A stretch of 64,000 nucleotides of DNA from Paratractidigestivibacter sp. Its GTDB lineage: Bacteria > Bacteroidota > Bacteroidia > Bacteroidales > Bacteroidaceae. The translations under genes were made by a program, and so were the position numbers. The notes under the pieces were generated by a model that was given only the letters and a program-made list of their open reading frames with translations, had not been told where the DNA came from and did no database searches. Positions 1 through 64,000 of this stretch are shown in pieces. Within the stretch, counting starts at the first letter, position 1; every line of letters begins with the position of its first letter. The stretch is taken from contig CAVGNV010000002.1 in the NCBI GenBank assembly GCA_963630695.1, forward strand, positions 79,197 through 143,196, given 5' to 3'.

Positions 1-13
1 TCAATCCATCAGT

Positions 14-1609
14 ATGTTGCTGTTATTGTTTGTCGCTGTTTTCTCGATGACATTGACAGCATGTAGCGATGATGACAATCAGGGAGGCCAGCCGGAGATT
101 ACCGGTATCAAGGTTCTCAGCGACACGATCAATCATAGTTACGATGCAACCTACGACAACGCAGGTGCCGGAACGATGATTGCCATCATGGGTAACAACC
201 TTGGTAGTGCCTTGAAAGTGTACATCAACGATCAGAGTGTCTACTTCAATTCGACGATGAACACCGACCACAGCATCATCGTAACCATTCCTTCAGAGAA
301 AGATGGCTTCAAGCTCTCAGCCTTTGATAGCACTATTCCCGATGAGATTCGTGTAGAAACCACCCATGGTACAGCCGTATATGCGTTCAAGGTGACCGCT
401 CCTGGTCCACAACTCCAGCGCTTAGAGGGTGAGTATCCACGTTTGGCAGGGGACACCGTGCGTCTCTATGGTCTCAACCTCGTTGATGTGAAGAAGGTGT
501 ATATCACCGATGCACAGTCGGCAGCGCTTGACACAACCACATGGACCGAAGTGCCTGGTAACCATTATGACGTAGCTTCCTATTTCGATGTGAAGCAAGA
601 CCATCACCTCAATAGCGAAACCAAAGCTTATGAGACCACCTCTGTGCTTGGCGCAGTGCTTTCATCAGAAGTGCCCGATAGCGGTTCTATCGTTGTAGAG
701 TGTGCTGGTGGTACATCATACCTAGGTTTCTACAAGCGTCCTGGCAAACCTGTTATCCTCAGTGTATCTAACGATATGCCAATGATTGGCGAAACCTTGG
801 TTCTCACCGGACGTGAGTTTGTACAGGTAGAAAGCATTACCTACGGTGATGTAACCCTCGATGCAAGTCAGTTCTCTGTTTCTGCAACACAAGATTCTAT
901 CTTTGTTCCATTTGCTCAGAAACCAAGTGAGAACTCGGCTACACAGATCACAGTGACCACTCCTGGTGGTTCTGCTACCGCATCTAGCTTCTACGACTAT
1001 ACCACCTTGCTCGCAACATTCGATAATGACGATGTTGCTGACAATAGTTGGAGTCCAAAGGCTTCTCTTGTTGATGGCGGAACAGCCGATGGCAACTACG
1101 AACACATGTATGTAGCAAGCGAAGGAACGCAGTGGTGGGGAACGATGGTGTTCTTCCGTAAAGACTGGAATGGCAGCACATTCTCATTCTCTAACAACAT
1201 TCCTTCTACTGCAACGGCAGACGAACTCTACTTCACTATGGACGTTTACGATGCTGGCGACTTCAACAACGGCGTATACTGGGGTTACCTCCGTTACACC
1301 TTGTTCCCAATTGGCGATGCTGAGAACCAGTATGACAACTTCGAATGGGCCGACTATAGTTCTAATTTAGGATCCTTCCCCGATGGTCCAGTGCTCCAGG
1401 ATATCACCGGTCTCTCACCCAAGAACCAATGGCATAGAGCCGTTGTACCTTTGAGCAAGTTCGCTTGCTACCAAGGCATGACTCTTGAAGAGATTCGTAC
1501 AGTGGGCCTCAATCAGTTCCGCATCCAGTCAATCAACCAAGGTACCGCCAAAGGTAAGGTGGATGTGAAGTTTGATAACATTCGTGTGATCTATATTCCA
1601 AGTAAATAA
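14..1609 (+). CDS. Surface glycan-binding lipoprotein (SGBP-B-like, IPT/TIG-type repeats plus C-terminal CBM-like domain); true start may lie upstream of the window
   Basis: Lipobox LTAC followed by acidic SDDDN; Ig-like repeats (MIAIMGNNL, TVRLYGLNL, TLVLTGREF); Trp-rich C-terminus ending FDNIRV; frame is open back to base 2; heads a mannan PUL segment. Confidence 0.75.
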   Translation: MLLLLFVAVFSMTLTACSDDDNQGGQPEITGIKVLSDTINHSYDATYDNAGAGTMIAIMGNNLGSALKVYINDQSVYFNSTMNTDHSIIVTIPSEKDGFKLSAFDSTIPDEIRVETTHGTAVYAFKVTAPGPQLQRLEGEYPRLAGDTVRLYGLNLVDVKKVYITDAQSAALDTTTWTEVPGNHYDVASYFDVKQDHHLNSETKAYETTSVLGAVLSSEVPDSGSIVVECAGGTSYLGFYKRPGKPVILSVSNDMPMIGETLVLTGREFVQVESITYGDVTLDASQFSVSATQDSIFVPFAQKPSENSATQITVTTPGGSATASSFYDYTTLLATFDNDDVADNSWSPKASLVDGGTADGNYEHMYVASEGTQWWGTMVFFRKDWNGSTFSFSNNIPSTATADELYFTMDVYDAGDFNNGVYWGYLRYTLFPIGDAENQYDNFEWADYSSNLGSFPDGPVLQDITGLSPKNQWHRAVVPLSKFACYQGMTLEEIRTVGLNQFRIQSINQGTAKGKVDVKFDNIRVIYIPSK

Positions 1610-1631
1610 TTGACATTTGAACCATAACAAT

Positions 1632-3131
1632 ATGAAAAAGATATTTGGATTTTTGCTCCTATTTGTTGCAGCTCTCTTCATTCAGAGCTGTAGCGATAGC
1701 GAGGAAACTGTAACAACAACGGGACTGAGCGTGACCGATAAGGATGGCAACAACCTTACCGAACTCAGTTTCAATGCAGCCGAAGCCTATACCATGATAG
1801 GTGTGAAGACTGATGGCGACTGGACCGCTCAGGTGCCCGAAGCTGACACCACATGGCTCAAGATCACTCCTCATGCAGGCTATGGCTGGCAGTATACCGA
1901 TACCACCGCTACCAACACGCGTGCTTATATCCGTGTATCAGTGGAGAAGAATAGCGGTGAGGATCGCCAATCTACCATCACTCTCACCTCAGGAGGTTAC
2001 ACCCAGGTGGTGACAGTGACCCAGAAAGGCATCGGAACCGATCCTGATGATCCATTTGAGAGCGTTTGGACCATGGTGGGCAAGTTTAAGATGGGTTACA
2101 ATCTTGGTAACACCTTAGAGTCGAATCCTAGTGGCTCATGGTGGGAAGACAAGATTAAGAACCTATCCGGAAGCGAGTTGGTAGAGGCATACGAGACCGC
2201 TTGGGGTCAGCCCGTTATCACTCAAGAGACCATTGATAAAATCCATGCACAAGGCTTCAATGTGATTCGTATCCCTGTAACATGGGCTCCACACATGGAT
2301 GAGAACGATGTGATAGATGCAACATGGATGAATCGTGTAGAGGAAGTGGTCAAATACGCCCTCAAGGATAGCGGTTATGTTATCATAAACGCAATGCACG
2401 ATGTAGGCTCGGATGCTTGGTTGACCACCGATCCGGATGCTTATGCTACCTCAACGGTGAAGTATCAGACCATCTGGCGTCAGATTGCAGAACGCTTCAA
2501 AGACTATGATGATCACTTGATCTTCGAGTCTTTCAATGAGATCTTGGACAAAAACTTCTCTTGGACCGCTCCAGCTGCAGGTAGCGCTGACTATGAAACC
2601 GTGAACAAACTGCAACAAGACTTTGTCAATGTGGTACGTTCTACCGGTGGAAACAATGCTTACCGCAACCTCGGTGTTACCACCTATTCGGCTACAGGCA
2701 ACTCGGCTGCTGCAGTCAGCAGTGTAGAGAAACCTAATGATGTGCATCCTAACCACATCTATTTCACGGTACACAGCTATGATCCATACAATTTCTGTAA
2801 CGACAATAGCGGTGTAGACGATGCTGGCAATGCTTACGACTGGAACATCAAGGTGTTTGATGACGACTGCAAGAGCCAGATTGACGACATCATCTCAATG
2901 GTTAAGACACGTGCTAATGCCTTGGATATGCCATTCATCTTCGGCGAATTTGGTGCCATCGATGAGAACAAGAGCATGGACGAACGTGTGAAGTATGCTA
3001 CCTATGTGGCTACCTCTCTGAAGAACGAGCACACCACCGGTTTGTGGTGGATGGGTCTCTATGACCGTAAGGCCAAAGACTGGTATGAGCAGCGTATCGT
3101 GGATGCTCTCAAAGCAGTGTTCTTGAAGTAA
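1632..3131 (+). CDS. Lipoprotein GH5 endo-beta-1,4-glycanase with N-terminal BACON domain
   Basis: Lipobox IQSC; BACON pattern (W..W..RQSTITL..VTVTQKG); GH5 motifs GYNLGNTLE, IRIPVTW, FESFNE (acid/base), HSYDP, FGEFG (nucleophile); ATG at 1632 preferred over TTG 1617. Confidence 0.88.
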   Translation: MKKIFGFLLLFVAALFIQSCSDSEETVTTTGLSVTDKDGNNLTELSFNAAEAYTMIGVKTDGDWTAQVPEADTTWLKITPHAGYGWQYTDTTATNTRAYIRVSVEKNSGEDRQSTITLTSGGYTQVVTVTQKGIGTDPDDPFESVWTMVGKFKMGYNLGNTLESNPSGSWWEDKIKNLSGSELVEAYETAWGQPVITQETIDKIHAQGFNVIRIPVTWAPHMDENDVIDATWMNRVEEVVKYALKDSGYVIINAMHDVGSDAWLTTDPDAYATSTVKYQTIWRQIAERFKDYDDHLIFESFNEILDKNFSWTAPAAGSADYETVNKLQQDFVNVVRSTGGNNAYRNLGVTTYSATGNSAAAVSSVEKPNDVHPNHIYFTVHSYDPYNFCNDNSGVDDAGNAYDWNIKVFDDDCKSQIDDIISMVKTRANALDMPFIFGEFGAIDENKSMDERVKYATYVATSLKNEHTTGLWWMGLYDRKAKDWYEQRIVDALKAVFLK

Positions 3132-3154
3132 TCGTATAGCTACGATAATCCTCT

Positions 3155-3202
3155 AAAGGGGAAAGTCTTACCACACGAAAGGTAAGGTTTTCCCCTTTCT
3201 TT
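3155..3202 (+). terminator. Intrinsic terminator after GH5
   Basis: AAAGGGGAAAGTCTTACC / GGTAAGGTTTTCCCCTTT stem followed by CTTT. Confidence 0.8.
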
Positions 3203-3219
3203 ATGCCCCTTTGAAAGGT

Positions 3220-3368
3220 GAAAACAATTTATTTTCCCATGAAAATCAATTTATTTTTTGATGAAAAATAAATTAAAATTGCATCCCATTCTGTACCTTT
3301 TGCGTTATCATTCGGCTTCTTTCGGATTACCAAACCATCTCTATCGTATCTAGATAGAGGTGCTATTG
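3220..3368. repeat. Dispersed 22-bp-period element, copy 1
   Basis: AAAAT(C/A)AATT(T/G)ATTTT-like units with AATT centres at 3226, 3248, 3271; degenerate in-phase units ending TTTG/TTCG/ATCG/ATTG at 3302, 3324, 3346, 3368. Confidence 0.75.
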
Positions 3369-3494
3369 CTTTAAAAGTGTTATTCTTTCTCCTTCTGATA
3401 CTATATTTACGGCGATTTTTGTAGGTTGATTTATTTTGCTCAATTAGGCAAAGTCTTTAATAAAAAAGTATTATGATATTGTGCAAAATAATCG

Positions 3495-3502
3495 TAATTT
3501 TG
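3495..3502 (+). promoter_or_regulatory. Bacteroidota -7 promoter element for the CE7-GH26-GH130 operon
   Basis: TAATTTTG matches TAnnTTTG, 24 bp upstream of ATG 3526. Confidence 0.6.
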
Positions 3503-3525
3503 TACCGTTAAACAATCTATCAGCT

Positions 3526-4830
3526 ATGCAAGCAACATTTACAAAGACGCAAATAATTAGTAGGTTAGTTATTATAGTTGTAGGCTTAATGTTGTTGTTA
3601 CCTGTTTCTGCCCAGATTCGAGGTAACAACATCGAAGTCTTAGTTTCCCCCAACCATTCAGACTGGAATTATAAAGTAGGCGAAACAGCCCAGTTTGAGG
3701 TACGTGTCCTCAAATCAGGTGCCGTGATGGATAAGGTGCAGATAGATTACGAGGCAGGTCCCGTGATGTATCCCGATGTCAAGAAACAAGTGACGCTGAC
3801 CGATGGCTGCTTTCGTTGGAAGGGTAAGATGACCACTCCAGGCTTCTATCGTCTGAAGGTTACAGCCCATGTGGATGGCAAATCGTATGATGGCTCTTGC
3901 ACGGCAGCCTTCTCACCCGAGCAGATCAAGCCTTATGCTAAGGACGCTGAACGCTTTGACGCATTCTGGAAGGAGACGCTTGACGCCGCTCGTCAGTATG
4001 ATCTCAATCCTACGATGACCCTTTTGCCCGAACGATGCAATAAGGATAACAATGTATATGAGGTGAGCTTTGTGAACGATGCTCCCAGCTCACGCTTCTA
4101 TGGCATCCTCTCTGTGCCTAAGAAACCAGGCAAGTATCCCGCCTTGCTACGTGTTCCAGGAGCAGGTGTTCGCCCCTATGAAGGTGATAGCTACACTGCG
4201 CCAGGTCGTTGTATCGTGCTCGAAGTGGGTATTCATGGCATCCCAGTGACGATGAAACAAGAGGTTTATGATCGCTTGCTTGGCGGTGCGCTCAACAATT
4301 ATTGGGCAGTTAATCTTGATAATCCATACAATAATTATTATAGAAGAGTGATTACGGGTGCTGTGCGCTCAGTCGACTTTATTGCTTCTCTGCCCGAATG
4401 GGATGCCAAGACGCTTGGTGTTACAGGCTCTTCTCAAGGCGGATTCCTCTCTATCGCTACCGCAGCGCTCGACTCACGCGTCACCTTCTTTGCCGCAGTG
4501 CACGATGCGATGTGCGACTTTGAGGCAGAAGCGCACAACGTAGCAGGTGGTTGGCCACATTATTTTTATAATAATAGCAAGCCCGATGCAACAAAGATAG
4601 AAGGAGCACGTTATTATGATGGTGTCAACTTTGCACGCCGATGCCATGTGCCAGCGTGGTTCTCCTTTGGTTATAATGACGATGTAGTGCCCCCAACATC
4701 TTCTTATGGCCTATATAACGTCTACCCTGGACCTAAGCAACTGTCAGTGTATCAGAAGACTGGCCACTTCTGGTATCAAGAACAATGGGACGAATGGCTC
4801 GCCTGGCTTGTGAAACAGATGGGACTTTAA
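3526..4830 (+). CDS. CE7-family acetyl esterase (probable acetyl-mannan esterase), secreted
   Basis: Signal peptide; GSSQGG nucleophile elbow, DDVVPP, GH catalytic His; mannan PUL context; start moved to the ATG downstream of the promoter. Confidence 0.85.
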   Translation: MQATFTKTQIISRLVIIVVGLMLLLPVSAQIRGNNIEVLVSPNHSDWNYKVGETAQFEVRVLKSGAVMDKVQIDYEAGPVMYPDVKKQVTLTDGCFRWKGKMTTPGFYRLKVTAHVDGKSYDGSCTAAFSPEQIKPYAKDAERFDAFWKETLDAARQYDLNPTMTLLPERCNKDNNVYEVSFVNDAPSSRFYGILSVPKKPGKYPALLRVPGAGVRPYEGDSYTAPGRCIVLEVGIHGIPVTMKQEVYDRLLGGALNNYWAVNLDNPYNNYYRRVITGAVRSVDFIASLPEWDAKTLGVTGSSQGGFLSIATAALDSRVTFFAAVHDAMCDFEAEAHNVAGGWPHYFYNNSKPDATKIEGARYYDGVNFARRCHVPAWFSFGYNDDVVPPTSSYGLYNVYPGPKQLSVYQKTGHFWYQEQWDEWLAWLVKQMGL

Positions 4831-4875
4831 CCCCTTACATAGACCAATAAATAACAAAACATTAATACATAGATA

Positions 4876-5982
4876 ATGAACAAACTAATCTTAACGATGG
4901 CTTCATTAGCAATAGCCACTACAACCTTGGCGGGAAACCCCGTTGATGGCTTACGCAATCGCCTTGTCAAACTGCAAGATAAAGGTATCATGATAGGTCA
5001 CCAAGATGACCCCTTGTATGGTACTACGTGGAAATGGGATGAGAATCGTTCCGATGTGAAAGAGACCTGTGGCGACTATCCCGCTGTGATGGGATTCGAA
5101 CTGGGTAACATTGAGAATGGCGCAGATAAGAGTATTGACGGCGTTCCCTTTGATCGCATCCGTCAAGAGGTTGCCAACCAGCATGCTCGTGGAGGAATTG
5201 TGACCATCTCTTGGCACCCTTATAATCCCGAAACCGGAAAAGACGCTTGGGATCCATCGGGCTATCCCGTAGGCAAGATTCTACCCGGAGGAGCACTCAG
5301 TGCTAAGTTTAATGGTTGGCTCGATATCCTTGTGACCTATTTCAACTCGCTAAAGACAGCTAAAGGTGATCTCATCCCCGTGATCTTCCGCCCTTGGCAT
5401 GAGATGAGCGGCGGCTGGTTCTGGTGGGGTAAGGAGTCGTGCACACCTACACAGTATAAGCAGCTCTATCGTTACACCGTCAATTATCTCAAGGAACATG
5501 GTGTGACCAATCTGCTCTATGCTTACAGCCCTGGTGGTACACCACAGGAAACGGAAGAAAACTTCATGAAGTTCTACCCGGGCGACTCGTATGTTGACCT
5601 CGTAGGTGCAGACCTCTATGCCAGTCCTGACCGCGCAAAGTATGTCAAGGAGATGAAGGAAGAGTTTGCAGTGGTGACCAAGGTAGCAACCGATCACAAC
5701 AAGATAGCTTGTGTAGCCGAGACCGGATTCCGTAACACACCCGATGCTGAATGGTTTACCAAAGGTCTGTGGGAGGCTGTTAAGGACTTCAAACTGAGCT
5801 ATGTGCTCCTATGGCGCAATGCTTGGGATCAGGCAGAGGAAAACTTTGGCCCCGCACCAAACAAGACTTCTGCAGACGACTTCCGCACACTCTACAACGA
5901 TCCTAAGACCCTTTTCCTCAAGGACGTAGTGCCAGCAAAACCTCAAACCAAGAAAGCAGCAAAGAAGAAAAATAAAAAATAA
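4876..5982 (+). CDS. GH26 beta-mannanase
   Basis: Signal peptide; GHQDD, TISWH, FRPWHEMSGGWFWWG (acid/base), YPGDSYVDLVG, AETG (nucleophile), LLWRN. Confidence 0.93.
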   Translation: MNKLILTMASLAIATTTLAGNPVDGLRNRLVKLQDKGIMIGHQDDPLYGTTWKWDENRSDVKETCGDYPAVMGFELGNIENGADKSIDGVPFDRIRQEVANQHARGGIVTISWHPYNPETGKDAWDPSGYPVGKILPGGALSAKFNGWLDILVTYFNSLKTAKGDLIPVIFRPWHEMSGGWFWWGKESCTPTQYKQLYRYTVNYLKEHGVTNLLYAYSPGGTPQETEENFMKFYPGDSYVDLVGADLYASPDRAKYVKEMKEEFAVVTKVATDHNKIACVAETGFRNTPDAEWFTKGLWEAVKDFKLSYVLLWRNAWDQAEENFGPAPNKTSADDFRTLYNDPKTLFLKDVVPAKPQTKKAAKKKNKK

Positions 5983-5996
5983 AATATAAAAAAGTC

Positions 5997-7163
5997 ATGT
6001 CAGAATTTAACGAAAAAGTAAAAGCACTCAAAGCACATCACGAAGAGCTTCTCACTAAGAAGAATGTAGCAGAAGAGTGGGGCAATGGCATCTACACACG
6101 CTATGTCAACCCTATCCTCACCGCTGAACATACACCACTAGAATGGCGTTACGACTTCAACGAGAAGGACAACCCCTATCTGATGCAACGTATCATGATG
6201 AACGCCACGCTCAATAGTGGTGCTATCAAGTGGAATGGCAAGTACGTGCTCGTAGTGCGTGTTGAGGGAGCTGACCGTAAGAGCTTCTTCGCTGTAGCAG
6301 AGAGCCCTAACGGTGTGGACAACTTCCGTTTCTGGGACGAACCTATCACCATGCCTGACGATGTAGTGCCCGCAACCAATATCTATGATATGCGTCTCAC
6401 TGCACATGAGGACGGATGGGTATATGGTGTGTTCTGCGCTGAGCGTCATGATGATAGCCAGCCCGGTGACCTCTCAGCTGCAACAGCTACCGCAGCCATT
6501 GCGCGCACCAAGGACTTGATCCATTGGGACCGTCTGCCCGACTTGAAGTCGGCTAGCCAGCAACGCAACGTGGTGCTTCATCCCGAGTTTGTTGATGGCA
6601 AGTATGCCTTCTACACCCGCCCACAGGATGGCTTCATCGACGCTGGTTCAGGCGGTGGCATCGGATGGGCATTGGTAGATGACATCGAGCACGCTGAGGT
6701 TAAGGAAGAGAAGATTATCAATATGCGCCACTATCACACCATCATGGAGGTGAAGAACGGTGAGGGACCTCATCCTATCAAGACCTCTAAGGGATGGTTG
6801 CACCTAGCTCACGGTGTACGTGGATGTGCCAGTGGTCTGCGCTATGTGCTCTATATGTACATGACTGCGCTTGACGATCCTACACGCGTCATCGCTCAAC
6901 CAGGTGGCTACTTCCTCGTTCCTCAAGGTCCCGAATATATCGGTGATGTGATGAATGTGGCTTTTGCTAACGGTTGGATTGCTGATGAAGATGGCAAGGT
7001 GTTCATCTATTATGCAAGTTCTGATACTCGTATGCATGTGGCAACAAGCACCATTGACAAGCTCGTTGACTATTGCATGAACACTCCTGAAGATGGATTC
7101 ACCACCTCAGCAAGTGTTGAGACCATCAAGAAGCTGGTAGCAAAGAATCGTAACAACAAATAA
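5997..7163 (+). CDS. GH130 4-O-beta-D-mannosyl-D-glucose phosphorylase
   Basis: RVEGADRKSFFAVAES, YDMRLTAHEDGW, QQRNVVLHPEFVDGKYAFYTRP, YYASSDTRMHVATST; cytoplasmic; next to GH26 and epimerase. Confidence 0.93.
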   Translation: MSEFNEKVKALKAHHEELLTKKNVAEEWGNGIYTRYVNPILTAEHTPLEWRYDFNEKDNPYLMQRIMMNATLNSGAIKWNGKYVLVVRVEGADRKSFFAVAESPNGVDNFRFWDEPITMPDDVVPATNIYDMRLTAHEDGWVYGVFCAERHDDSQPGDLSAATATAAIARTKDLIHWDRLPDLKSASQQRNVVLHPEFVDGKYAFYTRPQDGFIDAGSGGGIGWALVDDIEHAEVKEEKIINMRHYHTIMEVKNGEGPHPIKTSKGWLHLAHGVRGCASGLRYVLYMYMTALDDPTRVIAQPGGYFLVPQGPEYIGDVMNVAFANGWIADEDGKVFIYYASSDTRMHVATSTIDKLVDYCMNTPEDGFTTSASVETIKKLVAKNRNNK

Positions 7164-7179
7164 ATCATTGTTCCATATC

Positions 7180-7231
7180 GGCAGACGCTGCTCCCTGTGT
7201 TGGGAGTGGTGCCTGCCATTCCTTTTTCTTT
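7180..7231 (+). terminator. Hairpin / partial terminator between GH130 and symporter
   Basis: GGCAGACGCTGCTCCC / GGGAGTGGTGCCTGCC stem followed by ATTCCTTTTTCTTTT. Confidence 0.65.
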
Positions 7232-7262
7232 TATGTCCTCATTTATATAATAACTAAAACCT

Positions 7263-8645
7263 ATGTCAATAAATCTAGATAAAGCGAACACCCCACAGAC
7301 AAAGGCTAGCTTCGTTGAAAAGATCGGCTACGCCTTGGGTGACGCCGCAGCAGGAGGTATCACATGGAAGATTATGTCCATCGCGTTCCCCTTCTTCTTT
7401 ACCAACGTATTTGGTTTGACCCTCTATGATACAGCAACCTTGATGCTCATTGCACGTCTCTTTGATGTGGTCACTGACCCCTTGATGGGTAGCTTGGCTG
7501 ACAGAACACAGTCGAAGTTTGGTACCTATCGTCCTTGGCTCATCTATGGAGCTATCCCCTTCGGTGTGATTTTTGCTTTGTTGCTTCAGACACCCGACTT
7601 TGGTCCAGTGGGCAAGCGCGTCTATGCTTATGCTCTTTACCTATTGATGATGGCGGTTTACACCATGGTCAATGTGCCTTATGGCTCTCTGCTCGGTGTG
7701 ATGACCGAAGATGACAACGAGAAAAACCAGTTCTCATCCTTCCGTATGGTAGGTGCTTACGCTATGGGCTTTGTTACCCTGTTCTCTTGGCCTTATGTGT
7801 TGAAGTTTATCGGTGGCGCTGATGCGCATCAGTATGGTGTGGCAGGTGTAATCTTTGGTGTGATAGCAGCAGTGATGACCCTTGCTTGCGGTTTGCTTAC
7901 TAAGGAGCGTCTCAAACCCGTTCGCGCTGAGAAATTCTCCTTTAAGCAGTTTGCCGACTTGGTAAAGAACGTGCCTTGGATCTACCTCACGCTGATGGGA
8001 GTATGTACCAACTTCTTTAACGGTTTCCGTTATGCAGCAGCCAGTTACATGTTCACCTATTGCCTCAATGGCGATATCGAGATAGGTACATTGATTATCA
8101 ACTATACCGTGTTCATGACCTTTGGCGAATTGACCTGTATGATCTTCGGTGGTGTTTCTCCATGGTTTACCAAGATGGTGGGCTCTAAGCGTCAAGCGTT
8201 CTTCATCTCAGGCGTTATCTGCTTGGTACTTTCTATCGCCTTCTTCTTCATCCCAATGCAGAAGGAATATATCTGGGTGATGATTGCTGTGGTGATCCTT
8301 ACCTCTATCGGTGTCGGACTGTATTCGCCATTGTTATGGTCTATGTATTCGGACGTAGCCGACTATGCTACCGAGAAGAACGGTGTGTCTTCTACAGGTC
8401 TGATCTTCTCCTCTGGTACCATGTCACAGAAGTTTGGTACAGCCATCTCAGGCTCTCTTGTAACCTTGTTCCTCGGCATGGCAGGTATGCGCAATACCCT
8501 TGATACAGCTGGTAACACCATCATTGATCCTACATCCATCACTGACTCGGTGCGCACAATGATTTGGGCGCTGTTCTCTATCATCCCTGCAGTGGTGTGC
8601 GTGGTGATGTTGTATCTCACTTACAAGTATCCTATTAAGAAATAA
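7263..8645 (+). CDS. GPH/MFS sugar:cation symporter (probable mannobiose importer)
   Basis: EKIGYALGD, ARLFDVVTDPLMG, FGTYRPW, SDVADY motifs; about 12 hydrophobic segments. Confidence 0.9.
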   Translation: MSINLDKANTPQTKASFVEKIGYALGDAAAGGITWKIMSIAFPFFFTNVFGLTLYDTATLMLIARLFDVVTDPLMGSLADRTQSKFGTYRPWLIYGAIPFGVIFALLLQTPDFGPVGKRVYAYALYLLMMAVYTMVNVPYGSLLGVMTEDDNEKNQFSSFRMVGAYAMGFVTLFSWPYVLKFIGGADAHQYGVAGVIFGVIAAVMTLACGLLTKERLKPVRAEKFSFKQFADLVKNVPWIYLTLMGVCTNFFNGFRYAAASYMFTYCLNGDIEIGTLIINYTVFMTFGELTCMIFGGVSPWFTKMVGSKRQAFFISGVICLVLSIAFFFIPMQKEYIWVMIAVVILTSIGVGLYSPLLWSMYSDVADYATEKNGVSSTGLIFSSGTMSQKFGTAISGSLVTLFLGMAGMRNTLDTAGNTIIDPTSITDSVRTMIWALFSIIPAVVCVVMLYLTYKYPIKK

Positions 8646-8728
8646 ACCTATATGTATGAAAGCCACAATACCATCCTAGCAGCTCTTGCGATTGTGGCTT
8701 TCGTACCATTTTCATATCAAATAGAGAA

Positions 8729-9949
8729 ATGGAAGAACTAAAGAAACAAATGCGCCGAACCCTTGAGGGGAACATTTTGCGCTTTTGGATTGATCGTATG
8801 ACCGACACCGATCATGGCGGGTATTACGGACAGATGGATGGACACGATCAGTTGCACCCTGAGGCAGATAAGGGCTGTATTCTCAACGCCCGTATTCTGT
8901 GGTCGTTCTCTGCAGCTTATCGCGTACTGCAGAATATGTCTTATCTTGAAGCGGCTATCCGCGCGAAGCGATATATCTTGGAACACTTCATCGACAAGGA
9001 GTATGGTGGGGTGTATTGGAGCCTCAATGCTGAGGGCGAACCCGTAGATACCAAGAAGCAGACCTATGCCATAGGTTTCACTATCTATGGTATGAGCGAG
9101 CTGGCACGTGCCACTGGTGACGAGGAAGCGCTTCAATGTGCGCTCCGTTTGTATCATGACATAGAGGATCACACCTTCGACAGTGAACATAACGGATACA
9201 TCGAAGCCCTCACGCGTGACTGGAAACCTATCGCCGACATGCGTTTGAGCGACAAGGACGAGAATGGTTCACGCACGATGAATACCCACTTGCACATCAT
9301 CGAACCTTATACCAACCTGGTGCGCGCCCTTCGCCTTGCGGTGAATCGTGGCGAAACCAAGTATGAGGAAGAGCTTGAGGCGGTAACCAAGTCGACGTAT
9401 AACCTCTTGGATATATTCCTTAATATCCTGCTCAACAAAGAGACCTATCACCTAGATCTGTTCTTTGACGATGCGTGGAACGGCAAACGCAATATCCAAA
9501 GCTTCGGTCATGACATTGAAGCCAGCTGGTTGCTCCATGAGACGGCATTGGTTCTCGGTGACAAACAGGTACTCAAGAAGGTAGAACCCATTATCCGTAA
9601 GATAGCCCTTGCTGCTGATGAAGGCCTCCGTCCGGATGGAAGTATGGTCTATGAAAAATGGCTTGACACGGGCGAGATTGACGAGCAACGTCAGTGGTGG
9701 GTGCTCTGTGAGAGTGTTATAGGTCATGCCAACCTCTATGAACACTTCGGTGATGCCAAAGCATTGGGCATAGCGCTGCGTTGTTGGGACTATATACAGA
9801 AGCGTATCATAGACCGCGTACATGGCGAATGGCACTGGGCGGTGCGACCCGACGGCACGCTCAACTATGACGATGACAAGGCGGGCTTCTGGAAATGTCC
9901 TTATCACAATTCGAGAATGTGTCTAGAAATTTTGGAACGAAACATATAA
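8729..9949 (+). CDS. AGE-family cellobiose/mannobiose 2-epimerase
   Basis: KGCILNARILW, MNTHLH, SFGHDIEASWL, WW, GEW, WKCPYHNSRMC. Confidence 0.92.
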   Translation: MEELKKQMRRTLEGNILRFWIDRMTDTDHGGYYGQMDGHDQLHPEADKGCILNARILWSFSAAYRVLQNMSYLEAAIRAKRYILEHFIDKEYGGVYWSLNAEGEPVDTKKQTYAIGFTIYGMSELARATGDEEALQCALRLYHDIEDHTFDSEHNGYIEALTRDWKPIADMRLSDKDENGSRTMNTHLHIIEPYTNLVRALRLAVNRGETKYEEELEAVTKSTYNLLDIFLNILLNKETYHLDLFFDDAWNGKRNIQSFGHDIEASWLLHETALVLGDKQVLKKVEPIIRKIALAADEGLRPDGSMVYEKWLDTGEIDEQRQWWVLCESVIGHANLYEHFGDAKALGIALRCWDYIQKRIIDRVHGEWHWAVRPDGTLNYDDDKAGFWKCPYHNSRMCLEILERNI

Positions 9950-9954
9950 ATTCG

Positions 9955-9962
9955 TATCTTTG
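9955..9962 (+). promoter_or_regulatory. -7 promoter element for araC-manA
   Basis: TATCTTTG followed by CA, with TTTG at 9931-9934 as -33. Confidence 0.65.
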
Positions 9963-10020
9963 CAAACGGTCACAAGACGAAATACCATCGCTTGTGGCCG
10001 TTTACTAATACCCTATATCT

Positions 10021-10905
10021 ATGACCGAATATCACGTAATGCACGAAATCACGCCTTTAGACGATGGCAGTGATATCCTTTATATCGTAGAACGATACAA
10101 GAAAGAGTTTGACTATCCTATACATAACCATGAGTGTTACGAGCTCAATTTTGTTGAGCACGCAGCTGGTGTGCGACGCATCGTCGGTGATTCGGCAGAG
10201 ATTATCGGCGACTATGACTTGGCACTGATTACATCCCATGATCTTGAACACGTTTGGGAACAATATCAGTGTAAGAGCGAGCGTGTAAGGGAAATTACCA
10301 TCCAGTTTGCCTTTGATGAGGATGACCTCTTCTTGATGAAAGCTCCCTTCTCAGCCATCCGTCATATGATGAAAGAGGCTAAGAAAGGTATGGCATTCTC
10401 TATGCCCGCCATCATGAAGGTATATAACGACTTGACGCGCTTGGCTAAGATAACGGATAAGTTTGAAGCGATATCTGTGTTCTTCACCATCCTTAACACC
10501 CTTGCTACCACCGATGGGGCACACACACTGGCCACATCAAGCTATGCAAAGGTGCAGATTGAGGACGACTCGAAGCGTATCCTCAAGGTGAAAAACTATA
10601 TCAATGAGAACTATATGTACGAGCTTAAGCTTGAGACCTTGGCCGATTTGGCTAACATGAGCCAAAGTTCGTTTAGTCGTTTCTTCAAGCTTCACACCTC
10701 ACGCACCCTGTCCGACTATATCATCGATATTCGTCTTGGCAATGCTACGCGTATGTTGCTCAACACACAGGAGAGCATTTCTAATATCAGTTTCAACTGT
10801 GGGTATAACAATCTGAGCAACTTCAATCGCATCTTCAAGCGTAAGAAGGGTTGTTCGCCTACCGAGTTTCGTGAGCAATACCGCAAGATAAAGCGTGTCA
10901 TTTAG
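10021..10905 (+). CDS. AraC-family transcriptional regulator
   Basis: N-terminal cupin (PIHNH..YELN); C-terminal double HTH (LANMSQSSFSRFFK..CGYNNLSNFNRIFKRKKGCSPTEFR). Confidence 0.92.
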   Translation: MTEYHVMHEITPLDDGSDILYIVERYKKEFDYPIHNHECYELNFVEHAAGVRRIVGDSAEIIGDYDLALITSHDLEHVWEQYQCKSERVREITIQFAFDEDDLFLMKAPFSAIRHMMKEAKKGMAFSMPAIMKVYNDLTRLAKITDKFEAISVFFTILNTLATTDGAHTLATSSYAKVQIEDDSKRILKVKNYINENYMYELKLETLADLANMSQSSFSRFFKLHTSRTLSDYIIDIRLGNATRMLLNTQESISNISFNCGYNNLSNFNRIFKRKKGCSPTEFREQYRKIKRVI

Positions 10906-10957
10906 GGCATAAGGAATCTTTAATCTGAAATAATCAAAGATAAAATTATACATAAAA

Positions 10958-11920
10958 ATGGAAATTTTAAAGTTTGAACCCATTCTTAAACAGACCATTT
11001 GGGGTGGTGATAAGATCATTCCTTTCAAGCATCTCACCGATAGCATGGAGCAGGTAGGCGAGAGCTGGGAGATCTCTGGTGTCAAAGATAACGAGAGCGT
11101 AGTGAAAGATGGCGCCTTTAAGGGCATGAAGCTCAATGACCTCTTGGCTCAAGAGGGTGCTAAGCTTGTAGGCGAGGAGAACTATAAGCGATTTGGTAAC
11201 GAGTTCCCATTGCTCATCAAGTTTATCGATGCACGTCAACAGCTATCCATTCAGGTACATCCCACAGACGAGTTGGCGCAGAAGAGCGGATTCTCTCGTG
11301 GCAAAACAGAGATGTGGTATGTGATGAAGAGTGAGCCAGACGCTAACTTACGCAGCGGTTTGAAGCAAGCCATCACCCCCGAACAGTATAAAGAGATGGT
11401 GGCAAACGATACCATCACTGATGCCCTTTCTGAGTATCAGGTAAAGGATGGAGATGTATTCTTCTTGCCAGCAGGTCGTATTCATAGCATCGGTACAGGT
11501 TGTTTCCTTGCTGAAATACAAGAAACATCTGACGTGACCTATCGTATCTACGACTTCAAACGTAAGGATAAGGACGGCAACTATCGTCAGCTCCACACCG
11601 AGCAGGCGGCTGAATGTATCGATTACAGCGTGGAAGACGACTATCGCACACAGTATACACCGAAGCTTAACGAGGGTGTGGGTCTTGTAGAATGCCCTTA
11701 TTTCACCACATCAGTGTACGACTTGACCGAGCCAATGACGCTCGATTATAGCGACCTTGATAGCTTCGTGATCTTCATTGGTATGGAAGGTGAAGGTCAG
11801 ATTGAGGTTGAAGGTCAACCCGCAGTGCCTTTTGCAGCAGGCGAGTCGGTACTCATTCCAGCTACAGCAACCACATTGAAGGTATCAGGCACTATCAAGT
11901 TCCTCGAAACCTACGTATAA
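10958..11920 (+). CDS. manA: Mannose-6-phosphate isomerase, type I
   Basis: IWGG, GESWEIS, FPLLIKFIDA, LSIQVHP, GKTEMWY, AGRIHSIG, EIQETSDVTYR. Confidence 0.95.
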   Translation: MEILKFEPILKQTIWGGDKIIPFKHLTDSMEQVGESWEISGVKDNESVVKDGAFKGMKLNDLLAQEGAKLVGEENYKRFGNEFPLLIKFIDARQQLSIQVHPTDELAQKSGFSRGKTEMWYVMKSEPDANLRSGLKQAITPEQYKEMVANDTITDALSEYQVKDGDVFFLPAGRIHSIGTGCFLAEIQETSDVTYRIYDFKRKDKDGNYRQLHTEQAAECIDYSVEDDYRTQYTPKLNEGVGLVECPYFTTSVYDLTEPMTLDYSDLDSFVIFIGMEGEGQIEVEGQPAVPFAAGESVLIPATATTLKVSGTIKFLETYV

Positions 11921-11965
11921 TCAGCCTCACTTCTTTCCCATTGTAGGAAGGAGTCAGCATAAAAC

Positions 11966-12005
11966 AATAACGGCGGATAAGCTCTTTAGCATATCCGCCG
12001 TTATT
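11966..12005. terminator. Bidirectional terminator between manA and the ThrE-family gene
   Basis: Perfect 14-bp stem AATAACGGCGGATA / TATCCGCCGTTATT between convergent genes. Confidence 0.8.
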
Positions 12006-12022
12006 ATATATAAGGTGTAAAC

Positions 12023-13435
12023 CTAGGCAATCTCTTCTAGGTCAACGAACTCTCCTCTCTGCTTACGTTCCTCGATAAGCTTCTCAAGCTTCTTCTTGCG
12101 GTTGGGTGCAATCCACTTTCGTGCAAACACATTAGGGATATCCACACCTACTGCAATCATGATGATGATAAGCGAACCATTGATTGCGAAGTGAACGGCA
12201 GTGGTAAGCTCGCCCACTACACCTTGCATCTCAATGAATCCGTAGAGCGCACGGTACATCAACACACCTGGAACCATTGGGATAACGGCAGGTATCGTGA
12301 TACATTGGTGAGGCGTATGGAGCATGTGCACCACCTTAATATTAATAATACTGATGATGGCTGAACCACAAAGCGAGCCAATGATAGGGCCGAGATCTAG
12401 ACCGATGTTGCCGTTGCTAGCACCTAGGTTGATGAAGTTGCGTGAGCATACCGCGATGATACCGCCTATAGCAATCCATGGCATGAGGCGTTTGGGCACG
12501 TTGAAGATGGTGGCAAAGCCCATAGCTGAGATGCCTGCTGCTAGCGCAAACTCGCCAAATGAATGGTGAGGGATCATACTTAGATCCTTCACAAAGTTGT
12601 CAATGTTGAACACCTTAATAGCCAGCGCGATACCAAACGACATTGCCAGTACCATAAGCAACGTGCTGGTGGCGCGCACCAGACCTATCTCGATGTTGTT
12701 GTCAAGCATGTCGCTCACGAAGTTGATCAGTGGAACGCCCGGCACTATAAACAAAGCGCAAGCCATCAGAGGATGCCAAGGGGTCTTAGAGAAGAACACC
12801 GGTTGTAGCTCCTCGGGGATATAAGCCATACATTCGGGCGTAGAGATAAACGTAGAGAGCCACGCCAGCATGGTAGAAGCAAAGGCTGCAATAGCAATAT
12901 CTGCGTAGATGTTGGAACCAAGGTGGTTGAGGTACATACGCAGACGGTTGCCCAAGATGGCTGCTATCGAACAATAGAAGAACGCAGGCCAGTCGCATCC
13001 AAACTGAATACAGAATCCGCCGCAGGCAAATCCAGCACAGATGGCTACCATCCAGTCAGAGTAATGGCGCTTTCTAGTGGCTATCTCTTCCAACGCTTCG
13101 CTATAATCGTCAAGCGAATAATCTTCCTTTATGGCTTTCCACGTCAGACGGCTGATGTCTTGGATAGCCTCCATGTTGATGCCGTGCTTGTCACAACGTT
13201 GCATCTTAGAAAACGAATGCGTCTCGTCGCTGACGTTTACCTGTAGCATGTTGTAGGTGATTTGCATGTGGAGATGCTCCTCTGGTAGCCCGAGGAAGGC
13301 TGCAGCACGTTTCATGTTACGTTTGATGCGGCTTGTGTCGGCATTGCTTTCCATCAGAATCTGTCCCGTTCTGAGCAATAAGTCCAACTTTCTGCGTAAG
13401 ATAATCTCTGCTTCTGCTTGTGTTTCGTTGACCAT
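12023..13435 (-). CDS. ThrE-family exporter (fused YjjP/YjjB-like halves)
   Basis: LLLRTGQILMES.ADTSRI N-terminus; two repeats with IVPGVPLIN and PMVPGVLMY; many TM helices; start set at the ATG downstream of TACCTTTG (13494-13501). Confidence 0.85.
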   Translation of the reverse strand: MVNETQAEAEIILRRKLDLLLRTGQILMESNADTSRIKRNMKRAAAFLGLPEEHLHMQITYNMLQVNVSDETHSFSKMQRCDKHGINMEAIQDISRLTWKAIKEDYSLDDYSEALEEIATRKRHYSDWMVAICAGFACGGFCIQFGCDWPAFFYCSIAAILGNRLRMYLNHLGSNIYADIAIAAFASTMLAWLSTFISTPECMAYIPEELQPVFFSKTPWHPLMACALFIVPGVPLINFVSDMLDNNIEIGLVRATSTLLMVLAMSFGIALAIKVFNIDNFVKDLSMIPHHSFGEFALAAGISAMGFATIFNVPKRLMPWIAIGGIIAVCSRNFINLGASNGNIGLDLGPIIGSLCGSAIISIINIKVVHMLHTPHQCITIPAVIPMVPGVLMYRALYGFIEMQGVVGELTTAVHFAINGSLIIIMIAVGVDIPNVFARKWIAPNRKKKLEKLIEERKQRGEFVDLEEIA

Positions 13436-13796
13436 TTCCTGAATATAATGTATTATTTGTTGTGTCGAATTGTCGTTGACAAGTTTGCGTATGCAAAGGT
13501 ACAAAGGTTTTTCCAAATAGTATTTACCTTACCAGCGTATTCTATTTACTTCTTGTTGTATATCAATAGAAAAGCCCTGATGCACGTTGTTCTATGCCGT
13601 TTGAGCTTTCTTTTTGCTTTTCTCAAAGTGGCTGAAGTCGTGATGGAGCGTCTCTCGGCTTGCAAGATGATATGCAACGATTATCAATGAAATCTTCAAA
13701 AAACTCATGTCAAATGGGTTAAACGTTTTGGTAATCCATCTTTTATCCTTAACTTTGCATAGAATAGCACCCTGTTCTAAAAAGCTTATAAATGAT

Positions 13797-15572
13797 ATGA
13801 AAGACTTTCTCAAATACGTTTTAGCCACAGTAGTAGGTTTAATGGCTTTCAGCATCGTTGTGTTTCTGTTCGGCCTTATTGGTCTGATGGGCATCGTTGC
13901 CAGTCAAGAAACTACTACGTCTATACCCGATCAGTCGGTAATGGTACTCAACCTGTCGGGTACGCTTAACGAACGTGCCCAAGCTAATCCCTTGGAACAG
14001 TTGCAAGGGGGTGCCCCCTCGGCTATGGGGCTTGATGATATGCTTGCCGCCATCCGCAAGGCAAAGACCGCAGATGAGGTGAAGGGTATCTACATTGAAG
14101 CAGGTGCGTTCATGCCCGACTCGTATGCGTCCTTGCAGGCGTTGCGTAGAGCCTTGGCCGACTTCCGTAGCAGTGGCAAATGGATTATCGCTTATGGTGA
14201 TAGCTACACACAAGCGTGCTATTACGTAGCTTCAGTGGCCGACCAAGTGCTGGTCAATCCGCAAGGCGTGGTAGACCTACATGGTTTGGCTTCGAAGCCA
14301 ATGTTTGTCAAAGACCTCCTGGAAAAGGTGGGTGTAGCCGTGCAAGTGGTTAAGGTGGGTGCTTATAAGAGCGCTACCGAGATGTTCACGGGTGAGAAGA
14401 TGAGTGATGCCGACCGTGCTCAGACCACCGCATATCTAACCGGAATTTGGCAGAACGTGGTAAAAGATATTGCTGCTAGTCGCCATCTCACCGCGCAACA
14501 GGTTAATGCTTATGCTGACAGCGCAGTGATGTTGATGGACGCTTCCCAGTATAAGAAGCTGCGTCTTGTGGATGATCTCTGCTATACGGATGAGGTGAAG
14601 CAAATCATCAAACGCAAGTTGGGTCTAGATAATGACGACGCAGTAAAGCAAGTGTCAGTTAAAGCAGTGGTCAATGCGCCTACTAATCAAGTGGAAGAGG
14701 GCGATGAGATTGCCGTCTACTATGCCTATGGCGATATCGTTGATGGTGTTACGGGTATCGCAAACCAAAAGCATGTGATTGATGCACAGACCGTTTGTAA
14801 AGACCTTGAAGACCTGATGAATGATGATGCCGTAAAGGCTGTGGTGCTTCGCGTCAACTCTGGCGGTGGCTCAGCTTACGCTTCAGAACAGATTTGTCAT
14901 CAGATACAGAAGCTACGCGCTAAGAAACCCGTTGTGGTATCAATGGGTGGAATGGCTGCTTCGGGTGGATATTATATCAGTAGCTTTGCCAACTGGATTG
15001 TTGCAGAGCCTACCACGCTGACCGGTTCGATCGGAATCTTTGGCGTTGTACCCGAGTTTAGCGGTCTGTTGCAGAATAAACTGGGATTGAAATTTGACAT
15101 TGTCAAAACCAATAAGTATAGCGATTTTGGCGACGTGAGCCGTCCGTTCAGTGCCGATGAGATGCACTTGCTTGAAGGACAAATCGATCGCGGTTACAAA
15201 CTGTTCCGCCAACGTGTGGCAACAGGACGTCATCTCACCATCGATCAGGTGGAGAAGGTGGCACAAGGTCATGTTTGGCTAGGACAAGATGCGCTGAAAA
15301 TCAAGCTTGTTGACCAACTAGGCGGACTGGATGCAGCTGTGGATAAGGCAGCCAAACTGGCTAAGTTACCAGATTATTATACGGCTAGCTATCCCGCATC
15401 AGAGGGGCTCTTTACCCAGTTGTTCTCTCGAATGACAAGCAATGACACCTATCTCGATGAACACCTACAAGCTGCTTTAGGCGAATACTATCAGCCTTTG
15501 ATGCTCATTCGTGACGTCAAGAGTTATAATCCGCTGCAAGCTCGCATGCCGTTCTTCCCTAATATACAATAA
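13797..15572 (+). CDS. sppA: Signal peptide peptidase SppA (67K type)
   Basis: KVGAYKSA, LRVNSGGGSA, VSMGGMAASGGYYIS, TGSIGIFG, AQGHVWLG; promoter TAACTTTG at 13750. Confidence 0.95.
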   Translation: MKDFLKYVLATVVGLMAFSIVVFLFGLIGLMGIVASQETTTSIPDQSVMVLNLSGTLNERAQANPLEQLQGGAPSAMGLDDMLAAIRKAKTADEVKGIYIEAGAFMPDSYASLQALRRALADFRSSGKWIIAYGDSYTQACYYVASVADQVLVNPQGVVDLHGLASKPMFVKDLLEKVGVAVQVVKVGAYKSATEMFTGEKMSDADRAQTTAYLTGIWQNVVKDIAASRHLTAQQVNAYADSAVMLMDASQYKKLRLVDDLCYTDEVKQIIKRKLGLDNDDAVKQVSVKAVVNAPTNQVEEGDEIAVYYAYGDIVDGVTGIANQKHVIDAQTVCKDLEDLMNDDAVKAVVLRVNSGGGSAYASEQICHQIQKLRAKKPVVVSMGGMAASGGYYISSFANWIVAEPTTLTGSIGIFGVVPEFSGLLQNKLGLKFDIVKTNKYSDFGDVSRPFSADEMHLLEGQIDRGYKLFRQRVATGRHLTIDQVEKVAQGHVWLGQDALKIKLVDQLGGLDAAVDKAAKLAKLPDYYTASYPASEGLFTQLFSRMTSNDTYLDEHLQAALGEYYQPLMLIRDVKSYNPLQARMPFFPNIQ

Positions 15573-15620
15573 TGGTGAGAACATTGCAAGAATCATTAAC
15601 CCCTTAATAACCCTTTATAT

Positions 15621-16856
15621 TTGGAAGGCGATTTTATCAAAATCAATGAATGGCTCCGCCCTTTGAGTTGGCTTTATGGGCTCGGTGTGGGTATACGCAA
15701 TCACATGTTCGACTTGGGTATCCTTAAGAGTCGTAGCTTTCGGCTCCCCGTCATATCGATAGGCAATATCACCGTGGGCGGATCAGGCAAGACACCGCAC
15801 GTCGAATACCTCATACGGTTGCTTGAAGATAAGGTGCGTGTGGCGGTGCTCAGTCGTGGATATAAGCGTAAGAGCCGAGGATATGTCTTGGCTGACAAGG
15901 ATACACCTATGCCGATGATAGGCGACGAACCCTATCAGATGAAGAAGAAGTATCCCAATGTCTATGTCGCTGTGGACAAGAATCGATGTAAAGCCATTGA
16001 TAGGCTCACCTCAGATGAGGAAACTAACGATACCGATGTGGTGCTTCTAGATGACGCTTATCAGTATAGGTATGTCAAGCCAGGACTTAACATCCTCTTG
16101 GTGGACTATCACCGACTGATTCTCTATGATGAGTTGTTGCCCGCCGGACGACTGAGAGAGCCTCGAAGTGGCAAGAGTAGGGCCGACATCGTCATCGTAA
16201 CGAAGTGCCCCGCCAATCTGAAGCCCGTGGATTATCGTGTGCTCACCAAGGCGATGAACCTCTATCCATATCAAGAACTTTATTTCTCTTGCATCTGTTA
16301 CGACTCGTTGGCTCAGCTATATGGTACCACTCAACGCTCGCTCCACTCTATCCTCAACCATCATGTGTTGCTGCTTACAGGCATTGCATCGCCCAAACAG
16401 ATGGAGCTAGACCTCACGCCATATATCTCAGGTGTGCATGAGACGCCTAAGACCGTAGGCCCTCAAGCGATGGTTAAGCCCAAACCATCTCCGCTGATCC
16501 ATCCCTTGTCATTTCCGGATCACCACGCTTTCACCCGAAAAGACGTGCGCCGCATCAATGAAGCCTACCAGCAGCTTCCCGAGCCGCGCATCATCATCAC
16601 CACAGAGAAGGATGCCTCAAGGCTGGAACAGGTCGAAGGACTAAGCGACGAAGTAAGAAACAATATCTATGTGCTCCCCATTCGCGTTCAGATTATGCTT
16701 GGAAAGGAGGAGCATTTTAATGAAAAAATAGTAAGCTATGTACGCAAAAATTCAAGAAACAGCATCTTGGCTAAAAGCCAAAATGACCACAAGTCCAACC
16801 ACCGCCATCATTCTGGGAACCGGTCTAGGACAATTAGCTTCCGAGATAACCGATAG
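15621..16856 (+). CDS. lpxK: Tetraacyldisaccharide 4'-kinase
   Basis: SIGNITVGGSGKTP P-loop, LSRGYKR, GDEP, LLDDAYQ, LPAGRLREP, FPDHH, TTEKDA; TTG start. Confidence 0.93.
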   Translation: MEGDFIKINEWLRPLSWLYGLGVGIRNHMFDLGILKSRSFRLPVISIGNITVGGSGKTPHVEYLIRLLEDKVRVAVLSRGYKRKSRGYVLADKDTPMPMIGDEPYQMKKKYPNVYVAVDKNRCKAIDRLTSDEETNDTDVVLLDDAYQYRYVKPGLNILLVDYHRLILYDELLPAGRLREPRSGKSRADIVIVTKCPANLKPVDYRVLTKAMNLYPYQELYFSCICYDSLAQLYGTTQRSLHSILNHHVLLLTGIASPKQMELDLTPYISGVHETPKTVGPQAMVKPKPSPLIHPLSFPDHHAFTRKDVRRINEAYQQLPEPRIIITTEKDASRLEQVEGLSDEVRNNIYVLPIRVQIMLGKEEHFNEKIVSYVRKNSRNSILAKSQNDHKSNHRHHSGNRSRTISFRDNR

Positions 16857-17550
16857 TTACGAGTTCTCTTATGCAGATATCCCCAACTTCCCCGTATCTA
16901 CTGTTGAGGGACATGCCGGCAAACTGATCTTCGGTAAGCTTGGTGGAAAGGATATTATGGCTATGGAGGGCCGCTTCCACTTCTATGAAGGCTACTCAAT
17001 GAAGGAAGTGACGTTCCCCATCCGTGTGATGAGCGAACTCGGAATCAAAACGCTCTTTGTCAGCAATGCCTCTGGTGGTATGAATCCAACGTTCAAGATA
17101 GGTGACCTAATGGTTATTACGGATCATCTCAACTTGTTCCCCGAACATCCGTTGCGTGGCAAAAACTTCCCCACAGGCCCTCGTTTCCTCGATATGCACG
17201 AAGCATATGACCATGAGCTCATCGCGCTTGCCGATCAGATTGCCGAGGAAAAAGGCGTTGTGTTGAAGCATGGTGTCTATGTCGGAGTGCAAGGCCCTAC
17301 CTACGAAACCCCTTCTGAGTATCGTATGTATCACCTCTTAGGCGGCGATGCAGTGGGTATGAGCACCGTACCCGAGGTGATTGTGGCTCGTCATAGCGGT
17401 ATCAAAGTGTTTGGTATCAGCGTGGTGACCGACCTTGGAGGCTTTGATGTGCCCGTGGAAGTGAATCACGAGGAAGTGCAGCAAGCCGCTAATGCAGCCC
17501 AACCCATCATGACGATGGTGATGCGTGAGATGATTAAGCGTTCCAAGTAA
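16738..17550 (+). CDS. punA: Purine-nucleoside phosphorylase (trimeric type)
   Basis: IILGTGLG, STVEGHAG, GRFHFYEGY, GPTYETPSE, DAVGMSTVPEV. Confidence 0.93.
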   Translation: MYAKIQETASWLKAKMTTSPTTAIILGTGLGQLASEITDSYEFSYADIPNFPVSTVEGHAGKLIFGKLGGKDIMAMEGRFHFYEGYSMKEVTFPIRVMSELGIKTLFVSNASGGMNPTFKIGDLMVITDHLNLFPEHPLRGKNFPTGPRFLDMHEAYDHELIALADQIAEEKGVVLKHGVYVGVQGPTYETPSEYRMYHLLGGDAVGMSTVPEVIVARHSGIKVFGISVVTDLGGFDVPVEVNHEEVQQAANAAQPIMTMVMREMIKRSK

Positions 17551-17590
17551 TGACCATTGCACGTTCCTAATATACCTATAATATTAAGAA

Positions 17591-18703
17591 ATGGAAATAA
17601 AAGAAATCGGACAGTTTGGTTTGATTGATCGCGTCACAGCTCCTTTCGCGCTTCACAATGCCACTTCGCTCGTTGGGGTGGGGGACGATTGTGCCGTAAT
17701 AGATAGCGGTGACCATCTCACCTTGCTCTCTACGCAGCTCTTCATGGAAGGCGTGCAGTTTGATTTGACCTATATCGACCTACAGCACCTAGCTTATAAG
17801 GTAGCAATGGCTACTATGAGCAACATCTTTGCGATGAATGGTAAACCCCAGCAGATGCTCGTCTCGTTGGGCATAGGTAAGCGATTTAAGGTTGAAGACA
17901 TTGATAGCTTCTATGCAGGGCTACGCATGGCATGTGAGAAATGGGGCGTTGATCTCGTCGGAGGCGACACCACCTCTTCTTTTACGGGCCTTGCTATCAA
18001 TCTCACTTGTGTGGGAACAGTGGCTAAGGATGATGTGGTCTATCGCAAGGGTGCAAAGGAAACCGACCTGATATGTGTCACTGGTGACCTAGGCTCAGCC
18101 TATATGGGATTGCAAATCTTGGAGCGCGAGAAGATGGTCTACTATCAACAGGTGGACGATTATAACAAGAAGATGAAGCAAGCCATCGACGCTAAGGATG
18201 ATGCAAAGGTAAAAAGCCTGCAAGCTAACCGCCAGATGGTAGAGGATTTTCAGCCCGATTTTGCTGGGAAAGAATACCTCATCGATCGCCAACTCAAACC
18301 CGAGACACGTGGAGATATGCTTCAGCGCTTAGCTGAGGCGGGCATCAAGCCTACCGCAATGATTGATGTCTCTGACGGTTTGGCTAGCGAACTGCGTCAC
18401 ATCTGTGAGGCGAGCCATTGCGGTTGTCGTGTTTATGAGAAGAATATCCCTATCGACTATCAGACGGCAGCCACCTGTGAAGAGTTTAATATGAACCTTA
18501 CCACGGCAGCACTGAGCGGTGGCGAAGACTATGAATTGCTCTTCACCATCCCTATTGGTGACCATGAAAAAGTGGAAACACTTGAGGGTGTGCGCCAGAT
18601 AGGCTACATCACCAAGGAGAATTTAGGTCGCTATCTTGTGGCACGTGACGGACAAGAGTTTGAGTTGCGCTCACAAGGGTGGGGAGAAGCGAAAGAAAAA
18701 TAA
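17591..18703 (+). CDS. thiL: Thiamine-monophosphate kinase family protein with active-site substitutions
   Basis: GVGDDCAV, VGGDTT, DVSDGLASEL, GGEDYELLFT; usual TD and SD metal ligands appear as TQ and SN. Confidence 0.85.
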   Translation: MEIKEIGQFGLIDRVTAPFALHNATSLVGVGDDCAVIDSGDHLTLLSTQLFMEGVQFDLTYIDLQHLAYKVAMATMSNIFAMNGKPQQMLVSLGIGKRFKVEDIDSFYAGLRMACEKWGVDLVGGDTTSSFTGLAINLTCVGTVAKDDVVYRKGAKETDLICVTGDLGSAYMGLQILEREKMVYYQQVDDYNKKMKQAIDAKDDAKVKSLQANRQMVEDFQPDFAGKEYLIDRQLKPETRGDMLQRLAEAGIKPTAMIDVSDGLASELRHICEASHCGCRVYEKNIPIDYQTAATCEEFNMNLTTAALSGGEDYELLFTIPIGDHEKVETLEGVRQIGYITKENLGRYLVARDGQEFELRSQGWGEAKEK

Positions 18704-18704
18704 G

Positions 18705-18748
18705 TTTAAGCGTAGTGCCGGTGTTGTTATTGGGTCACTACGCTTAAA
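18705..18748 (+). terminator. Stem-loop after thiL
   Basis: Perfect 13-bp stem TTTAAGCGTAGTG / CACTACGCTTAAA. Confidence 0.7.
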
Positions 18749-18857
18749 TGTTTGATAATGAGCGTGATTGCACTTGTTGTGTGTACGTAATACCAAAGGA
18801 AATGTACTGACAATCGGTTGTTAACGGAAGTTAAACTGAAAAATATTCCTTAGAAAG

Positions 18858-18889
18858 TTTGTTGGAACCGAAATAAAGTACTACCTTTG
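18858..18889 (+). promoter_or_regulatory. tRNA-Phe promoter
   Basis: TTTG (18858) - 20 bp - TACCTTTG (18882), a consensus Bacteroidota -33/-7. Confidence 0.8.
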
Positions 18890-18907
18890 CAACCGCAAAA
18901 CCAAAAC

Positions 18908-18980
18908 GGTACCTTAGCTCAGGTGGTAGAGCAATGGACTGAAAATCCATGTGTCCTTGGTTCAACTCCAAGAGGTACCA
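18908..18980 (+). tRNA. tRNA-Phe (GAA)
   Basis: Cloverleaf: acceptor GGTACCT/AGGTACC, D-stem GCTC/GAGC, anticodon arm ATGGA-CTGAAAA-TCCAT, T-arm CTTGG-TTCAACT-CCAAG; CCA not encoded. Confidence 0.97.
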
Positions 18981-18994
18981 CTCCTCCTTTCATT

Positions 18995-19028
18995 AGGGCG
19001 ATTCTATTCGTAGATCGCTCTTTTTTTT
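18995..19028 (+). terminator. Terminator after tRNA-Phe
   Basis: AGGGCGAT..ATCGCTC hairpin followed by T8. Confidence 0.85.
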
Positions 19029-19178
19029 ATGTCCAAATTTTAGTGCCTTCGCTCTCCTTTATATTTTGAACGCACTAAGAAAAGGGAATAATCCTATTCT
19101 CTAATCCAAGATTTTTTGTAACTTTACCGCACCAAATCGCCCCCTACTACGTGCTTACCGCATCTCGAAAAACTAAAC

Positions 19179-20804
19179 ATGTTACAAAGGATACTCACTT
19201 GTTTATCATTCATTCTGCTATCATTGTCCATTGTCCGTGCGCAAGACTTTGATCTTACGCGCCAATATGAGTTGCTCGATCAAGCTATAAGTGAATATCC
19301 GCAGTACCTTAAACAGAAAGAACAACATATCGCCAAGCTCAAGCAAGCGGCTCGCCAAGCGGCAAACACACAAGCGCGGATAGATGCGTTGCTCAAGATC
19401 TACACCGTCTATCAGTCGTTTCAGAAAGACTCCGCCCTGGTCTATATCAACCAGTGCATCAAGCTTGCTAACGAAAACCGCCTCTACAATCAGCAAGCAA
19501 GGTATCAATCGCTGCTAGCCCAGCTCTATTCGGTCATCGGATCGTATAGCGAAGCCTTATCCGTGTTGCGTCAGGTGGATCGCAAAGCACTAGACAATCA
19601 AGGTTGGCAAGACTATTATTATGCGCTAAACAGTGTCTATCAGAATAGGGCATTAGTGGCGCAGAGCACAGATAAGACCCTCCCCGCACAATATTTTGCT
19701 ATCGCCGACCTCTATGGCGACTCGTTATTGCAATACGCTTCACCCCAGTGTGCCTTTGCCCTTCATCGTCAAGAGATCAATCTGACGCTCAAACATCGGT
19801 ACCAAGAAGCCTTGCGCATCAATGATCAGCAACTCAACGCGTGCAAGGACGATAATAGGCAGTTTGCCACCGTGGCCTTTAATCGCAACTTGATCTATAT
19901 GGCGATGAACGATAAGCGCAATGCCAAGGTGTGGCTTATCAAGTCGGCGATAGTAGATATCAAGTCGGCCATCATGGATCAGTCTGCCCTTTGGACACTT
20001 GCGGATATGCTTTGTGAGGATAAAGACGTGGAGCGAGCCAATCGTTACCTCCGTTTCTCCTATCAAGCCTTGTCCCACTTCAATGCGCAAACGCGTTATT
20101 GGCAAGTGTCACCTGTGCTTGATAAGATCGATTCGAGCTATCAGATATTGCTCGCACAGAACAATCTGCGTCTAAAGACCACCTTAGCCATCATCAGTAT
20201 CATGGCCCTAGCAATGGCGCTGTTCTGCCATTTCATATACAGACAAAAGCGATTGGCCAATAAGGCGCGCAATGAAGCGATGGAACTGAACCGCAAACTA
20301 TCTGAGCTCAACCATCAGCTTGCCGAATCTAATCAGGTTAAGGAAGAATATATCGGCCAGTTTCTTGCCTCATGCTCCCATTATATAGACCTTATAGAGC
20401 AACAACGCCTTGAGGTAAACAGGAAACTGCGTAAGAAACAATATGCCGAGCTGTCCGAGATGACTAGCTCTTCTGCGCTTAAGGATGAGGCTCTAGATGA
20501 GCTCTATGCCCATTTCGACTCAGCGTTCCTACATCTTTTCCCACATTTTGTGGAGCATCTCAACGGCCTTTTACGTGAGGATAGCCAGATTAAGTTGCCT
20601 AGCGACGGCCGACTCACACCCACCGTGCGCATCTTTGCCCTCATCCGTCTAGGTATTGACGATAGCAATAAGATTGCAGAGTTTCTCCATTACGCGGTAA
20701 ACACCATTTATAACTATCGTGCCAAACTCAAGAATGCAGCCAAGGGTGACCGCAATACTTTTGAGCAAGAAGTGAAACAATTAGGGCTAATTACTAAAAA
20801 GTGA
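19179..20804 (+). CDS. SusR-like (DUF6377) membrane-spanning sensor/transcription regulator 1
   Basis: Signal peptide, helical TPR-like periplasmic part, one TM, coiled coil, C-terminal RIFALIRLGIDDS.KIAEFLHY..NTIYNYR. Confidence 0.85.
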   Translation: MLQRILTCLSFILLSLSIVRAQDFDLTRQYELLDQAISEYPQYLKQKEQHIAKLKQAARQAANTQARIDALLKIYTVYQSFQKDSALVYINQCIKLANENRLYNQQARYQSLLAQLYSVIGSYSEALSVLRQVDRKALDNQGWQDYYYALNSVYQNRALVAQSTDKTLPAQYFAIADLYGDSLLQYASPQCAFALHRQEINLTLKHRYQEALRINDQQLNACKDDNRQFATVAFNRNLIYMAMNDKRNAKVWLIKSAIVDIKSAIMDQSALWTLADMLCEDKDVERANRYLRFSYQALSHFNAQTRYWQVSPVLDKIDSSYQILLAQNNLRLKTTLAIISIMALAMALFCHFIYRQKRLANKARNEAMELNRKLSELNHQLAESNQVKEEYIGQFLASCSHYIDLIEQQRLEVNRKLRKKQYAELSEMTSSSALKDEALDELYAHFDSAFLHLFPHFVEHLNGLLREDSQIKLPSDGRLTPTVRIFALIRLGIDDSNKIAEFLHYAVNTIYNYRAKLKNAAKGDRNTFEQEVKQLGLITKK

Positions 20805-20852
20805 GGAAAAACGTAGGCGCATAAATTCACACCTAACCTTACTTTTCCTCAC

Positions 20853-20987
20853 AAAGCTCCACTTTTAGTTTACTCTGTTGTTTTCTTATTAGCTTGTTAG
20901 TCAGTGTTTTGGAAGAAATCAAGTTTCCATTTCTTCCCCTTTTTGACTTTATACGGTTCCTCAAACCAAATCTTTCTTGTACTTTTG
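20853..20987 (+). promoter_or_regulatory. Promoter and putative SusR-like operator region for acyltransferase-GH3
   Basis: -7 TACTTTTG at 20980; upstream TCCACTTTTAGTTTACT, TTGTTAGTCAGTGTTTTG and TCCCCTTTT boxes at offsets similar to the 28.6 and 37.5 kb promoters. Confidence 0.55.
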
Positions 20988-21055
20988 CAAGTGAAGTAGT
21001 TCGGAGACCTAAATGTATTTGCAATCCAAAACTTTCATTAAAGAAAATCTAAACA

Positions 21056-22225
21056 ATGTCCAATTCTAATGTATATCTATCGTCTAAGCCTCGATATGAG
21101 ATTCTTGATGGTCTGAGAGGGGTAGCAGCTATGCTCGTAGTGGCTTTCCATCTGTTCGAGACCTATTACCATTCGGCCCCCAATCAGCCCGTCAATCATG
21201 GCTACTTGGCCGTCGACTTCTTCTTTGTCCTATCAGGATATGTCATTGGTTATGCCTATGATGATCGTTGGGACCGCATGACCACGTGGGGTTTTATTAA
21301 GCGTCGCTTGATACGTTTACACCCGATGGTGATCTTTGGTACGTTTATAGGAGCCTTATTGTTCTACTTTGGTCAGTGTTCAGCCTTTCCTTTGATTACC
21401 AGCACACCTTGGTACATCCTGTTGATGATTCTCTTGTGGTGTTTTACCATGATTCCTGTATCCAAGTGTTGTGATATTCGTGGATGGGCAGAGACCAATC
21501 CGCTCAATGGTCCGGCATGGACTTTACAGTGGGAATATATCGCCAACCTTCTCTACGCCCTTGTTATACGTCGCTTTTCTAAGTTTGCCTTGATGATCTG
21601 CGTAGCGCTTTTTGCTGTGCTGACCCTCATCCTGTGTCTTGATCTCGATGTTTTTGGCTTCCTTGCTGCGCGTTCCTATGCCTCATATACAGTTGTTGGT
21701 GGTTGGAGCCTCACCCCTGACCAACTGCAGATAGGCCTTACACGTCTGCTTTACCCCTTCTTCTGCGGTCTGCTCATATCCCGATTGGGCTTCTCCATTA
21801 AGATTAAAGGTGGTTTTTGGTGGTGCGCTGCCTTGCTAGCAGCGCTTCTTGTCATGCCCTGGATGGGCACTGGCGAGGTAGGAACGGGTCGAATGACCAA
21901 TGGTATCTATGAGGCGGTGTGCATCTTGGTGCTCTTCCCACTCATCGTTGCTGCAGGAGCAGGAAGCAGTGTGCTAGGTAAAAAGAGTCAGAAGATCAAC
22001 CATCTGCTTGGCGAGATATCCTATCCGCTTTACATCACCCATTATCCTTTTATCTATATGCAGATGGCTTGGGCAGAGCATCATGCCGAATTGCCCGCTA
22101 GCACACACGTCTTTGTATCCGTGTGTATCTTTATCCTTTCCTTGTTGGTAGCCTACGCAGCGTCACGTTTGTATGATTTGCCCGTGCGCCAGTGGTTGCG
22201 TCGCAAGTGCTTCAAAGCTGCGTAA
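21056..22225 (+). CDS. Acyltransferase-3 (OafA-like) membrane protein
   Basis: LDGLRGVAA..V.FH, LAVDFFFVLSGYV, RRLIRLHP, WTLQWEY, LGEISYPLYITH; about 10 TMs. Confidence 0.9.
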   Translation: MSNSNVYLSSKPRYEILDGLRGVAAMLVVAFHLFETYYHSAPNQPVNHGYLAVDFFFVLSGYVIGYAYDDRWDRMTTWGFIKRRLIRLHPMVIFGTFIGALLFYFGQCSAFPLITSTPWYILLMILLWCFTMIPVSKCCDIRGWAETNPLNGPAWTLQWEYIANLLYALVIRRFSKFALMICVALFAVLTLILCLDLDVFGFLAARSYASYTVVGGWSLTPDQLQIGLTRLLYPFFCGLLISRLGFSIKIKGGFWWCAALLAALLVMPWMGTGEVGTGRMTNGIYEAVCILVLFPLIVAAGAGSSVLGKKSQKINHLLGEISYPLYITHYPFIYMQMAWAEHHAELPASTHVFVSVCIFILSLLVAYAASRLYDLPVRQWLRRKCFKAA

Positions 22226-22284
22226 ACTCCTTTTATGCTAATTAAATATCAATCAATACAACCTATCAAACACTAATCAGTTTT

Positions 22285-24618
22285 ATGAAAAAATCTTTTT
22301 TGATAACAATGTTAGCTGGTTTTGCTGCTACCTTGTCAGCGCAAACCATGACGCCAGCTATCCCACGTGACCCTCAGATTGAGGCAAATGTTGAGAAGAC
22401 GCTATCCAAGATGACCTTGGATGAGAAGATCGGTCAGATGCTCGAGCTCAATCTTGACGTGATGGGAACCATGACGGTAGAGAATGGTAAACCCGTCTGG
22501 AAACTTAACGAGGAAATGCTCGACTCATGTATCTCTAAGTATAAGGTCGGCTCCATCCTCAATGCACCTGGTACACGTGCAGCCACAGTGAAACAATGGC
22601 AAGAGTGGATACGTCTGATTCAGAAGAAGTCGCTCAAGTATATCGGCATACCATCCGTTTATGGTCTTGATCACAACCACGGTGTGACCTATACACAAGC
22701 AGGAACACTCTTCCCACAACCCATCAACCTTGCTGCATCGTTCAATCCGCAGCTTGCAACAGAGATGGCACAAGTGACTGCCTATGAGAGTAGAGCCGGA
22801 AACTGCCCTTGGGTCTATAACCCCGTGCTCGACCTTGGTCGTGATCCCCGTTGGTCACGCATCTGGGAGAGCTTCGGTGAGGATGCCTTGGTCAATGCGC
22901 GTATGGCTGAAGCCGAAATCCTTGGTTATCAAGGCACCGATCCTAACCATATCGATCCGTTCCATGTGGCTACCAGCGTGAAGCACTATTTTGCTTATGG
23001 TGCACCTTTCACTGGCAAAGACCGTACCCCCGCCTATGTAGCACCTAACATGCTGCGTGAGAAATACTTTGAACCTTTCCGTGCAGCGATACGTGCAGGT
23101 GCTCTTACCATTATGGCCAACTCATCTAGCATCAATGGCGTGCCCGTGCATGCAAGCTACGAGTATCTTACCAAGTGGCTCAAGGAAGACCTCAACTGGG
23201 ACGGAATGATTGTCACCGACTGGGCCGACATCAACAACCTTTACCAGCGTGAGAAGGTGGCTAAGGACAAGAAGGATGCCATCCGCATAGCTATCAATGC
23301 AGGTGTAGATATGAGCATGGACCCATATAGCGTAGAATTCTGCATTCTTCTCAAGGAGTTGGTACAGGAAGGCAAGGTGAGCCAGGCTCGTATCGATGAC
23401 GCTGTGCGCCGTATCCTTCGCTTAAAGTATCGCTTAGGTCTGTTTGACAAACCCAACACGGGTGGTAAGGAGTATAACAAGTTTGGCTCTGAGGAGTTTG
23501 CTACCAAGTCATTGCGTGCAGCTGAAGAGGCTGAAGTGCTTCTGAAGAACGAAGGCAACATCCTTCCACTCGCCAAAGGCAAGAAGATTCTGCTTACCGG
23601 TCCTAACGCCAATCAGATGCGTTGCTTGGATGGCGGATGGAGCTACACATGGCAAGGCTCTAAAGCCGAGGATCTGGCAGAGCAATATAACACCATCTAT
23701 GAGGCTCTTTGCAACAAGTATGGCAAGGAGAACGTGATCCTGGAACAAGGTGTGACCTATAATGAGGATGGCAATTACTATGACGAGAACGAACCACAGA
23801 TTGCTAAAGCCGTATCTGCTGCAGCACAGGCTGATGTGATTGTGGCTTGTGTGGGCGAGAATAGCTATTGCGAGACCCCAGGTAACCTTACCGACCTCTG
23901 GCTCTCTAACAACCAGCGTGACCTTGTCAAGGAACTTGCCAAGACCGGCAAACCTATCATTCTTGTGCTCAACGAGGGTCGCCCACGTCTTATCGCTGAC
24001 ATCGAACCTCTCGCTAAGGCCGTGGTAGACATTCTTTTGCCTGGCAACTATGGTGCTGATGCGTTGGCTAATCTCCTTGCTGGTGATGTCAACTTCTCAG
24101 CTAAGATGCCTTATACCTATCCTCGCGAGATCAATTCGCTTGCCACTTACGACTATAAGGTCAGCGAAGAGGTACCCACCATGGAAGGCGCATACAACTA
24201 TGATGCAAAGGTTTCGCTCCAGTGGCCTTTCGGTTATGGTTTGAGCTACACCACCTATGATTATAGCAACCTCAAGGTGAGCAAGAACCAGTTTACCGCT
24301 GATGATGTGCTTACAGTCAGTGTAGACGTCAAGAACACCGGCAGCCGTGAAGGTAAGGAAGTGGTGCTGCTCTATAGCTCTGACCTTGTGGCTTCAATCA
24401 CTCCTGACAACAAGCGTCTGCGCGACTTCACAAAGATCTCGCTCCAGCCCGGAGAGACCAAGACCGTTACCTTTAACGTGCCCGCTAAGAACCTAGCCTT
24501 TGTTGGTGCAGATGGTCGTTGGACTCTAGAGGAAGGCGAATTCTTCTTCAAGGTAGGTTCACTCAGCCAGAAGATCAATTGCACTGCCACCAAGACCTGG
24601 AACACTCCTAACATTTAA
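22285..24618 (+). CDS. GH3 beta-glucosidase (BglX-like), periplasmic
   Basis: Signal peptide; [29 protein letters not shown] nucleophile, [14 protein letters not shown], Fn3-like C-terminus. Confidence 0.93.
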
Positions 24619-24725
24619 TGTAATCATTCGTAACCCGTTGAGGGTCTAAGATAAATCAAAAACGTGCAAGAGAGCATGTCGTAAAGCATCATTACGATGC
24701 AATGTTAAAGTTTAGTTTTTCTTCG

Positions 24726-24778
24726 CTGCAGGTGATTTCTATCCTTTATTAAGATAGATTCACCTGCAGTTTGTGTTT
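24726..24778 (+). terminator. Terminator after GH3
   Basis: CTGCAGGTGATTTCTATC / GATAGATTCACCTGCAG followed by TTTGTGTTT. Confidence 0.75.
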
Positions 24779-24993
24779 ATAGGTGGTACCCATAAACATA
24801 TACACGTCCATCCCTAACCGCTATACATATAGGTTAGCCCCAGCGTTCTATCTATCAAATTCGCTTGTAAGGAATTTATTCTCTGTTGGTTTTGTCTCCA
24901 AATGGTCTAAATGTCATATTCTCAACGAATGACTTTCGCAGTTCGATTAGTTTTTCGTATCTTTGCAAAAATTAATACAATATTGTAATAGGA

Positions 24994-26640
24994 ATGCTCA
25001 AATCTATCTTCCGAACCACTTTCCTGTTATCCTTCTTCTTGTTGCCGATGATGGCAACGGCGCATGATAGTAGAGATGTAGAACGTGCTTTGCAACAACT
25101 TGACAATATCCTCACACATCGTCAGGAGTTTTTCAATCAGAAGCAGATGGCTCTTGAGGAACAAAAACGCGTGTTGGCAGAAGTGCACGAACCCAGTATA
25201 AGGCTTATCAAGTATGAACAGCTCTTTACAGACTATCTCCACTTTAATGGCGATTCGGCTGTGTTCTATGCTCAAAAAGCCGTTGAGACAGCCCAGAAGC
25301 TCAATGACCAGAAAGCCGTTACACAGGCACAAATCTATCTTTTGACCGCTTTGACACGCAAGGGTGTATATACCTTGGCTGATAAACTGAGTCATAAGAT
25401 AGGTGATGTGGCTGATGTGCCTAAAGAGTTTCAGTCGCAATATGCTTGTTGCTTGATAGATCAGTCGCTTCGTGTCAAGCGTTTGTCTACGCCACTCGAC
25501 TCCTTGCTTATCAGCACCAAGAAGACCTGGGATAGCTATTCGCCCTATATTGATCATAACGACTGGCAGTATCACTTCTATCAAGGCGCTTTGTTCCATG
25601 AAGGCGACATCGCACAGGTCAAGCAGATGCTCTCTGATGCGCCGCACCCCTCGTTTGTTGCAGCAGACCTAGCTTATACCGTTGCGCTTCTATATCTAGA
25701 GCAAGGCAATAACACCGAGTATGAATACTATCTTATTCAGTCGGCTATCAACGATGCAAAGCTAGCCAATACCGAGGTGCAATCGCTCATATCGCTTGTT
25801 CAGGTCCTTGCCCCTAAGCGTGATATGGAGCGCCTTTATCATTATTCGCAGGTCTGTGCGGAGAACATTACCACCTATCAAGATCTCACACGAGCGATGG
25901 ATGTGGTGGGCATGCTTAACCAGATCAATATGTGTTTCTACACATCCATACAGCATCGCATGATCATCATCTCGGTCATCGCAGGTCTGTTGGCTGTAGC
26001 TCTGGTGTTGGTGTTCTTCTCGTTACGCTACTCCATCCGTCGCAGAAACGATCTGAAGCGGTCGCTCTCACGCCTGGAGGAAGCTCAAGAAAATCAAGAA
26101 CGTCTCATCGAAAGCAAGGAACAGCTCAGTCAAGAGCTTCGTGTGGCCAATCATCAGCTACGTGGTAGCTTAAAGTCGTATAACACCAACTTTGTCAATG
26201 TCTATCGTCTTGTATCCAGCTATATGAGTTATGAGAACAAGATGCGCAAGTCGTTGACCGTTCAGATCAAGTCGGGCAACGTGCGTCAGGCGCTTCGCTC
26301 GCTCAGTTCCTCTTCAGAGATAGACGAGCAAGCCAAGGAGTTTTATCAGCATTTTGACCATGCGTTCCTCGGAATGTATTCTGATTACATTCAGAAGATC
26401 AATGCGTTGCTCAAGCCCGAGTATCGTATCGACCCTGCTACCACTGAGCTACCAAGCTCATTCCGCATCTATGCGCTTGTGGTGCTAGGCGTTACGGATA
26501 GCGTAAGCATAGCCGAGTTCTTACATTATTCGCCTCAGACCATCTACAATTATCGTCTGCGTATGCGCCGTCAGGCTTGTGTGCCAGAGAAAGAGTTTGA
26601 ATCGCGTGTGGAACATCTCTATGCTGCTGTGGAAGAGTAA
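24994..26640 (+). CDS. SusR-like (DUF6377) sensor/transcription regulator 2
   Basis: Same architecture as 19179; C-terminal RIYALVVLGVTDSVSIAEFLHYSPQTIYNYR; promoter TATCTTTG at 24958. Confidence 0.83.
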   Translation: MLKSIFRTTFLLSFFLLPMMATAHDSRDVERALQQLDNILTHRQEFFNQKQMALEEQKRVLAEVHEPSIRLIKYEQLFTDYLHFNGDSAVFYAQKAVETAQKLNDQKAVTQAQIYLLTALTRKGVYTLADKLSHKIGDVADVPKEFQSQYACCLIDQSLRVKRLSTPLDSLLISTKKTWDSYSPYIDHNDWQYHFYQGALFHEGDIAQVKQMLSDAPHPSFVAADLAYTVALLYLEQGNNTEYEYYLIQSAINDAKLANTEVQSLISLVQVLAPKRDMERLYHYSQVCAENITTYQDLTRAMDVVGMLNQINMCFYTSIQHRMIIISVIAGLLAVALVLVFFSLRYSIRRRNDLKRSLSRLEEAQENQERLIESKEQLSQELRVANHQLRGSLKSYNTNFVNVYRLVSSYMSYENKMRKSLTVQIKSGNVRQALRSLSSSSEIDEQAKEFYQHFDHAFLGMYSDYIQKINALLKPEYRIDPATTELPSSFRIYALVVLGVTDSVSIAEFLHYSPQTIYNYRLRMRRQACVPEKEFESRVEHLYAAVEE

Positions 26641-26740
26641 CCCCGTCTGTGCGCACTAAAGCTCCACCGAAGCGCACTGAATCCGAACTGATGCTCTCTA
26701 TTGCCACGTTGATACGCAGAAAGCAACCGATATAAAAAGC

Positions 26741-26773
26741 ATTGCGGCTCTCCAGTCACTGGAGAGCCGCAAT
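26741..26773. terminator. Bidirectional terminator between regulator 2 and carboxylesterase
   Basis: Near-perfect palindrome ATTGCGGCTCTCCAGT-C-ACTGGAGAGCCGCAAT flanked by A- and T-rich tracts. Confidence 0.85.
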
Positions 26774-26923
26774 TATTTGTAGTGGAGACTTGTTAGTTGA
26801 GGTGGGATTGGCAACCGAAAACTTAACTATTATCTATTAACAGATTTAGCCAATCCCAACCTTTTACGCGTGTACTATAATTTCCACGCAGAGATAATTT
26901 ACTATAATTAATCTATGAAACTA

Positions 26924-28528
26924 TTATTTCTTGAGCAATAAAGGATCGATGGTGTTGTAACGTGCTTCCACCTTTGGATCTACAACCTGCTTGCTAACCA
27001 AGTCGATGTGCATCACTGGAGCTACGCTCTTGCCATTGGTGGTGTCCCACTGAGGCAAACCAAGACCATTAGGATTACCTGTCTTCACGAAGTTGAGGTA
27101 GAACTGCTGGAAGATTTCAGATACCTGGTAGTCGCTTGCGTCCCACTTGAACATGGTGTTGGTAGCTAGGTTACCCATAGCATACTCGATATCGGCAGAG
27201 TGAACAGCGCCTGGGTTAGCTGGAACCTTAGGAGCATCAGCCTTTTTCTCGGTTGTACCGCCCGCTAGACCAGGTTCTTTGTCGGTCAGAGTGGTCTCTG
27301 GACGTGGGTGGCAGTAAACGTAACGATATACGGGTTGCTTGCTGGTCTGACGCAAAAGGTCTGTCCATTTCCATGTAGAGTAGGCGATGAACATATCACC
27401 ACCGAGGGTATAACCAGGCATTGTCACGATGTCAGCATCGGTCTTGATACCATAAAGGTCAAGGATGGTGTTGGCGTCAGTGCCGAAGTAAGCCTCTACA
27501 GCAGGCTTAAGGTTCTCCACTGTAGGAGCCTTACCGCCCATGAACACCATTACTGGAAGTTCGCAGTTGTTGTTACCGATAAGTGCTGGCACCTGTGCTT
27601 GTTCGCCTTTGAGATATGTCTCGAGTGGTTGCTCGGTGAAGAACTTGCCATCTACACAGTACATTGGTACGCCACCGGGCTTGTATGCCTTGTTGAGCTC
27701 CTCGGCAGACATATTGCGCAGTTCGCTGATTTTCTTGCAACCTACCTGCTTAGCAAATGCCTCACCAGCCTTCTCTGCGTCCTTTAGCGATGCCACAGCG
27801 CGTGAACCTACTACGCTACCGCTTGAAGCCATCACCTGATTGATCAATCCTTTAGACATAGGTGATACCATCAAGGCGCTTACTGACATTGAACCTGCAC
27901 TCTCACCATCAATTGTTACGCGGTTAGGATCGCCACCAAAGGCAGCAATATTGTCCTTAACCCACTTGATAGCGGCTGCCTGATCCATGAAGCCATAGTT
28001 GCCTGAGCCTTTATAGTCGGTCTCTTTTGAAAGCTGTGGATGAGCAAAGAAGCCGAAGATACCTTCACGATAGTTGGCTGTTACCACGATGATGCCCTTA
28101 CGAGCGAGGGTCAAACCTTGATAGCGAGGTTCGCTACCTGAACCTGATGTGAGACCACCACCATTAAAGTAGATCAACACTGGCAACTTCTCATTGCCGG
28201 TCTTGTAAGGTGACCATACGTTAAGGTAAAGACAATCTTCAGAAAACTTGTCTGTTCCGAAGATCATATCACCAAATGCGTTATACTGGATGGGGTTAGG
28301 ACCAAACTCCTTTGCGCTTCGCACACCGCTCCATGCTTGTACTGGCTGTGGCGCTTTCCAACGAAGGTCGCCCACTGGAGGTGCTGCAAAAGGTACACCC
28401 TTGAAGATTTTTACACCTGACGAGTCTACTCCCTCGAGTACACCTGCCTGAACACGAACCTGAGGTCCTTGTGCCATAGCAACGATAGTCATTGCTAATG
28501 CGGCAATAGATAAAAGAATTCTCTTCAT
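26924..28528 (-). CDS. Type-B carboxylesterase, secreted
   Basis: Signal peptide; FKGVPFAAPPVGDLRW, SEDCLYLNVW, NGGG oxyanion hole, GESAG Ser, GAVHSADIEY His. Confidence 0.93.
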   Translation of the reverse strand: MKRILLSIAALAMTIVAMAQGPQVRVQAGVLEGVDSSGVKIFKGVPFAAPPVGDLRWKAPQPVQAWSGVRSAKEFGPNPIQYNAFGDMIFGTDKFSEDCLYLNVWSPYKTGNEKLPVLIYFNGGGLTSGSGSEPRYQGLTLARKGIIVVTANYREGIFGFFAHPQLSKETDYKGSGNYGFMDQAAAIKWVKDNIAAFGGDPNRVTIDGESAGSMSVSALMVSPMSKGLINQVMASSGSVVGSRAVASLKDAEKAGEAFAKQVGCKKISELRNMSAEELNKAYKPGGVPMYCVDGKFFTEQPLETYLKGEQAQVPALIGNNNCELPVMVFMGGKAPTVENLKPAVEAYFGTDANTILDLYGIKTDADIVTMPGYTLGGDMFIAYSTWKWTDLLRQTSKQPVYRYVYCHPRPETTLTDKEPGLAGGTTEKKADAPKVPANPGAVHSADIEYAMGNLATNTMFKWDASDYQVSEIFQQFYLNFVKTGNPNGLGLPQWDTTNGKSVAPVMHIDLVSKQVVDPKVEARYNTIDPLLLKK

Positions 28529-28577
28529 TTTTAGTTAGTTGTTGTTAGGTTTATTGTTATTCAAATTTTTCTGTTTG

Positions 28578-28702
28578 CAAAAGTAATGGCTTTCTTCTAG
28601 ATAATCAATAGGTAGTAAACCATAAAAGTAAAGTTTTAGAATTGCTTTATGCTTGATTATCAGATGATTTGCAAAATGAATCGGTTAGAAAAAGTAAACT
28701 TT
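28578..28702 (-). promoter_or_regulatory. Carboxylesterase promoter with conserved operator boxes
   Basis: -7 TACTTTTG (28578-28585 rc); plus-strand GTAGTAAA 28612, AAAAGTAAA 28624, TTGATTATCAGAT 28653, AAAAAGTAAACTTT 28689; same layout as 37442-37567. Confidence 0.75.
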
Positions 28703-28803
28703 CTCTTCCTTCTGTTCATAGCTTACCAGTTACTCTTCATTAGCATCTGTTTCCCATTCCCATACGTCCTCGTTCATCTACTGACGGAGGTGCTTCGAGC
28801 GGG

Positions 28804-28930
28804 ATAATCAATTTATTTTTCCTACAAAATTAATTTATTTTTCTGATATAAATAATTTATTTTTCAGTTTAAAATCATATCCATCGGAAAACGAAAGCGC
28901 CTTTACAGGCTTTTGAAAGTGCCCGTTTCG
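28804..28930. repeat. Dispersed 22-bp-period element, copy 2
   Basis: AATTTATTTTT units with AATT at 28810, 28832, 28854; further phased GAAAGYGCC at 28893 and 28915. Confidence 0.8.
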
Positions 28931-28970
28931 GCTTGTTCTCCCGATGCTCATGTTGTCCCGAATGTGAGAT

Positions 28971-29036
28971 AATGGTCGGAGCGGAGAATCTCTGCTCCGA
29001 CCATTGTTGAGGCGAGGGTGATACTATTCACCCTCG
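28971..29036 (-). terminator. Tandem hairpins ending the GH3-TonB-NH-GH3 operon
   Basis: AATGGTCGGAGCGGAGA / TCTCTGCTCCGACCATT and CGAGGGTGA / TCACCCTCG stems. Confidence 0.7.
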
Positions 29037-29062
29037 ATGGGTGTGTCTTGAGATTGATGCCC

Positions 29063-31384
29063 TTATTTGTATTTCTGTGTACGAGAGTCGCGAATCACAC
29101 CGCTCCAGTTGAGACCGAAGCCGAAGTCGTAGCGGTTGCCCTCTGAATCGAAATAAGGAACCATATCGCGAGGCACGTCTTCCAGCTGCTCTTCCACGGT
29201 CTTCATGTCACGTGGCATCTGGCATGGAAGCAAAGCTGAAGGTTCGTTCTTGCCACTGATGAGGTCAAGGAAAGGCTGGTTGCTGGTACCAAAGCTTACG
29301 AGGATAGCATCGGCTGCCTTCTCAAACTCGGCCACCACTACGGGGCGAGTAGCTGATAGAGCCACTACCACAGGCTTGTTGCCCATAGCCTTCTTGGTGT
29401 CAAGCACCATTTGCAGGTCGTCGCGGTTAGCAGTCTTCACGGTTTTGCCCTTGTAGGTACGGTTGGTGAAGCTCTCTTTAGGATCGCCACCGCCCATACT
29501 CACTTCGCGTGCGAGGGTTGCGGTGTAGTCGTTATACTGCAAACTGATAGGCACATAACCATTGCCACCCTTTGCTACATCGTCTACGTCATAACCAGTG
29601 CCACTCATAGGACCTTCAATAAAGCAGAGAGCAAAGTCGGCTTCAGATGCATTGTCCACCACCTGGTAGTACTTGCTTGCTATATTCAGATCGATAGGAT
29701 ACTCCCAATAGTCCTTGGTCTTGTTGCCGAAGAAGTCGGTCACAGATGGATAATGACGTTTGGGGATATACACCTTTAGACGACTATCCTTGAGCGGAAG
29801 CGTGTTCTGATGATTCTTTAGCATCACGATACTCTTCACCTGAGCCTCATATCCTTTCTGCATAAAGTCCTTGTTGCCAACGATGGCTTTGGTCTCAGCT
29901 ACGTCAAGATAAGGATTTTCAAAGAGACCGGTCTCAAACATCGGCATCAACAAGCGGCGAGCTGACTCACGGATGCGCTTGTTCCAGGCATCATTGCCAA
30001 ACTCCTTGCGGCCCATAGCAAATGCTTCGAGTACAGGACCCTTATCGTTGTTACCGCCAAACTGGTCCACACCGGCTTTCAAGATCTCATAGTGACGCTG
30101 CGCTACCGATAGTGTCTCTACGCCCCAGCACATGCCGCCGAAGTCTTTCACGGCATTGTTGTCACGTGTCACAGCCCAGTCGGTACATACCACACCGTCA
30201 TATCCGTACTTGTTTCGGAGCAGATCGGTCACGATGTAATGGCTGAAGTTGTTACCAACGTTCTTGCCCGATGGGTCGATACCAGTAGCAATGGTGTAGT
30301 AAGGCATGATAGCACCTACTTTTGAGGTAGGTCCGTCAAGTTTGAAAGCACCCTCAAGGAACGATTGTAGGTGCTGATTGAAGTTGTTGCCAGGGTACAC
30401 AGCATACTTACCATAGCAGAAGTGGGCGTCACGTCCGCCTTCTTCAGGACCACCACTAGGCCAGTGTTTCGCCATAGCAATCACGCTTTCGTATCCCCAT
30501 CCGTTGGCAATCTCTTTGTCGCCCTTTGAGGTTTGGAAACCATCAATGTATGCTCTACCAAGGTCAGTGGTAAGGTTTGGATCCCCACCAAAGGTACCAG
30601 TGAATCGTGTCCAACGTGGTTCTGATGCGAGGTCGATCTGTGGAGAGAGGGCTGTGGTGATACCCAATGCACGATATTCTTTGGCTGCTATCTCGCCAAA
30701 CTCTCTGACAATCTCGGGTGAGAAAGTAGCCGCTAGTCCCAAAGAGGTAGGCCAACGAGAGATGTCACCGCCCGCACCATAGTTGTATTCGGCGTTAGCG
30801 GTTGTCTCATGACGAGGGTCAGTGGAGTTGTTGGTAGGGATACCATGTCCTAGACCCTCCACGTATGCTTGCATGTTGTTGCTCCATTTGGCTGCCACCT
30901 CAGAGCTCTTCACCTTAGTTACAAGTACGGCGCGTACGTTGTCTTCCTTGAGAAACTTCTTCTGCAAGTCGCTCAGGTCAGATGCTTTGCAACCACTCTT
31001 GTCGAAAGGCTTGCCTTTATAGGTTGATGCGCCGTAGCCCGTGCTAAGCGCTGGCACCTGTTGATGAGCCGAATAAAGCATCAGTCCGGCTATCTCGTCA
31101 TCGCTAAGTTGGGATGCAAGGTCACGAGCGCGTTCGTCAAAGGAAAGTCGCCAGTCCTCATATTTGTCGAGTTTGCCGTTGCGGTTAAGGTCTTTGAACA
31201 CGCATCCGTCCTTCTCAATGAGTTTCACGCCCGACTTAGGAGAGTAGCCTAGCGTAGGACCGTTGGGCTGTTCCACGAGGTTGTATTGTCCTTTCTTGAT
31301 TTGTTTCCATTTAGGAGCGGCTGCCCACGAGCCTAATACGAGCATCGTTGCAGCAGAAAGAATGAAAATCTGATTTGTCTTCAT
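29063..31384 (-). CDS. GH3 beta-glycosidase (subtype with N-terminal KDLNRNGKLDKYEDWR motif), secreted
   Basis: Signal peptide; STDPRH, SEPRWTRF.GTFG, KHWP.GGPEEGGRDAH, CTDW nucleophile, DQFGG, SIVMLKN. Confidence 0.9.
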   Translation of the reverse strand: MKTNQIFILSAATMLVLGSWAAAPKWKQIKKGQYNLVEQPNGPTLGYSPKSGVKLIEKDGCVFKDLNRNGKLDKYEDWRLSFDERARDLASQLSDDEIAGLMLYSAHQQVPALSTGYGASTYKGKPFDKSGCKASDLSDLQKKFLKEDNVRAVLVTKVKSSEVAAKWSNNMQAYVEGLGHGIPTNNSTDPRHETTANAEYNYGAGGDISRWPTSLGLAATFSPEIVREFGEIAAKEYRALGITTALSPQIDLASEPRWTRFTGTFGGDPNLTTDLGRAYIDGFQTSKGDKEIANGWGYESVIAMAKHWPSGGPEEGGRDAHFCYGKYAVYPGNNFNQHLQSFLEGAFKLDGPTSKVGAIMPYYTIATGIDPSGKNVGNNFSHYIVTDLLRNKYGYDGVVCTDWAVTRDNNAVKDFGGMCWGVETLSVAQRHYEILKAGVDQFGGNNDKGPVLEAFAMGRKEFGNDAWNKRIRESARRLLMPMFETGLFENPYLDVAETKAIVGNKDFMQKGYEAQVKSIVMLKNHQNTLPLKDSRLKVYIPKRHYPSVTDFFGNKTKDYWEYPIDLNIASKYYQVVDNASEADFALCFIEGPMSGTGYDVDDVAKGGNGYVPISLQYNDYTATLAREVSMGGGDPKESFTNRTYKGKTVKTANRDDLQMVLDTKKAMGNKPVVVALSATRPVVVAEFEKAADAILVSFGTSNQPFLDLISGKNEPSALLPCQMPRDMKTVEEQLEDVPRDMVPYFDSEGNRYDFGFGLNWSGVIRDSRTQKYK

Positions 31385-31420
31385 ACGTTAATCTTTGGTT
31401 AGGTTATACTAATATTGCTA

Positions 31421-32458
31421 TTATTTCTTAGAGTAACGGAGTGCCATCTTGGCTTCAAAGTCACCGAACATCAATCGTGTGTCCACGTGTGTATATACCC
31501 GGATGAGTCGACCATTGTGGTTCATGCCGTATGTTCCGTCCTCGTTAATTATAGGACATTGCACATATTGGTAGCTGCTAGAGCAAGGATCGGCTTCGAA
31601 ACCACTTTGAAGGGCAGTCAAGAGCACCAACGGACTGTCGCCCATGATATAACATTCGCCCATTGGGATGTTATACTTCTCACATGTATTGACGGTTTTA
31701 AGAATCTGTTCGCTGATATATTGGCCCACTTTGCCATAAGGCTCTATCTTGAGTTTCATTTCGTCCAAGCCATAAAGGCACTGGCGATATACGTCGCGGG
31801 GCACTTGCCAGATGCGCATCTTGCTGTCATTGAAAATCACGCGACCTGCGGCAATACTCAGATTGAGGTTGTATTCCACCTTCGAGTAGCCTGGAGGAGG
31901 GTAGGCGCTGACACCATTGTATTCCTGTCCGCCTATCCATACCAAGACCACCTTGTCATCAATGGATGGATCCATGAGGTGAGCGCAAGCTATATTGGTC
32001 AAGCTAGCACCGCAAAGCACGTACAGAGGATGGTCGGGTGTGCACTGACGAGCCTCGTCAACGATAGCCTGTGCACCTTGAGAGCGTATCGGTTCGGATG
32101 TAGAGGTTAGACCGGTTTCTGCTCCCGGCACCACCTTTACAGTGCCTTTGAGCCCCATCAGTTCAAGCACCTTTTCGGCTTTCTCGCATGATTCGGTAGC
32201 TTGGTCTTGGCGATTGGTGAATCCTCCCGCTGCAGAAAGGTGTCCGCCTACGATGGCGCGAACATCGCAAGTGGTGCAAAGCATCTGATGTGCCAACTGA
32301 AATAGTCCGTCAGGGTCACCACAAAAGTCGTTATCAATCACCACTTTCACCTTGTTCAGACGATTGGTGGTGCTAGCGTTTGTTGTCTTTTGTGCCCAAG
32401 CTGATGCGCTTAGGGTGAAGAGAAGCAACAGAGCTACTATCTTTTGTATCTTGTTCAT
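31421..32458 (-). CDS. Secreted nucleoside-hydrolase (IUNH)-like protein
   Basis: Signal peptide ASAWA; VVIDNDFCGDPDG N-terminal Asp cluster, ASLTNIACA, VWIGG, EYNL, MGDSPLVL. Confidence 0.78.
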   Translation of the reverse strand: MNKIQKIVALLLLFTLSASAWAQKTTNASTTNRLNKVKVVIDNDFCGDPDGLFQLAHQMLCTTCDVRAIVGGHLSAAGGFTNRQDQATESCEKAEKVLELMGLKGTVKVVPGAETGLTSTSEPIRSQGAQAIVDEARQCTPDHPLYVLCGASLTNIACAHLMDPSIDDKVVLVWIGGQEYNGVSAYPPPGYSKVEYNLNLSIAAGRVIFNDSKMRIWQVPRDVYRQCLYGLDEMKLKIEPYGKVGQYISEQILKTVNTCEKYNIPMGECYIMGDSPLVLLTALQSGFEADPCSSSYQYVQCPIINEDGTYGMNHNGRLIRVYTHVDTRLMFGDFEAKMALRYSKK

Positions 32459-32471
32459 AAGTTAATCGTTT

Positions 32472-32534
32472 AAAAAAGACCGTGCCGCTCCTTATTAATG
32501 CCACATAGGCGACATTTCTTAAAGAGTGGCACGG
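32472..32534 (-). terminator. Intra-operon hairpin plus U-tract after the TonB receptor
   Basis: CCGTGCCGCTC / GAGTGGCACGG stem; TCTTTTTT follows on the minus strand. Confidence 0.65.
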
Positions 32535-32574
32535 CTGCATGAAAAAAGTTAAAATATCTATACTAAAACAACCT

Positions 32575-34860
32575 TTAGAAATTGATGGTCGTAGAGAGTG
32601 ATACCTCGAATGGGCGGATATAAGATCCTGACATGAGGTAGTTCTTATACTTGCTTGTGTCAGTTACAAGGTCAGCAGCGCTGATTGAACCCGTAGCACC
32701 GCTCTGGTTGAAGATGTTCACTACGTTAAGAGCAAAGTTGACCTTCTTGTTCAGTGCATAGCTCAAGCCACCGAATGACTCCCAGTGACCGTTGAAGTAT
32801 AGGCTATTGGTCTTGTTGATGTATTGCTTGCTGAAGTAACGGAAGCTCAACCATACTCGCCACTGCTTCCAAGCGTATGAAGGATCGAGCTCGATGAGGG
32901 TCTTAGACATAGCGGTAACAGTGTTGTCGGTTACGTCTGCACCATCGGTTACACCGTCGGGGAAGGTTGCAAACACCTTAAACTTCTTGTAAACAGGGTT
33001 CTGCAAAGTCAACAATCCATGGAAGGTGAAGCCCTTGAACGGAGTGAGCACTACGTCAGTGGTCCATCCTATGGTCTGAATGTTATAGGTGATAGGCTGT
33101 GTTACGCTCACCTCAGTACCTGCTTTGTAACCACCGCCATCGCTCTGCATGGTGTGATAGAAGTTGGTACGGCTCTTATAGTTGGTCTGAGAGATGAATG
33201 AAACCTGTGATACCAATTGCATCCAAGGTGTGTTGTAGAAGATACCACCGCGTCCCATGTTGATGTTCACTGGTGCTGTGGTAGGCATGCTAGCACCTGC
33301 ATAGTCCTGAAGGTTAGGACGCTGACGAACATAAACATACTCGCCTACGAGACCGAAACCGTGAGAGATGGTGTAACGGATGTTGTATGTGAGGGCTGGG
33401 TTGAGCCAGTCGCCTGTGAAACGAGTCAGTTTGCTGGTTCCGTTGTTGAGATACCAACCCATGGTACGGGTGTTATAGGTATCATTATCGGTTGGGTTCA
33501 AAGCACCACGACCACTATATGCGAGGTATTCGAGGCGTGCACCGAGGCTCATCCACAAGTGGCGTGAAATGGTCCAGTCGTCACTCAGGTAGATAGCCAT
33601 CTTGTTTTCATGACCGTCATAGTACTCACCGCTACCTGGGTTGAAACTCATGTAAGGTTGGAGTTGGCCATCTGAGCTCTTCACATAGAGCTGAGCAGGA
33701 TCTGGACATACCTCATGTGCCATCACGGTGTTCATCTGCTTTACCTGAGCGCGGTTGTACCAGAAGTTGGCACCGATACGCCAAGAGTGTCTTTGGTTCT
33801 TGCTCTTGCCTGTGAGAACTGCAGTGGTGAGCCAAGAACGTTCATATCCAGGAACGTACATCATCCAGCGGTTCTGCACTTTGTCGCCTTTGTATGCGGT
33901 TCCGTCAGCTAGATAGTAGCCGCCATTGTTGTCTACGATACCTGAAACGGCACTCATAGCCATGCTTACATCACCGAGCTTCATCTTGCTGGCTACGTTA
34001 AGGTGTGTTCCACTCTTGAAGTCGTAGTCGAGATTGAAGGTCAACTGATGGTTGTCCGTTGTACCAGCGTCCTTCCATGTGGTCTTTTTCACCTCGCCAG
34101 TGATCACGTCTTTATAGTAGAATGATGAGGCTTCGTTTCCATAATAAGAGTCGGTACCATAGTTGAAACCATTGTATTTCTTCACCGAGCCATCACCTAC
34201 GAATACGAATGGAGCGTAAGAAGAACCATTAGATGTGTATCTAGAGAACTGATAGATCAAGCTCATGTAACCTCTTCCGTCAGCGAAGTGCTTGTCTACA
34301 CCAGCCTTATACACCTGTGTACGGTTTTGTAGGCGAGATGCTTCCATGTGTGCCGTACCTGGATCCCATACCTGATGGGTGTTGACAAAGTAGCCGAAGC
34401 CCTTTGCGATAGGACCGCCAATAGTAGCGTTGACGCTCTGACGACCATATTGGTTGAGCTGATAGTTGACAGTTCCGTTGAATTTGTCACCTGAACGACG
34501 GTGATGGCTATCCACGGTGTAGCCCACTGCACCAAACTGGAGAGCGGTTTCGGAGAGGCTCATCACTGAGATCTTGCTGTAAGCTGTGCCTCCAAACCAA
34601 GAGAAGTAAGGCATATCAGCCCAAACATTGTAGGAAACGGGTAATCCATCTTCGAAGATTGTTGCACTCAAAGATGAGGGTAGACCGATCGAAATCTGTC
34701 GTGGCTGGTCGGCGCTAGATGCGTTGAGCATCACGTTGCGGTTTTTCACCTCCTTTGAATTGTTCTCGGTGGAGTCTTTCTGAGCGGCGTCTTGTGCAAA
34801 AGATGTTGCGGGAAGCAAACAACTCATCAGTGCCAATGCGATGTACTTTTGTTTGTTCAT
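32575..34860 (-). CDS. Atypical TonB-dependent outer-membrane receptor (non-SusC)
   Basis: Signal peptide; short plug-like region (IFEDGLPV); alternating beta-strands (DDWTIS..LGARLEY, FALNVVNIFN); C-terminal Phe; no SusC signature and no SusD neighbour. Confidence 0.78.
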   Translation of the reverse strand: MNKQKYIALALMSCLLPATSFAQDAAQKDSTENNSKEVKNRNVMLNASSADQPRQISIGLPSSLSATIFEDGLPVSYNVWADMPYFSWFGGTAYSKISVMSLSETALQFGAVGYTVDSHHRRSGDKFNGTVNYQLNQYGRQSVNATIGGPIAKGFGYFVNTHQVWDPGTAHMEASRLQNRTQVYKAGVDKHFADGRGYMSLIYQFSRYTSNGSSYAPFVFVGDGSVKKYNGFNYGTDSYYGNEASSFYYKDVITGEVKKTTWKDAGTTDNHQLTFNLDYDFKSGTHLNVASKMKLGDVSMAMSAVSGIVDNNGGYYLADGTAYKGDKVQNRWMMYVPGYERSWLTTAVLTGKSKNQRHSWRIGANFWYNRAQVKQMNTVMAHEVCPDPAQLYVKSSDGQLQPYMSFNPGSGEYYDGHENKMAIYLSDDWTISRHLWMSLGARLEYLAYSGRGALNPTDNDTYNTRTMGWYLNNGTSKLTRFTGDWLNPALTYNIRYTISHGFGLVGEYVYVRQRPNLQDYAGASMPTTAPVNINMGRGGIFYNTPWMQLVSQVSFISQTNYKSRTNFYHTMQSDGGGYKAGTEVSVTQPITYNIQTIGWTTDVVLTPFKGFTFHGLLTLQNPVYKKFKVFATFPDGVTDGADVTDNTVTAMSKTLIELDPSYAWKQWRVWLSFRYFSKQYINKTNSLYFNGHWESFGGLSYALNKKVNFALNVVNIFNQSGATGSISAADLVTDTSKYKNYLMSGSYIRPFEVSLSTTINF

Positions 34861-35055
34861 AATTACGATAGGTAGTTAGTTAGGTTGCGCTTGCTTGTCT
34901 TGGTGTAGACCAACGACACGCAACGATTCGTTGTTTATTTATTTAGGTTTTCTTCTAGTTTTGATTTTGCCGTGTTATAGAGGACCCGGCAGAAAAGGGT
35001 AGGGGTGTTAGATATTGGTCTCCGGGGCGAGAGACCAATAGGATTCTTAGTTAGC

Positions 35056-37401
35056 TTATTTCTTACTGAGGATGTTCAGCTTTGTCTTTGGAGCCAACAC
35101 GTTGTGTACCTTCACCTTTGAAGCCTTGAGCTTCAGTGTGCCTTGGCCCTTGATGTCACGGCTTGAAGCAGCCACCTTTAATGTATATTCGCCTCCGTCA
35201 GCTACCCAAGCGCTGGCTTTCTCGTTGAATGAAGCAAGGTCAGCTTTGGCAACAACCAGTGTGAGGGTCTCGCTCTGTCCAGGGTTGAGGGTCTTGGTCT
35301 TAGCAAAAGCCTTGAGTTCCTGTGCTGGTTTCTCCACTGCGCCCTTAGGAGCGGTAACGTAGAGCTGTACCACTTCCTTGCCAGCGCGACGTCCTGTGTT
35401 AGTGATGGTCACGTTGACGTTAACGTTTTCGCCATTCTCAGCCACTTTCACGTCACTATAACCGAATGTGGTGTAAGATAGACCGTAGCCGAATGGGTAA
35501 GACACCTCTTTGTTGAAAGAGTCGAAGAAACGGTAACCTACATAGATACCTTCGTTGTAATTGGTGTAACCAACGTTTTCAACAGTTTGGTATTTGCTCA
35601 AGGTGCGATCCATAAAGTTTACTTCTACACCATCTGTTGGGAAGTTTTTAGAAGAAGGAATCTCGTCAAAGCCGATAGGCCAACTCATTGGCAACTTGCC
35701 TGAAGGAGTGAGACGACCTGACAAGAGGTCAGCTACAGAGTTACCAAACTCCTGTCCACACTGCCAAGGAAGAAGGATTGCATCAGGGATTTGCTTCCAA
35801 GAAGCAGTCTCAATCACGCCACCTACGTTGAGTACCACAACGGCTTTCTTGCCTGCTTTGTGGAAGGCAGCAGTCACCTTCTGTACCAATTGGAGTTCCT
35901 CAGAAGTGAGGTTGAAGTCTTTTGCGGTGCGGTCAGAACCCTCACCTGATAGGCGCTGGAGAGTGATCACAGCCACATCGTTGCTCTTAACGGCAGCGGC
36001 GAGGTCGTTGTCGCTAGGAACGGTCTCCTTAGGGAGGTCAGCGTTCTGCCACCATTCGCGTGGTGTCTTAGCGATTTCTTCCTTTGCATCCTTGATGTAA
36101 GAGGTATATGCGTTGAGGATAGTCTCATCTACGGTGTAGTTGTTGTTACGCAATCCCTCAACCAACGATACGGTGTAAGCACGGTTTACGTTACCCGAGC
36201 CAGTACCACCGGCAATTGGGTCATAACTTGCTACGCCATAGAGAGCCACGTTCTTGATGTTGCTAGCCAATGGAAGCACCTCATTGTTCTTCAGAAGAAC
36301 GGTTCCTTCAGCAGCAGAAGAGCGTGTAACCTGTGCGTGAGCCTTTAGGTCAGGGTTGTTGCTATACTTATATCCCTTGAAGCGGGGGCTCTTTACTACA
36401 AGCTCCAACACACGACGCACGTTGGTATCAAGCACGCTCTCATTGAGTTTGCCGCTCTTTACAGCTTCCTCGATAGCCACAGCGTCCCCTTCTACACCTG
36501 GTTCGATAAGGTCGTTACCTGCGATCATGTTCGCGGTACGGTCAGCCTTGCCATCTCTCCATACGGGGTCAGTGCCGCCAAACCAGTCGGTCATCACCAA
36601 GCCTTTGTATCCCCACTCGTCTCTAAGGATTGTGGTGAGAAGGTCTTTGCTTTCCGACGTCATCGTACCATTAATCAGATTGTATGACGACATCACCGTC
36701 CAAGGGTTGGATTTCTTTATCGCAATCTCAAATTGCTTAAGGTAAATCTCGCGTGCTGCACGCTGGCTCACACGTGAATCGTTACCCAAACGGCATGTCT
36801 CTTGGTTGTTGAAAGCGAAGTGTTTGATAGATGTGCCTACACCTTGGCTCTGCACACCGTTGATGTAAGCGGCTGCGATGTTACCTGCCAATACGGGATC
36901 TTCAGAGTAATACTCGAAGTTTCTTCCACACAAAGGATTGCGGTGGATACAAGCTCCAGGTGCGAGCAATACGTCAGCACCATATTCCAGCACCTCGTTA
37001 CCGATGGCTGTACCTACGCTTGTTACCAGGTTGACATCCCAACTACTTGCCAAGCAAGTTCCGATAGGGAAGTGGGTGCAATAGTAGGTGTGTGAGTCGT
37101 AAGGGCGGGTAGGGTTGATGCGCAGACCAGCAGGGCCGTCTGACAATACCACTGAAGGGATTCCGAGACGTGGAATGGCTGCGGTGGTTCCTGCAGCGCC
37201 CGGTACCAGTTTGGCGTATGAGCCAAGGTTACCTGTGGTAAGGCCGGCTGAACCTGTTCCAACCACCAATGTTGCTTTTTCTTTAAGTGTCATTGCGTGC
37301 AACACCTCATCGATATTATCTGCACGAAGCTGTGGTGTGTTTTGTGCAGAGAGGACTGTTGCGCAAGCAATAGATGTACACATGGTAATCAATCGTTTCA
37401 T
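35056..37401 (-). CDS. GH3 beta-glucosidase, secreted
   Basis: Signal peptide; LSDGPAGLR, RNPLCGRNFEYYSEDP, KHF, MSSYN, MTDW nucleophile, [12 protein letters not shown], Fn3-like C-terminus. Confidence 0.94.
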   Translation of the reverse strand: MKRLITMCTSIACATVLSAQNTPQLRADNIDEVLHAMTLKEKATLVVGTGSAGLTTGNLGSYAKLVPGAAGTTAAIPRLGIPSVVLSDGPAGLRINPTRPYDSHTYYCTHFPIGTCLASSWDVNLVTSVGTAIGNEVLEYGADVLLAPGACIHRNPLCGRNFEYYSEDPVLAGNIAAAYINGVQSQGVGTSIKHFAFNNQETCRLGNDSRVSQRAAREIYLKQFEIAIKKSNPWTVMSSYNLINGTMTSESKDLLTTILRDEWGYKGLVMTDWFGGTDPVWRDGKADRTANMIAGNDLIEPGVEGDAVAIEEAVKSGKLNESVLDTNVRRVLELVVKSPRFKGYKYSNNPDLKAHAQVTRSSAAEGTVLLKNNEVLPLASNIKNVALYGVASYDPIAGGTGSGNVNRAYTVSLVEGLRNNNYTVDETILNAYTSYIKDAKEEIAKTPREWWQNADLPKETVPSDNDLAAAVKSNDVAVITLQRLSGEGSDRTAKDFNLTSEELQLVQKVTAAFHKAGKKAVVVLNVGGVIETASWKQIPDAILLPWQCGQEFGNSVADLLSGRLTPSGKLPMSWPIGFDEIPSSKNFPTDGVEVNFMDRTLSKYQTVENVGYTNYNEGIYVGYRFFDSFNKEVSYPFGYGLSYTTFGYSDVKVAENGENVNVNVTITNTGRRAGKEVVQLYVTAPKGAVEKPAQELKAFAKTKTLNPGQSETLTLVVAKADLASFNEKASAWVADGGEYTLKVAASSRDIKGQGTLKLKASKVKVHNVLAPKTKLNILSKK

Positions 37402-37441
37402 GTTGCAAAAGTTTAGGTATTCAGTTGATTTATGTTCGATG

Positions 37442-37567
37442 CAAAGTTAATCTACTTTTTTACGACTTTCAATCAGTAGTAAAACGAAAAAGTAAATCCA
37501 TGTAAAATCAACATCCGTTGAATAACAGATAGTTAGCCGGATTAATAAATCTAAAAAAGTAAACTTT
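37442..37567 (-). promoter_or_regulatory. Promoter of the GH3-TonB-NH-GH3 operon with conserved operator boxes
   Basis: -7 TAACTTTG (37442-37449 rc); GTAGTAAA 37476, AAAAGTAAA 37488, TTGAATAACAGAT 37518, AAAAAGTAAACTTT 37554. Confidence 0.75.
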
Positions 37568-38037
37568 TAAAGCCGTTAAGAAAAGGTACAATATTCACTA
37601 TTTCCCCTTTAATTCTATGTTTCGGTGTCCTTTTTCTTCACGTTCTCCTCTACGTAAATTCTCTTTTTAACAGATAATAAATGTGGTTTTGTTTTGTAAA
37701 ATATCCCTACGGCTTATCTATCTTTTCATCTCTTCCTCTATGAATCGCCATCTATTAATATAATAAACATTCTTGGTTAAGTCAGTTGCTACACCCACTG
37801 AACCTAATCTCACCCATATAATTGTACGCATCTGGGTTTTCAGCCCGCTTCGTTAGCAGGTTAAGCGTCATCTTTGATAAACAAATGGTTTAGCAGATAA
37901 AATCATTTGGTATAATGAATGGCATACATTTGGCTACTATTATCGACCTCGTCACCTATTTATATTACACTGAAAAAGTTTTAAAAATTTGGGTGTTTAC
38001 CCAAAAACGATTACTTTTGCATAAAAGATAAACGATT

Positions 38038-38523
38038 ATGAACAATGCCAAACAAGCCCCTAAAAAAGGCTTTTTACATACCAAAACCTTCCGATTAGGT
38101 CTGCTCGCCATTGTGCTTGTTGTCGTAGGAGGATTTGTTTACAACCTTGTTGTTGGCTCATCTGAGCCCACCATCACTCCACAAGAGGCTGAGGATGCCA
38201 ATGTAACAGCACCCGACTATGACAACCTTGATGTCGTAGGCGATTATCTCTGGCCCACATTGAGTGAGAACCGCGACGATTCCTTAGCACGCGTGAAGGC
38301 AGATGAGGAAGCCAAACGCAAAGCCGAGGAAGCCGAGGAAGCGCGTAAGAAAACCATTCCTGAACCTGCCAAACACACGGAGAGTGACGAGGGTGTAGAA
38401 GATGCCGTTGAAAGCCAACCTCAGATTGTTCCCTCCGTACCTCAACGCAACCTTCCTGCCGTGGCAACCTCTAAGGTAGAGCATGTTCAAGCGCCCAAGG
38501 TAGAGTCGGTAGGTAATGATTAA
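38038..38523 (+). CDS. Hypothetical single-pass membrane protein with charged low-complexity tail
   Basis: Basic N-terminus, one TM helix, Glu/Lys/Pro-rich remainder; promoter TTTG(37988)-20bp-TACTTTTG(38012). Confidence 0.7.
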   Translation: MNNAKQAPKKGFLHTKTFRLGLLAIVLVVVGGFVYNLVVGSSEPTITPQEAEDANVTAPDYDNLDVVGDYLWPTLSENRDDSLARVKADEEAKRKAEEAEEARKKTIPEPAKHTESDEGVEDAVESQPQIVPSVPQRNLPAVATSKVEHVQAPKVESVGND

Positions 38524-38561
38524 GGGTTGTCATAGACCCATTTAATGAAAGGAACACTATT

Positions 38562-39113
38562 ATGAAAAGATTTCTGTTTGCCTTATTCGTAGGTCTCTTA
38601 TTGGTGAGTTGTGCTACCACAACCTTTGATTCAGAAGGTCGTCAGCTTAGCAATGCTGATGTGAAACGCGTTACTGCCAATGTGGTGAAGCAACGTTTGG
38701 AGCAACGCCGCTATCGTATCTTTGTAGATTTTATGTACCCCTCACGTACACCCTCTATCCATCTCACAGACGATTGGGGTGTGGAGGTCAGTGGTGATAG
38801 CATTGGCTTGTTCCTGCCTTACTTTGGTAGGGTATACATGGCGCCTATGGGCAAAGGCCCCGGAATGCTGTTTATCGCTCCATTGAAGAGCTATAAGGAA
38901 ACCATCGCTAAGGATGGACATCACCAGATAGTAGCTGAGTGTCGCCATGATATGGACACTTACCAGGTGATTATGGACATATATAATAATGGTGCAGCCG
39001 ATATCTGTGTGATCAACTCTAACCGCGAGTCGATCAGATACACGGGTAAGGTGGATATGGATGGTGTTTTCTTCCCATCAAAGGAAGCCGCTGCTAAACG
39101 CAAACTGCAATGA
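38562..39113 (+). CDS. Lipoprotein, DUF4251-like
   Basis: Lipobox LVSC; GDS..LFLPYFGRVY and final I.YTG motifs. Confidence 0.75.
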   Translation: MKRFLFALFVGLLLVSCATTTFDSEGRQLSNADVKRVTANVVKQRLEQRRYRIFVDFMYPSRTPSIHLTDDWGVEVSGDSIGLFLPYFGRVYMAPMGKGPGMLFIAPLKSYKETIAKDGHHQIVAECRHDMDTYQVIMDIYNNGAADICVINSNRESIRYTGKVDMDGVFFPSKEAAAKRKLQ

Positions 39114-40258
39114 ATGTAGCTCATCGATGCCGTTCTGCTTTTGTTGCTGCGTTGCTTCTGATAGCTGCGCCCAACGCTCTGTATGCCCAAACCATGCGCA
39201 ATGCGATGGCATACGACCACTCGTATCATCTATATCAGCATGATAGGCAGTTGACCGTGGTGCATCTCGATCTAGAGTGGCCTCGCGTGATAGACAACTC
39301 GCGTTGCTTGGCGTTGCAGAAAGCGCTCACCACGTTTTTCTTTGCTGACTCCGCATCTTATACATCTGACACCGCTTGCCCCCAGCAAGAGGCTTTCGCC
39401 CGCTATGCGCATAGCTTAGGAAACCAATTGGACAGTATGCCAGATGCTCCGGGGTTGCACAAGATGTATGCCGCCTATAAGCTCCGTATGCTTGCTTCTG
39501 TAAAGGGACGCTTGGTTATCCTTGTTGGAGAACGTGAGCTTCGTGATGCTGACTCTCTCCAAGGACACATAGAACGCCGTTATTTCAACTATGACATGAT
39601 TCATGACCGAATGCTTTCTACGGATGATGTCTTCAATGCACGAAAACTGAAGGGATATGAACGAAGAGCAGAATTTGAAGGATTGCTCTATGCAACGGCA
39701 ATTATCGATGAGCAAGAGACCGAAGAGATTCGCCTCGACTTGATGCCACAACAGGTAGCTATCTTAGGCGATAACGTCTTGTTTGATCTCGGTGGCACAC
39801 CTACGCTGCATAACATCTCTGTGGTGCCTATCGATAACCTTCGTTCTTATCTTACCAAGACCTTCCGTCAGTGGCAAGAAGAACCAGCGATTGAATCCTC
39901 TTCCAAACTTATCACCGAAGACATGATCTACGGACATGTGGATAGCTTGTGCCTTGTGGCCGACTCTATGGCTTGCTATCCCAATGGGGATAAGAGTGGG
40001 GTGCTGAGCTATCTCAGTAAGAACCTAAACCTAACGAGCGCACAAGCCACAAGCACAGACCTTCGCTTGTTGCTCTCCTTTATCGTGGAAGCGGATGGAA
40101 CCCTCAGCCACTTTGTGACATTGAGCCCTTCTCAGCCGCTTGTTGACCGTGAGGTGGTGAAGGTATTGCGTGACCTTCCGCGATGGAAGCCAGCCATAAA
40201 GGAGAATAGGCGTGTGCCGACGCGCATCTTCCTACCGATTAATCTTCGTTTGCAATGA
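39110..40258 (+). CDS. Exported protein with C-terminal TonB_C domain
   Basis: Signal peptide; C-terminal SFIVEADGTLS..DREVVKVL..LPRWKPA..LPINL. Confidence 0.7.
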   Translation: MNVAHRCRSAFVAALLLIAAPNALYAQTMRNAMAYDHSYHLYQHDRQLTVVHLDLEWPRVIDNSRCLALQKALTTFFFADSASYTSDTACPQQEAFARYAHSLGNQLDSMPDAPGLHKMYAAYKLRMLASVKGRLVILVGERELRDADSLQGHIERRYFNYDMIHDRMLSTDDVFNARKLKGYERRAEFEGLLYATAIIDEQETEEIRLDLMPQQVAILGDNVLFDLGGTPTLHNISVVPIDNLRSYLTKTFRQWQEEPAIESSSKLITEDMIYGHVDSLCLVADSMACYPNGDKSGVLSYLSKNLNLTSAQATSTDLRLLLSFIVEADGTLSHFVTLSPSQPLVDREVVKVLRDLPRWKPAIKENRRVPTRIFLPINLRLQ

Positions 40259-40302
40259 TATAAAAAAAGACTTGAAGCTATCTGCTCCAAGTCTTTTTTA
40301 TA
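40259..40302. terminator. Bidirectional terminator
   Basis: TATAAAAAAAGACTTG / CAAGTCTTTTTTATA between convergent genes. Confidence 0.85.
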
Positions 40303-40318
40303 TCTGTAGACCTCTATC

Positions 40319-41107
40319 TTAGTAGCCAGGAAAGTCGGGATTGAGAAGCTCTACCTTAGCGTGTCCGTTCTTCTTAGGGCGATCCATCTTGATGGAATGG
40401 TCACACTTGCTGCTTGACATCCACTTGGCAATTAAGTCGCCCCAACCTGCAGCCGCACTGAATGTGGGGTGGCGACCATCTTTTCCACGCGTTAGGTTCA
40501 GTTTGCTACTATCAAAGTAAGCACCCTTGCCCACATTGTCGCATATCAGTTGGTCAATGCCCGTATCCTCTTTCCAGTTGGGCGGCCCAATCCAGACAAA
40601 GGGCTTGTCGCCCATCTTGGCTATCAGCGTCTTGATGTATTGGTCGCGTTGGTCAAGATCGTTCACAAAGAGCTCATTGCTTCCTAGACATAGCACGAAG
40701 TAAGATGGATGATACTGGGCGATGTAATGTTCGAGCGTAGCCGTCGTTGCCCATTTCTCGGTAGACGAACTGTACCAAATCACGGTGTGTAGCTCATAGC
40801 CGTTGGCTGCCGTATAGTCGTCTAAGCGTCGTGTCAAGCCCTCTAGCATCGAGTCGCCAAAGAGCAAAATCACATGGCGGGACGAGTCTACCGGAGCTTC
40901 TTCTGCCTTAGATGGTTCAGCTTGTTTCTTTGCTACTTTCTTTTTCAAGGGCGCAGCATGATGCGCAGATGCTTTCTTCAGTTGTAACAAGCTAATCTTC
41001 TTCAGATTATATTCTCCAAGAGAGAATTGCAGTGGCGACATAGCGTAAGCCAGTGCAGCCACTACAATCGTTAGTAAGATTAGTATAACCTTGATCTGCG
41101 CTTTCAT
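40319..41107 (-). CDS. Membrane-anchored SGNH/GDSL hydrolase or O-acetyltransferase
   Basis: LFGDSM (Ser), LGSNE (Asn), DGRHP (DxxH). Confidence 0.8.
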
Positions 41108-41856
41108 TCACCTAGTTCTAGTTCCACAGGACAATGATCGCTGCCCATGATTTCGGTATGTATCTTTGCGTCACGGATACGTTCTTTCAGATGGTCTGAT
41201 ACGATGAAATAGTCGATACGCCACCCCGCGTTCTTTTCTCTTGCACGGAAGCGGTATGACCACCACGAGTAGGTAATTGTATCAGGATAGAGATATCTGA
41301 ACGAGTCCGTGAAGCCACTGTTAAGCCATTGTGTCATCTTTGACCTTTCTTCGTCCGTAAATCCCGCATTGCGTCGGTTGGTTTTCGGGTTCTTCAGGTC
41401 AATTTCCTCGTGTGCCACGTTGAGGTCGCCACATACGATGACGGGCTTCGTCTGATCTAGCTGTTTCACGTAATGTTGGAAATCGTCTTCCCATCGCATA
41501 CGATAGTCGAGTCGTCTGAGTCCATCTTGTGAGTTGGGCACATAGACACAAACCAAGAAAAACGCTTCAGTCTCTAGCGTGATGACGCGTCCTTCGTGGT
41601 CGTGCTCGTCTATCCCGATGCCGTATGTGACGTTCAGAACCTCCTTGCGGGTAAAGATAGCCGTGCCACTATACCCCTTCTTGTCAGCATAGTTCCAATA
41701 AGAGGTGTAGCCAGGGAACGAGATGTCAAGTTGTCCCGCTTGCATCTTGGTTTCCTGTAAGCAGACAAAGTCGGCATCCAATGCCTCAAACGCATCCTTA
41801 AACCCCTTGCCCACGCAAGCGCGCAGACCATTGACATTCCATGAAACGAGCTTCAT
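41104..41856 (-). CDS. xth: Exodeoxyribonuclease III
   Basis: [47 protein letters not shown]. Confidence 0.96.
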
Positions 41857-41859
41857 AGC

Positions 41860-42501
41860 TTATTGTTTTTTAAGCGCTACACCAAGAGGTGCATGCATAG
41901 CGTATTCGTTGATAGAACCCTGGATGCTCACCGACTTCACTACAAGGTTACACTTGAACCAATTGTCCGAGTAGTAACCTATCGAACTGTAACTGTTATT
42001 GGTCTGTTCAAAGACGATGGTACAGAGCTTCTGCTTACCATTAAAGTCGATCATAGTAGATGCTTGCCATGACTTAGGGAAGATCTGGTAGTAGCATCCA
42101 TCACCAAGATCCGACTTGTTATATCCCCAAGGAAGATAAACGTGTAGCGTAGCTTCCAGTACAGGTAACACCGTACCTACCTTAACGCTATCCTTGTAAC
42201 GTGAATCTAGACCGCTGGTGAACACCTCTATAGGGATGTTAGTAAGCCGCACAAGTGAGTCGGTCGCTGTGATGACAGCGCTTACGGCAGTAGAGTCGTA
42301 CTTACCGGTTGAGGCATTGATGTTGTAATAAATCTGACCCGTGTACGAACCCTGCATATTGAGCAGTTTGGCAGCTTTCTCAGCTGTGGTGTAAGGTTCG
42401 TAAGTGTAGTTAGAATCCGACTCGCTGTCGTTCAGACATGATGTCATGAAGAGCATGGCTGTGCATGCAATCATGAGCGTGATGATTTGTTTTGCTTTCA
42501 T
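41860..42501 (-). CDS. Lipoprotein of unknown function (DUF4840-like)
   Basis: MKAKQ..FMTSC lipobox followed by acidic LNDSESDS; MQGSYTG motif. Confidence 0.65.
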   Translation of the reverse strand: MKAKQIITLMIACTAMLFMTSCLNDSESDSNYTYEPYTTAEKAAKLLNMQGSYTGQIYYNINASTGKYDSTAVSAVITATDSLVRLTNIPIEVFTSGLDSRYKDSVKVGTVLPVLEATLHVYLPWGYNKSDLGDGCYYQIFPKSWQASTMIDFNGKQKLCTIVFEQTNNSYSSIGYYSDNWFKCNLVVKSVSIQGSINEYAMHAPLGVALKKQ

Positions 42502-42549
42502 TTGTTTTACTTTTAAAATACACATATTATTACTATTGTTTTGAAATGA

Positions 42550-43143
42550 TTATATCCTCTTTGAGTCGGTACGCAGCAGGTTCATAAACTCCTCCCTTGT
42601 CTTGGCCTGGTTGAACGCACCGCTGAAAGCCGATGTGGTGGTGATAGAGTTTTGTTTCTCTATGCCACGCATCTGCATACACATGTGCTTGGCCTCAATG
42701 ACCACCATCACGCCCAAAGGTTTGAGGGCTTGCTGGATACAGTCTTTAATCTGCTCGGTGAGTCGTTCCTGCACTTGCAGTCGGTGGCTATATATGTCCA
42801 CCACGCGCGCCACCTTACTCAACCCCGTGATATAGCCGTTAGGGATGTATGCCACGTGCGCTTTGCCATAGAAGGGCAGCATGTGATGCTCACACATAGA
42901 GAAGAAATCGATGTCCTTGACGATGACCATCTGATTGTATTTCTCCTCAAACAACGCATCGAGCAACACCTGCTTAGCGTCCTGTGTGTATCCTCTTGTG
43001 AGCACCTGCATCGCTTTGGCCACGCGCATAGGCGTCTTGACAAGCCCCTCACGCTCAGGATCCTCGCCTAGCAAGGTCAGTATTTCTTGATAATGCTGTG
43101 CGAGCTGGTCTAGCCCCTCGCGATATTCTGTATTTGTTTCCAT
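42550..43143 (-). CDS. folE: GTP cyclohydrolase I
   Basis: [43 protein letters not shown]. Confidence 0.97.
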
Positions 43144-43146
43144 TGT

Positions 43147-43842
43147 TTAATAGTCCATATAGTTGTCATCAATGTCTCTGTAAGAAGCATCGCGAACGGT
43201 AATCATTGTACGCACGATGTTGGCTCCCTTCAGTCCATTGCTCTTGAGTTTGCGTAGAATCACTTGTGCATCCTTATATTCTACAAAGTTGCCCATATAG
43301 CACATCCATCTCGGGGCATAGAAGTGGACATATACGGGCTGGTCGTTGGCCACCGCTTTGGCCTTGTGTCCTATCTCTTCGGCTTGTTCGCGGTCCTTAC
43401 GTGTGTTGCCTCCGCTGAACAATTGTATTCTGAATCCCTTAGCTTTGTGTGCTCCGGTGAGAATCTTCTGCTTCATGACGGTACGCTTTCCGCCTTTGCT
43501 TTGGCGCACACGGCGGCGTACCACACACATGGTGCGTGTATGTGTTGCTGCAGCGGGTTTGGGTGCAGCAATCTTTATCTCGTTTCGTGGAGCTACCGGT
43601 GTGGAGGAGGGTAGCTTGATCACTTTTGATAAGTCTTGTTTCTTGGATGATTGTGTGTTGGATGGTTTGTTTTGTTCAGTGCGTTTGTTTTTCTTGGATT
43701 GGTCTTTGTTGTTGGCTTTGTTGTTTCTGCCATTGACCAGTGCATCGATATCTGCGCTTTGGGTCACAGTTACCGAACCTTGCGCCCATACGCTAAGGTT
43801 TGCTATGAGCAGCAAAAAGAGTATTGCTACTGTTTTTTTCAT
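43147..43842 (-). CDS. SPOR-domain exported protein
   Basis: Signal peptide, basic linker, C-terminal GFRIQLFSGGN..FYAPRW..GNF. Confidence 0.8.
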   Translation of the reverse strand: MKKTVAILFLLLIANLSVWAQGSVTVTQSADIDALVNGRNNKANNKDQSKKNKRTEQNKPSNTQSSKKQDLSKVIKLPSSTPVAPRNEIKIAAPKPAAATHTRTMCVVRRRVRQSKGGKRTVMKQKILTGAHKAKGFRIQLFSGGNTRKDREQAEEIGHKAKAVANDQPVYVHFYAPRWMCYMGNFVEYKDAQVILRKLKSNGLKGANIVRTMITVRDASYRDIDDNYMDY

Positions 43843-43868
43843 ACGAGTAAGATTGATTAAGATAGCGA

Positions 43869-43916
43869 ACAGACCGGCAGCCCGGCTTCATGTGTCATGG
43901 CGGACTGCTGGTCTGT
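43869..43916 (-). terminator. Stem-loop after tpiA
   Basis: ACAGACCGGCAG / CTGCTGGTCTGT stem. Confidence 0.6.
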
Positions 43917-43935
43917 ATGAGGTGTTATAGATAGA

Positions 43936-44697
43936 TTACTTCTTCCAAGCGTCGATGATACCCTTGAAGTCGGCTGCCTTCAGAGAAGCACCACCAATCA
44001 GACCACCATCGATGTTAGGTTTAGCGAAGAGCTCAGCAGCGTTGCTAGGCTTGCAGCTACCACCATAAAGGATTGTGGTATCGTCAGCAGCAGCCTCACC
44101 ATACTTCTCAGCTACGATGCTACGGATGTAAGCAAGCATCTCTTCAGCTTGGTCGCTAGTAGCGGTCTTGCCTGTACCGATAGCCCAGATGGGTTCGTAA
44201 GCCAAAACGATGTTCTTCCAATCCTCTGCGCTGAGGTGGAATACAGAACCATCAAGCTCAGCCTTTACCACCTCGTTCTGCTTGTTAGCTTCGCGCTCCT
44301 CAAGAGTTTCGCCGCAGCAGAAGATAACCTTCAAACCGTTCTTCAGTGCGAGCTCTACCTTCTCCTTAAGCACTTCAGCAGTCTCATTGTAGTATTGACG
44401 ACGCTCTGAGTGGCCAAGGATAACGTATTGTGCGCCAGTGCTCTTAACCATAGCAGCTGAAACCTCACCAGTGTAAGCACCCTTCTCCTTGTCAGCACAG
44501 TTTTCTGCGCCAAGCTCTACAACGCTTGAGTCGAGAACGGCTGCTACGCTTGCCAAGTGGATGAATGGTGTGCAGATCACTACACCGCAGTTTGGCTTGT
44601 CAGCTACCAATGATTCGTTGATCTCTTTTGCCAGAGCTACGCCCTCTTGCAGGTTCTCATTCATTTTCCAGTTGCCTGCTACAATTTTCTTTCTCAT
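43936..44697 (-). CDS. tpiA: Triosephosphate isomerase
   Basis: [39 protein letters not shown]. Confidence 0.98.
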
Positions 44698-46039
44698 TTT
44701 CTTTTTCTGTTAAAAGTTCTTGTTGTGTATTGTATAAATCTTCTTTCTTTTGTTTCTTTTTGCTTCTGAGCCATTTGGTCCATGACCATAACCTATCGGC
44801 AAGGGTGAGCAATGTTAGCGGAAGGACAAACCAAAGCACCATCAGTAACACCTTGTCAGCGATGCTTCGTGTAGATATCTGCCCGATGGTAGCGCGTGTG
44901 ATGGGTGTCTGAAACTCCTCTGCGGCGGGTAGGGCGTTGTGGCTCCACTTGTTTAGGATGGTGCCATCCTTGAGCAACATCAGTCCGGGGTTGCTTCGTA
45001 TCATCGTCTTCAGCACGGTCTCGTCGCACGTGTAGAATGGATATTCGGCTCCGGTGAGGTCGCGCCAGTGTGCTATGCCCTTGTCATCACTTGCCGTCAA
45101 GCCCACAAAGGGGATGTGATTGTCCTTGCAATATTCGCTGATGCGATCGATATCGCCAAAGTTGGCATCGTCAGCATATTCGAGATGTGGCGCCACGAGG
45201 ACGAAGATGTATCCTTTGTGACGTATGATGGAGTCGGTCACGTCGTTGCCCGTTTTCTCGTTAGTGATCGAAAGGTCAGAGATGCGAGGCACAAATCCCT
45301 TCTCGGTCATCACCGTCTTGCTATCAATGAACGTCCATGTAGAGTCGGGATAGTTGTCGATGGTAAACTCCTTGCGTATGCCGTCTTTCTCAAGAATGAA
45401 CGTGGTGTCAAACTTCGGTTGCTTAGCTCCTTTCGGAATCTCCATCTCTTTGGGGATATTGGCACCGATATGATAAGGACGGAAGTCGAATATGGGCAGA
45501 TAGCGCAGACTTATTGTCGAGGTGATGATGATGAAGATGATGGTGTAGTTGATCACTATCCACTGGTTGGCCTTGGAGATAAACCGCATCATCTTGAGCG
45601 GTCTGTAGGCTATCAGCACTGATAATGCCAATAACACGATGTTCTTAGCCAGCGTCTGCTCATTGGTAAGGTGAATCGCATCACCAAAGCATCCACAGTC
45701 CTCGATAGGGTTCCATCCCACGAGCCACACCGTTACAAGGGTCATCACCGCCATGAATGCCACCAATAGCTTGCTGGTCAGTCGGCGCTGGATGGCAAAG
45801 AGCAAGAAGATGCCGAGGCAAAACTCCAATGCTGAGAGCGAGATGCTCATCGTTAGCGTCATCCACTGGGCCACCTTTCCCGTCAGTCCTACGGCAGCGA
45901 CATAGTCGTTGATACGATATTGCGTGCCCAGCGGGTCTACTGCCTTGACGTATCCGGAGAAGATAAAGACCGCTGAGACCAGCAGCCTACTGACGTTAAT
46001 TGCAGTGGCAAGAATCCTTTGCTTGTGTTGTGTCGTCAT
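44657..46039 (-). CDS. DoxX/MauE-type membrane protein with thioredoxin-like region (BT_3928-like)
   Basis: [36 protein letters not shown]; upstream of tpiA. Confidence 0.82.
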
Positions 46040-46586
46040 TTTTGCGCAACCTGATTACTCCAAATACGGCATAATTGATGATGTCCATATAGTTGGCATC
46101 TATGCCTTCGCTCACGAGCGTGTTCCCGTGCAGATCCTCTATCTCCTTGATGCGCTCTATCTTGGTGAGAATCAAGTCGGTGTAACTGCTGATGCGCATA
46201 TCGCGCCAAGCCTCTCCATAGTCGTGATTCTTATGCTTCATGAGAGTCAAGGCTTCGTTGCTGAAGCGGTCGTAGAGCTCGGTGGCTTCTGCGGGGCTGA
46301 TGTCAATGTGGTCAGAAAAGCCTTTCTCAAGCTGAATCAAACCGATGATGCCATAATTGATCAGCGCGACAAACTCCTGGTCGATGCCATCCCCCACCTT
46401 GTTAACACCCGTAATCTCGATGGAACGTATGCGTTTGGCCTTGATAAACAGCTGGTCGGTCAGTGAGGAGGGGCGCAGGATACGCCACGAAGCACCATAG
46501 TCGTGTAGCTTCTTGGTAAACAATTCGCGACAGAAAGCTATGGTCTGCTGAAACTGTAACTCTGTTTTGCTGTTATCTTGCTGCAT
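45996..46586 (-). CDS. DUF1599 protein
   Basis: Duplicated KxHDYG.(S/A)WR motif (KKLHDYGASWR, KNHDYGEAWR), D.INY; start set downstream of TAACTTTG (46605-46612 rc). Confidence 0.85.
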   Translation of the reverse strand: MQQDNSKTELQFQQTIAFCRELFTKKLHDYGASWRILRPSSLTDQLFIKAKRIRSIEITGVNKVGDGIDQEFVALINYGIIGLIQLEKGFSDHIDISPAEATELYDRFSNEALTLMKHKNHDYGEAWRDMRISSYTDLILTKIERIKEIEDLHGNTLVSEGIDANYMDIINYAVFGVIRLRKNDDTTQAKDSCHCN

Positions 46587-46684
46587 TTTCGTCCTTTTTG
46601 AGGGCAAAGTTAAGCATTCCAAACGAATTGACAAAATCTCTTATATAAATATATGTGAAACCAGCGTCACACCTTTCGTATGCC

Positions 46685-46832
46685 ACTGGGATAGGTTTTG
46701 CATCCTCAAATGAGCCTTCTCGTTATCTCGTATAGCCTCTATCGGAAGTAAAAATAAATTGATTTTCGGAGAAAAATAAATTAATTTCTATTCAAAAATA
46801 AATTGATTTCTCATCTGATAGCGCCTCTAATG
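46685..46832. repeat. Dispersed 22-bp-period element, copy 3 (opposite orientation)
   Basis: AAAATAAATT(G/A)ATTT units with AATT at 46757, 46779, 46801; flanking phased units such as CGTATAGCCTCTATCG (46729) and GATAGCGCCTCTAATG (46817). Confidence 0.8.
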
Positions 46833-46900
46833 TAAGATGATAATTTGTCTATGTGGGTGAAAAAGCGTACCTTTGCAGTCTATATTTTGCTTATAAAACC

Positions 46901-48403
46901 ATGCGTGAATATACCGATGCCGAACTGGCGCAGCTATTAGATAAAGATATTTTTCATCATATTACGGCAGCAGCCGACCGCCTAGGGGTGGAGTGTTACG
47001 TGGTAGGAGGATATGTGCGTGATATTTTCTTAGAACGCCCGTCTAATGATATCGATGTCGTAGTGGTGGGTAGCGGTATCAAGGTGGCACAGGAGCTCCG
47101 TCGTGAACTTGGCGGTAAGGCCCATGTGTCGGTGTTCCGCAATTTCGGCACGGCGCAGGTCAAATATAAAGGTATAGAGGTTGAGTTTGTGGGAGCCCGA
47201 AAGGAGAGTTATAATCGCGGTTCGCGCAAACCCATCGTCGAAGATGGAACGCTGGAAGATGATCAAAATCGTCGCGATTTCACCATAAACGCTATGGCAA
47301 TCTGCCTTAACAAAGATCGGTTTGGTGAACTGGTGGATCCTTTTGGCGGTTTGGACGACTTGTGGGATGGCGTCATTCGTACGCCACTTGACCCTGATAT
47401 CACTTTCTCAGACGATCCACTGCGTATGTTGCGGTGTATCCGTTTTGCTACACAACTCAATTTCTACATCGATGAGGAGACCTTTGCTGCTCTACAACGT
47501 GATGCTGAGCGCATCAAGATTATCAGTGGAGAGCGCATAGAGGAGGAACTATCTAAGATTCTTAAGTCGCGTTTCCCAAGTAAGGGTTTTGTAGATTTGC
47601 AACGCTCAGGACTGCTTCAGCTGATCATTCCCGAGATCGCTGCGCTGGATAACGTGGAAACGCGCAACGGCAGAGCGCATAAGAACAATTTCTATCACAC
47701 CTTAGAGGTGCTTGAGAATGTGGCCCGCAGTGAAGAAAAGGCTTTTGCTGCAAAGCAACGTGCTGGTGAGGTGCCCGCAAAAGAACGTTTTAGCCCTAAT
47801 GTGTGGCTACGTTGGGCGGCGCTGTTCCATGACGTGGGCAAGCCAAAGAGCAAGCGTTGGGATAACAAGATGGGATGGACATTCCATAACCACAATGACA
47901 TCGGGGCTCGTATGATTCCTGGGTTGTTCAGACGACTGAAGTTGCCACTGGATATGAAGATGAAATATGTTCAGAAACTGGTGGAACTGCACATGCGTCC
48001 CATTGTTATTGCTGATGAGGAGGTAACCGATTCGGCAGTGCGTCGACTGGTAAATGATGCTGGTGATGATATTGATGACCTGATGATGCTATGCGAAGCG
48101 GATATCACCAGTAAGAATCAAGTGCGGAAAAAACGTTTCTTGGAAAACTTCCGGATGGTTCGCGTGAAGATTGCTGACCTAAAGGAACGCGACTTTAAAC
48201 GCTTGCTTCAACCTTGCATCGATGGAAACGAAATCATGCAGATGTTCAACCTTAAACCCAGTCGTGAGGTGGGTGAACTGAAAAAGATTCTCAAGGATGC
48301 TGTGCTCGATAACCGCATCCCTAACGAGCGTGAACCTCTCATGCAGCTACTCAAAGAGTCGGCACAGCAAATGGGGATACATGGCGTGGAAAAAGAAGGC
48401 TGA
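46901..48403 (+). CDS. cca: CCA tRNA nucleotidyltransferase with HD domain
   Basis: VVGGYVRD..DIDVV, EFVGARKESY, RRDFTINAMA, DDPLRMLR, LFHDVGK; promoter TACCTTTG at 46868. Confidence 0.9.
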   Translation: MREYTDAELAQLLDKDIFHHITAAADRLGVECYVVGGYVRDIFLERPSNDIDVVVVGSGIKVAQELRRELGGKAHVSVFRNFGTAQVKYKGIEVEFVGARKESYNRGSRKPIVEDGTLEDDQNRRDFTINAMAICLNKDRFGELVDPFGGLDDLWDGVIRTPLDPDITFSDDPLRMLRCIRFATQLNFYIDEETFAALQRDAERIKIISGERIEEELSKILKSRFPSKGFVDLQRSGLLQLIIPEIAALDNVETRNGRAHKNNFYHTLEVLENVARSEEKAFAAKQRAGEVPAKERFSPNVWLRWAALFHDVGKPKSKRWDNKMGWTFHNHNDIGARMIPGLFRRLKLPLDMKMKYVQKLVELHMRPIVIADEEVTDSAVRRLVNDAGDDIDDLMMLCEADITSKNQVRKKRFLENFRMVRVKIADLKERDFKRLLQPCIDGNEIMQMFNLKPSREVGELKKILKDAVLDNRIPNEREPLMQLLKESAQQMGIHGVEKEG

Positions 48404-48714
48404 AACGGTGCCCGCGTTAGGCTGTGAAACGTTTGTTAAATCGCAATAATTTATAGTTGGGATATAAAGCTCTGTCGAATAGGGAATTATTCTACTTTTA
48501 ACGCGTTTTTTTATTCTTAATAATTATTGTTAAAGTTTTGGCTGTAAATTTATTTGTTAGGTATCAAATGGCTAACTTTGCATACGAAAAAACTCGAATA
48601 ACGCGTAGAGTTTTCGGTTAAACAACTGATTAATAGAGATTTATTTAGGTTTTTATATATATACAACTCAGATCCGAAAGATAGTCTGACTCAAATTAAA
48701 TTTTTATATTAGGT

Positions 48715-50052
48715 ATGAAGAAAAACAAGATTTTACTGTTAGCTGCTATGGCAGTGGCAGTGCTCACAAGTTGCGGTGGCGGTTCTAACGGACTTCCAAC
48801 GTCAAATGAGTATCCTGTAATCACAATTGGTGTAGCTAATGCCCAATTGAAAACAACCTATCCTGCTACTATCAAGGGTATTCAGGATGTAGAAGTTCGA
48901 CCAAAGGTGTCTGGCTTTATCACCAAGTTGAACGTTCATGAAGGACAGGCCGTAAGCGCAGGACAAGTATTGTTTGTCATCGACAACGAAACCTATCAAG
49001 CTGCAGTGCGCCAAGCTCAAGCTGGTGTGAACGCTGCAAATAGTTCGGTAAACCAAGCCAAAGCAGGCGTGGTTCAGGCACAAGCCTCTCTCAATTCGGC
49101 AAACGCTCAGGCTGCAACAGCCCGTTTGACCTATACCAATAGTGAGAACCTATACAAGAATAAGGTAATAGGTTCATACGAATTGGAAACAGCTAAGAAC
49201 TCATATCAGACCGCTATGGCTGCCGTACGTCAAGCACAGAGCTCTGTTGCTTCGGCTGAAGCTGCCGTAAAACAGGCTGAAGCTGCCGTAAAACAACAAG
49301 AGGCTTCCCTTGCTACTGCCAAGGAAAACCTCTCATTCTGCTATGTTAAGAGTCCCGCAACGGGTGTAGTAGGCTCTCTGCCTTATAAGGAAGGAGCACT
49401 AGTAAGCGCATCTTCTGCACAGCCTGTGACTACAGTGAGCAACGCTTCTACCATTGAGGTCTACTTCTCAATGACCGAAACTGACATTCTGAAGCTCACT
49501 CGTACCAACAATGGCTTGGCCAATGCCATCAAAGCCTTTCCTACAGTAAGCTTGCAGTTGGCTGATGGAACCACCTATAACCACGAAGGAACAGTAGTTA
49601 AGACCAGCGGCATCATCGATCCTACCACTGGTACCGTATCAGTTATCGCTCGTTTCGCTAACACCGAACATCTTCTCAAGAGTGGCGGTTCTGGTAACAT
49701 CGTGATTGCAAAGAACAATAACAATGCTATCCTTGTACCACAATCAGCTACTTCACAGGTTCAGAACAAGATCTTCGTCTACAAAGTAGATGCAAGCAAC
49801 AAGGTTCATTACTCTGAAATCACTGTTGATCCACAGAACGATGGCAAAAATTACATCGTTACTGGCGGTCTGAAGATGGGTGAAAAGATTGTTACCAAGG
49901 GCTTGACAACGCTTTCTGATGGTCAGGAAATTAAGGCATTGACCGAAGCTGAATATGAGGCTGCAGTGGCAAAGTCGGAAAAGCTCGGTGAGAAACAAGG
50001 CTCAGCAGGTGGCTTCCTTGACGCTATGACAGGAAAGGAAGATAAAAAATAA
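48715..50052 (+). CDS. RND efflux periplasmic adaptor (MFP), lipoprotein
   Basis: Lipobox LTSC; VEVRPKVSG..V.EG..V..GQVLF.ID lipoyl half, long Ala/Gln coiled hairpin, IDPTTGT. Confidence 0.93.
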   Translation: MKKNKILLLAAMAVAVLTSCGGGSNGLPTSNEYPVITIGVANAQLKTTYPATIKGIQDVEVRPKVSGFITKLNVHEGQAVSAGQVLFVIDNETYQAAVRQAQAGVNAANSSVNQAKAGVVQAQASLNSANAQAATARLTYTNSENLYKNKVIGSYELETAKNSYQTAMAAVRQAQSSVASAEAAVKQAEAAVKQQEASLATAKENLSFCYVKSPATGVVGSLPYKEGALVSASSAQPVTTVSNASTIEVYFSMTETDILKLTRTNNGLANAIKAFPTVSLQLADGTTYNHEGTVVKTSGIIDPTTGTVSVIARFANTEHLLKSGGSGNIVIAKNNNNAILVPQSATSQVQNKIFVYKVDASNKVHYSEITVDPQNDGKNYIVTGGLKMGEKIVTKGLTTLSDGQEIKALTEAEYEAAVAKSEKLGEKQGSAGGFLDAMTGKEDKK

Positions 50053-50082
50053 GTAAGCATAAAGTATTAAAGATACAGCAAT

Positions 50083-53000
50083 ATGACATTTACTAATTTT
50101 ATCAAACGCCCGGTACTCTCTACCGTGATATCTGTCTTCTTCGTCCTTCTTGGTACGATTGGATTGGTATCACTGCCTATTGAGCAGTATCCGGATATTG
50201 CACCGCCAACCATCAGTGTGATGACTACCTATACGGGAGCCGATGCACAGACGGTGCTTAACTCAGTGGTCACCCCATTGGAGGAGAGTATCAATGGTGT
50301 GGAGAACATGACCTACATGACTTCGTCGGCTACCAATGATGGTGTGGCTTCTATTACGGTCTTCTTTAAGCAAGGCTCTGACCCTGATATGGCTGCCGTC
50401 AACGTGCAAAACCGTGTCTCACAGGCACAAGCATTGTTGCCAGCCGAGGTTACTAAGGTAGGTGTGACCGTATCAAAGCGACAGACATCTAACGTGATCA
50501 TGTATTCAGTCACCTCTGAGGATGGTCGATACAGCTCCGAATTCGTTACCAACTATAACAACATCAACATCGTTCCAGCTCTGAAACGTATTAATGGTGT
50601 GGGTGATGTGCAGAGTCCGTCTACTGCAAGTTACTCTATGCGTATCTGGCTCAAGCCCGATAAGATGAAGCAATATGGCTTGGTGCCATCTGATATCTCT
50701 ACCGCGCTTGCTGAACAGAATATCGAAGCTGCTCCTGGTAAGCTGGGTGAGCAGAGCGATGTGGCCTATGAGTACGTGTTGCGCTATAAGGGACGTCTCA
50801 AGACTCCTACCGAGTATGAAGATATTATCATCAAGAGCAATACCGATGGACAGACCCTTCATCTGAGGGATGTGGCTCGTGTAGAACTCGGTGTGCTTTC
50901 ATACAGTGTGAGTTTGTTGAACAACGGACAACCTGCCGTGATGGGTATGGTACAGCAGATTGCTGGTTCTAACGCTACACAGATTGCTAAAGATGTTAAG
51001 GCTGAGCTTGATAAGCAGGCTAAGAACTTCCCTCCAGGATTGGAGTATACCATTGAGCAAGATGTAACCGAGTTCCTCTTTGCATCTATTGAAGAGGTAG
51101 TGAAGACACTTTTCATCACCCTTGTGTTGGTGTTCTTCGTGGTTTACGTGTTCTTGCAAGACATGCGTTCTACCCTTATCCCTATGATTGCCGTGCCAGT
51201 GGCATTGATTGGTACGTTCTTCTTCCTATGGGTGTTTGGCTTCTCCATCAACTTGCTCACGCTATCGGCATTGCTTTTGGCTATCGCTATCGTGGTCGAC
51301 GATGCCATTGTGGTGGTTGAGGCTGTCCACGCTAAGCTCGACTTGGGATACAAGAGTGCCCTCACCGCATCAATAGATGCCATGAACGAGATCTCGGGCG
51401 CTATCATTTCTATTACGCTTGTGATGTCTGCTGTGTTCGTTCCGGTATCATTTATCGGTGGAACGAGTGGTACATTCTATCGCGAGTTTGGTGTGACGAT
51501 GGCTATTTCAATCTTGATTTCGGCTTTGAACGCTTTGACTCTATCACCTGCAATGTGTGCTATCCTTCTTAAACCAAAGGATGAAGAACTGAAAGAGCAT
51601 GGTGGTAAGACCACATTCGTTTCTCGTTTCCACGAAGGATTTAACCATTCGTTCGAGAAGATAACCGCTAAATATAAGAAAGGTGTTGAGCGCGTGATCA
51701 ACAATGCAGTGATTTCTGTTGTATCAGTGATCGCCGGTATTGTTGCATTGGTAGTGCTTATGGGAACCACCAAGACCGGTTTGGTGCCTGATGAGGATAC
51801 CGGTACTGTCTTCGTGACCATGTCTATGCCTCCTGCTACTAGCCAAGAGCAGACCATGAAGGTTGCATCACAAATCGATAAGATGCTTGCAAGCAACCCA
51901 TATATCCAGCGTCGAGAGATGATCGCAGGTTACAACTTCATCGCAGGACAGGGATCAGACCAAGCAACGTTCATCGTGAAGCTGAAGACGTTCTCTGAAC
52001 GCGACTACGGATTGTTCGATCGCATCAAGAGCTGTTTCACTGGAGCAGGTATTGCAGGCTTGTTCATCAATCCAGCAGAGCAAAACTCTATCCTCGGAAT
52101 GATTTATAAGCAGACTTCTACCATCAAGGGTGCACAGATTTTGGCCTTCGGTCCTCCTATGATTTCAGGTTTCTCTGCAACCAATGGTTTGACCTTCTCT
52201 ATGCAGGATAAGACCGGTGGCGACTTGAATAAGTTCTTCCAGGTAACACAAGATTACCTCAAGGCTCTTAACGAACGTCCCGAGATCTCTAACGCTATGA
52301 CGTCTTACAACCCAAGTTATCCCCAATACATGGTGGATGTGGACGTAGCCAAGACCAAGCAAGCAGGCACTTCACCATCTGCAGTGCTCTCTGTGCTTCA
52401 AGGATACTATGGTGGTTTGTACGCAAGTAACTTCAATGCCTATGGTAAGCTCTATCGTGTGATGATCCAAGGCGACGTTGCAACTCGTATGACTGAATCA
52501 TCGCTCAACGATATCTATGTGAAGACTAGCAACGGCATGTCACCTGTGGGTGAGTTTGTTAAGCTAAGACGTGTCTATGGACCATCTAACATCAACCGTT
52601 TCAACCTCTTCACCTGTATCAATATCAATGCTACACCAGCTGATGGCTACTCTTCAGGTCAGGCTATCCAGGCTGTAGAGGAAGTGGCACAGCAGACTTT
52701 GCCTCAGGGTTACACCTACGACTTCTCTGGTTTGACACGTTCTGAGCAGGAGTCGAGCAACTCTACTGGTTTGATCTTCGCTCTCTGTCTTGTCTTTGTC
52801 TACTTGATTTTGTCGGCACAGTATGAGAGTTACATCTTGCCATTCTCAGTGTTGTTGTCTATTCCGTTTGGTTTGGCAGGTGCATTCCTGTTCACCCAGC
52901 TCTTCGGACATTCTAACGACATCTACATGCAGATCTCTCTGATTATGTTGATTGGTCTGCTTGCCAAGAACGCCATCCTTATTGTGCAGTTTGCTTTGGC

Positions 53001-53361
53001 ACGTCGTCAAACTGGTATGGCTATCAAATACGCTGCCATCTTGGGTGCAGGAGCCCGTCTCCGTCCTATCTTGATGACGTCTTTGGCCATGATTATCGGT
53101 CTGTTACCATTGATGTTCGCATCTGGTGTAGGCCGTAATGGTAACCAAACTCTAGGTGCTTCAGCCGTCGGAGGTATGTTAATTGGTACACTCTGTCAGT
53201 TGTTTGTAGTGCCAGCGTTGTTCGCTTTCTTCCAGTATCTGCAAGAACGCATCTCTCCTCTTGAGTTCCATGATGAAGCAAACGAGGATGCACAGCGTGA
53301 GTTGGAACAATATGCGCAAGGTCTTGGAGACGATTACGAACTCGAGAATCGCCCAATGTAA
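50083..53361 (+). CDS. RND efflux permease (HAE1/AcrB family)
   Basis: FIKRPV, LPIEQYPDIAPP, VVDDAIVVVE, LAKNAILIV, RLRPILMTS; proton-relay residues present. Confidence 0.96.
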   Translation: MTFTNFIKRPVLSTVISVFFVLLGTIGLVSLPIEQYPDIAPPTISVMTTYTGADAQTVLNSVVTPLEESINGVENMTYMTSSATNDGVASITVFFKQGSDPDMAAVNVQNRVSQAQALLPAEVTKVGVTVSKRQTSNVIMYSVTSEDGRYSSEFVTNYNNINIVPALKRINGVGDVQSPSTASYSMRIWLKPDKMKQYGLVPSDISTALAEQNIEAAPGKLGEQSDVAYEYVLRYKGRLKTPTEYEDIIIKSNTDGQTLHLRDVARVELGVLSYSVSLLNNGQPAVMGMVQQIAGSNATQIAKDVKAELDKQAKNFPPGLEYTIEQDVTEFLFASIEEVVKTLFITLVLVFFVVYVFLQDMRSTLIPMIAVPVALIGTFFFLWVFGFSINLLTLSALLLAIAIVVDDAIVVVEAVHAKLDLGYKSALTASIDAMNEISGAIISITLVMSAVFVPVSFIGGTSGTFYREFGVTMAISILISALNALTLSPAMCAILLKPKDEELKEHGGKTTFVSRFHEGFNHSFEKITAKYKKGVERVINNAVISVVSVIAGIVALVVLMGTTKTGLVPDEDTGTVFVTMSMPPATSQEQTMKVASQIDKMLASNPYIQRREMIAGYNFIAGQGSDQATFIVKLKTFSERDYGLFDRIKSCFTGAGIAGLFINPAEQNSILGMIYKQTSTIKGAQILAFGPPMISGFSATNGLTFSMQDKTGGDLNKFFQVTQDYLKALNERPEISNAMTSYNPSYPQYMVDVDVAKTKQAGTSPSAVLSVLQGYYGGLYASNFNAYGKLYRVMIQGDVATRMTESSLNDIYVKTSNGMSPVGEFVKLRRVYGPSNINRFNLFTCININATPADGYSSGQAIQAVEEVAQQTLPQGYTYDFSGLTRSEQESSNSTGLIFALCLVFVYLILSAQYESYILPFSVLLSIPFGLAGAFLFTQLFGHSNDIYMQISLIMLIGLLAKNAILIVQFALARRQTGMAIKYAAILGAGARLRPILMTSLAMIIGLLPLMFASGVGRNGNQTLGASAVGGMLIGTLCQLFVVPALFAFFQYLQERISPLEFHDEANEDAQRELEQYAQGLGDDYELENRPM

Positions 53362-53370
53362 TAAGCCAAT

Positions 53371-53421
53371 AGCTCTTCTTCAGCCATTTCCCCTCATTGG
53401 CTGATGGCTGGAGGAGAAGCT
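53371..53421 (+). other. Intra-operon stem-loop between permease and outer-membrane factor
   Basis: CTTCTTCAGCCAT / ATGGCTGGAGGAG stem without a long U-tract. Confidence 0.55.
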
Positions 53422-53460
53422 TTAGACCTACAAAAATCAGATTAATATATGATTCAAAAG

Positions 53461-54882
53461 ATGAAAACAACTAATATAAATAAGGTGGTAAGCTCCCGCA
53501 GCATTGGTAAGGCCTGCTTCGGAATGCTCTGCTTGATGTCGTTGTCGCTGACAGGTTGCAAGAGTCTTTATGGTGATTACGAGCGTCCAGACGTGAAACA
53601 GACTGGTATTGTGCGTGATCCGGTAAACGACCAAGCTACCCTTGAAGGTGCAAACGACTTCGGTCAGTTGCCATGGAAGAGCGTCTTCACCGACCCACAG
53701 CTCCAAACGCTGATTGACAAAGCGCTTACCAACAATCCCGATTTGGCTAACGCAGTGCTCAACGTGGATATGGCTGAGGCACAACTCAACACCGCTAAGT
53801 TGGCATTCTTGCCTTCAGTGGTTGTCTCACCACAAGGAACCATCTCTCATTTTGGCTCTCATGTCGAAGCCACAAAGAGCTATACGTTGCCCGTAGTGGC
53901 TAGTTGGGATGTGGATCTCTTTGGCAAGCTACGCAATTCGAAGAAGTCTGCCATGTACAGCTTGCTTCAGACACAAGACTATAAGGTGGCAGTGCAGACT
54001 CGTTTGATCTGTAACGTAGCCAACCTCTACTATACCTTGTGTATGCTTGACCGTCAAGTAGAGATTGTTAACGACATGGAGTCGCTCACCAAGGACACTT
54101 GGGACATGATGAAACTACAGATGCAGTATGGCCGTGCACGCTCTACAAGCGTTCAGAGTGCCGAGGCTGCTTACTATAGCGTAAAGACTCAAGCAGTGTC
54201 TTTGAAACAACAGATCCGCGAAAGCGAAAACTCATTGAGCCTTCTGCTTGGCGAACCCGCTCATGCGATTGCTCGTGGCAAGCTCGATGCGCAGTCGTTG
54301 CCCGAGAACTTCGCTAATGGTGTAGGCGTAGAGTTGCTTAGCAACCGTGCTGACGTCCACGCTAACGAGATGGCACTTGCTTCTTGCTTCTACGATGTAC
54401 AGAAGGCTAGAGGCTCGTTCTATCCCTCTCTCTCTATCACCGGCACTGGTGGATGGTCTAATGGAAGCGGCTTGGTTAACCCAGGTAAGCTCCTCCTCTC
54501 TGCAGTAGGTTCATTGACTCAACCTATCTTCATGAAAGGTCAGTTGAAAGCAGCGCTCCGTGTGGCTGAAGACCAGTACAAGCAAGCTTACAACACCTGG
54601 CAGAACTCTATTCTCTCTGCAGGTTCAGAGGTGAGCAACGCACTGGTTTCTTACAACACCGCCAAAGAGTCGGCTGAGCTAGAACAGCACCGCATCGAAG
54701 TGCTCAAGCAGAATGTGGAAGATACCGAGTTGCTTTACAAGCAAAGCTCAAGTACCTATCTTGAGGTAATCACAGCTCAACAGAATCTTCTCAATGCTGA
54801 GATCAATCAGGTGCAAGACCAGTTCACCAAACTGCAATCTATCGTTAACCTTTACTACGCTTTAGGTGGCGGTAGCAAGTAG
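53461..54882 (+). CDS. Outer-membrane efflux factor (OprM/TolC-like lipoprotein)
   Basis: Lipobox LTGC; W..VF.DPQLQ.LI..AL.NNPDL, SWDVDLFGKLR, YLEVITAQ, LYYALGGG. Confidence 0.93.
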   Translation: MKTTNINKVVSSRSIGKACFGMLCLMSLSLTGCKSLYGDYERPDVKQTGIVRDPVNDQATLEGANDFGQLPWKSVFTDPQLQTLIDKALTNNPDLANAVLNVDMAEAQLNTAKLAFLPSVVVSPQGTISHFGSHVEATKSYTLPVVASWDVDLFGKLRNSKKSAMYSLLQTQDYKVAVQTRLICNVANLYYTLCMLDRQVEIVNDMESLTKDTWDMMKLQMQYGRARSTSVQSAEAAYYSVKTQAVSLKQQIRESENSLSLLLGEPAHAIARGKLDAQSLPENFANGVGVELLSNRADVHANEMALASCFYDVQKARGSFYPSLSITGTGGWSNGSGLVNPGKLLLSAVGSLTQPIFMKGQLKAALRVAEDQYKQAYNTWQNSILSAGSEVSNALVSYNTAKESAELEQHRIEVLKQNVEDTELLYKQSSSTYLEVITAQQNLLNAEINQVQDQFTKLQSIVNLYYALGGGSK

Positions 54883-54906
54883 AACAGAATTTAGAAACAA
54901 ATTATT

Positions 54907-55689
54907 ATGAGTAGCAATATCAGTCCACAAGCCGTTATATCCCCAAACGCCAAGATTGGTGACGGATGTAAGATATTTCCCTTCGTTTATATCGAAGACG
55001 ATGTCGTGATAGGGGACAATTGTATCATCTTCCCCTTCGTGTCAATACTCAACGGTACACGCATGGGCAATGGTAACAAGATTCACCAAGGTTCGGTGAT
55101 CTCTGCGTTGCCACAAGATTTCAACTTCAAGGGCGATGCCACAGAAGTTGTGCTCGGTGATCATAACGTGATTCGTGAGAACGTGGTAATCAATCGTGCC
55201 ACACATAAGGGAGGACAGACGGTTATAGGTTCGAACAACTTCCTAATGGAAGGCGCACATATCTCGCATGATACAAAGGTAGGCGACTCATGCGTGTTCG
55301 GCTATGGTACCAAGATTGCAGGTGATTGCTTGATTGGTAATGGTGTGATATTCTCATCTTCAGTGATTGAGAATTCTCGTACCCGTGTAGGCGATTTGGC
55401 AATGATCCAAGCCGGAACCACATTCTCTAAGGACATTCCTCCTTATATCGTAGCAGGTGGAGCACCTGTTGAATATGGTGGTGTCAATATGACTATGTGT
55501 CGCAAGAGCGGAATAGACGAGAAGGTTATCAAGCACATTGCCAATGCGTATCGCTTGTTGTTCCATGGTCAGAGCTCTCTGTTCGATTCTTGTAACCAGA
55601 TTGTAGATCAGGTGCCCGACTCGCCAGAGATCCAGCAGATTATTACATTCTTGCGCGAAACGAAGGAAGGAATCATCTCTAAGATATAG
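54907..55689 (+). CDS. LpxA-like hexapeptide-repeat acyltransferase (divergent paralogue)
   Basis: Left-handed beta-helix repeats, PQD, IRENV.INRAT, AHISHD, DIPPY, helical C-terminal domain; lacks the DLK and HQF motifs. Confidence 0.85.
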   Translation: MSSNISPQAVISPNAKIGDGCKIFPFVYIEDDVVIGDNCIIFPFVSILNGTRMGNGNKIHQGSVISALPQDFNFKGDATEVVLGDHNVIRENVVINRATHKGGQTVIGSNNFLMEGAHISHDTKVGDSCVFGYGTKIAGDCLIGNGVIFSSSVIENSRTRVGDLAMIQAGTTFSKDIPPYIVAGGAPVEYGGVNMTMCRKSGIDEKVIKHIANAYRLLFHGQSSLFDSCNQIVDQVPDSPEIQQIITFLRETKEGIISKI

Positions 55690-55713
55690 TTCATACCTTC
55701 TTACTATAACACT

Positions 55714-55755
55714 AAGGGGAAGCAACTGATTATTCATACAGTGCTTTCCCTTTTT
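55714..55755. terminator. Terminator of the efflux-LpxA-like operon
   Basis: AAGGGGAAGCA..TGCTTTCCCTT stem followed by a T-tract, between convergent genes. Confidence 0.75.
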
Positions 55756-55780
55756 CTATATATCTATCTTTGCTCTTCTA

Positions 55781-56563
55781 TCAGTAAGCTGCGGTGCAAC
55801 TAATCCCTAATGCTTCCACACGTTCTTTGATGCTATCCAGCTCTGCGTGTGTCGCTTTGAGCAAGGAGCGACATGGTGTCTCGCGGTCAATGGTATAAAT
55901 CATCACCCCTTGTGGCGCAATCTCACGTATGGCATCAAGCCAAGGTGTGACATAATAATCGGTTGTGTTGTCAATGTTGATACCCTCGTCGGTAGCGCCC
56001 TTGAGGAAGATGGTCTGAATGATACAATGCCCATTGAAAGCCTTCAGATGTGCGATGATATTCTTGACATTGTACGATGGTTGTTGCGGACGATCCACAA
56101 GACCTATAAATGTAGCATCTGCAGTGTCTAGTTTCAAGATGTTGTTGTCCACCTTCATCAACGCTTCACGCACTGCGGAACGGTCGGTGAACGTCGCATT
56201 GCTTAACACCGATATCTTTGCGGAGGGACAATACGTGTTCCGTAGACTGATGGTGGCATCGATAATGGATGCAAAATGTGGATTGCCCGTCGGCTCGCCA
56301 TTGCCTGCAAAGGTTAATACGTCAGGATGCACACCGCTCTGATGTAGCTCGATAAGCTTCTTCTCTAACGCCTCCGCCACCACATCGGTTGTCGGGTATC
56401 GTGAGTGCGTGCGCCGTTGTGCGTTGTAACCACATTCACAATAGATACAATCAAAGCTGCAAATCTTTCCATCAGCAGGCATGATGTTGATTCCTAGCGA
56501 GATGCCTAAGCGTCGGCTATGTATCGGACCATAAATAGGCGAAGGATAAATAGATGTACTCAT
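55781..56563 (-). CDS. Radical SAM protein of unknown function
   Basis: YGPIHSRRLG.SLGIN, CSFDCIYC (CxxxCxxC), TFAGNGEPT. Confidence 0.9.
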   Translation of the reverse strand: MSTSIYPSPIYGPIHSRRLGISLGINIMPADGKICSFDCIYCECGYNAQRRTHSRYPTTDVVAEALEKKLIELHQSGVHPDVLTFAGNGEPTGNPHFASIIDATISLRNTYCPSAKISVLSNATFTDRSAVREALMKVDNNILKLDTADATFIGLVDRPQQPSYNVKNIIAHLKAFNGHCIIQTIFLKGATDEGINIDNTTDYYVTPWLDAIREIAPQGVMIYTIDRETPCRSLLKATHAELDSIKERVEALGISCTAAY

Positions 56564-56671
56564 GTTCTAAAACTATTCAGATACAAAATTAGTCAATAGT
56601 TTCTCAATTTCCAAAAAACCTTTCGCTATACTTATCCATACATGTGATTATGAAATTTTAGGTATAAAAAC

Positions 56672-56739
56672 TTTGTGATAAAGCAATTTTAGTTTACCTT
56701 TGCAACAAACTTGACGCATTGCGTCAGAAAGCTTTCTGA
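56672..56739 (+). promoter_or_regulatory. ftsX operon promoter with overlapping palindromes
   Basis: TTTG(56672)-19bp-TACCTTTG(56695); TGACGCA-T-TGCGTCA 56712-56726; TCAGAAAGCTTTCTGA 56724-56739. Confidence 0.65.
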
Positions 56740-56756
56740 TTTTAGATTATATAAGA

Positions 56757-57635
56757 ATGGTAAAGAAACGCAATAAGACCCGCAGTCGACACAGCCTGCA
56801 GGTGGTTACCCTATGTATCAGTACGGCAATGGTGCTGGTGCTTATTGGTATAGTGGTATTGACAGTTTTCACGGGTCGAAACCTATCCAATTACGTTAAA
56901 GAGAACCTCACGCTTACAATGATTCTGCAACCAGATATGAGTGATGGCGAGTCCATCGCATTGGCAAAGCGTGTTGATGGTCTGTCTTATATCAATCATA
57001 TCAAGTATATCAGCAAAGACCAAGCACTCAAAGAAGGCACAAAAGAGCTCGGTGCTAACCCTGCAGAGTTTGCTGGTGAGAATCCTTTCACCGCCGAGAT
57101 AGAGATTCAGCTCAAGGCGCAATATGCCAATAACGACTCTATCCAGTGGATATCTAAGCAGCTGAAAGAGTATAAGGGTGTGAGCGAAGTGTCCTATCGA
57201 CAAGACCTGATTAATAGTGTTAACCGCACGTTGAATCGTATCTCCATCGTATTGCTTATCATCGCCGGTCTGCTTACGATAGTTTCGTTCTCCCTCATCA
57301 ACAATACTATCCGACTAAGCGTCTATGCACGTCGCTTCTCCATCCATACCATGAAACTTGTGGGAGCTTCATGGAACTTCATTCGTATGCCTTTCATCCG
57401 TCAAGCCGTAGGTGAAGGACTGCTTTCAGCCCTTTTAGCGCTCGCTGTTTTAGGTATAGGCATGTTTGCGTTGTACAATTATGAACCAGAGATGACCACC
57501 ATCATTGATGCCAGCGTGATGGCATTCACCGCATTGATAGTGCTTGCCGTGGGCGTGATTATCACCACCTTCTGTGCTTGGTTGTCCGTGAACAAGTTCT
57601 TAAGAATGAAGGCTGGCGACTTGTATAAGATTTAA
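56757..57635 (+). CDS. ftsX: Cell-division permease FtsX
   Basis: Four-TM layout; YISKDQAL, GENP, LINNTIRLSVYARRF.I.TMKLVGA..FIR.PF. Confidence 0.92.
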   Translation: MVKKRNKTRSRHSLQVVTLCISTAMVLVLIGIVVLTVFTGRNLSNYVKENLTLTMILQPDMSDGESIALAKRVDGLSYINHIKYISKDQALKEGTKELGANPAEFAGENPFTAEIEIQLKAQYANNDSIQWISKQLKEYKGVSEVSYRQDLINSVNRTLNRISIVLLIIAGLLTIVSFSLINNTIRLSVYARRFSIHTMKLVGASWNFIRMPFIRQAVGEGLLSALLALAVLGIGMFALYNYEPEMTTIIDASVMAFTALIVLAVGVIITTFCAWLSVNKFLRMKAGDLYKI

Positions 57636-57687
57636 TCATGTTCTGAAACCTTATCAGAACCTTCCGCGAAATACAAATCATACAATC

Positions 57688-57921
57688 ATGAATAAAAGAA
57701 ATTATGCTTTTGGCAAGACGAATATGATTCTTCTTGCAGTAGGTGTTGCCATCGTTATCATTGGTTTCTTCTTGATGAGTGGTGGCAATTCGGATGAACA
57801 TCATTTCGATCCTGCAGTGCTAAACGATATGCACATCAAGATTGCACCCGTGATTACGCTCGTAGGTTATCTCTCTATCATTGGCGCCATCCTTTACAAG
57901 CCTAAGAATAACGAGGAATAA
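57688..57921 (+). CDS. Small two-TM membrane protein (DUF3098-like)
   Basis: AFGK.N.ILL..G..IIGF.LMSG..F.P..IAP pattern; between ftsX and uppP. Confidence 0.8.
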   Translation: MNKRNYAFGKTNMILLAVGVAIVIIGFFLMSGGNSDEHHFDPAVLNDMHIKIAPVITLVGYLSIIGAILYKPKNNEE

Positions 57922-57974
57922 TCACCCATCATTCGTACACCATATTATATATAATAAAGCAACAATAGGTAGAA

Positions 57975-58775
57975 ATGAATTGGTTTGAAGCATTGGTCTT
58001 AGGACTCATTCAAGGATTCACAGAGTATCTCCCCGTCAGCAGTAGTGGCCATCTTGCCATCGGCTCGCATCTCTTTGGCATCAATGGCGCTGACAACTTG
58101 ACCTTCACTATCATGGTGCATGTAGCCACAGTGCTTAGCACCTTGGTTATCCTTTGGAAGGAGATAGATTGGATTTTCAAAGGTTTGTTCAAGTTTGAGA
58201 TGAACGCTGAGACCAAGTACGCACTCAATATCATCGTATCAATGATACCCGTAGGTATCGTTGGTGTGTTCTTTAAGGATCAGGTGGAGGAAGTGTTTGG
58301 CTCAGGTCTGCTCATTGTGGGTATCATGCTCCTAGTGACAGCCCTCTTGCTTACCTTCTCCTATTATGCCAAACCCCGTCAGCGCGAGAACATCTCGCTT
58401 TGGCACGCCTTCTTGATCGGTGTAGGTCAAGCCTTGGCAGTGCTTCCCGGCTTGTCACGTTCAGGCACCACAATCGCTACGGGTCTGCTTCTTGGTAACA
58501 AGAAAGAGCAGATGGCGCAGTTTTCTTTCCTCATGGTTATTCCCCCAATCCTTGGCGAAGCACTGCTCGACTTACTTAAAGGACTAAGCGGAAAAGAACC
58601 ATTGGGTGACATCGAAACCCTTCCTATGGTCATAGGCTTTGTAGCAGCATTTGTCTCTGGCTGCTTGGCTTGCAAGTGGATGATCAACATTGTCAAGAAA
58701 GGCAAACTCGTTTATTTCGGCATTTATTGCGCCATAGCAGGTCTGCTAACCATTATTCTCCCCTACGTATTATAA
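57975..58775 (+). CDS. uppP: Undecaprenyl-diphosphate phosphatase
   Basis: [36 protein letters not shown]. Confidence 0.96.
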
Positions 58776-58795
58776 ATCCATCAACCCATTAGAGC

Positions 58796-59497
58796 ATGAA
58801 TTTTAAGACGGGCGAACTCATCCCTATCGATAAACCATATGGTATCACTAGCTTTAAAGCCTTGGCGCGTGTGCGCTATCTATGTTCACAAGCAGCCAAC
58901 CACAAAGTAAAGATGGGGCATGCGGGAACCCTAGACCCTCTAGCTACGGGTGTCTTGATTCTTGCAACGGGTAAGATGACCAAGCAGATTGAAACCCTTC
59001 AGCGCCATACCAAGGAATATGTAGCTACCATGCAGCTCGGTGCCACCACGCCAAGCTATGATTGTGAGCATCCCGAGAACGCACAGTATCCTACGGAACA
59101 CATCACCTTGGATCTCATCCGTGAGGCATTGAAGGCTTTTGTGGGTGACATTGAACAGGTGCCGCCTACTTATAGTGCAGTTAAGGTCAATGGCGAGCGC
59201 GCCTTCAACTACCGTCGCAATGGTGAGGATGTGGTGCTACAACCCAAACATGTACGCATAGATGAGATAGAGATTCTCTCGTTTGATGCAGAGAAGATGC
59301 AGCTATCTCTGCGCGTGGTCTGTGGCAAGGGGACATATATCCGTGCTTTGGCACGCGACCTAGGTCGTGCTCTAGATAGCGGTGCTTACCTTGTGGCTCT
59401 GCGCCGCACCCGTGTGGGAGATGTGAAGGTAGCAGATTGCCTCCCTTATGACCAGATAGAACAATGGCTTGAAAGCCAAACAATAGAACATTCATAA
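58796..59497 (+). CDS. truB: tRNA pseudouridine(55) synthase
   Basis: IDKPYGITS, GHAGTLDPLATGVL, KEY, QVPPTYSAVKVNG, CGKGTYIRALARDLG. Confidence 0.96.
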   Translation: MNFKTGELIPIDKPYGITSFKALARVRYLCSQAANHKVKMGHAGTLDPLATGVLILATGKMTKQIETLQRHTKEYVATMQLGATTPSYDCEHPENAQYPTEHITLDLIREALKAFVGDIEQVPPTYSAVKVNGERAFNYRRNGEDVVLQPKHVRIDEIEILSFDAEKMQLSLRVVCGKGTYIRALARDLGRALDSGAYLVALRRTRVGDVKVADCLPYDQIEQWLESQTIEHS

Positions 59498-59525
59498 TCT
59501 TATATAAAAAGGAAAGCTTTAAAAT

Positions 59526-60710
59526 ATGAAGTTATCACAGTTCAAATTCAATTTGCCAGCTGATCAAGTAGCCCTTTATCCGCATACCTCTGAGCATCGC
59601 ATTCAGCGTCCAGATGGTAGCGAAACGGTCTTCAAGGTGACCCGTCGTGACGAAAGTCGTCTGATGGTTCTTCACAAACGCTCACAGAAGATAGACCTTT
59701 ATCACACCGATGAGAATGGTAATCCGATAGAAGGCGACTATATTCAGTTTCGTGATTTGGTTAAGTACTTTGATGAAGGCGACACTTTCGTGTTCAATGA
59801 TACCAAGGTTTTCCCTGCACGTCTGTATGGAACAAAGGAGAAGACCGACGCCAAGATTGAGGTGTTCCTCCTTCGTGAGCTCAACCAGGAGATGCGCCTC
59901 TGGGATGTACTGGTAGAACCCGCCCGCAAGATACGTATCGGTAACAAGCTTTTCTTTGACGAGGCTGGTACGATGGTGGCTGAGGTGATTGACAACACCA
60001 CCTCTCGTGGTCGTACCTTGCGCTTCCTTTACGATTGTCCTCATGAGGAGTTTCGTGCCGATCTGTTTGCTATCGGTGAAGCACCATTGCCCCGTTATGT
60101 GATAGACAATCGTCCAAAGAAAGAAGGTGACGACTTCGCTCATGCTAGCGAGGAAGATCTCGAATACTTCCAATGTGTCTTTGCCAAGAACGAAGGAGCA
60201 GTTACAGCACCTGCTACAGGCTTGCACTTCTCTCGTGAGATGATGAAGATGATGGAGATTGCAGGTGTACAATCGGCTTTTGTAACTCTACATTGTAGCC
60301 TAGGCAACTTCAACCATATCGAGGTAGAGGATCTGACCAAGCATAAGATGGACTCAGAGGAGATGCACATCAACGCTGAGGCATGTAAGATTGTAAACGA
60401 TACCAAGCGCGCAGGTCATCATGTATGTGCCATTGGTACCAGCGTGGTAAAGGCTACAGAGACCGCTGTGGGCACAGATGGTATGCTGAAGGAATATGAT
60501 GGATGGACCAATAAGTTTATCTTCCCTCCTTACGACTTTGGCTTTGCCGATTCGATGGTAGCCAACTTCTACCATCCTGAGTCTACACTCTTGATGAGCA
60601 CCGCTGCCTTTGGTGGTTACGACTTTGTGATGGAAGCCTATAACATGGCTGTGGAACATGGCTACCAGTTTGGTTGCTATGGCGACTCCTTGCTTATATT
60701 GAACGATTAA
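59526..60710 (+). CDS. queA: QueA-family SAM:tRNA ribosyltransferase-isomerase (divergent)
   Basis: RDESRLMV, FNDTKVFPARL, PLPRY, GAVTAP..GLHF, HKMDSE, STLLM, YGD. Confidence 0.85.
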   Translation: MKLSQFKFNLPADQVALYPHTSEHRIQRPDGSETVFKVTRRDESRLMVLHKRSQKIDLYHTDENGNPIEGDYIQFRDLVKYFDEGDTFVFNDTKVFPARLYGTKEKTDAKIEVFLLRELNQEMRLWDVLVEPARKIRIGNKLFFDEAGTMVAEVIDNTTSRGRTLRFLYDCPHEEFRADLFAIGEAPLPRYVIDNRPKKEGDDFAHASEEDLEYFQCVFAKNEGAVTAPATGLHFSREMMKMMEIAGVQSAFVTLHCSLGNFNHIEVEDLTKHKMDSEEMHINAEACKIVNDTKRAGHHVCAIGTSVVKATETAVGTDGMLKEYDGWTNKFIFPPYDFGFADSMVANFYHPESTLLMSTAAFGGYDFVMEAYNMAVEHGYQFGCYGDSLLILND

Positions 60711-60720
60711 TCCTATAACT

Positions 60721-60759
60721 GCACCTTCTTTACCATAGGGTAGGGAAGGTGTTTTCTTT
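60721..60759 (+). terminator. Hairpin plus U-rich tract between queA and folK
   Basis: GCACCTTCTTTACC / GGTAGGGAAGGTGT followed by TTTCTTT, directly before the folK ATG. Confidence 0.6.
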
Positions 60760-61173
60760 ATGCACACCTTATATCTATCTCTTGGTTCAAACCTTGGCGA
60801 CCGCCGTCAAGCTTTGACCACAGCTATTCAGTGGATCTCTGACCTTATTGGTCCTGTTGTTAAGCAATCTTCATTCATTGAGACTGAGCCTTGGGGCTTC
60901 CAGTCGGACCATTCGTTTGTCAATGCTTGCATCGAGGTTTCTACGTCTTTCACACCACAAGAGGTGCTATCCCTTACACAAGATATAGAGCGACGTATGG
61001 GCAGAACACATAAGAGCGTCAACTGCCAGTATGCCGATCGCATCATCGATATTGACATCTTGCTTTACGATGACCTACATCTTGTCACGCCCCAACTGCA
61101 TATACCGCATCCACATATGCTCGAGCGCGACTTTGTGATGATTCCTCTTCGTGAGTTGGGCGTCAATCTCTGA
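60760..61173 (+). CDS. folK: 2-amino-4-hydroxy-6-hydroxymethyldihydropteridine diphosphokinase
   Basis: YLSLGSNLGDR, ETEPWG, FVN, IERRMGR, RIIDIDILL, IPHP.MLERDFV. Confidence 0.95.
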   Translation: MHTLYLSLGSNLGDRRQALTTAIQWISDLIGPVVKQSSFIETEPWGFQSDHSFVNACIEVSTSFTPQEVLSLTQDIERRMGRTHKSVNCQYADRIIDIDILLYDDLHLVTPQLHIPHPHMLERDFVMIPLRELGVNL

Positions 61174-61292
61174 TGCTATTAGCTTATTACTGATATTATA
61201 TACGAGTTTTCCCCGTTGGGCGTTCAGCCCGTATTTTGATAATCCAAAACTTGTGTTATCTCTCGCAACACAACGCGAAGAAACATTAAAAC

Positions 61293-61336
61293 AAAAACCG
61301 CAGATTGACCTTATCATTGTTGTCAATCTGCGGTTT
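61293..61336. terminator. Terminator of typA (possibly bidirectional)
   Basis: AAACCGCAGATTGAC / GTCAATCTGCGGTTT perfect 15-bp stem. Confidence 0.85.
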
Positions 61337-61381
61337 ATATTTTCTTGACCTCAGCTGTTATGCTGAAGCACTGCTTGTAGC

Positions 61382-63184
61382 TTATTCCTTGTTAGCTCTC
61401 TTACGCTCTAGGTGGTCAAGGATAATCTTTCTCATACGAATGTTCTTAGGTGTCACTTCTACGTATTCGTCACCCTTGATATACTCCAGGCATTCCTCTA
61501 AGCTCATCTCCACCTTAGGTATCACGCGTGCTTTCTCATCAGAGCCACTAGCACGGACGTTGGTCAGCTGCTTAGCTTTGGTCACGTTGATCACAAGGTC
61601 ATTGTCGTGAACGTGCTCACCTACCACTTCGCCACCATAAACGTCCTCACCTGGGTCAATGAAGAACTTACCGCGATCCTGCAGTTTGTCTATCGCGTAT
61701 GCGTAAGCCGTACCGTTCTCTAGGGCAATCATTGAACCATTGGTGCGGCGAGTGATATCGCCCTTGTATGGCTGATACTCCTTGAAGCGGCTTGCCATGA
61801 TGGCTTCACCCTGGCTTGCAGTAAGAACGTTGGTACGAAGACCGATGATACCACGTGCAGGAATGTCGAAAGTGATGTTCACACGGTCACCTTCAGTGTC
61901 CATACCGAGTAGCTCACCCTTACGACGCGTTACCATATCAATCATCTTTGAAGAGAAGTCGTTAGGTACGTTGATGGTCAACTCTTCGATAGGCTCACAC
62001 TTGACGCCATCTATCTCCTTATAGATTACCTGTGGCTGACCCACCTGAAGCTCATAGCCCTCGCGACGCATGGTCTCGATAAGCACTGAGAGGTGCAACA
62101 CGCCACGGCCCGAAACGATCCACTTGTCCATGCAACCTTCCACCAATCTCACTCTGAGCGCAAGGTTCTTCTCAAGCTCTTTGTTCAGACGGTCGCTGAT
62201 ATGACGTGATGTGCAGAACTTACCCTCCTTGCCAAAGAATGGCGAATCGTTGATGGTAAAGAGCATACTCATCGTAGGTTCGTCCACAGCGATAGGAGGT
62301 AATGGCTCTGGATTCTCCCAGTCGGCAATCGTGTCACCAATCTCAAAGTTCTCCAAGCCTATCACGGCGCAGATATCTCCCGACTTTACCTCGTCGGTCT
62401 TCTTATGTCCCATACCCTCAAAGGTATGTAGCTCCTTGATCTTAGTCTTCTCCATAGAGCCATCACGGTGACAGATGGTGATATTCATACCATCCTTTAG
62501 TGTGCCACGATGTACACGTCCCACGGCGATACGACCTGTGTAGCTCGAATAGTCGAGCGATGTGATTAGCATCTGTGGTGTACCCTCGATGCTCTTTGGT
62601 GCTGGAATCTTCTCGATAATCTCATCCAGAACAAAGTCGATATTGTCGGTAGGATTGCTCCAGTCGGGGCCCATCCATCCGTTCTTGGCTGATCCGTAAA
62701 CCACGGGGAAATCGAGTTGTTCCTCAGTAGCGTTGAGATCGCACATCAAGTCGAATACCATTTCGTACACCTCTTCAGGTCGGCAGTTGGGCTTATCCAC
62801 CTTGTTCACCACCACGATAGGTTTCAAGCCCAGTTGCAATGCTTTCTGAAGCACGAATCGTGTTTGTGGCATAGGGCCTTCGAAGGCATCTACGAGGAGC
62901 AGACATCCGTCCGCCATATTGAGCACACGCTCCACCTCGCCACCGAAGTCGGAGTGGCCCGGGGTATCAAGGATATTGATCTTGACCCCTTTCCAGTTGA
63001 TACTAACGTTTTTGCTAAGAATTGTTATCCCTCGTTCTCGCTCTAGGTCATTAGAGTCGAGCACCTCGCCGCTGTTGTCCTGTCCGTCACGGAAGAGCTT
63101 TCCAGCGAGCATCATCTTGTCGACCAACGTGGTTTTACCATGGTCAACGTGCGCAATTACTGCGATGTTACGAATGTCTTGCAT
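61382..63184 (-). CDS. typA: Translational GTPase TypA/BipA
   Basis: [68 protein letters not shown]. Confidence 0.97.
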
Positions 63185-63219
63185 CTTAATTTTGAAATAG
63201 CTATTTTCTTTTCTACTTG

Positions 63220-63279
63220 CAAAGGTACGAAGATTTCTTTAGAAACGTTTCAGTATTCGGATTTAATTGGTTACCTTTG
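63220..63279. promoter_or_regulatory. Divergent typA / rpsO promoters
   Basis: TACCTTTG on the minus strand (63220-63227) and on the plus strand (63272-63279). Confidence 0.7.
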
Positions 63280-63389
63280 CACCGCATTTTCGGAAAGTCC
63301 GATGCATTCGATGTCGCTCTGGTTGTGATTAAGGCCTGTTGCGTCAGAAGGATGTAATGATGCAATCAATTATTAATCAGTTTCATACA

Positions 63390-63665
63390 ATGTATCTTAA
63401 CAAAGAGAAGAAAGAAGAAATCTTCGCACAGTATGGTCGTCAGCAGAAAGCTACTGACACCGGTTCTGCAGAAAGCCAGATTGCGCTTTTCACTTATCGT
63501 ATCAAGCATCTCACCGAGCACGTAAAGAAGAACCGCAAGGACTTCGTTACCACTCGTTCTATCACTCAGCTTGTAGGTAAGCGTCGTGCTTTGCTCAACT
63601 ATCTCTATGATCTCGACGTAGAGCGCTATCGTGCTATTGTGAAGGCTCTTGGACTGAGAAAGTAA
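63390..63665 (+). CDS. rpsO: 30S ribosomal protein S15
   Basis: DTGSAESQIALFT.RI.HLTEH...N.KD..T.R.....VGKRR.LL.YL..ALGLRK; ATG at 63390. Confidence 0.97.
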   Translation: MYLNKEKKEEIFAQYGRQQKATDTGSAESQIALFTYRIKHLTEHVKKNRKDFVTTRSITQLVGKRRALLNYLYDLDVERYRAIVKALGLRK

Positions 63666-63715
63666 TTCGTTACGTGGCGGTCTCTTCCCTAGAGAAAGCC
63701 GCTTAACAACAAGCT

Positions 63716-63763
63716 AACCGCAGATACAAATCAGCAATGATGTGTATTTGCGGTTTTTCTTTT
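63716..63763 (+). terminator. rpsO terminator
   Basis: AACCGCAGATACA / TGTATTTGCGGTT followed by TTTCTTTT. Confidence 0.85.
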
Positions 63764-63813
63764 GCGCCACGCTCACGCTTCTGTGAGCTTAGGCTTTGCC
63801 CGTTTCATCCGTA

Positions 63814-63961
63814 TAAGCAGAGTGGTTTTACGCTACCAAAGCGCTCTCCTTATCATGCCATAAAGATGGTTTGACAATGCAAACCACATGGTTTTAAACT
63901 AGAAATCAATTTGTTTTTGGAAGAAAATCAATTTATTTTTCCGTCAAAATCAATTTACTTT
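63814..63961. repeat. Dispersed 22-bp-period element, copy 4
   Basis: AAATCAATTT(G/A)YTTT units with AATT at 63908, 63930, 63952; in-phase TGGTTT at 63823, 63867, 63889. Confidence 0.8.
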
Positions 63962-64000
63962 TCCTTCTAAAAGGAGCTCCGTTACATTGTGAAATCATAC

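Follow-up and report, generated by a model that had tools for sequence, protein, structure and literature searches.

PINSR-related arrays of 22-bp dyads are evenly spaced in a Prevotella genome and may act as protein-bound architectural nodes

The closest described relative of the repeat reported here is PINSR, a 188-bp element of the Prevotella intermedia/nigrescens group whose function is unknown (Naito et al., PMC4755523). PINSR and the arrays described below are both intergenic and non-coding, exceed 100 copies per genome, lack terminal inverted repeats and are mostly conserved among strains (PMC4755523). In Porphyromonas gingivalis, BrickBuilt is a MITE formed around a tandem array with a period of about 22-23 bp, as is a 343-bp element of the sister species examined here, whose terminal repeat resembles the ends of ISPg3/MITE239; BrickBuilt contains a variable number of direct 23-nt repeats, whereas the arrays have three fixed core dyads (PMC4596501). 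Unlike BrickBuilt, most array copies, including all those in the genome under study, lack MITE ends and show purifying selection. The REP/BIME elements of Escherichia coli are likewise dispersed intergenic palindromic mosaics, and BIME-2 elements are described as transcription-independent gyrase sites and proposed contributors to genome organisation (PMC6379681). The arrays differ from REP/BIME in showing neither stem-loop covariation nor any sign of an adjoining partner gene, and their geometry is not that of the gyrase motif. PATCs of Caenorhabditis elegans share with the arrays transposon-borne minisatellites, helically phased A/T tracts and structural co-option, but they are eukaryotic, Helitron-derived mechanical insulators with a 10-bp period, described as extended and as expressly distinct from short protein motifs (bioRxiv 10.64898/2026.08.08.743475). 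The arrays, in contrast, are short, dyadic, base-specific, phased at 11.0 bp and evenly spaced. The element is thus an interspersed intergenic repeat of the kind of PINSR, BIME and BrickBuilt, with a lattice-like spacing that is absent from the literature searched.

The window, a stretch of 64,000 nucleotides (G000:C2:79197-143196), belongs to the 2.67-Mb genome under study (G000) and contains four arrays of the main type, class I (Table 1). All four had been located correctly by the original prediction, as triplets of a 16-bp quasi-palindrome, and their neighbours (GH5/AXE1, carboxylesterase/GH3, DUF1599/CCA-type polymerase, rpsO) are indeed functionally unrelated. That prediction had centred each palindrome on an even AATT and found 22-bp spacing in seven of eight cases. 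The triplets stand, and the even-centred 16-mer is replaced by an odd-centred 17-mer (AA-W-TT), under which all eight spacings are 22 bp; the single value of 23 arose because an even centre had been assumed.

Table 1. Positions of arrays and array-bearing elements (sites 1-4 in window coordinates; others by contig or locus)
Feature	Coordinates	Strand	Remarks
Class I array, site 1	3152..3371	.	units -4 to +5 in 22-bp register; between GH5 (ends 3131) and AXE1 (ORF from 3481)
Core of site 1	3220..3280	.	three 17-bp AT dyads, centres 3228, 3250, 3272
Class I array, site 2	28714..28933	.	core 28804-28864, centres 28812, 28834, 28856; between GH3 and carboxylesterase genes on - strand; kept in G287
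Class I array, site 3	46682..46879	.	core 46750-46810, centres 46758, 46780, 46802; between divergent DUF1599 and CCA-type polymerase genes; kept in G287
Class I array, site 4	63812..64000	.	core 63902-63962, centres 63910, 63932, 63954; downstream of rpsO; continues beyond window end
Class II elements, G000	C1:198412, C2:43145, C2:70994, C3:92511, C4:84155, C6:44672, C7:11635
Class II elements, G000, rest of the 13	C8:1693, C10:37485, C11:62538, C15:29495, C16:19675, C34:20653
MITE with array, G287	L190:1502-1845		343 bp, IS982-like ends
MITE with array, G287	L188:1518-1861		343 bp, IS982-like ends

None of the window's four copies has terminal repeats, and their orthologous sites are occupied in the sister species (G287). 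Site 1 also carries an array at the orthologous position in a further relative (G324), which at site 3 can be aligned over the entire region; at site 4 the array of the sister species lies about 7 kb further from rpsO. The left arm of site 1 overlaps a terminator-like hairpin at about 3155-3198, recognised by eye, where the terminator scan made no call; the scan called a different hairpin at 3336-3362. Arm unit +4 of site 3 (46858-46879), upstream of the CCA-type gene, contains a TAnnTTTG-type motif, of the kind known from the Bacteroidetes -7 promoter element. Arm units may also serve as components of promoters or terminators. Similarity to the consensus sequences of IHF, Fis and CodY and to the Bacteroidetes promoter offers tentative leads only. 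An Rfam search of the window returned one tRNA and no match above the gathering score for the arrays.

Genome-wide scanning with a PWM, as had been proposed, revealed 107 class I triplets in G000, 104 of them with exact 22/22 spacing. At a PWM score of at least 25, 105 triplets were found at 22 bp and none at each of eight other periods. The core unit is an odd-centred 17-bp dyad, AAAAWHAA-W-TTDWTTTT, and three such units form a core of 61 bp; a fourth, at +/-44, is present in none of the 107 copies. On each side, overlooked by the original prediction, lie three and sometimes four degenerate 22-bp dyads in the register of the core, whose centres are GC-rich and whose positions -6 and +6 are A and T, respectively, so that the arms reach +/-99 bp and the whole array is a row of dyads with a 22-bp period. 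Information content falls to background beyond about +/-110 bp, which delimits an element of about nine units and ~200 bp. Neither a hidden orientation (EM 135.1 versus null 134.3-134.7) nor any left-right asymmetry was detected among class I copies. Identity between nearest-neighbour copies in G000 has a median of 64%, falling to 53% outside the core units; these copies are old.

At 11.0 bp, though not at 10.5, the AA/TT/AT steps of the core share a phase with those of both arms, and the AT periodicity of the arms is maximal at 10.75-11 bp. Periodicity at 11.0 bp exceeds the genome's 90th percentile in 94% of class I copies and in 100% of the core-less class II copies described below. A signal of about 11 bp is commonly associated with negatively supercoiled DNA (PMC4132750). 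Of the 107 copies, 96 lie between called ORFs, nine at contig ends and two within short, doubtful ORFs. They occur in all gene orientations at widely varying distances from starts and stops, with an enrichment at convergent gene ends (32 of 97 hosts; odds ratio 2.3, P=0.0005).

The original prediction could name no described family for the element. This is not wholly correct: the arms are homologous to PINSR. At the four PINSR loci defined by the paper's amplicon primers, four units stand in 22-bp register with 11-17 bits on the G000 arm matrix, accompanied by a weaker fifth, and a class I profile matched all four loci (E about 1e-12) through the arms only (profile positions 5-89 and 133-217). 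Similarity to these primer-defined loci is confined to the arm units and does not extend along the whole 188-bp consensus, while class I shares the intergenic, non-coding, high-copy character of PINSR and its lack of terminal inverted repeats. Tandem 22-bp dyads sharing one register, with A at -6 and T at +6, are common to PINSR, the arms of class I and the class II arrays; we define these as a PINSR-like 22-bp scaffold superfamily, to which, judged from sequence, PINSR belongs. The two nevertheless differ: PINSR has no AT-dyad core and no two-fold symmetry, and its copies are far more alike. The coordinates listed for PINSR are uneven, about 2 kb to more than 150 kb apart, whereas class I arrays are even, and the available text of the PINSR paper does not mention a 22-bp period, dyads or spacing (PMC4755523).

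We compared G000 with 1.13 Mb (about 40%) of the 2.8-Mb sister genome, at about 87% nucleotide identity. This portion contains 64 arrays, of which 43 are orthologous with G000 sites, plus one below threshold. Across 42 aligned ortholog pairs, the AA and TT flanking the centre showed a single change in 504 sites; changes at position 3 of the core unit were C/T only (63/63), and those at position 4 were almost all A/T (62/65). For reference, identity was 67.5% at fourfold-degenerate sites (58,085 sites) and 60% in the linkers. This conservation indicates that class I arrays at orthologous sites are under strong purifying selection. Neither in the core nor in the arms is there covariation between the left and right half-sites, whose complementarity is at or below column expectation; thus neither RNA nor cruciform pairing is being maintained, which rules out selection on a hairpin or RNA and sets the arrays apart from REP/BIME palindromes, whose stem-loops are kept by base pairing. 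The negative RNA folding z (mean -3.2 in 25 sampled copies) arises because the dyads are repeated, and the single-stranded DNA fold z of site 3 is -0.09. Unit inversion as the origin of the central A/T flips is unsupported.

The arrays are also distributed with striking regularity. Class I gaps in G000 (n=68) range from 10,970 to 50,336 bp, with a mean of 22.4 kb and a CV of 0.40, and none of 2000 random intergenic placements, matched for gene orientation or not, came close (CV 0.77-0.88; largest minimum 3.8 kb). Regularity is better in base pairs than in gene number (0.38 versus 0.45). A scan with the arm matrix alone revealed 13 core-less arrays, designated class II, located within class I gaps. 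For all 12 that share a contig with class I, the distance to the class I copy is 11.4 kb or more (P about 6e-8), which only 25% of empty intergenic regions reach; when both classes are pooled (n=120), the minimum is still 10,970 bp and the CV 0.38. By comparison, all 15 other lag-22 tandem hits, which have no scaffold, lie 1.4-10.2 kb from an array, indicating that the exclusion is specific to scaffold arrays. To our knowledge, a hard minimum spacing has not been reported for REPs, and the arrays have one; we consider such a minimum, holding across unrelated sequence classes and for newly transposed copies, to be unusual for bacterial repeats.

G000 also contains ordinary 22-bp minisatellites of unrelated sequence (C1:62619, C1:429565, C2:65749, C12:19212, C44:565 and others), which have the same period without the A/T scaffold or the spacing rule. 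The class II copies can be aligned over about 365 bp with no gaps; they are 53-65% alike, have conserved end motifs and at one end resemble the start of PINSR. By sequence, they have the appearance of an older insertion family of ~365 bp. At the counterparts of class II sites, the sister species carries a class I array within the corresponding intergenic region in one case, a MITE-borne copy in another, and an empty site in two more.

Even spacing recurs in the sister species (48 gaps, minimum 7,069 bp, CV 0.36) and in a third genome, G018, in which 400 kb of 2.5 Mb, with both classes mixed, gave 15 gaps with a minimum of 13.6 kb and a CV of 0.32 (0/1000 draws). It was not significant in the 388 kb of G289 (eight gaps, CV 0.62, P=0.30), where class I and class II copies lie 7.5-8.6 kb apart. 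Separately, several G000 contigs (C26, C27, C40, C41, C45-C47 and C51) carry no arrays and have a GC content of 0.40-0.44, versus 0.46; they are possibly recently acquired DNA.

How new copies arrive is evident in the sister species. Nine of its arrays occupy syntenic sites at which G000 lacks an array: five lie within a MITE, one reflects loss of the core in G000, and three involve other indels. The MITE is 342-344 bp long with 17-bp terminal inverted repeats and 87-93% identity between copies; target-site duplications of 6-9 bp are perfect at four of ten copies examined and imperfect at most others, and five insertions have clean empty sites in G000. Terminal repeats, duplications, empty sites and homogeneous copies thus mark this 343-bp carrier as a MITE, apparently an undescribed one. 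It has 41 matches in the sister species, many of them halves at contig ends; G324 has one full copy, at a site shared with G287, and G007 a fragment, while searches of G000 and of plasmids returned no match. Of 18 terminal positions, 14 agree with the ends of an IS982 element in G013, and such ends occur at one of three IS982 loci. The assignment to the IS982 family is inferred, because searches of G000, G287 and G324 revealed no IS982 transposase.

The MITE copies follow the spacing as well. In the sister species, none of the seven internal copies is closer than 7 kb to an older array (P 0.0006-0.0016), and eight of eight further copies, measurable on one side only, are 11-22 kb away. Mobile delivery is therefore real, and the persistence of copies is constrained by arrays that are only about 64% alike. 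The proposal that the element is a non-autonomous mobile repeat accordingly applies to the young MITE-borne subset of the sister species and not to the window's four copies, a distinction also borne out by the presence/absence and target-duplication comparison, in which orthologous copies are shared and the young subset shows empty sites and duplications. Class I copies of the window and of G000 as a whole, with 64% nearest identity, have no terminal repeat nearby, and no terminal-repeat remnants were found near G000 arrays. Six solitary ends resembling the MITE terminal repeat do occur in G000 (C1:415618, C23:1160, C26:31278, C27:26900, C3:12841, C31:26195), all well away from arrays; neither a mate nor a transposase was seen within 1.3 kb of them or up to the end of the contig. 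At C1:~371,700 of G000, a decayed array retains its left arm, with the core replaced by a long hairpin-like sequence; the array is intact in the sister species.

Arrays with the same 22-bp period of dyad units also accompany DUF6078 (PF19555) genes, although each such gene has its own palindrome. Of the 16 loci examined, 14 have an adjacent lag-22 array with a similarity of at least 0.64, one a weaker array (0.59), and one is best at lag 23. At locus L279 (G213:C15), the gene (1040-1477) stands beside an array at ~808-880 whose unit contains the central 13 bp of class I, a sequence match which suggests that DUF6078-linked arrays are a possible origin of the class I core. The gene was found in none of G000, G287, G324 and G018, nor in five of eight high-copy scaffold carriers; in G000, PF19555 and a custom profile gave no match (best E 0.07, no conserved cysteine pattern), which separates the G000 arrays from the DUF6078-linked ones. 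DUF6078 thus cannot be the present reader of the arrays, and as a candidate reader it was rejected, showing no association with high copy number (Fisher P=0.23). The protein has invariant cysteines and a confidently predicted helical C-terminal domain (model from 10 sequences, pLDDT 76). A fold search with this model gave no significant match, its weak rows including Cro/XRE-type helix-turn-helix proteins, and a literature search for DUF6078 retrieved no paper with the term.

Exact AT-core triplets occur in 10 of 300 genomes of the genus and are abundant in five, a pattern that undercounts carriers, given that it finds none in G018, which has AT-core arrays. At the level of the order, five of 300 genomes gave one or two matches each, which we regard as chance. 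A looser scaffold pattern was found in 26 of 50 genomes of the genus and 49 of 250 of the family, with the reversed control pattern also responding in several genomes. A scan of a genome collection yielded at least 80 loci; among the matches listed, 78 of 80 belong to Prevotella or Bacteroidaceae, and two archaeal loci score poorly on the core matrix. Viral contigs contributed six loci. The exact core is absent from 290 of 300 genomes and the scaffold from 24 of 50, which makes a universal essential role unlikely unless other sequence classes substitute. No paper describing this architecture or spacing was retrieved by a literature search covering mainly openly accessible papers.

Collectively, 107 evenly spaced copies, purifying selection on the duplex, and the lack of asymmetry and covariation uphold the view that this is a genome-wide structural element and not a pathway operator. 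The fixed 22-bp dyads, their two-fold symmetry and the constraint on individual bases suggest that protein dimers line up along a single face of the helix, compatible with the earlier suggestion of same-face sites for an oligomeric protein, for which a binder can be offered as a candidate only. Neither SMC above the cut-off nor ScpB nor MukB was found in any of the five genomes in each search; a Hi-C study likewise reported no known condensin in two Bacteroidetes and left chromosome folding open (PMC10197239). Six HU/IHF-family matches are present in G000, and all five genomes searched have HU/IHF genes. Their presence does not discriminate, because G002, which has no AT-core pattern match, has them too. 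The dyad geometry, the weaker fit of gyrase and naked curvature, the lack of SMC, ScpB and MukB matches and the six HU/IHF matches together favour an architectural nucleoprotein node. We therefore propose, with a probability of roughly 0.55, that the arrays are protein-bound architectural nodes, most plausibly bound by HU/IHF, which split the chromosome into units of ~20 kb and whose spacing is kept by selection; the HU/IHF identity is a guess that we would credit with about half of that confidence.

Under this proposal, a cooperative row of DNA-architectural protein dimers would dock on the ~200-bp array, one dimer per 22-bp unit on a single helical face, with the three AT-rich core dyads nucleating binding and the degenerate arms extending it. 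On negatively supercoiled DNA, phasing at 11.0 bp would promote left-handed coiling, and the arrays might thereby mark loop-sized chromosome units about every 20 kb. Spacing would arise through selection, a copy landing in a long gap being kept and one within about 7-11 kb of another being lost.

Among other explanations, it is unlikely that the arrays serve as strong sites for gyrase or topoisomerase IV, comparable to E. coli BIME-2 or Mu SGS, one per supercoil domain and relieving transcription-driven supercoils. A centre with two periodic arms recalls the 130-bp gyrase motif with its 10.75-bp GC oscillation (PMC6379681); the arm periodicity is similar, even spacing would suit such a role, and the enrichment at convergent gene ends would fit a topoisomerase. 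The gyrase motif, however, has a centre of ~36 bp and arms of 47 bp and is highly degenerate (PMC6379681), whereas the array is built of 22-bp dyad units around a much longer core with near-invariant bases, and class II, without any core, obeys the same spacing.

Quite unlikely, too, is that the arrays are selfish or relic repeats, MITE-borne or derived from DUF6078-linked arrays, with no host function and a spacing that results from insertion exclusion or loss of nearby copies. The array-carrying MITE with its empty sites, the resemblance of class II to an older insertion family and the G213 array with a class I-like 13-bp core are consistent with such an origin. Against it stand the orthology of 43 of the 64 sister-species arrays, strong purifying selection, the lack of terminal repeats and the absence of both an IS982 transposase and a DUF6078 gene from G000 and G287. 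Because avoidance extends to copies ~64% alike and across classes, recombination between near-identical copies cannot explain the spacing.

We judge it very unlikely that the arrays act as naked DNA, with phased A/T tracts that bend on underwinding and pin plectoneme tips without a specific protein. In a simple implementation of the wedge model (parameter table of PMC6301789), underwinding by 5% raises the curvature of class I over 150 bp from 64 to 105 degrees, compared with 67-70 for other intergenic DNA, a trend seen under both sign conventions, and the Helitron-derived PATCs offer a eukaryotic precedent (bioRxiv 10.64898/2026.08.08.743475). Relaxed curvature over 73 bp is ordinary (62 versus 58 degrees, with 7% of copies above the intergenic 90th percentile), however, and the class II result varies with the sign convention. 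Moreover, curvature alone would require no invariant AA-W-TT, C/T-only positions, dyad symmetry or fixed three-unit core. The suggestion of a curved insulator is thus weakly supported: in the model, class I copies show no unusual curvature in the relaxed state and acquire it only on underwinding. A role as operators for a single global transcription factor, or as RNA elements associated with terminators or transcript stability, is highly improbable: dyad symmetry, the intergenic location of 96 of 107 copies, the RNA folding z and the overlap of site 1 arms with terminator-like hairpins would suit it, but the copies occupy all gene-orientation contexts with convergent ends enriched and widely varying start and stop distances, show no compensatory pairing, no single-stranded folding at site 3 and no Rfam match, and a regulon is not expected to be evenly spaced in base pairs.

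The preferred reading, protein-bound nodes kept apart by selection, admits a bolder and more doubtful extension that we advance tentatively: in condensin-less Prevotella, 11-bp-phased protein-docking arrays ~20 kb apart by selection may form an anchor lattice, in which the sequence classes are interchangeable and MITEs have been co-opted to refill gaps. PINSR, hitherto an orphan repeat, is now tied to a family-wide 22-bp scaffold, and the arrays, evenly spaced, selected and protein-footprint-like, provide a concrete candidate for chromosome folding in Prevotella. If true, the anchor lattice would represent a new way in which bacteria organise their chromosomes, and PINSR-type repeats across the Bacteroidaceae would thereby gain a function.

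Follow-up and report, generated by a model that had tools for sequence, protein, structure and literature searches.

The bacterial enzymes responsible for activating plant glycosides of diet and medicine are only partly known. Glycoside systems of Bacteroides uniformis, GshD/GshG/GghC, have been described (Kuziel et al. 2025, as presented in the commentary PMC13459116) and, like the host of the present locus, they have several Bacteroidaceae GH3 enzymes assigned, here putatively, to plant phenolic glycosides. In the excerpted text of a 2023 review of platycoside conversion, a specific β-apiosidase is still wanted (PMC9952785).

The DNA analyzed here (the window, 64,000 nucleotides) belongs to a Prevotella-like bacterium carrying a conserved six-gene unit. 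All nine ORFs of positions 19179–37401 are intact, at the stated ends. This 18-kb block is two separate things. The core (24994–37401) comprises SusR2, a carboxylesterase, GH3b, a nucleoside-hydrolase-fold (NH-fold) protein, a SusD-less TonB receptor and GH3c, the first gene of the main operon GH3c-TBDT-NH-GH3b; the left arm comprises SusR1, an acyltransferase and the BoGH3B-like GH3a. Our main reading, given a probability of about 0.55, is that the core is a SusD-free periplasmic line de-acylating, de-apiosylating, and de-glucosylating plant small-molecule glycosides. The features are:

18908..18981, + strand: tRNA-Phe(gaa), left boundary of the block
19179..20804, + strand: SusR1, second DUF6377 sensor (25% identity to SusR2), likely regulator of the left arm
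21056..22225, + strand: Acyl_transf_3 inner-membrane acyltransferase, left arm
22285..24618, + strand: GH3a, likely gluco-oligosaccharide exo-glucosidase, left arm
24994..26640, + strand: SusR2, DUF6377 one-component membrane sensor-activator, putative core regulator
26741..26773, no strand: terminator-like hairpin (both strands, 15-bp stem) separating SusR2 from the convergent esterase gene
26924..28528, − strand: secreted type-B carboxylesterase, preceded by a SusR-type promoter of its own, core
28614..28702, − strand: direct repeat, predicted SusR2 site of the esterase (genome-wide repeat search)
29063..31384, − strand: GH3b, GH3 enzyme without Fn3 domain, His/Asp-dyad type, core
31421..32458, − strand: secreted NH-fold protein, predicted β-D-apiofuranosidase, core
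32575..34860, − strand: SusD-less-family TonB-dependent receptor, 761 aa, core
35056..37401, − strand: GH3c, periplasmic GH3 β-glucosidase-type enzyme (TIM + sandwich + Fn3), core
37478..37567, − strand: direct repeat, predicted SusR2 site of the main operon (genome-wide repeat search)

The left arm

The earlier note treated the block as one SusD-independent system for small acylated plant glycosides. This description fits the right-hand two thirds, where receptor, esterase, GH3b, GH3c, and NH gene travel together and have a SusR-type site in common, but not the acyltransferase-GH3a-SusR1 arm.

The acyltransferase (Acyl_transf_3, seven hydrophobic segments) has a 74% paralogue elsewhere in the host genome and occurs in none of 92 NH-anchored loci. 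None of its 18 other listed matches in the genus (one being the host-genome paralogue) has a GH3 or SusR neighbor within 1.5 kb, leaving the suggested role of acylation in aglycone detoxification unsupported. Its promoter scores 3.3, against 37.8 and 33.8 for the core promoters, and the usual role of Acyl_transf_3 proteins lies elsewhere, in acylation of surface glycans. These observations make it very improbable that the whole 18 kb is one system whose acyltransferase detoxifies released aglycones, as the earlier note's full model had it, even though the block is contiguous in the host and one near relative (86% DNA identity) and the acyltransferase promoter has the first half-site of the core repeat, equally far from its promoter element, which may allow cross-control.

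GH3a (motif residues D312/E530) matches BoGH3B (5jp0, 1083 bits) and CapGH3b (8va3, 1011 bits), which marks it as an orthologue of these gluco-oligosaccharide exo-glucosidases rather than a member of the core system, where it had been placed. Apart from the window, only two near-identical genomes have it close to the receptor. It is likely that SusR1, acyltransferase and GH3a form a separate neighbor for gluco-oligosaccharides. A mannan PUL lies 7 kb from the block.

Conservation, enzymes and regulation of the core

As previously proposed, the hydrolases carry signal peptides, judged by eye and hydropathy; by the same means, no block protein has a convincing lipobox. Domain searches turned up neither a SusD nor an endo-glycanase nor a lipoprotein among the proteins of the block, none of which matches the SusD or SusC models. 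The receptor is approximately 300 residues shorter than SusC, and its own sequence has no Pfam, NCBIfam, or PDB match. Its family nevertheless appears to be TonB-type by sequence: the family profile matches the solved TonB receptor 5fok (2e-5), the ESM clusters score 1.00 as TonB-type, and PF00593 is matched by 4 of the 24 members tested. PF07715 is found in 0 of these 24, with a conserved N-terminal block (N42–G129) resembling a short plug; the terminal Phe (F761) is conserved, as expected of a C-terminal β-barrel. The locus defines a SusD-less receptor family, present in 69 of 301 family genomes, that is Pfam-invisible and often misnamed (many members are labelled "2,6-beta-D-fructofuranosidase" by NCBI). 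None of 39 glycoside-clade loci has a SusD match within 9 kb, and a regex test, which may miss some lipoproteins, finds 2 of 70 co-oriented neighbors lipobox-like, both GH3c enzymes. The receptor clades differ in small-sugar cargo (GH32, GH36, glycoside), the sister clades carrying GH32 in 20 and GH36 in 14 of 49 loci.

Synteny was compared across the two clades of the receptor tree that lie closest to the window, a sample of 28 loci that includes near-duplicates and represents approximately 15 independent lineages. The esterase is present in 27, GH3c in 27 (at most 9 kb from the receptor), the NH gene in 23, GH3b in 21, a SusR-like gene in 17, an Sde182-type NH-fold gene in 10, and a GH78 rhamnosidase in 8. 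NH, GH3b, and GH3c are found in none of 49 loci outside these and the environmental clades. Gene order is shuffled among gut Bacteroidaceae. The six loci of one environmental clade, from plant-associated bacteria whose protein clusters are named Chryseobacterium (including C. ginsenosidimutans) and Flavobacterium, keep receptor-GH3b-esterase-NH-GH3c, with a BD-FAE-type esterase replacing the carboxylesterase and an NrtR regulator. Orthologous loci additionally encode rhamnosidases, further esterases, and sulfatases as accessory functions, and similarity to an endo-glucanase model is confined there to a GH30. It is probable that the core is a plant glycoside module, although approximately 17 receptor homologues (37–47% identity) occur without the module, and GH3c-type enzymes also cleave plain disaccharides. 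One module without the NH gene (L003) counts against the main reading.

The three GH3 enzymes are distinct, as had been noted (mutual identity 22–28%), and the expected GH3 and esterase catalytic motifs are present, with residue roles that we take from established family knowledge. Each GH3 has a TIM-barrel Asp nucleophile and a Glu or His/Asp acid-base. GH3c (D272/E487) matches 8idz (816 bits) and 2x40 (746 bits), and the esterase is a COesterase with S210/E323/H443. GH3b (D402, with a D319-x-H321 dyad) is related to the β-glucosidase 9ul7 (327 bits) and the β-glucuronidase SN243 (7qe1, 192 bits), with which it has in common the Asp nucleophile and the dyad motif KH..GG....G.DxH. Alignment is poor in the region of SN243 Arg136, and the glucosidase is the better match.

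These enzymes bear on whether the core instead scavenges acylated or apiosylated wall oligosaccharides (RG-II, apiogalacturonan, xyloglucan, β-glucans) released by other PULs or bacteria. Small oligosaccharides are suggested by the GH32 and GH36 of the receptor sister clades, some NH homologues lie with GH95, GH127, GH106, or GH43, the characterized relatives of GH3a cleave cello- and laminari-oligosaccharides, and the mannan PUL is close by (7 kb). RG-II and apiogalacturonan, however, contain no β-glucosides for two conserved GH3s, GH3b falls in the open-site SN243/9ul7 group, homologues adjoin aromatic-ring catabolism genes, and a sulfatase-variant locus (L089) has the same promoter repeat and GH3c. 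Wall oligosaccharides are therefore an unlikely substrate, and small-molecule glycosides are preferred.

Both proposed DUF6377 sensors were recovered by the SusR model NF058541, at 457 and 270 bits, below the cut-off of 480 for SusR proper; they show the SusR architecture of signal peptide, periplasmic sensor, one TM helix and DUF6377 cytoplasmic domain. The block has three SusR-type promoters, but the full repeat is confined to GH3c-TBDT-NH-GH3b and the esterase; the left arm is not co-conserved with the rest. SusR-like operators were defined as direct repeats spaced 67 or 77 bp, and the spacing here agrees with SusR-like motifs in the excerpt consulted of PMC3878776. The main-operon repeat, AAAGTTTACTTTTT ... 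67 bp ... TTTACTTTT-N3-TTTACT, lies 46 bp above a TAnnTTTG promoter element at 37449, and the esterase repeat, with a spacing of 66 bp, above a TAnnTTTG element at 28585. These sites rank first (37.8) and second (33.8) in the genome, the next unrelated site scoring 15.3, a ranking that is partly circular, the sequence of the window itself having served as the search seed. Among nine orthologous (training) loci tried, eight have the repeat at 66–68 bp and one has no site. The site is absent from L041, L044, and L058 (which has a cNMP-domain gene instead), and a GH36 locus (L082) scored 21.9. SusR2 would thus appear to regulate the core through the 66/67-bp repeats, and the predicted operator offers a direct reporter assay for the inducer.

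The nucleoside-hydrolase-fold protein

The NH-fold protein matches PF01156 at 37 bits, and its AlphaFold model (pLDDT 91) has the NH fold, aligning with the plant NH 4kpo (Z 28.7, RMSD 2.6 Å, 269 residues) and with Sde_0182 (2yhg, Z 23.8). Its motifs are DNDFCGDPD, H73, E195-Y-N197, and G273-D274. All 94 homologues keep D44, D48, D50, E195, N197, and D274, and also G273, which occupies the position of group I NH His241; the His, Trp, or Cys that precedes the distal Asp in NH groups I–III and serves leaving-group activation is not found. The protein seems to keep the Ca2+/cis-diol site without a His241 equivalent. Some active NHs also do without His241, and the Sde_0182 domain is inactive on nucleosides and was proposed as a binding module (both from the portion consulted of PMC8910321).

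The family adjoins two unrelated apiose pathways, one transketolase-type (three Bacteroidota lineages) and one apionate-type (Microvirga), as well as rhamnosidases, esterases, and phenolic-degradation genes. In two loci (L184, L187), the NH gene lies beside split transketolase, PF02952 isomerase, GlpK-like kinase, and DUF2291 ABC genes. In G037, the apiose cluster and the NH gene belong to a single run of co-oriented genes that also contains SusC/D, Sde182 genes, esterases, a carboxylesterase, and a GH3c homologue; the same PUL occurs in G002 and G152, where it does not include the NH gene. The cluster has the kinase and two transketolases of PWY-8089 (PMC13001218, excerpt) and shows 67–81% identity to a cluster that a PF13204 apiosidase-like gene flanks in G825 and G862. 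In orthologous modules, the Sde182 genes form the sister group of the Sde182 genes from the apiose PUL. The Microvirga ossetica homologue (29%, with H73, EYN, and GD kept) is last in an operon with OiaX-like, OiaK-like, and PGDH_C genes, and a D-apionate lactonase (over cut-off) lies upstream. Sphingomonad homologues adjoin glucosidases, a rhamnosidase, a tannase-type esterase, and a quercetin dioxygenase.

Against an apiosidase, apiose genes lie within the stored flank in only 2 of 92 NH-anchored loci, and many of these loci, like 2 of 11 plasmid loci read, have no carbohydrate neighbor. Of the 14 family genomes that match the NH protein strongly, only 3 have an AptA-like gene, compared with 27 of 387 others (Fisher p 0.08, with related genomes not independent of one another). 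The L184 sugar-binding protein is nearest one deposited as ribose-binding. Searches of the host genome gave no apiose pathway (best matches 23–31% housekeeping enzymes), no apionate genes, and no match to the L215 protein; no block protein matches PF13204.

Within a glycoside module, the protein could instead be a riboside hydrolase, acting on nucleosides or on cytokinin or aryl ribosides, or could bind furanoses without catalysis. Its fold is nearest true nucleoside hydrolases, its Ca2+ ligands are kept, the active NHs lacking His241 and the proposed binding role of Sde_0182 offer precedents (both from the excerpt of PMC8910321), the host is without apiose catabolism, and a more distant homologue, with a different motif set, lies in a kinase/nucleoside-transporter operon. 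Nevertheless, this is rather less plausible given the repeated, phylogenetically scattered ties to two unrelated apiose pathways. No module map places a nucleoside transporter beside the NH gene, the host has only two PfkB-motif genes (one the fructokinase), and a nucleoside hydrolase needs no company of glucosidases, esterases, and rhamnosidases. The earlier call of a secreted nucleoside hydrolase stands for the fold, but context favors apiofuranosidase over nucleoside or N-glycoside cleavage. If the glycoside module is granted, genomic context and active-site chemistry make a β-D-apiofuranosidase the probable identity.

Predicted function and comparison with known systems

The core's substrates and activities are all inferred ones, drawn from observed genes, folds, motifs, co-conservation, and a common repeat. 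A small soluble glycoside would enter through the lid-less receptor, and the carboxylesterase would remove acetyl, malonyl, or hydroxycinnamoyl groups. The Ca2+ site of the NH-fold protein would bind the cis-2,3-diol of a terminal apiofuranose for cleavage, and GH3c and GH3b would release glucose from different aglycones or linkages. Product or substrate may activate SusR2 to bind the repeats. The cell would consume glucose, leaving apiose and aglycone for others. Candidate substrates are apiosyl-glucosyl flavonoids, phenylethanoid glycosides, and apiosylated acetylated saponins.

It may also be, at odds a little short of even, that the DNDFxGDPD/GD family, probably with Sde182/DUF1593, is a new Ca2+-dependent β-apiofuranosidase class, its fold having shifted from N-ribosides to the O-apiosides of plants; gut Prevotella and rhizosphere bacteria alike would then use it to uncap apiin-type flavonoids and saponins in lid-less TonB modules. 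If so, a widespread family annotated as "nucleoside hydrolase" acquires a new activity, and Sde_0182/DUF1593 function could be addressed with one chromogenic substrate. Our literature search found no description of apiose removal by a nucleoside-hydrolase fold.

PF01156 nucleoside hydrolases share with the NH-fold protein the fold, the E-x-N ribosyl contacts and, in a variant form, the acidic Ca2+ motif. They differ in having a DxDxxxDD fingerprint (here DxDxxGDPD) and His or Trp (here Gly) before the last Asp; the present protein is secreted, 13–20% identical, set in glycosidase and apiose contexts, and has invariant H73, E179, Y180, Y224, and Y270. Sde_0182/DUF1593 (PF07632) has a similar fold (Z 23.8) and carbohydrate context, and Sde182-type genes lie within the stored flank in 16 of 92 NH-fold loci; it is, however, a separate family with an added β-sandwich domain, reported inactive on nucleosides, and has no match in the host genome. 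GH140/PF13204 apiosidases have the activity predicted here but belong to a different protein family, one that did not appear in those parts of the apiose PULs of G037, G002, and G152 that were read; these PULs hold NH-fold genes instead.

Compared by description only, the B. uniformis systems differ in that the commentary (PMC13459116) names no esterase, NH-fold gene, or lid-less receptor. A canonical SusC/SusD PUL with SusR differs from the core in its SusD, surface glycan-binding protein, and endo-enzyme, and in a receptor unlike the present one, which at 761 aa falls outside SusC models. The two are alike in their TonB receptor, periplasmic glycosidases and esterase, SusR-like sensor, and, judging from the excerpt of PMC3878776, a 66/67-bp direct-repeat operator.

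Composition of the block and its receptor

The genome holding the window spans 2.67 Mb at 99% completeness, and its nearest named records are Bacteroidaceae and Prevotella. All nine open reading frames (ORFs) that the earlier note placed in the block are intact, with the domains claimed. GH3a, GH3b, and GH3c are 22–28% identical to one another, and the intact catalytic motifs described for them and for the carboxylesterase were confirmed; signal peptides were assessed by eye and hydropathy. A tRNA-Phe at the block edge raised the idea of a horizontal-transfer island, but GC content matches that of the window and no integrase was seen. The core and two flanking features are as follows.

24994–37401: core module, with the DUF6377 sensor SusR2, carboxylesterase, GH3b, secreted nucleoside-hydrolase-fold (NH) protein, 761-aa TonB receptor, GH3c
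14–11920: downstream half of a beta-mannan PUL, with TIG-domain protein, GH5-BACON, AXE1 esterase, GH26, GH130, MFS, AGE epimerase, AraC, phosphomannose isomerase
48715–54882: RND efflux pump (HlyD, AcrB, TolC-type), then lpxA, 11 kb from the module

The 761-aa receptor has no sequence match in Pfam, NCBIfam, or the PDB. Language-model clusters assign its family to the TonB type, PF00593 is matched by 4 of 24 members, and the family profile matches 5fok; homologs are often publicly named “2,6-beta-D-fructofuranosidase.” Of 301 genomes in the taxonomic family, 69 encode a member. It was surveyed in 60 regions, taken by rank from about 100 matches, plus loci from other searches, and a tree was built from 88 full-length members. 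Clades differ in cargo: GH32, MFS, PfkB, and HTCS; GH36 and a SusR-like gene; stand-alone receptors; and the glycoside set. About 17 homologs at 37–47% identity have none of the module's genes alongside. The genome encodes two paralogs besides the window copy (contig C17, ~46250–48550; C7, 62425–64644); one accompanies GH32-MFS-PfkB-HTCS, and the other has a DUF6377 sensor on one side and an esterase of PF00756 type on the other. The receptor gene is split into two ORFs in three relatives and the NH gene is truncated in genome G003 (loci listed together: L006 10001–12286; L058; L090; L041 14398–14844), reflecting either decay or assembly error.

Conservation and regulation of the core

Co-conservation was scored within 9 kb at 28 loci (about 15 independent) from the two receptor clades nearest the window. 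The esterase and GH3c are each present in 27 loci, the NH gene in 23, and GH3b in 21, followed by a SusR-like gene (17), the NH-like Sde182 family (Sde_0182/DUF1593 type; 10), and GH78 (8), while GH3a is found in only three, namely the window and two near-identical genomes. Outside the nearest and environmental clades, none of 49 loci contains NH, GH3b, or GH3c. Six environmental loci, whose protein clusters take their names from Chryseobacterium, Epilithonimonas, and Flavobacterium, retain the receptor, GH3b, and NH with a BD-FAE type esterase, and most also carry GH3c and NrtR; this exchange of esterase family and regulator while the partners are kept argues for a functional unit. The TonB, NH, GH3, and DUF6377 combination proposed in the earlier note thus stands for the core, which recurs with its gene order rearranged from lineage to lineage, but not for the arm of GH3a and acyltransferase to its left.

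In one near relative, too, that arm (SusR1, acyltransferase, GH3a) directly adjoins the core. GH3a is an ortholog of BoGH3B and CapGH3b, the latter hydrolyzing beta-1,3 and beta-1,4 gluco-oligosaccharides (PMC11471779). Acyltransferase matches occur in 17 of 57 genus genomes; the 18 other matches listed, including a 74% paralog in the window's own genome, all lack a GH3 or SusR neighbor within 1.5 kb, and the gene is absent from all 92 NH-anchored loci. Aglycone acylation, previously suggested as a possible detoxification step, is therefore rejected as unsupported, and the arm is treated here as a neighbor.

Three further loci or markers were noted. GH3b alone was rejected as a module marker: of 20 regions read from 24 matches in one other genus, none held the NH gene, four held a receptor-family gene, and three the esterase. 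Locus L003 carries a 93%-identical receptor-GH3b-esterase-SusR2 copy without NH on a contig labeled Lachnospiraceae, either by misbinning or by transfer. Locus L089 (4347–18808, genome G216) combines GH3c, a family receptor, SusR2, and two sites of the repeat described below with four sulfatases and an anaerobic sulfatase maturase, which suggests sulfated glycosides as substrate of this variant.

Upstream of both GH3c (67 bp spacing) and the esterase (66 bp spacing), a direct repeat precedes a TAnnTTTG element by 46 bp; we take this element to be the Bacteroidetes promoter element. A sigma-70 promoter scan remained at chance level (23 observed vs. 27 expected). PMC3878776 predicts SusR-like operators as direct repeats spaced by 67 or 77 bp. 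Eight of nine distant orthologous promoters yielded a matrix under which the GH3c and esterase sites are the top two genome-wide, scoring 37.8 and 33.8 against 15.3 for the next site unrelated to them; this rank is partly circular because the window's own sequence served as the seed for choosing sites. Held-out sites were recovered in L040, L048, and L089, and no site was found in L041, L044, and L058, which are without SusR2. The same matrix scores a GH36 locus at 21.9 and the acyltransferase promoter at 3.3; as the latter has one half-site and the geometry in common with the core sites, it would fit control by SusR1. Three AT-rich 18-mers at 22 bp spacing lie between GH3b and the esterase promoter (28804–28865).

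The NH-fold protein and its genomic contexts

The NH protein, whose mature form spans residues 23–345, was modeled on a 110-row alignment (pLDDT 91), and an earlier single-sequence fold (pLDDT 38) was discarded. The model matches nucleoside hydrolases (Z 28.7) and Sde_0182 (Z 23.8). Residues D44, D48, D50, E179, Y180, E195, N197, Y224, Y270, G273, and D274 are invariant in all 94 homologs, and H73 is kept in 93. According to the review PMC8910321, nucleoside hydrolases coordinate a Ca2+ through the Asp cluster, this ion binds the 2′,3′-diol, and His241 protonates the base; certain active enzymes lack this His, and Sde_0182 shows no activity on nucleosides. The NH protein has Gly at the His241 equivalent. 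Among O-linked furanoses of plants, the common one to bear a cis-2,3-diol is apiose.

The whole family counts 233 clusters at E ≤ 1e-30. The NH-anchored set comprised 80 metagenome loci (the best of 517 confirmed) and 12 genome loci; an order-wide search was uninformative, with only 2 of 401 genomes matching. In loci L184 and L187 the NH gene lies beside a split transketolase, PF02952 isomerase, GlpK-like kinase, and DUF2291 ABC genes. In genome G037 this cluster is part of a single co-oriented stretch that also includes SusC/D, multiple Sde182 genes, esterases together with a carboxylesterase, a GH3c homolog, the NH gene, GH2, and GH30; G002 and G152 have the same PUL, with NH genes elsewhere. 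The cluster is 67–81% identical to one in G825 and G862 flanked by a PF13204 apiosidase-like gene, and contains a kinase and two transketolases, the mark of PWY-8089 (PMC13001218). The three apiose-linked NH genes occupy separate places in the NH tree, and in orthologous modules the Sde182 genes form a sister group to the Sde182 genes of this PUL. These genomic contexts point to apiose for the NH-fold family. A comparison of Sde182 with the AptA-like apiose-pathway gene across 301 genomes gave 9 of 17 against 72 of 284 (p 0.02, kin not independent; seven weaker transketolase matches scored negative).

The candidate apioside PUL (L203 and L210 in G037, C3 67–98 kb; L211, L222, and L223 in G002; L212 and L249 in G152) consists of an apiose-type catabolic cluster within a SusC/D PUL that also carries several esterases and between three and five genes of the Sde182/DUF1593 type, with no PF13204-like gene seen. 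In locus L182 (9845–11824) an NH-fold domain is fused to a GH43 domain, adjoining GH95 and GH127.

A plasmid search gave 16 matches, and 11 regions were read. A Microvirga ossetica homolog (29% identical; variant N-terminal motif; H73, EYN, Y224, and GD kept) is the last gene of an ABC operon that includes OiaX-like (453 bits, cut-off 700), OiaK-like (575, cut-off 700), and PGDH_C genes, and a D-apionate lactonase (762, cut-off 750) lies upstream. In this apionate-pathway operon (L273, NZ_CP016618.1 218966–230167), the ABC transporter is of the oligosaccharide type and the NH-fold gene is a cytoplasmic version. In four sphingomonad loci NH is paired with GH1, GH3, GH43, or GH106; two of these loci are surrounded by genes for aromatic catabolism, among them a quercetin dioxygenase and a tannase-type esterase. 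A Selenomonas ruminantium plasmid operon, GH78–MBL hydrolase–beta-glucoside PTS–DUF1593–GH1 (L278, NC_017076.1 82026–92885), appears to be an equivalent of the module in Bacillota.

Several observations count against apiose. Most NH loci lack apiose genes and many lack carbohydrate genes altogether; most of the single-copy Sde182 loci read show no apiose genes either. Only 3 of 14 strong NH carriers of the taxonomic family have an AptA-like gene (p 0.08, kin not independent). The L184 binding protein is nearest to one deposited as ribose-binding, and a Klebsiella homolog adjoins a PfkB kinase and nucleoside transporter; Klebsiella, Paenibacillus, and Shinella homologs belong to a different motif class. 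Neither apiose pathway was found in the window's own genome, so apiose removal here would only uncap glucose.

Proposed pathway and relation to known systems

GH3c is nearest to the beta-glucosidases 8idz and 2x40. GH3b, with no Fn3 domain and with a His/Asp dyad motif, is nearest to 9ul7 and SN243; no paper was found for 8IDZ or 9UL7. SN243 has a wide-open site and uses Arg136 to recognize glucuronide (bioRxiv 10.1101/2022.04.25.489410). GH3b aligns poorly in the stretch around this residue, so its tentative reading as a glucosidase rather than glucuronidase rests on the better score to 9ul7.

Weighing these lines, we consider it slightly better than even (about 0.55) that the core is a SusD-free plant-glycoside module with the NH-fold protein as candidate apiosidase. 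Glycosides would enter through the lid-less receptor and be de-acylated, terminal apiose (and rhamnose where GH78 is present) would be taken off, glucose would be released, and SusR2 would mediate induction. Platycosides, which bear acetyl groups, are a substrate class requiring exactly glucosidase, apiosidase, and rhamnosidase (PMC9952785).

The literature searched, in which subscription journals are mostly absent, yielded no description of the locus or of an NH-fold apiosidase, and the predicted apiosidase activity of this fold is the part not found in print. B. uniformis has known glycoside systems with multiple GH3s (commentary PMC13459116), and B. thetaiotaomicron is known to have receptors outside the SusC type, both lidded and lid-less (bioRxiv 10.1101/2023.03.17.533168); the module is thus a variant on a known theme.
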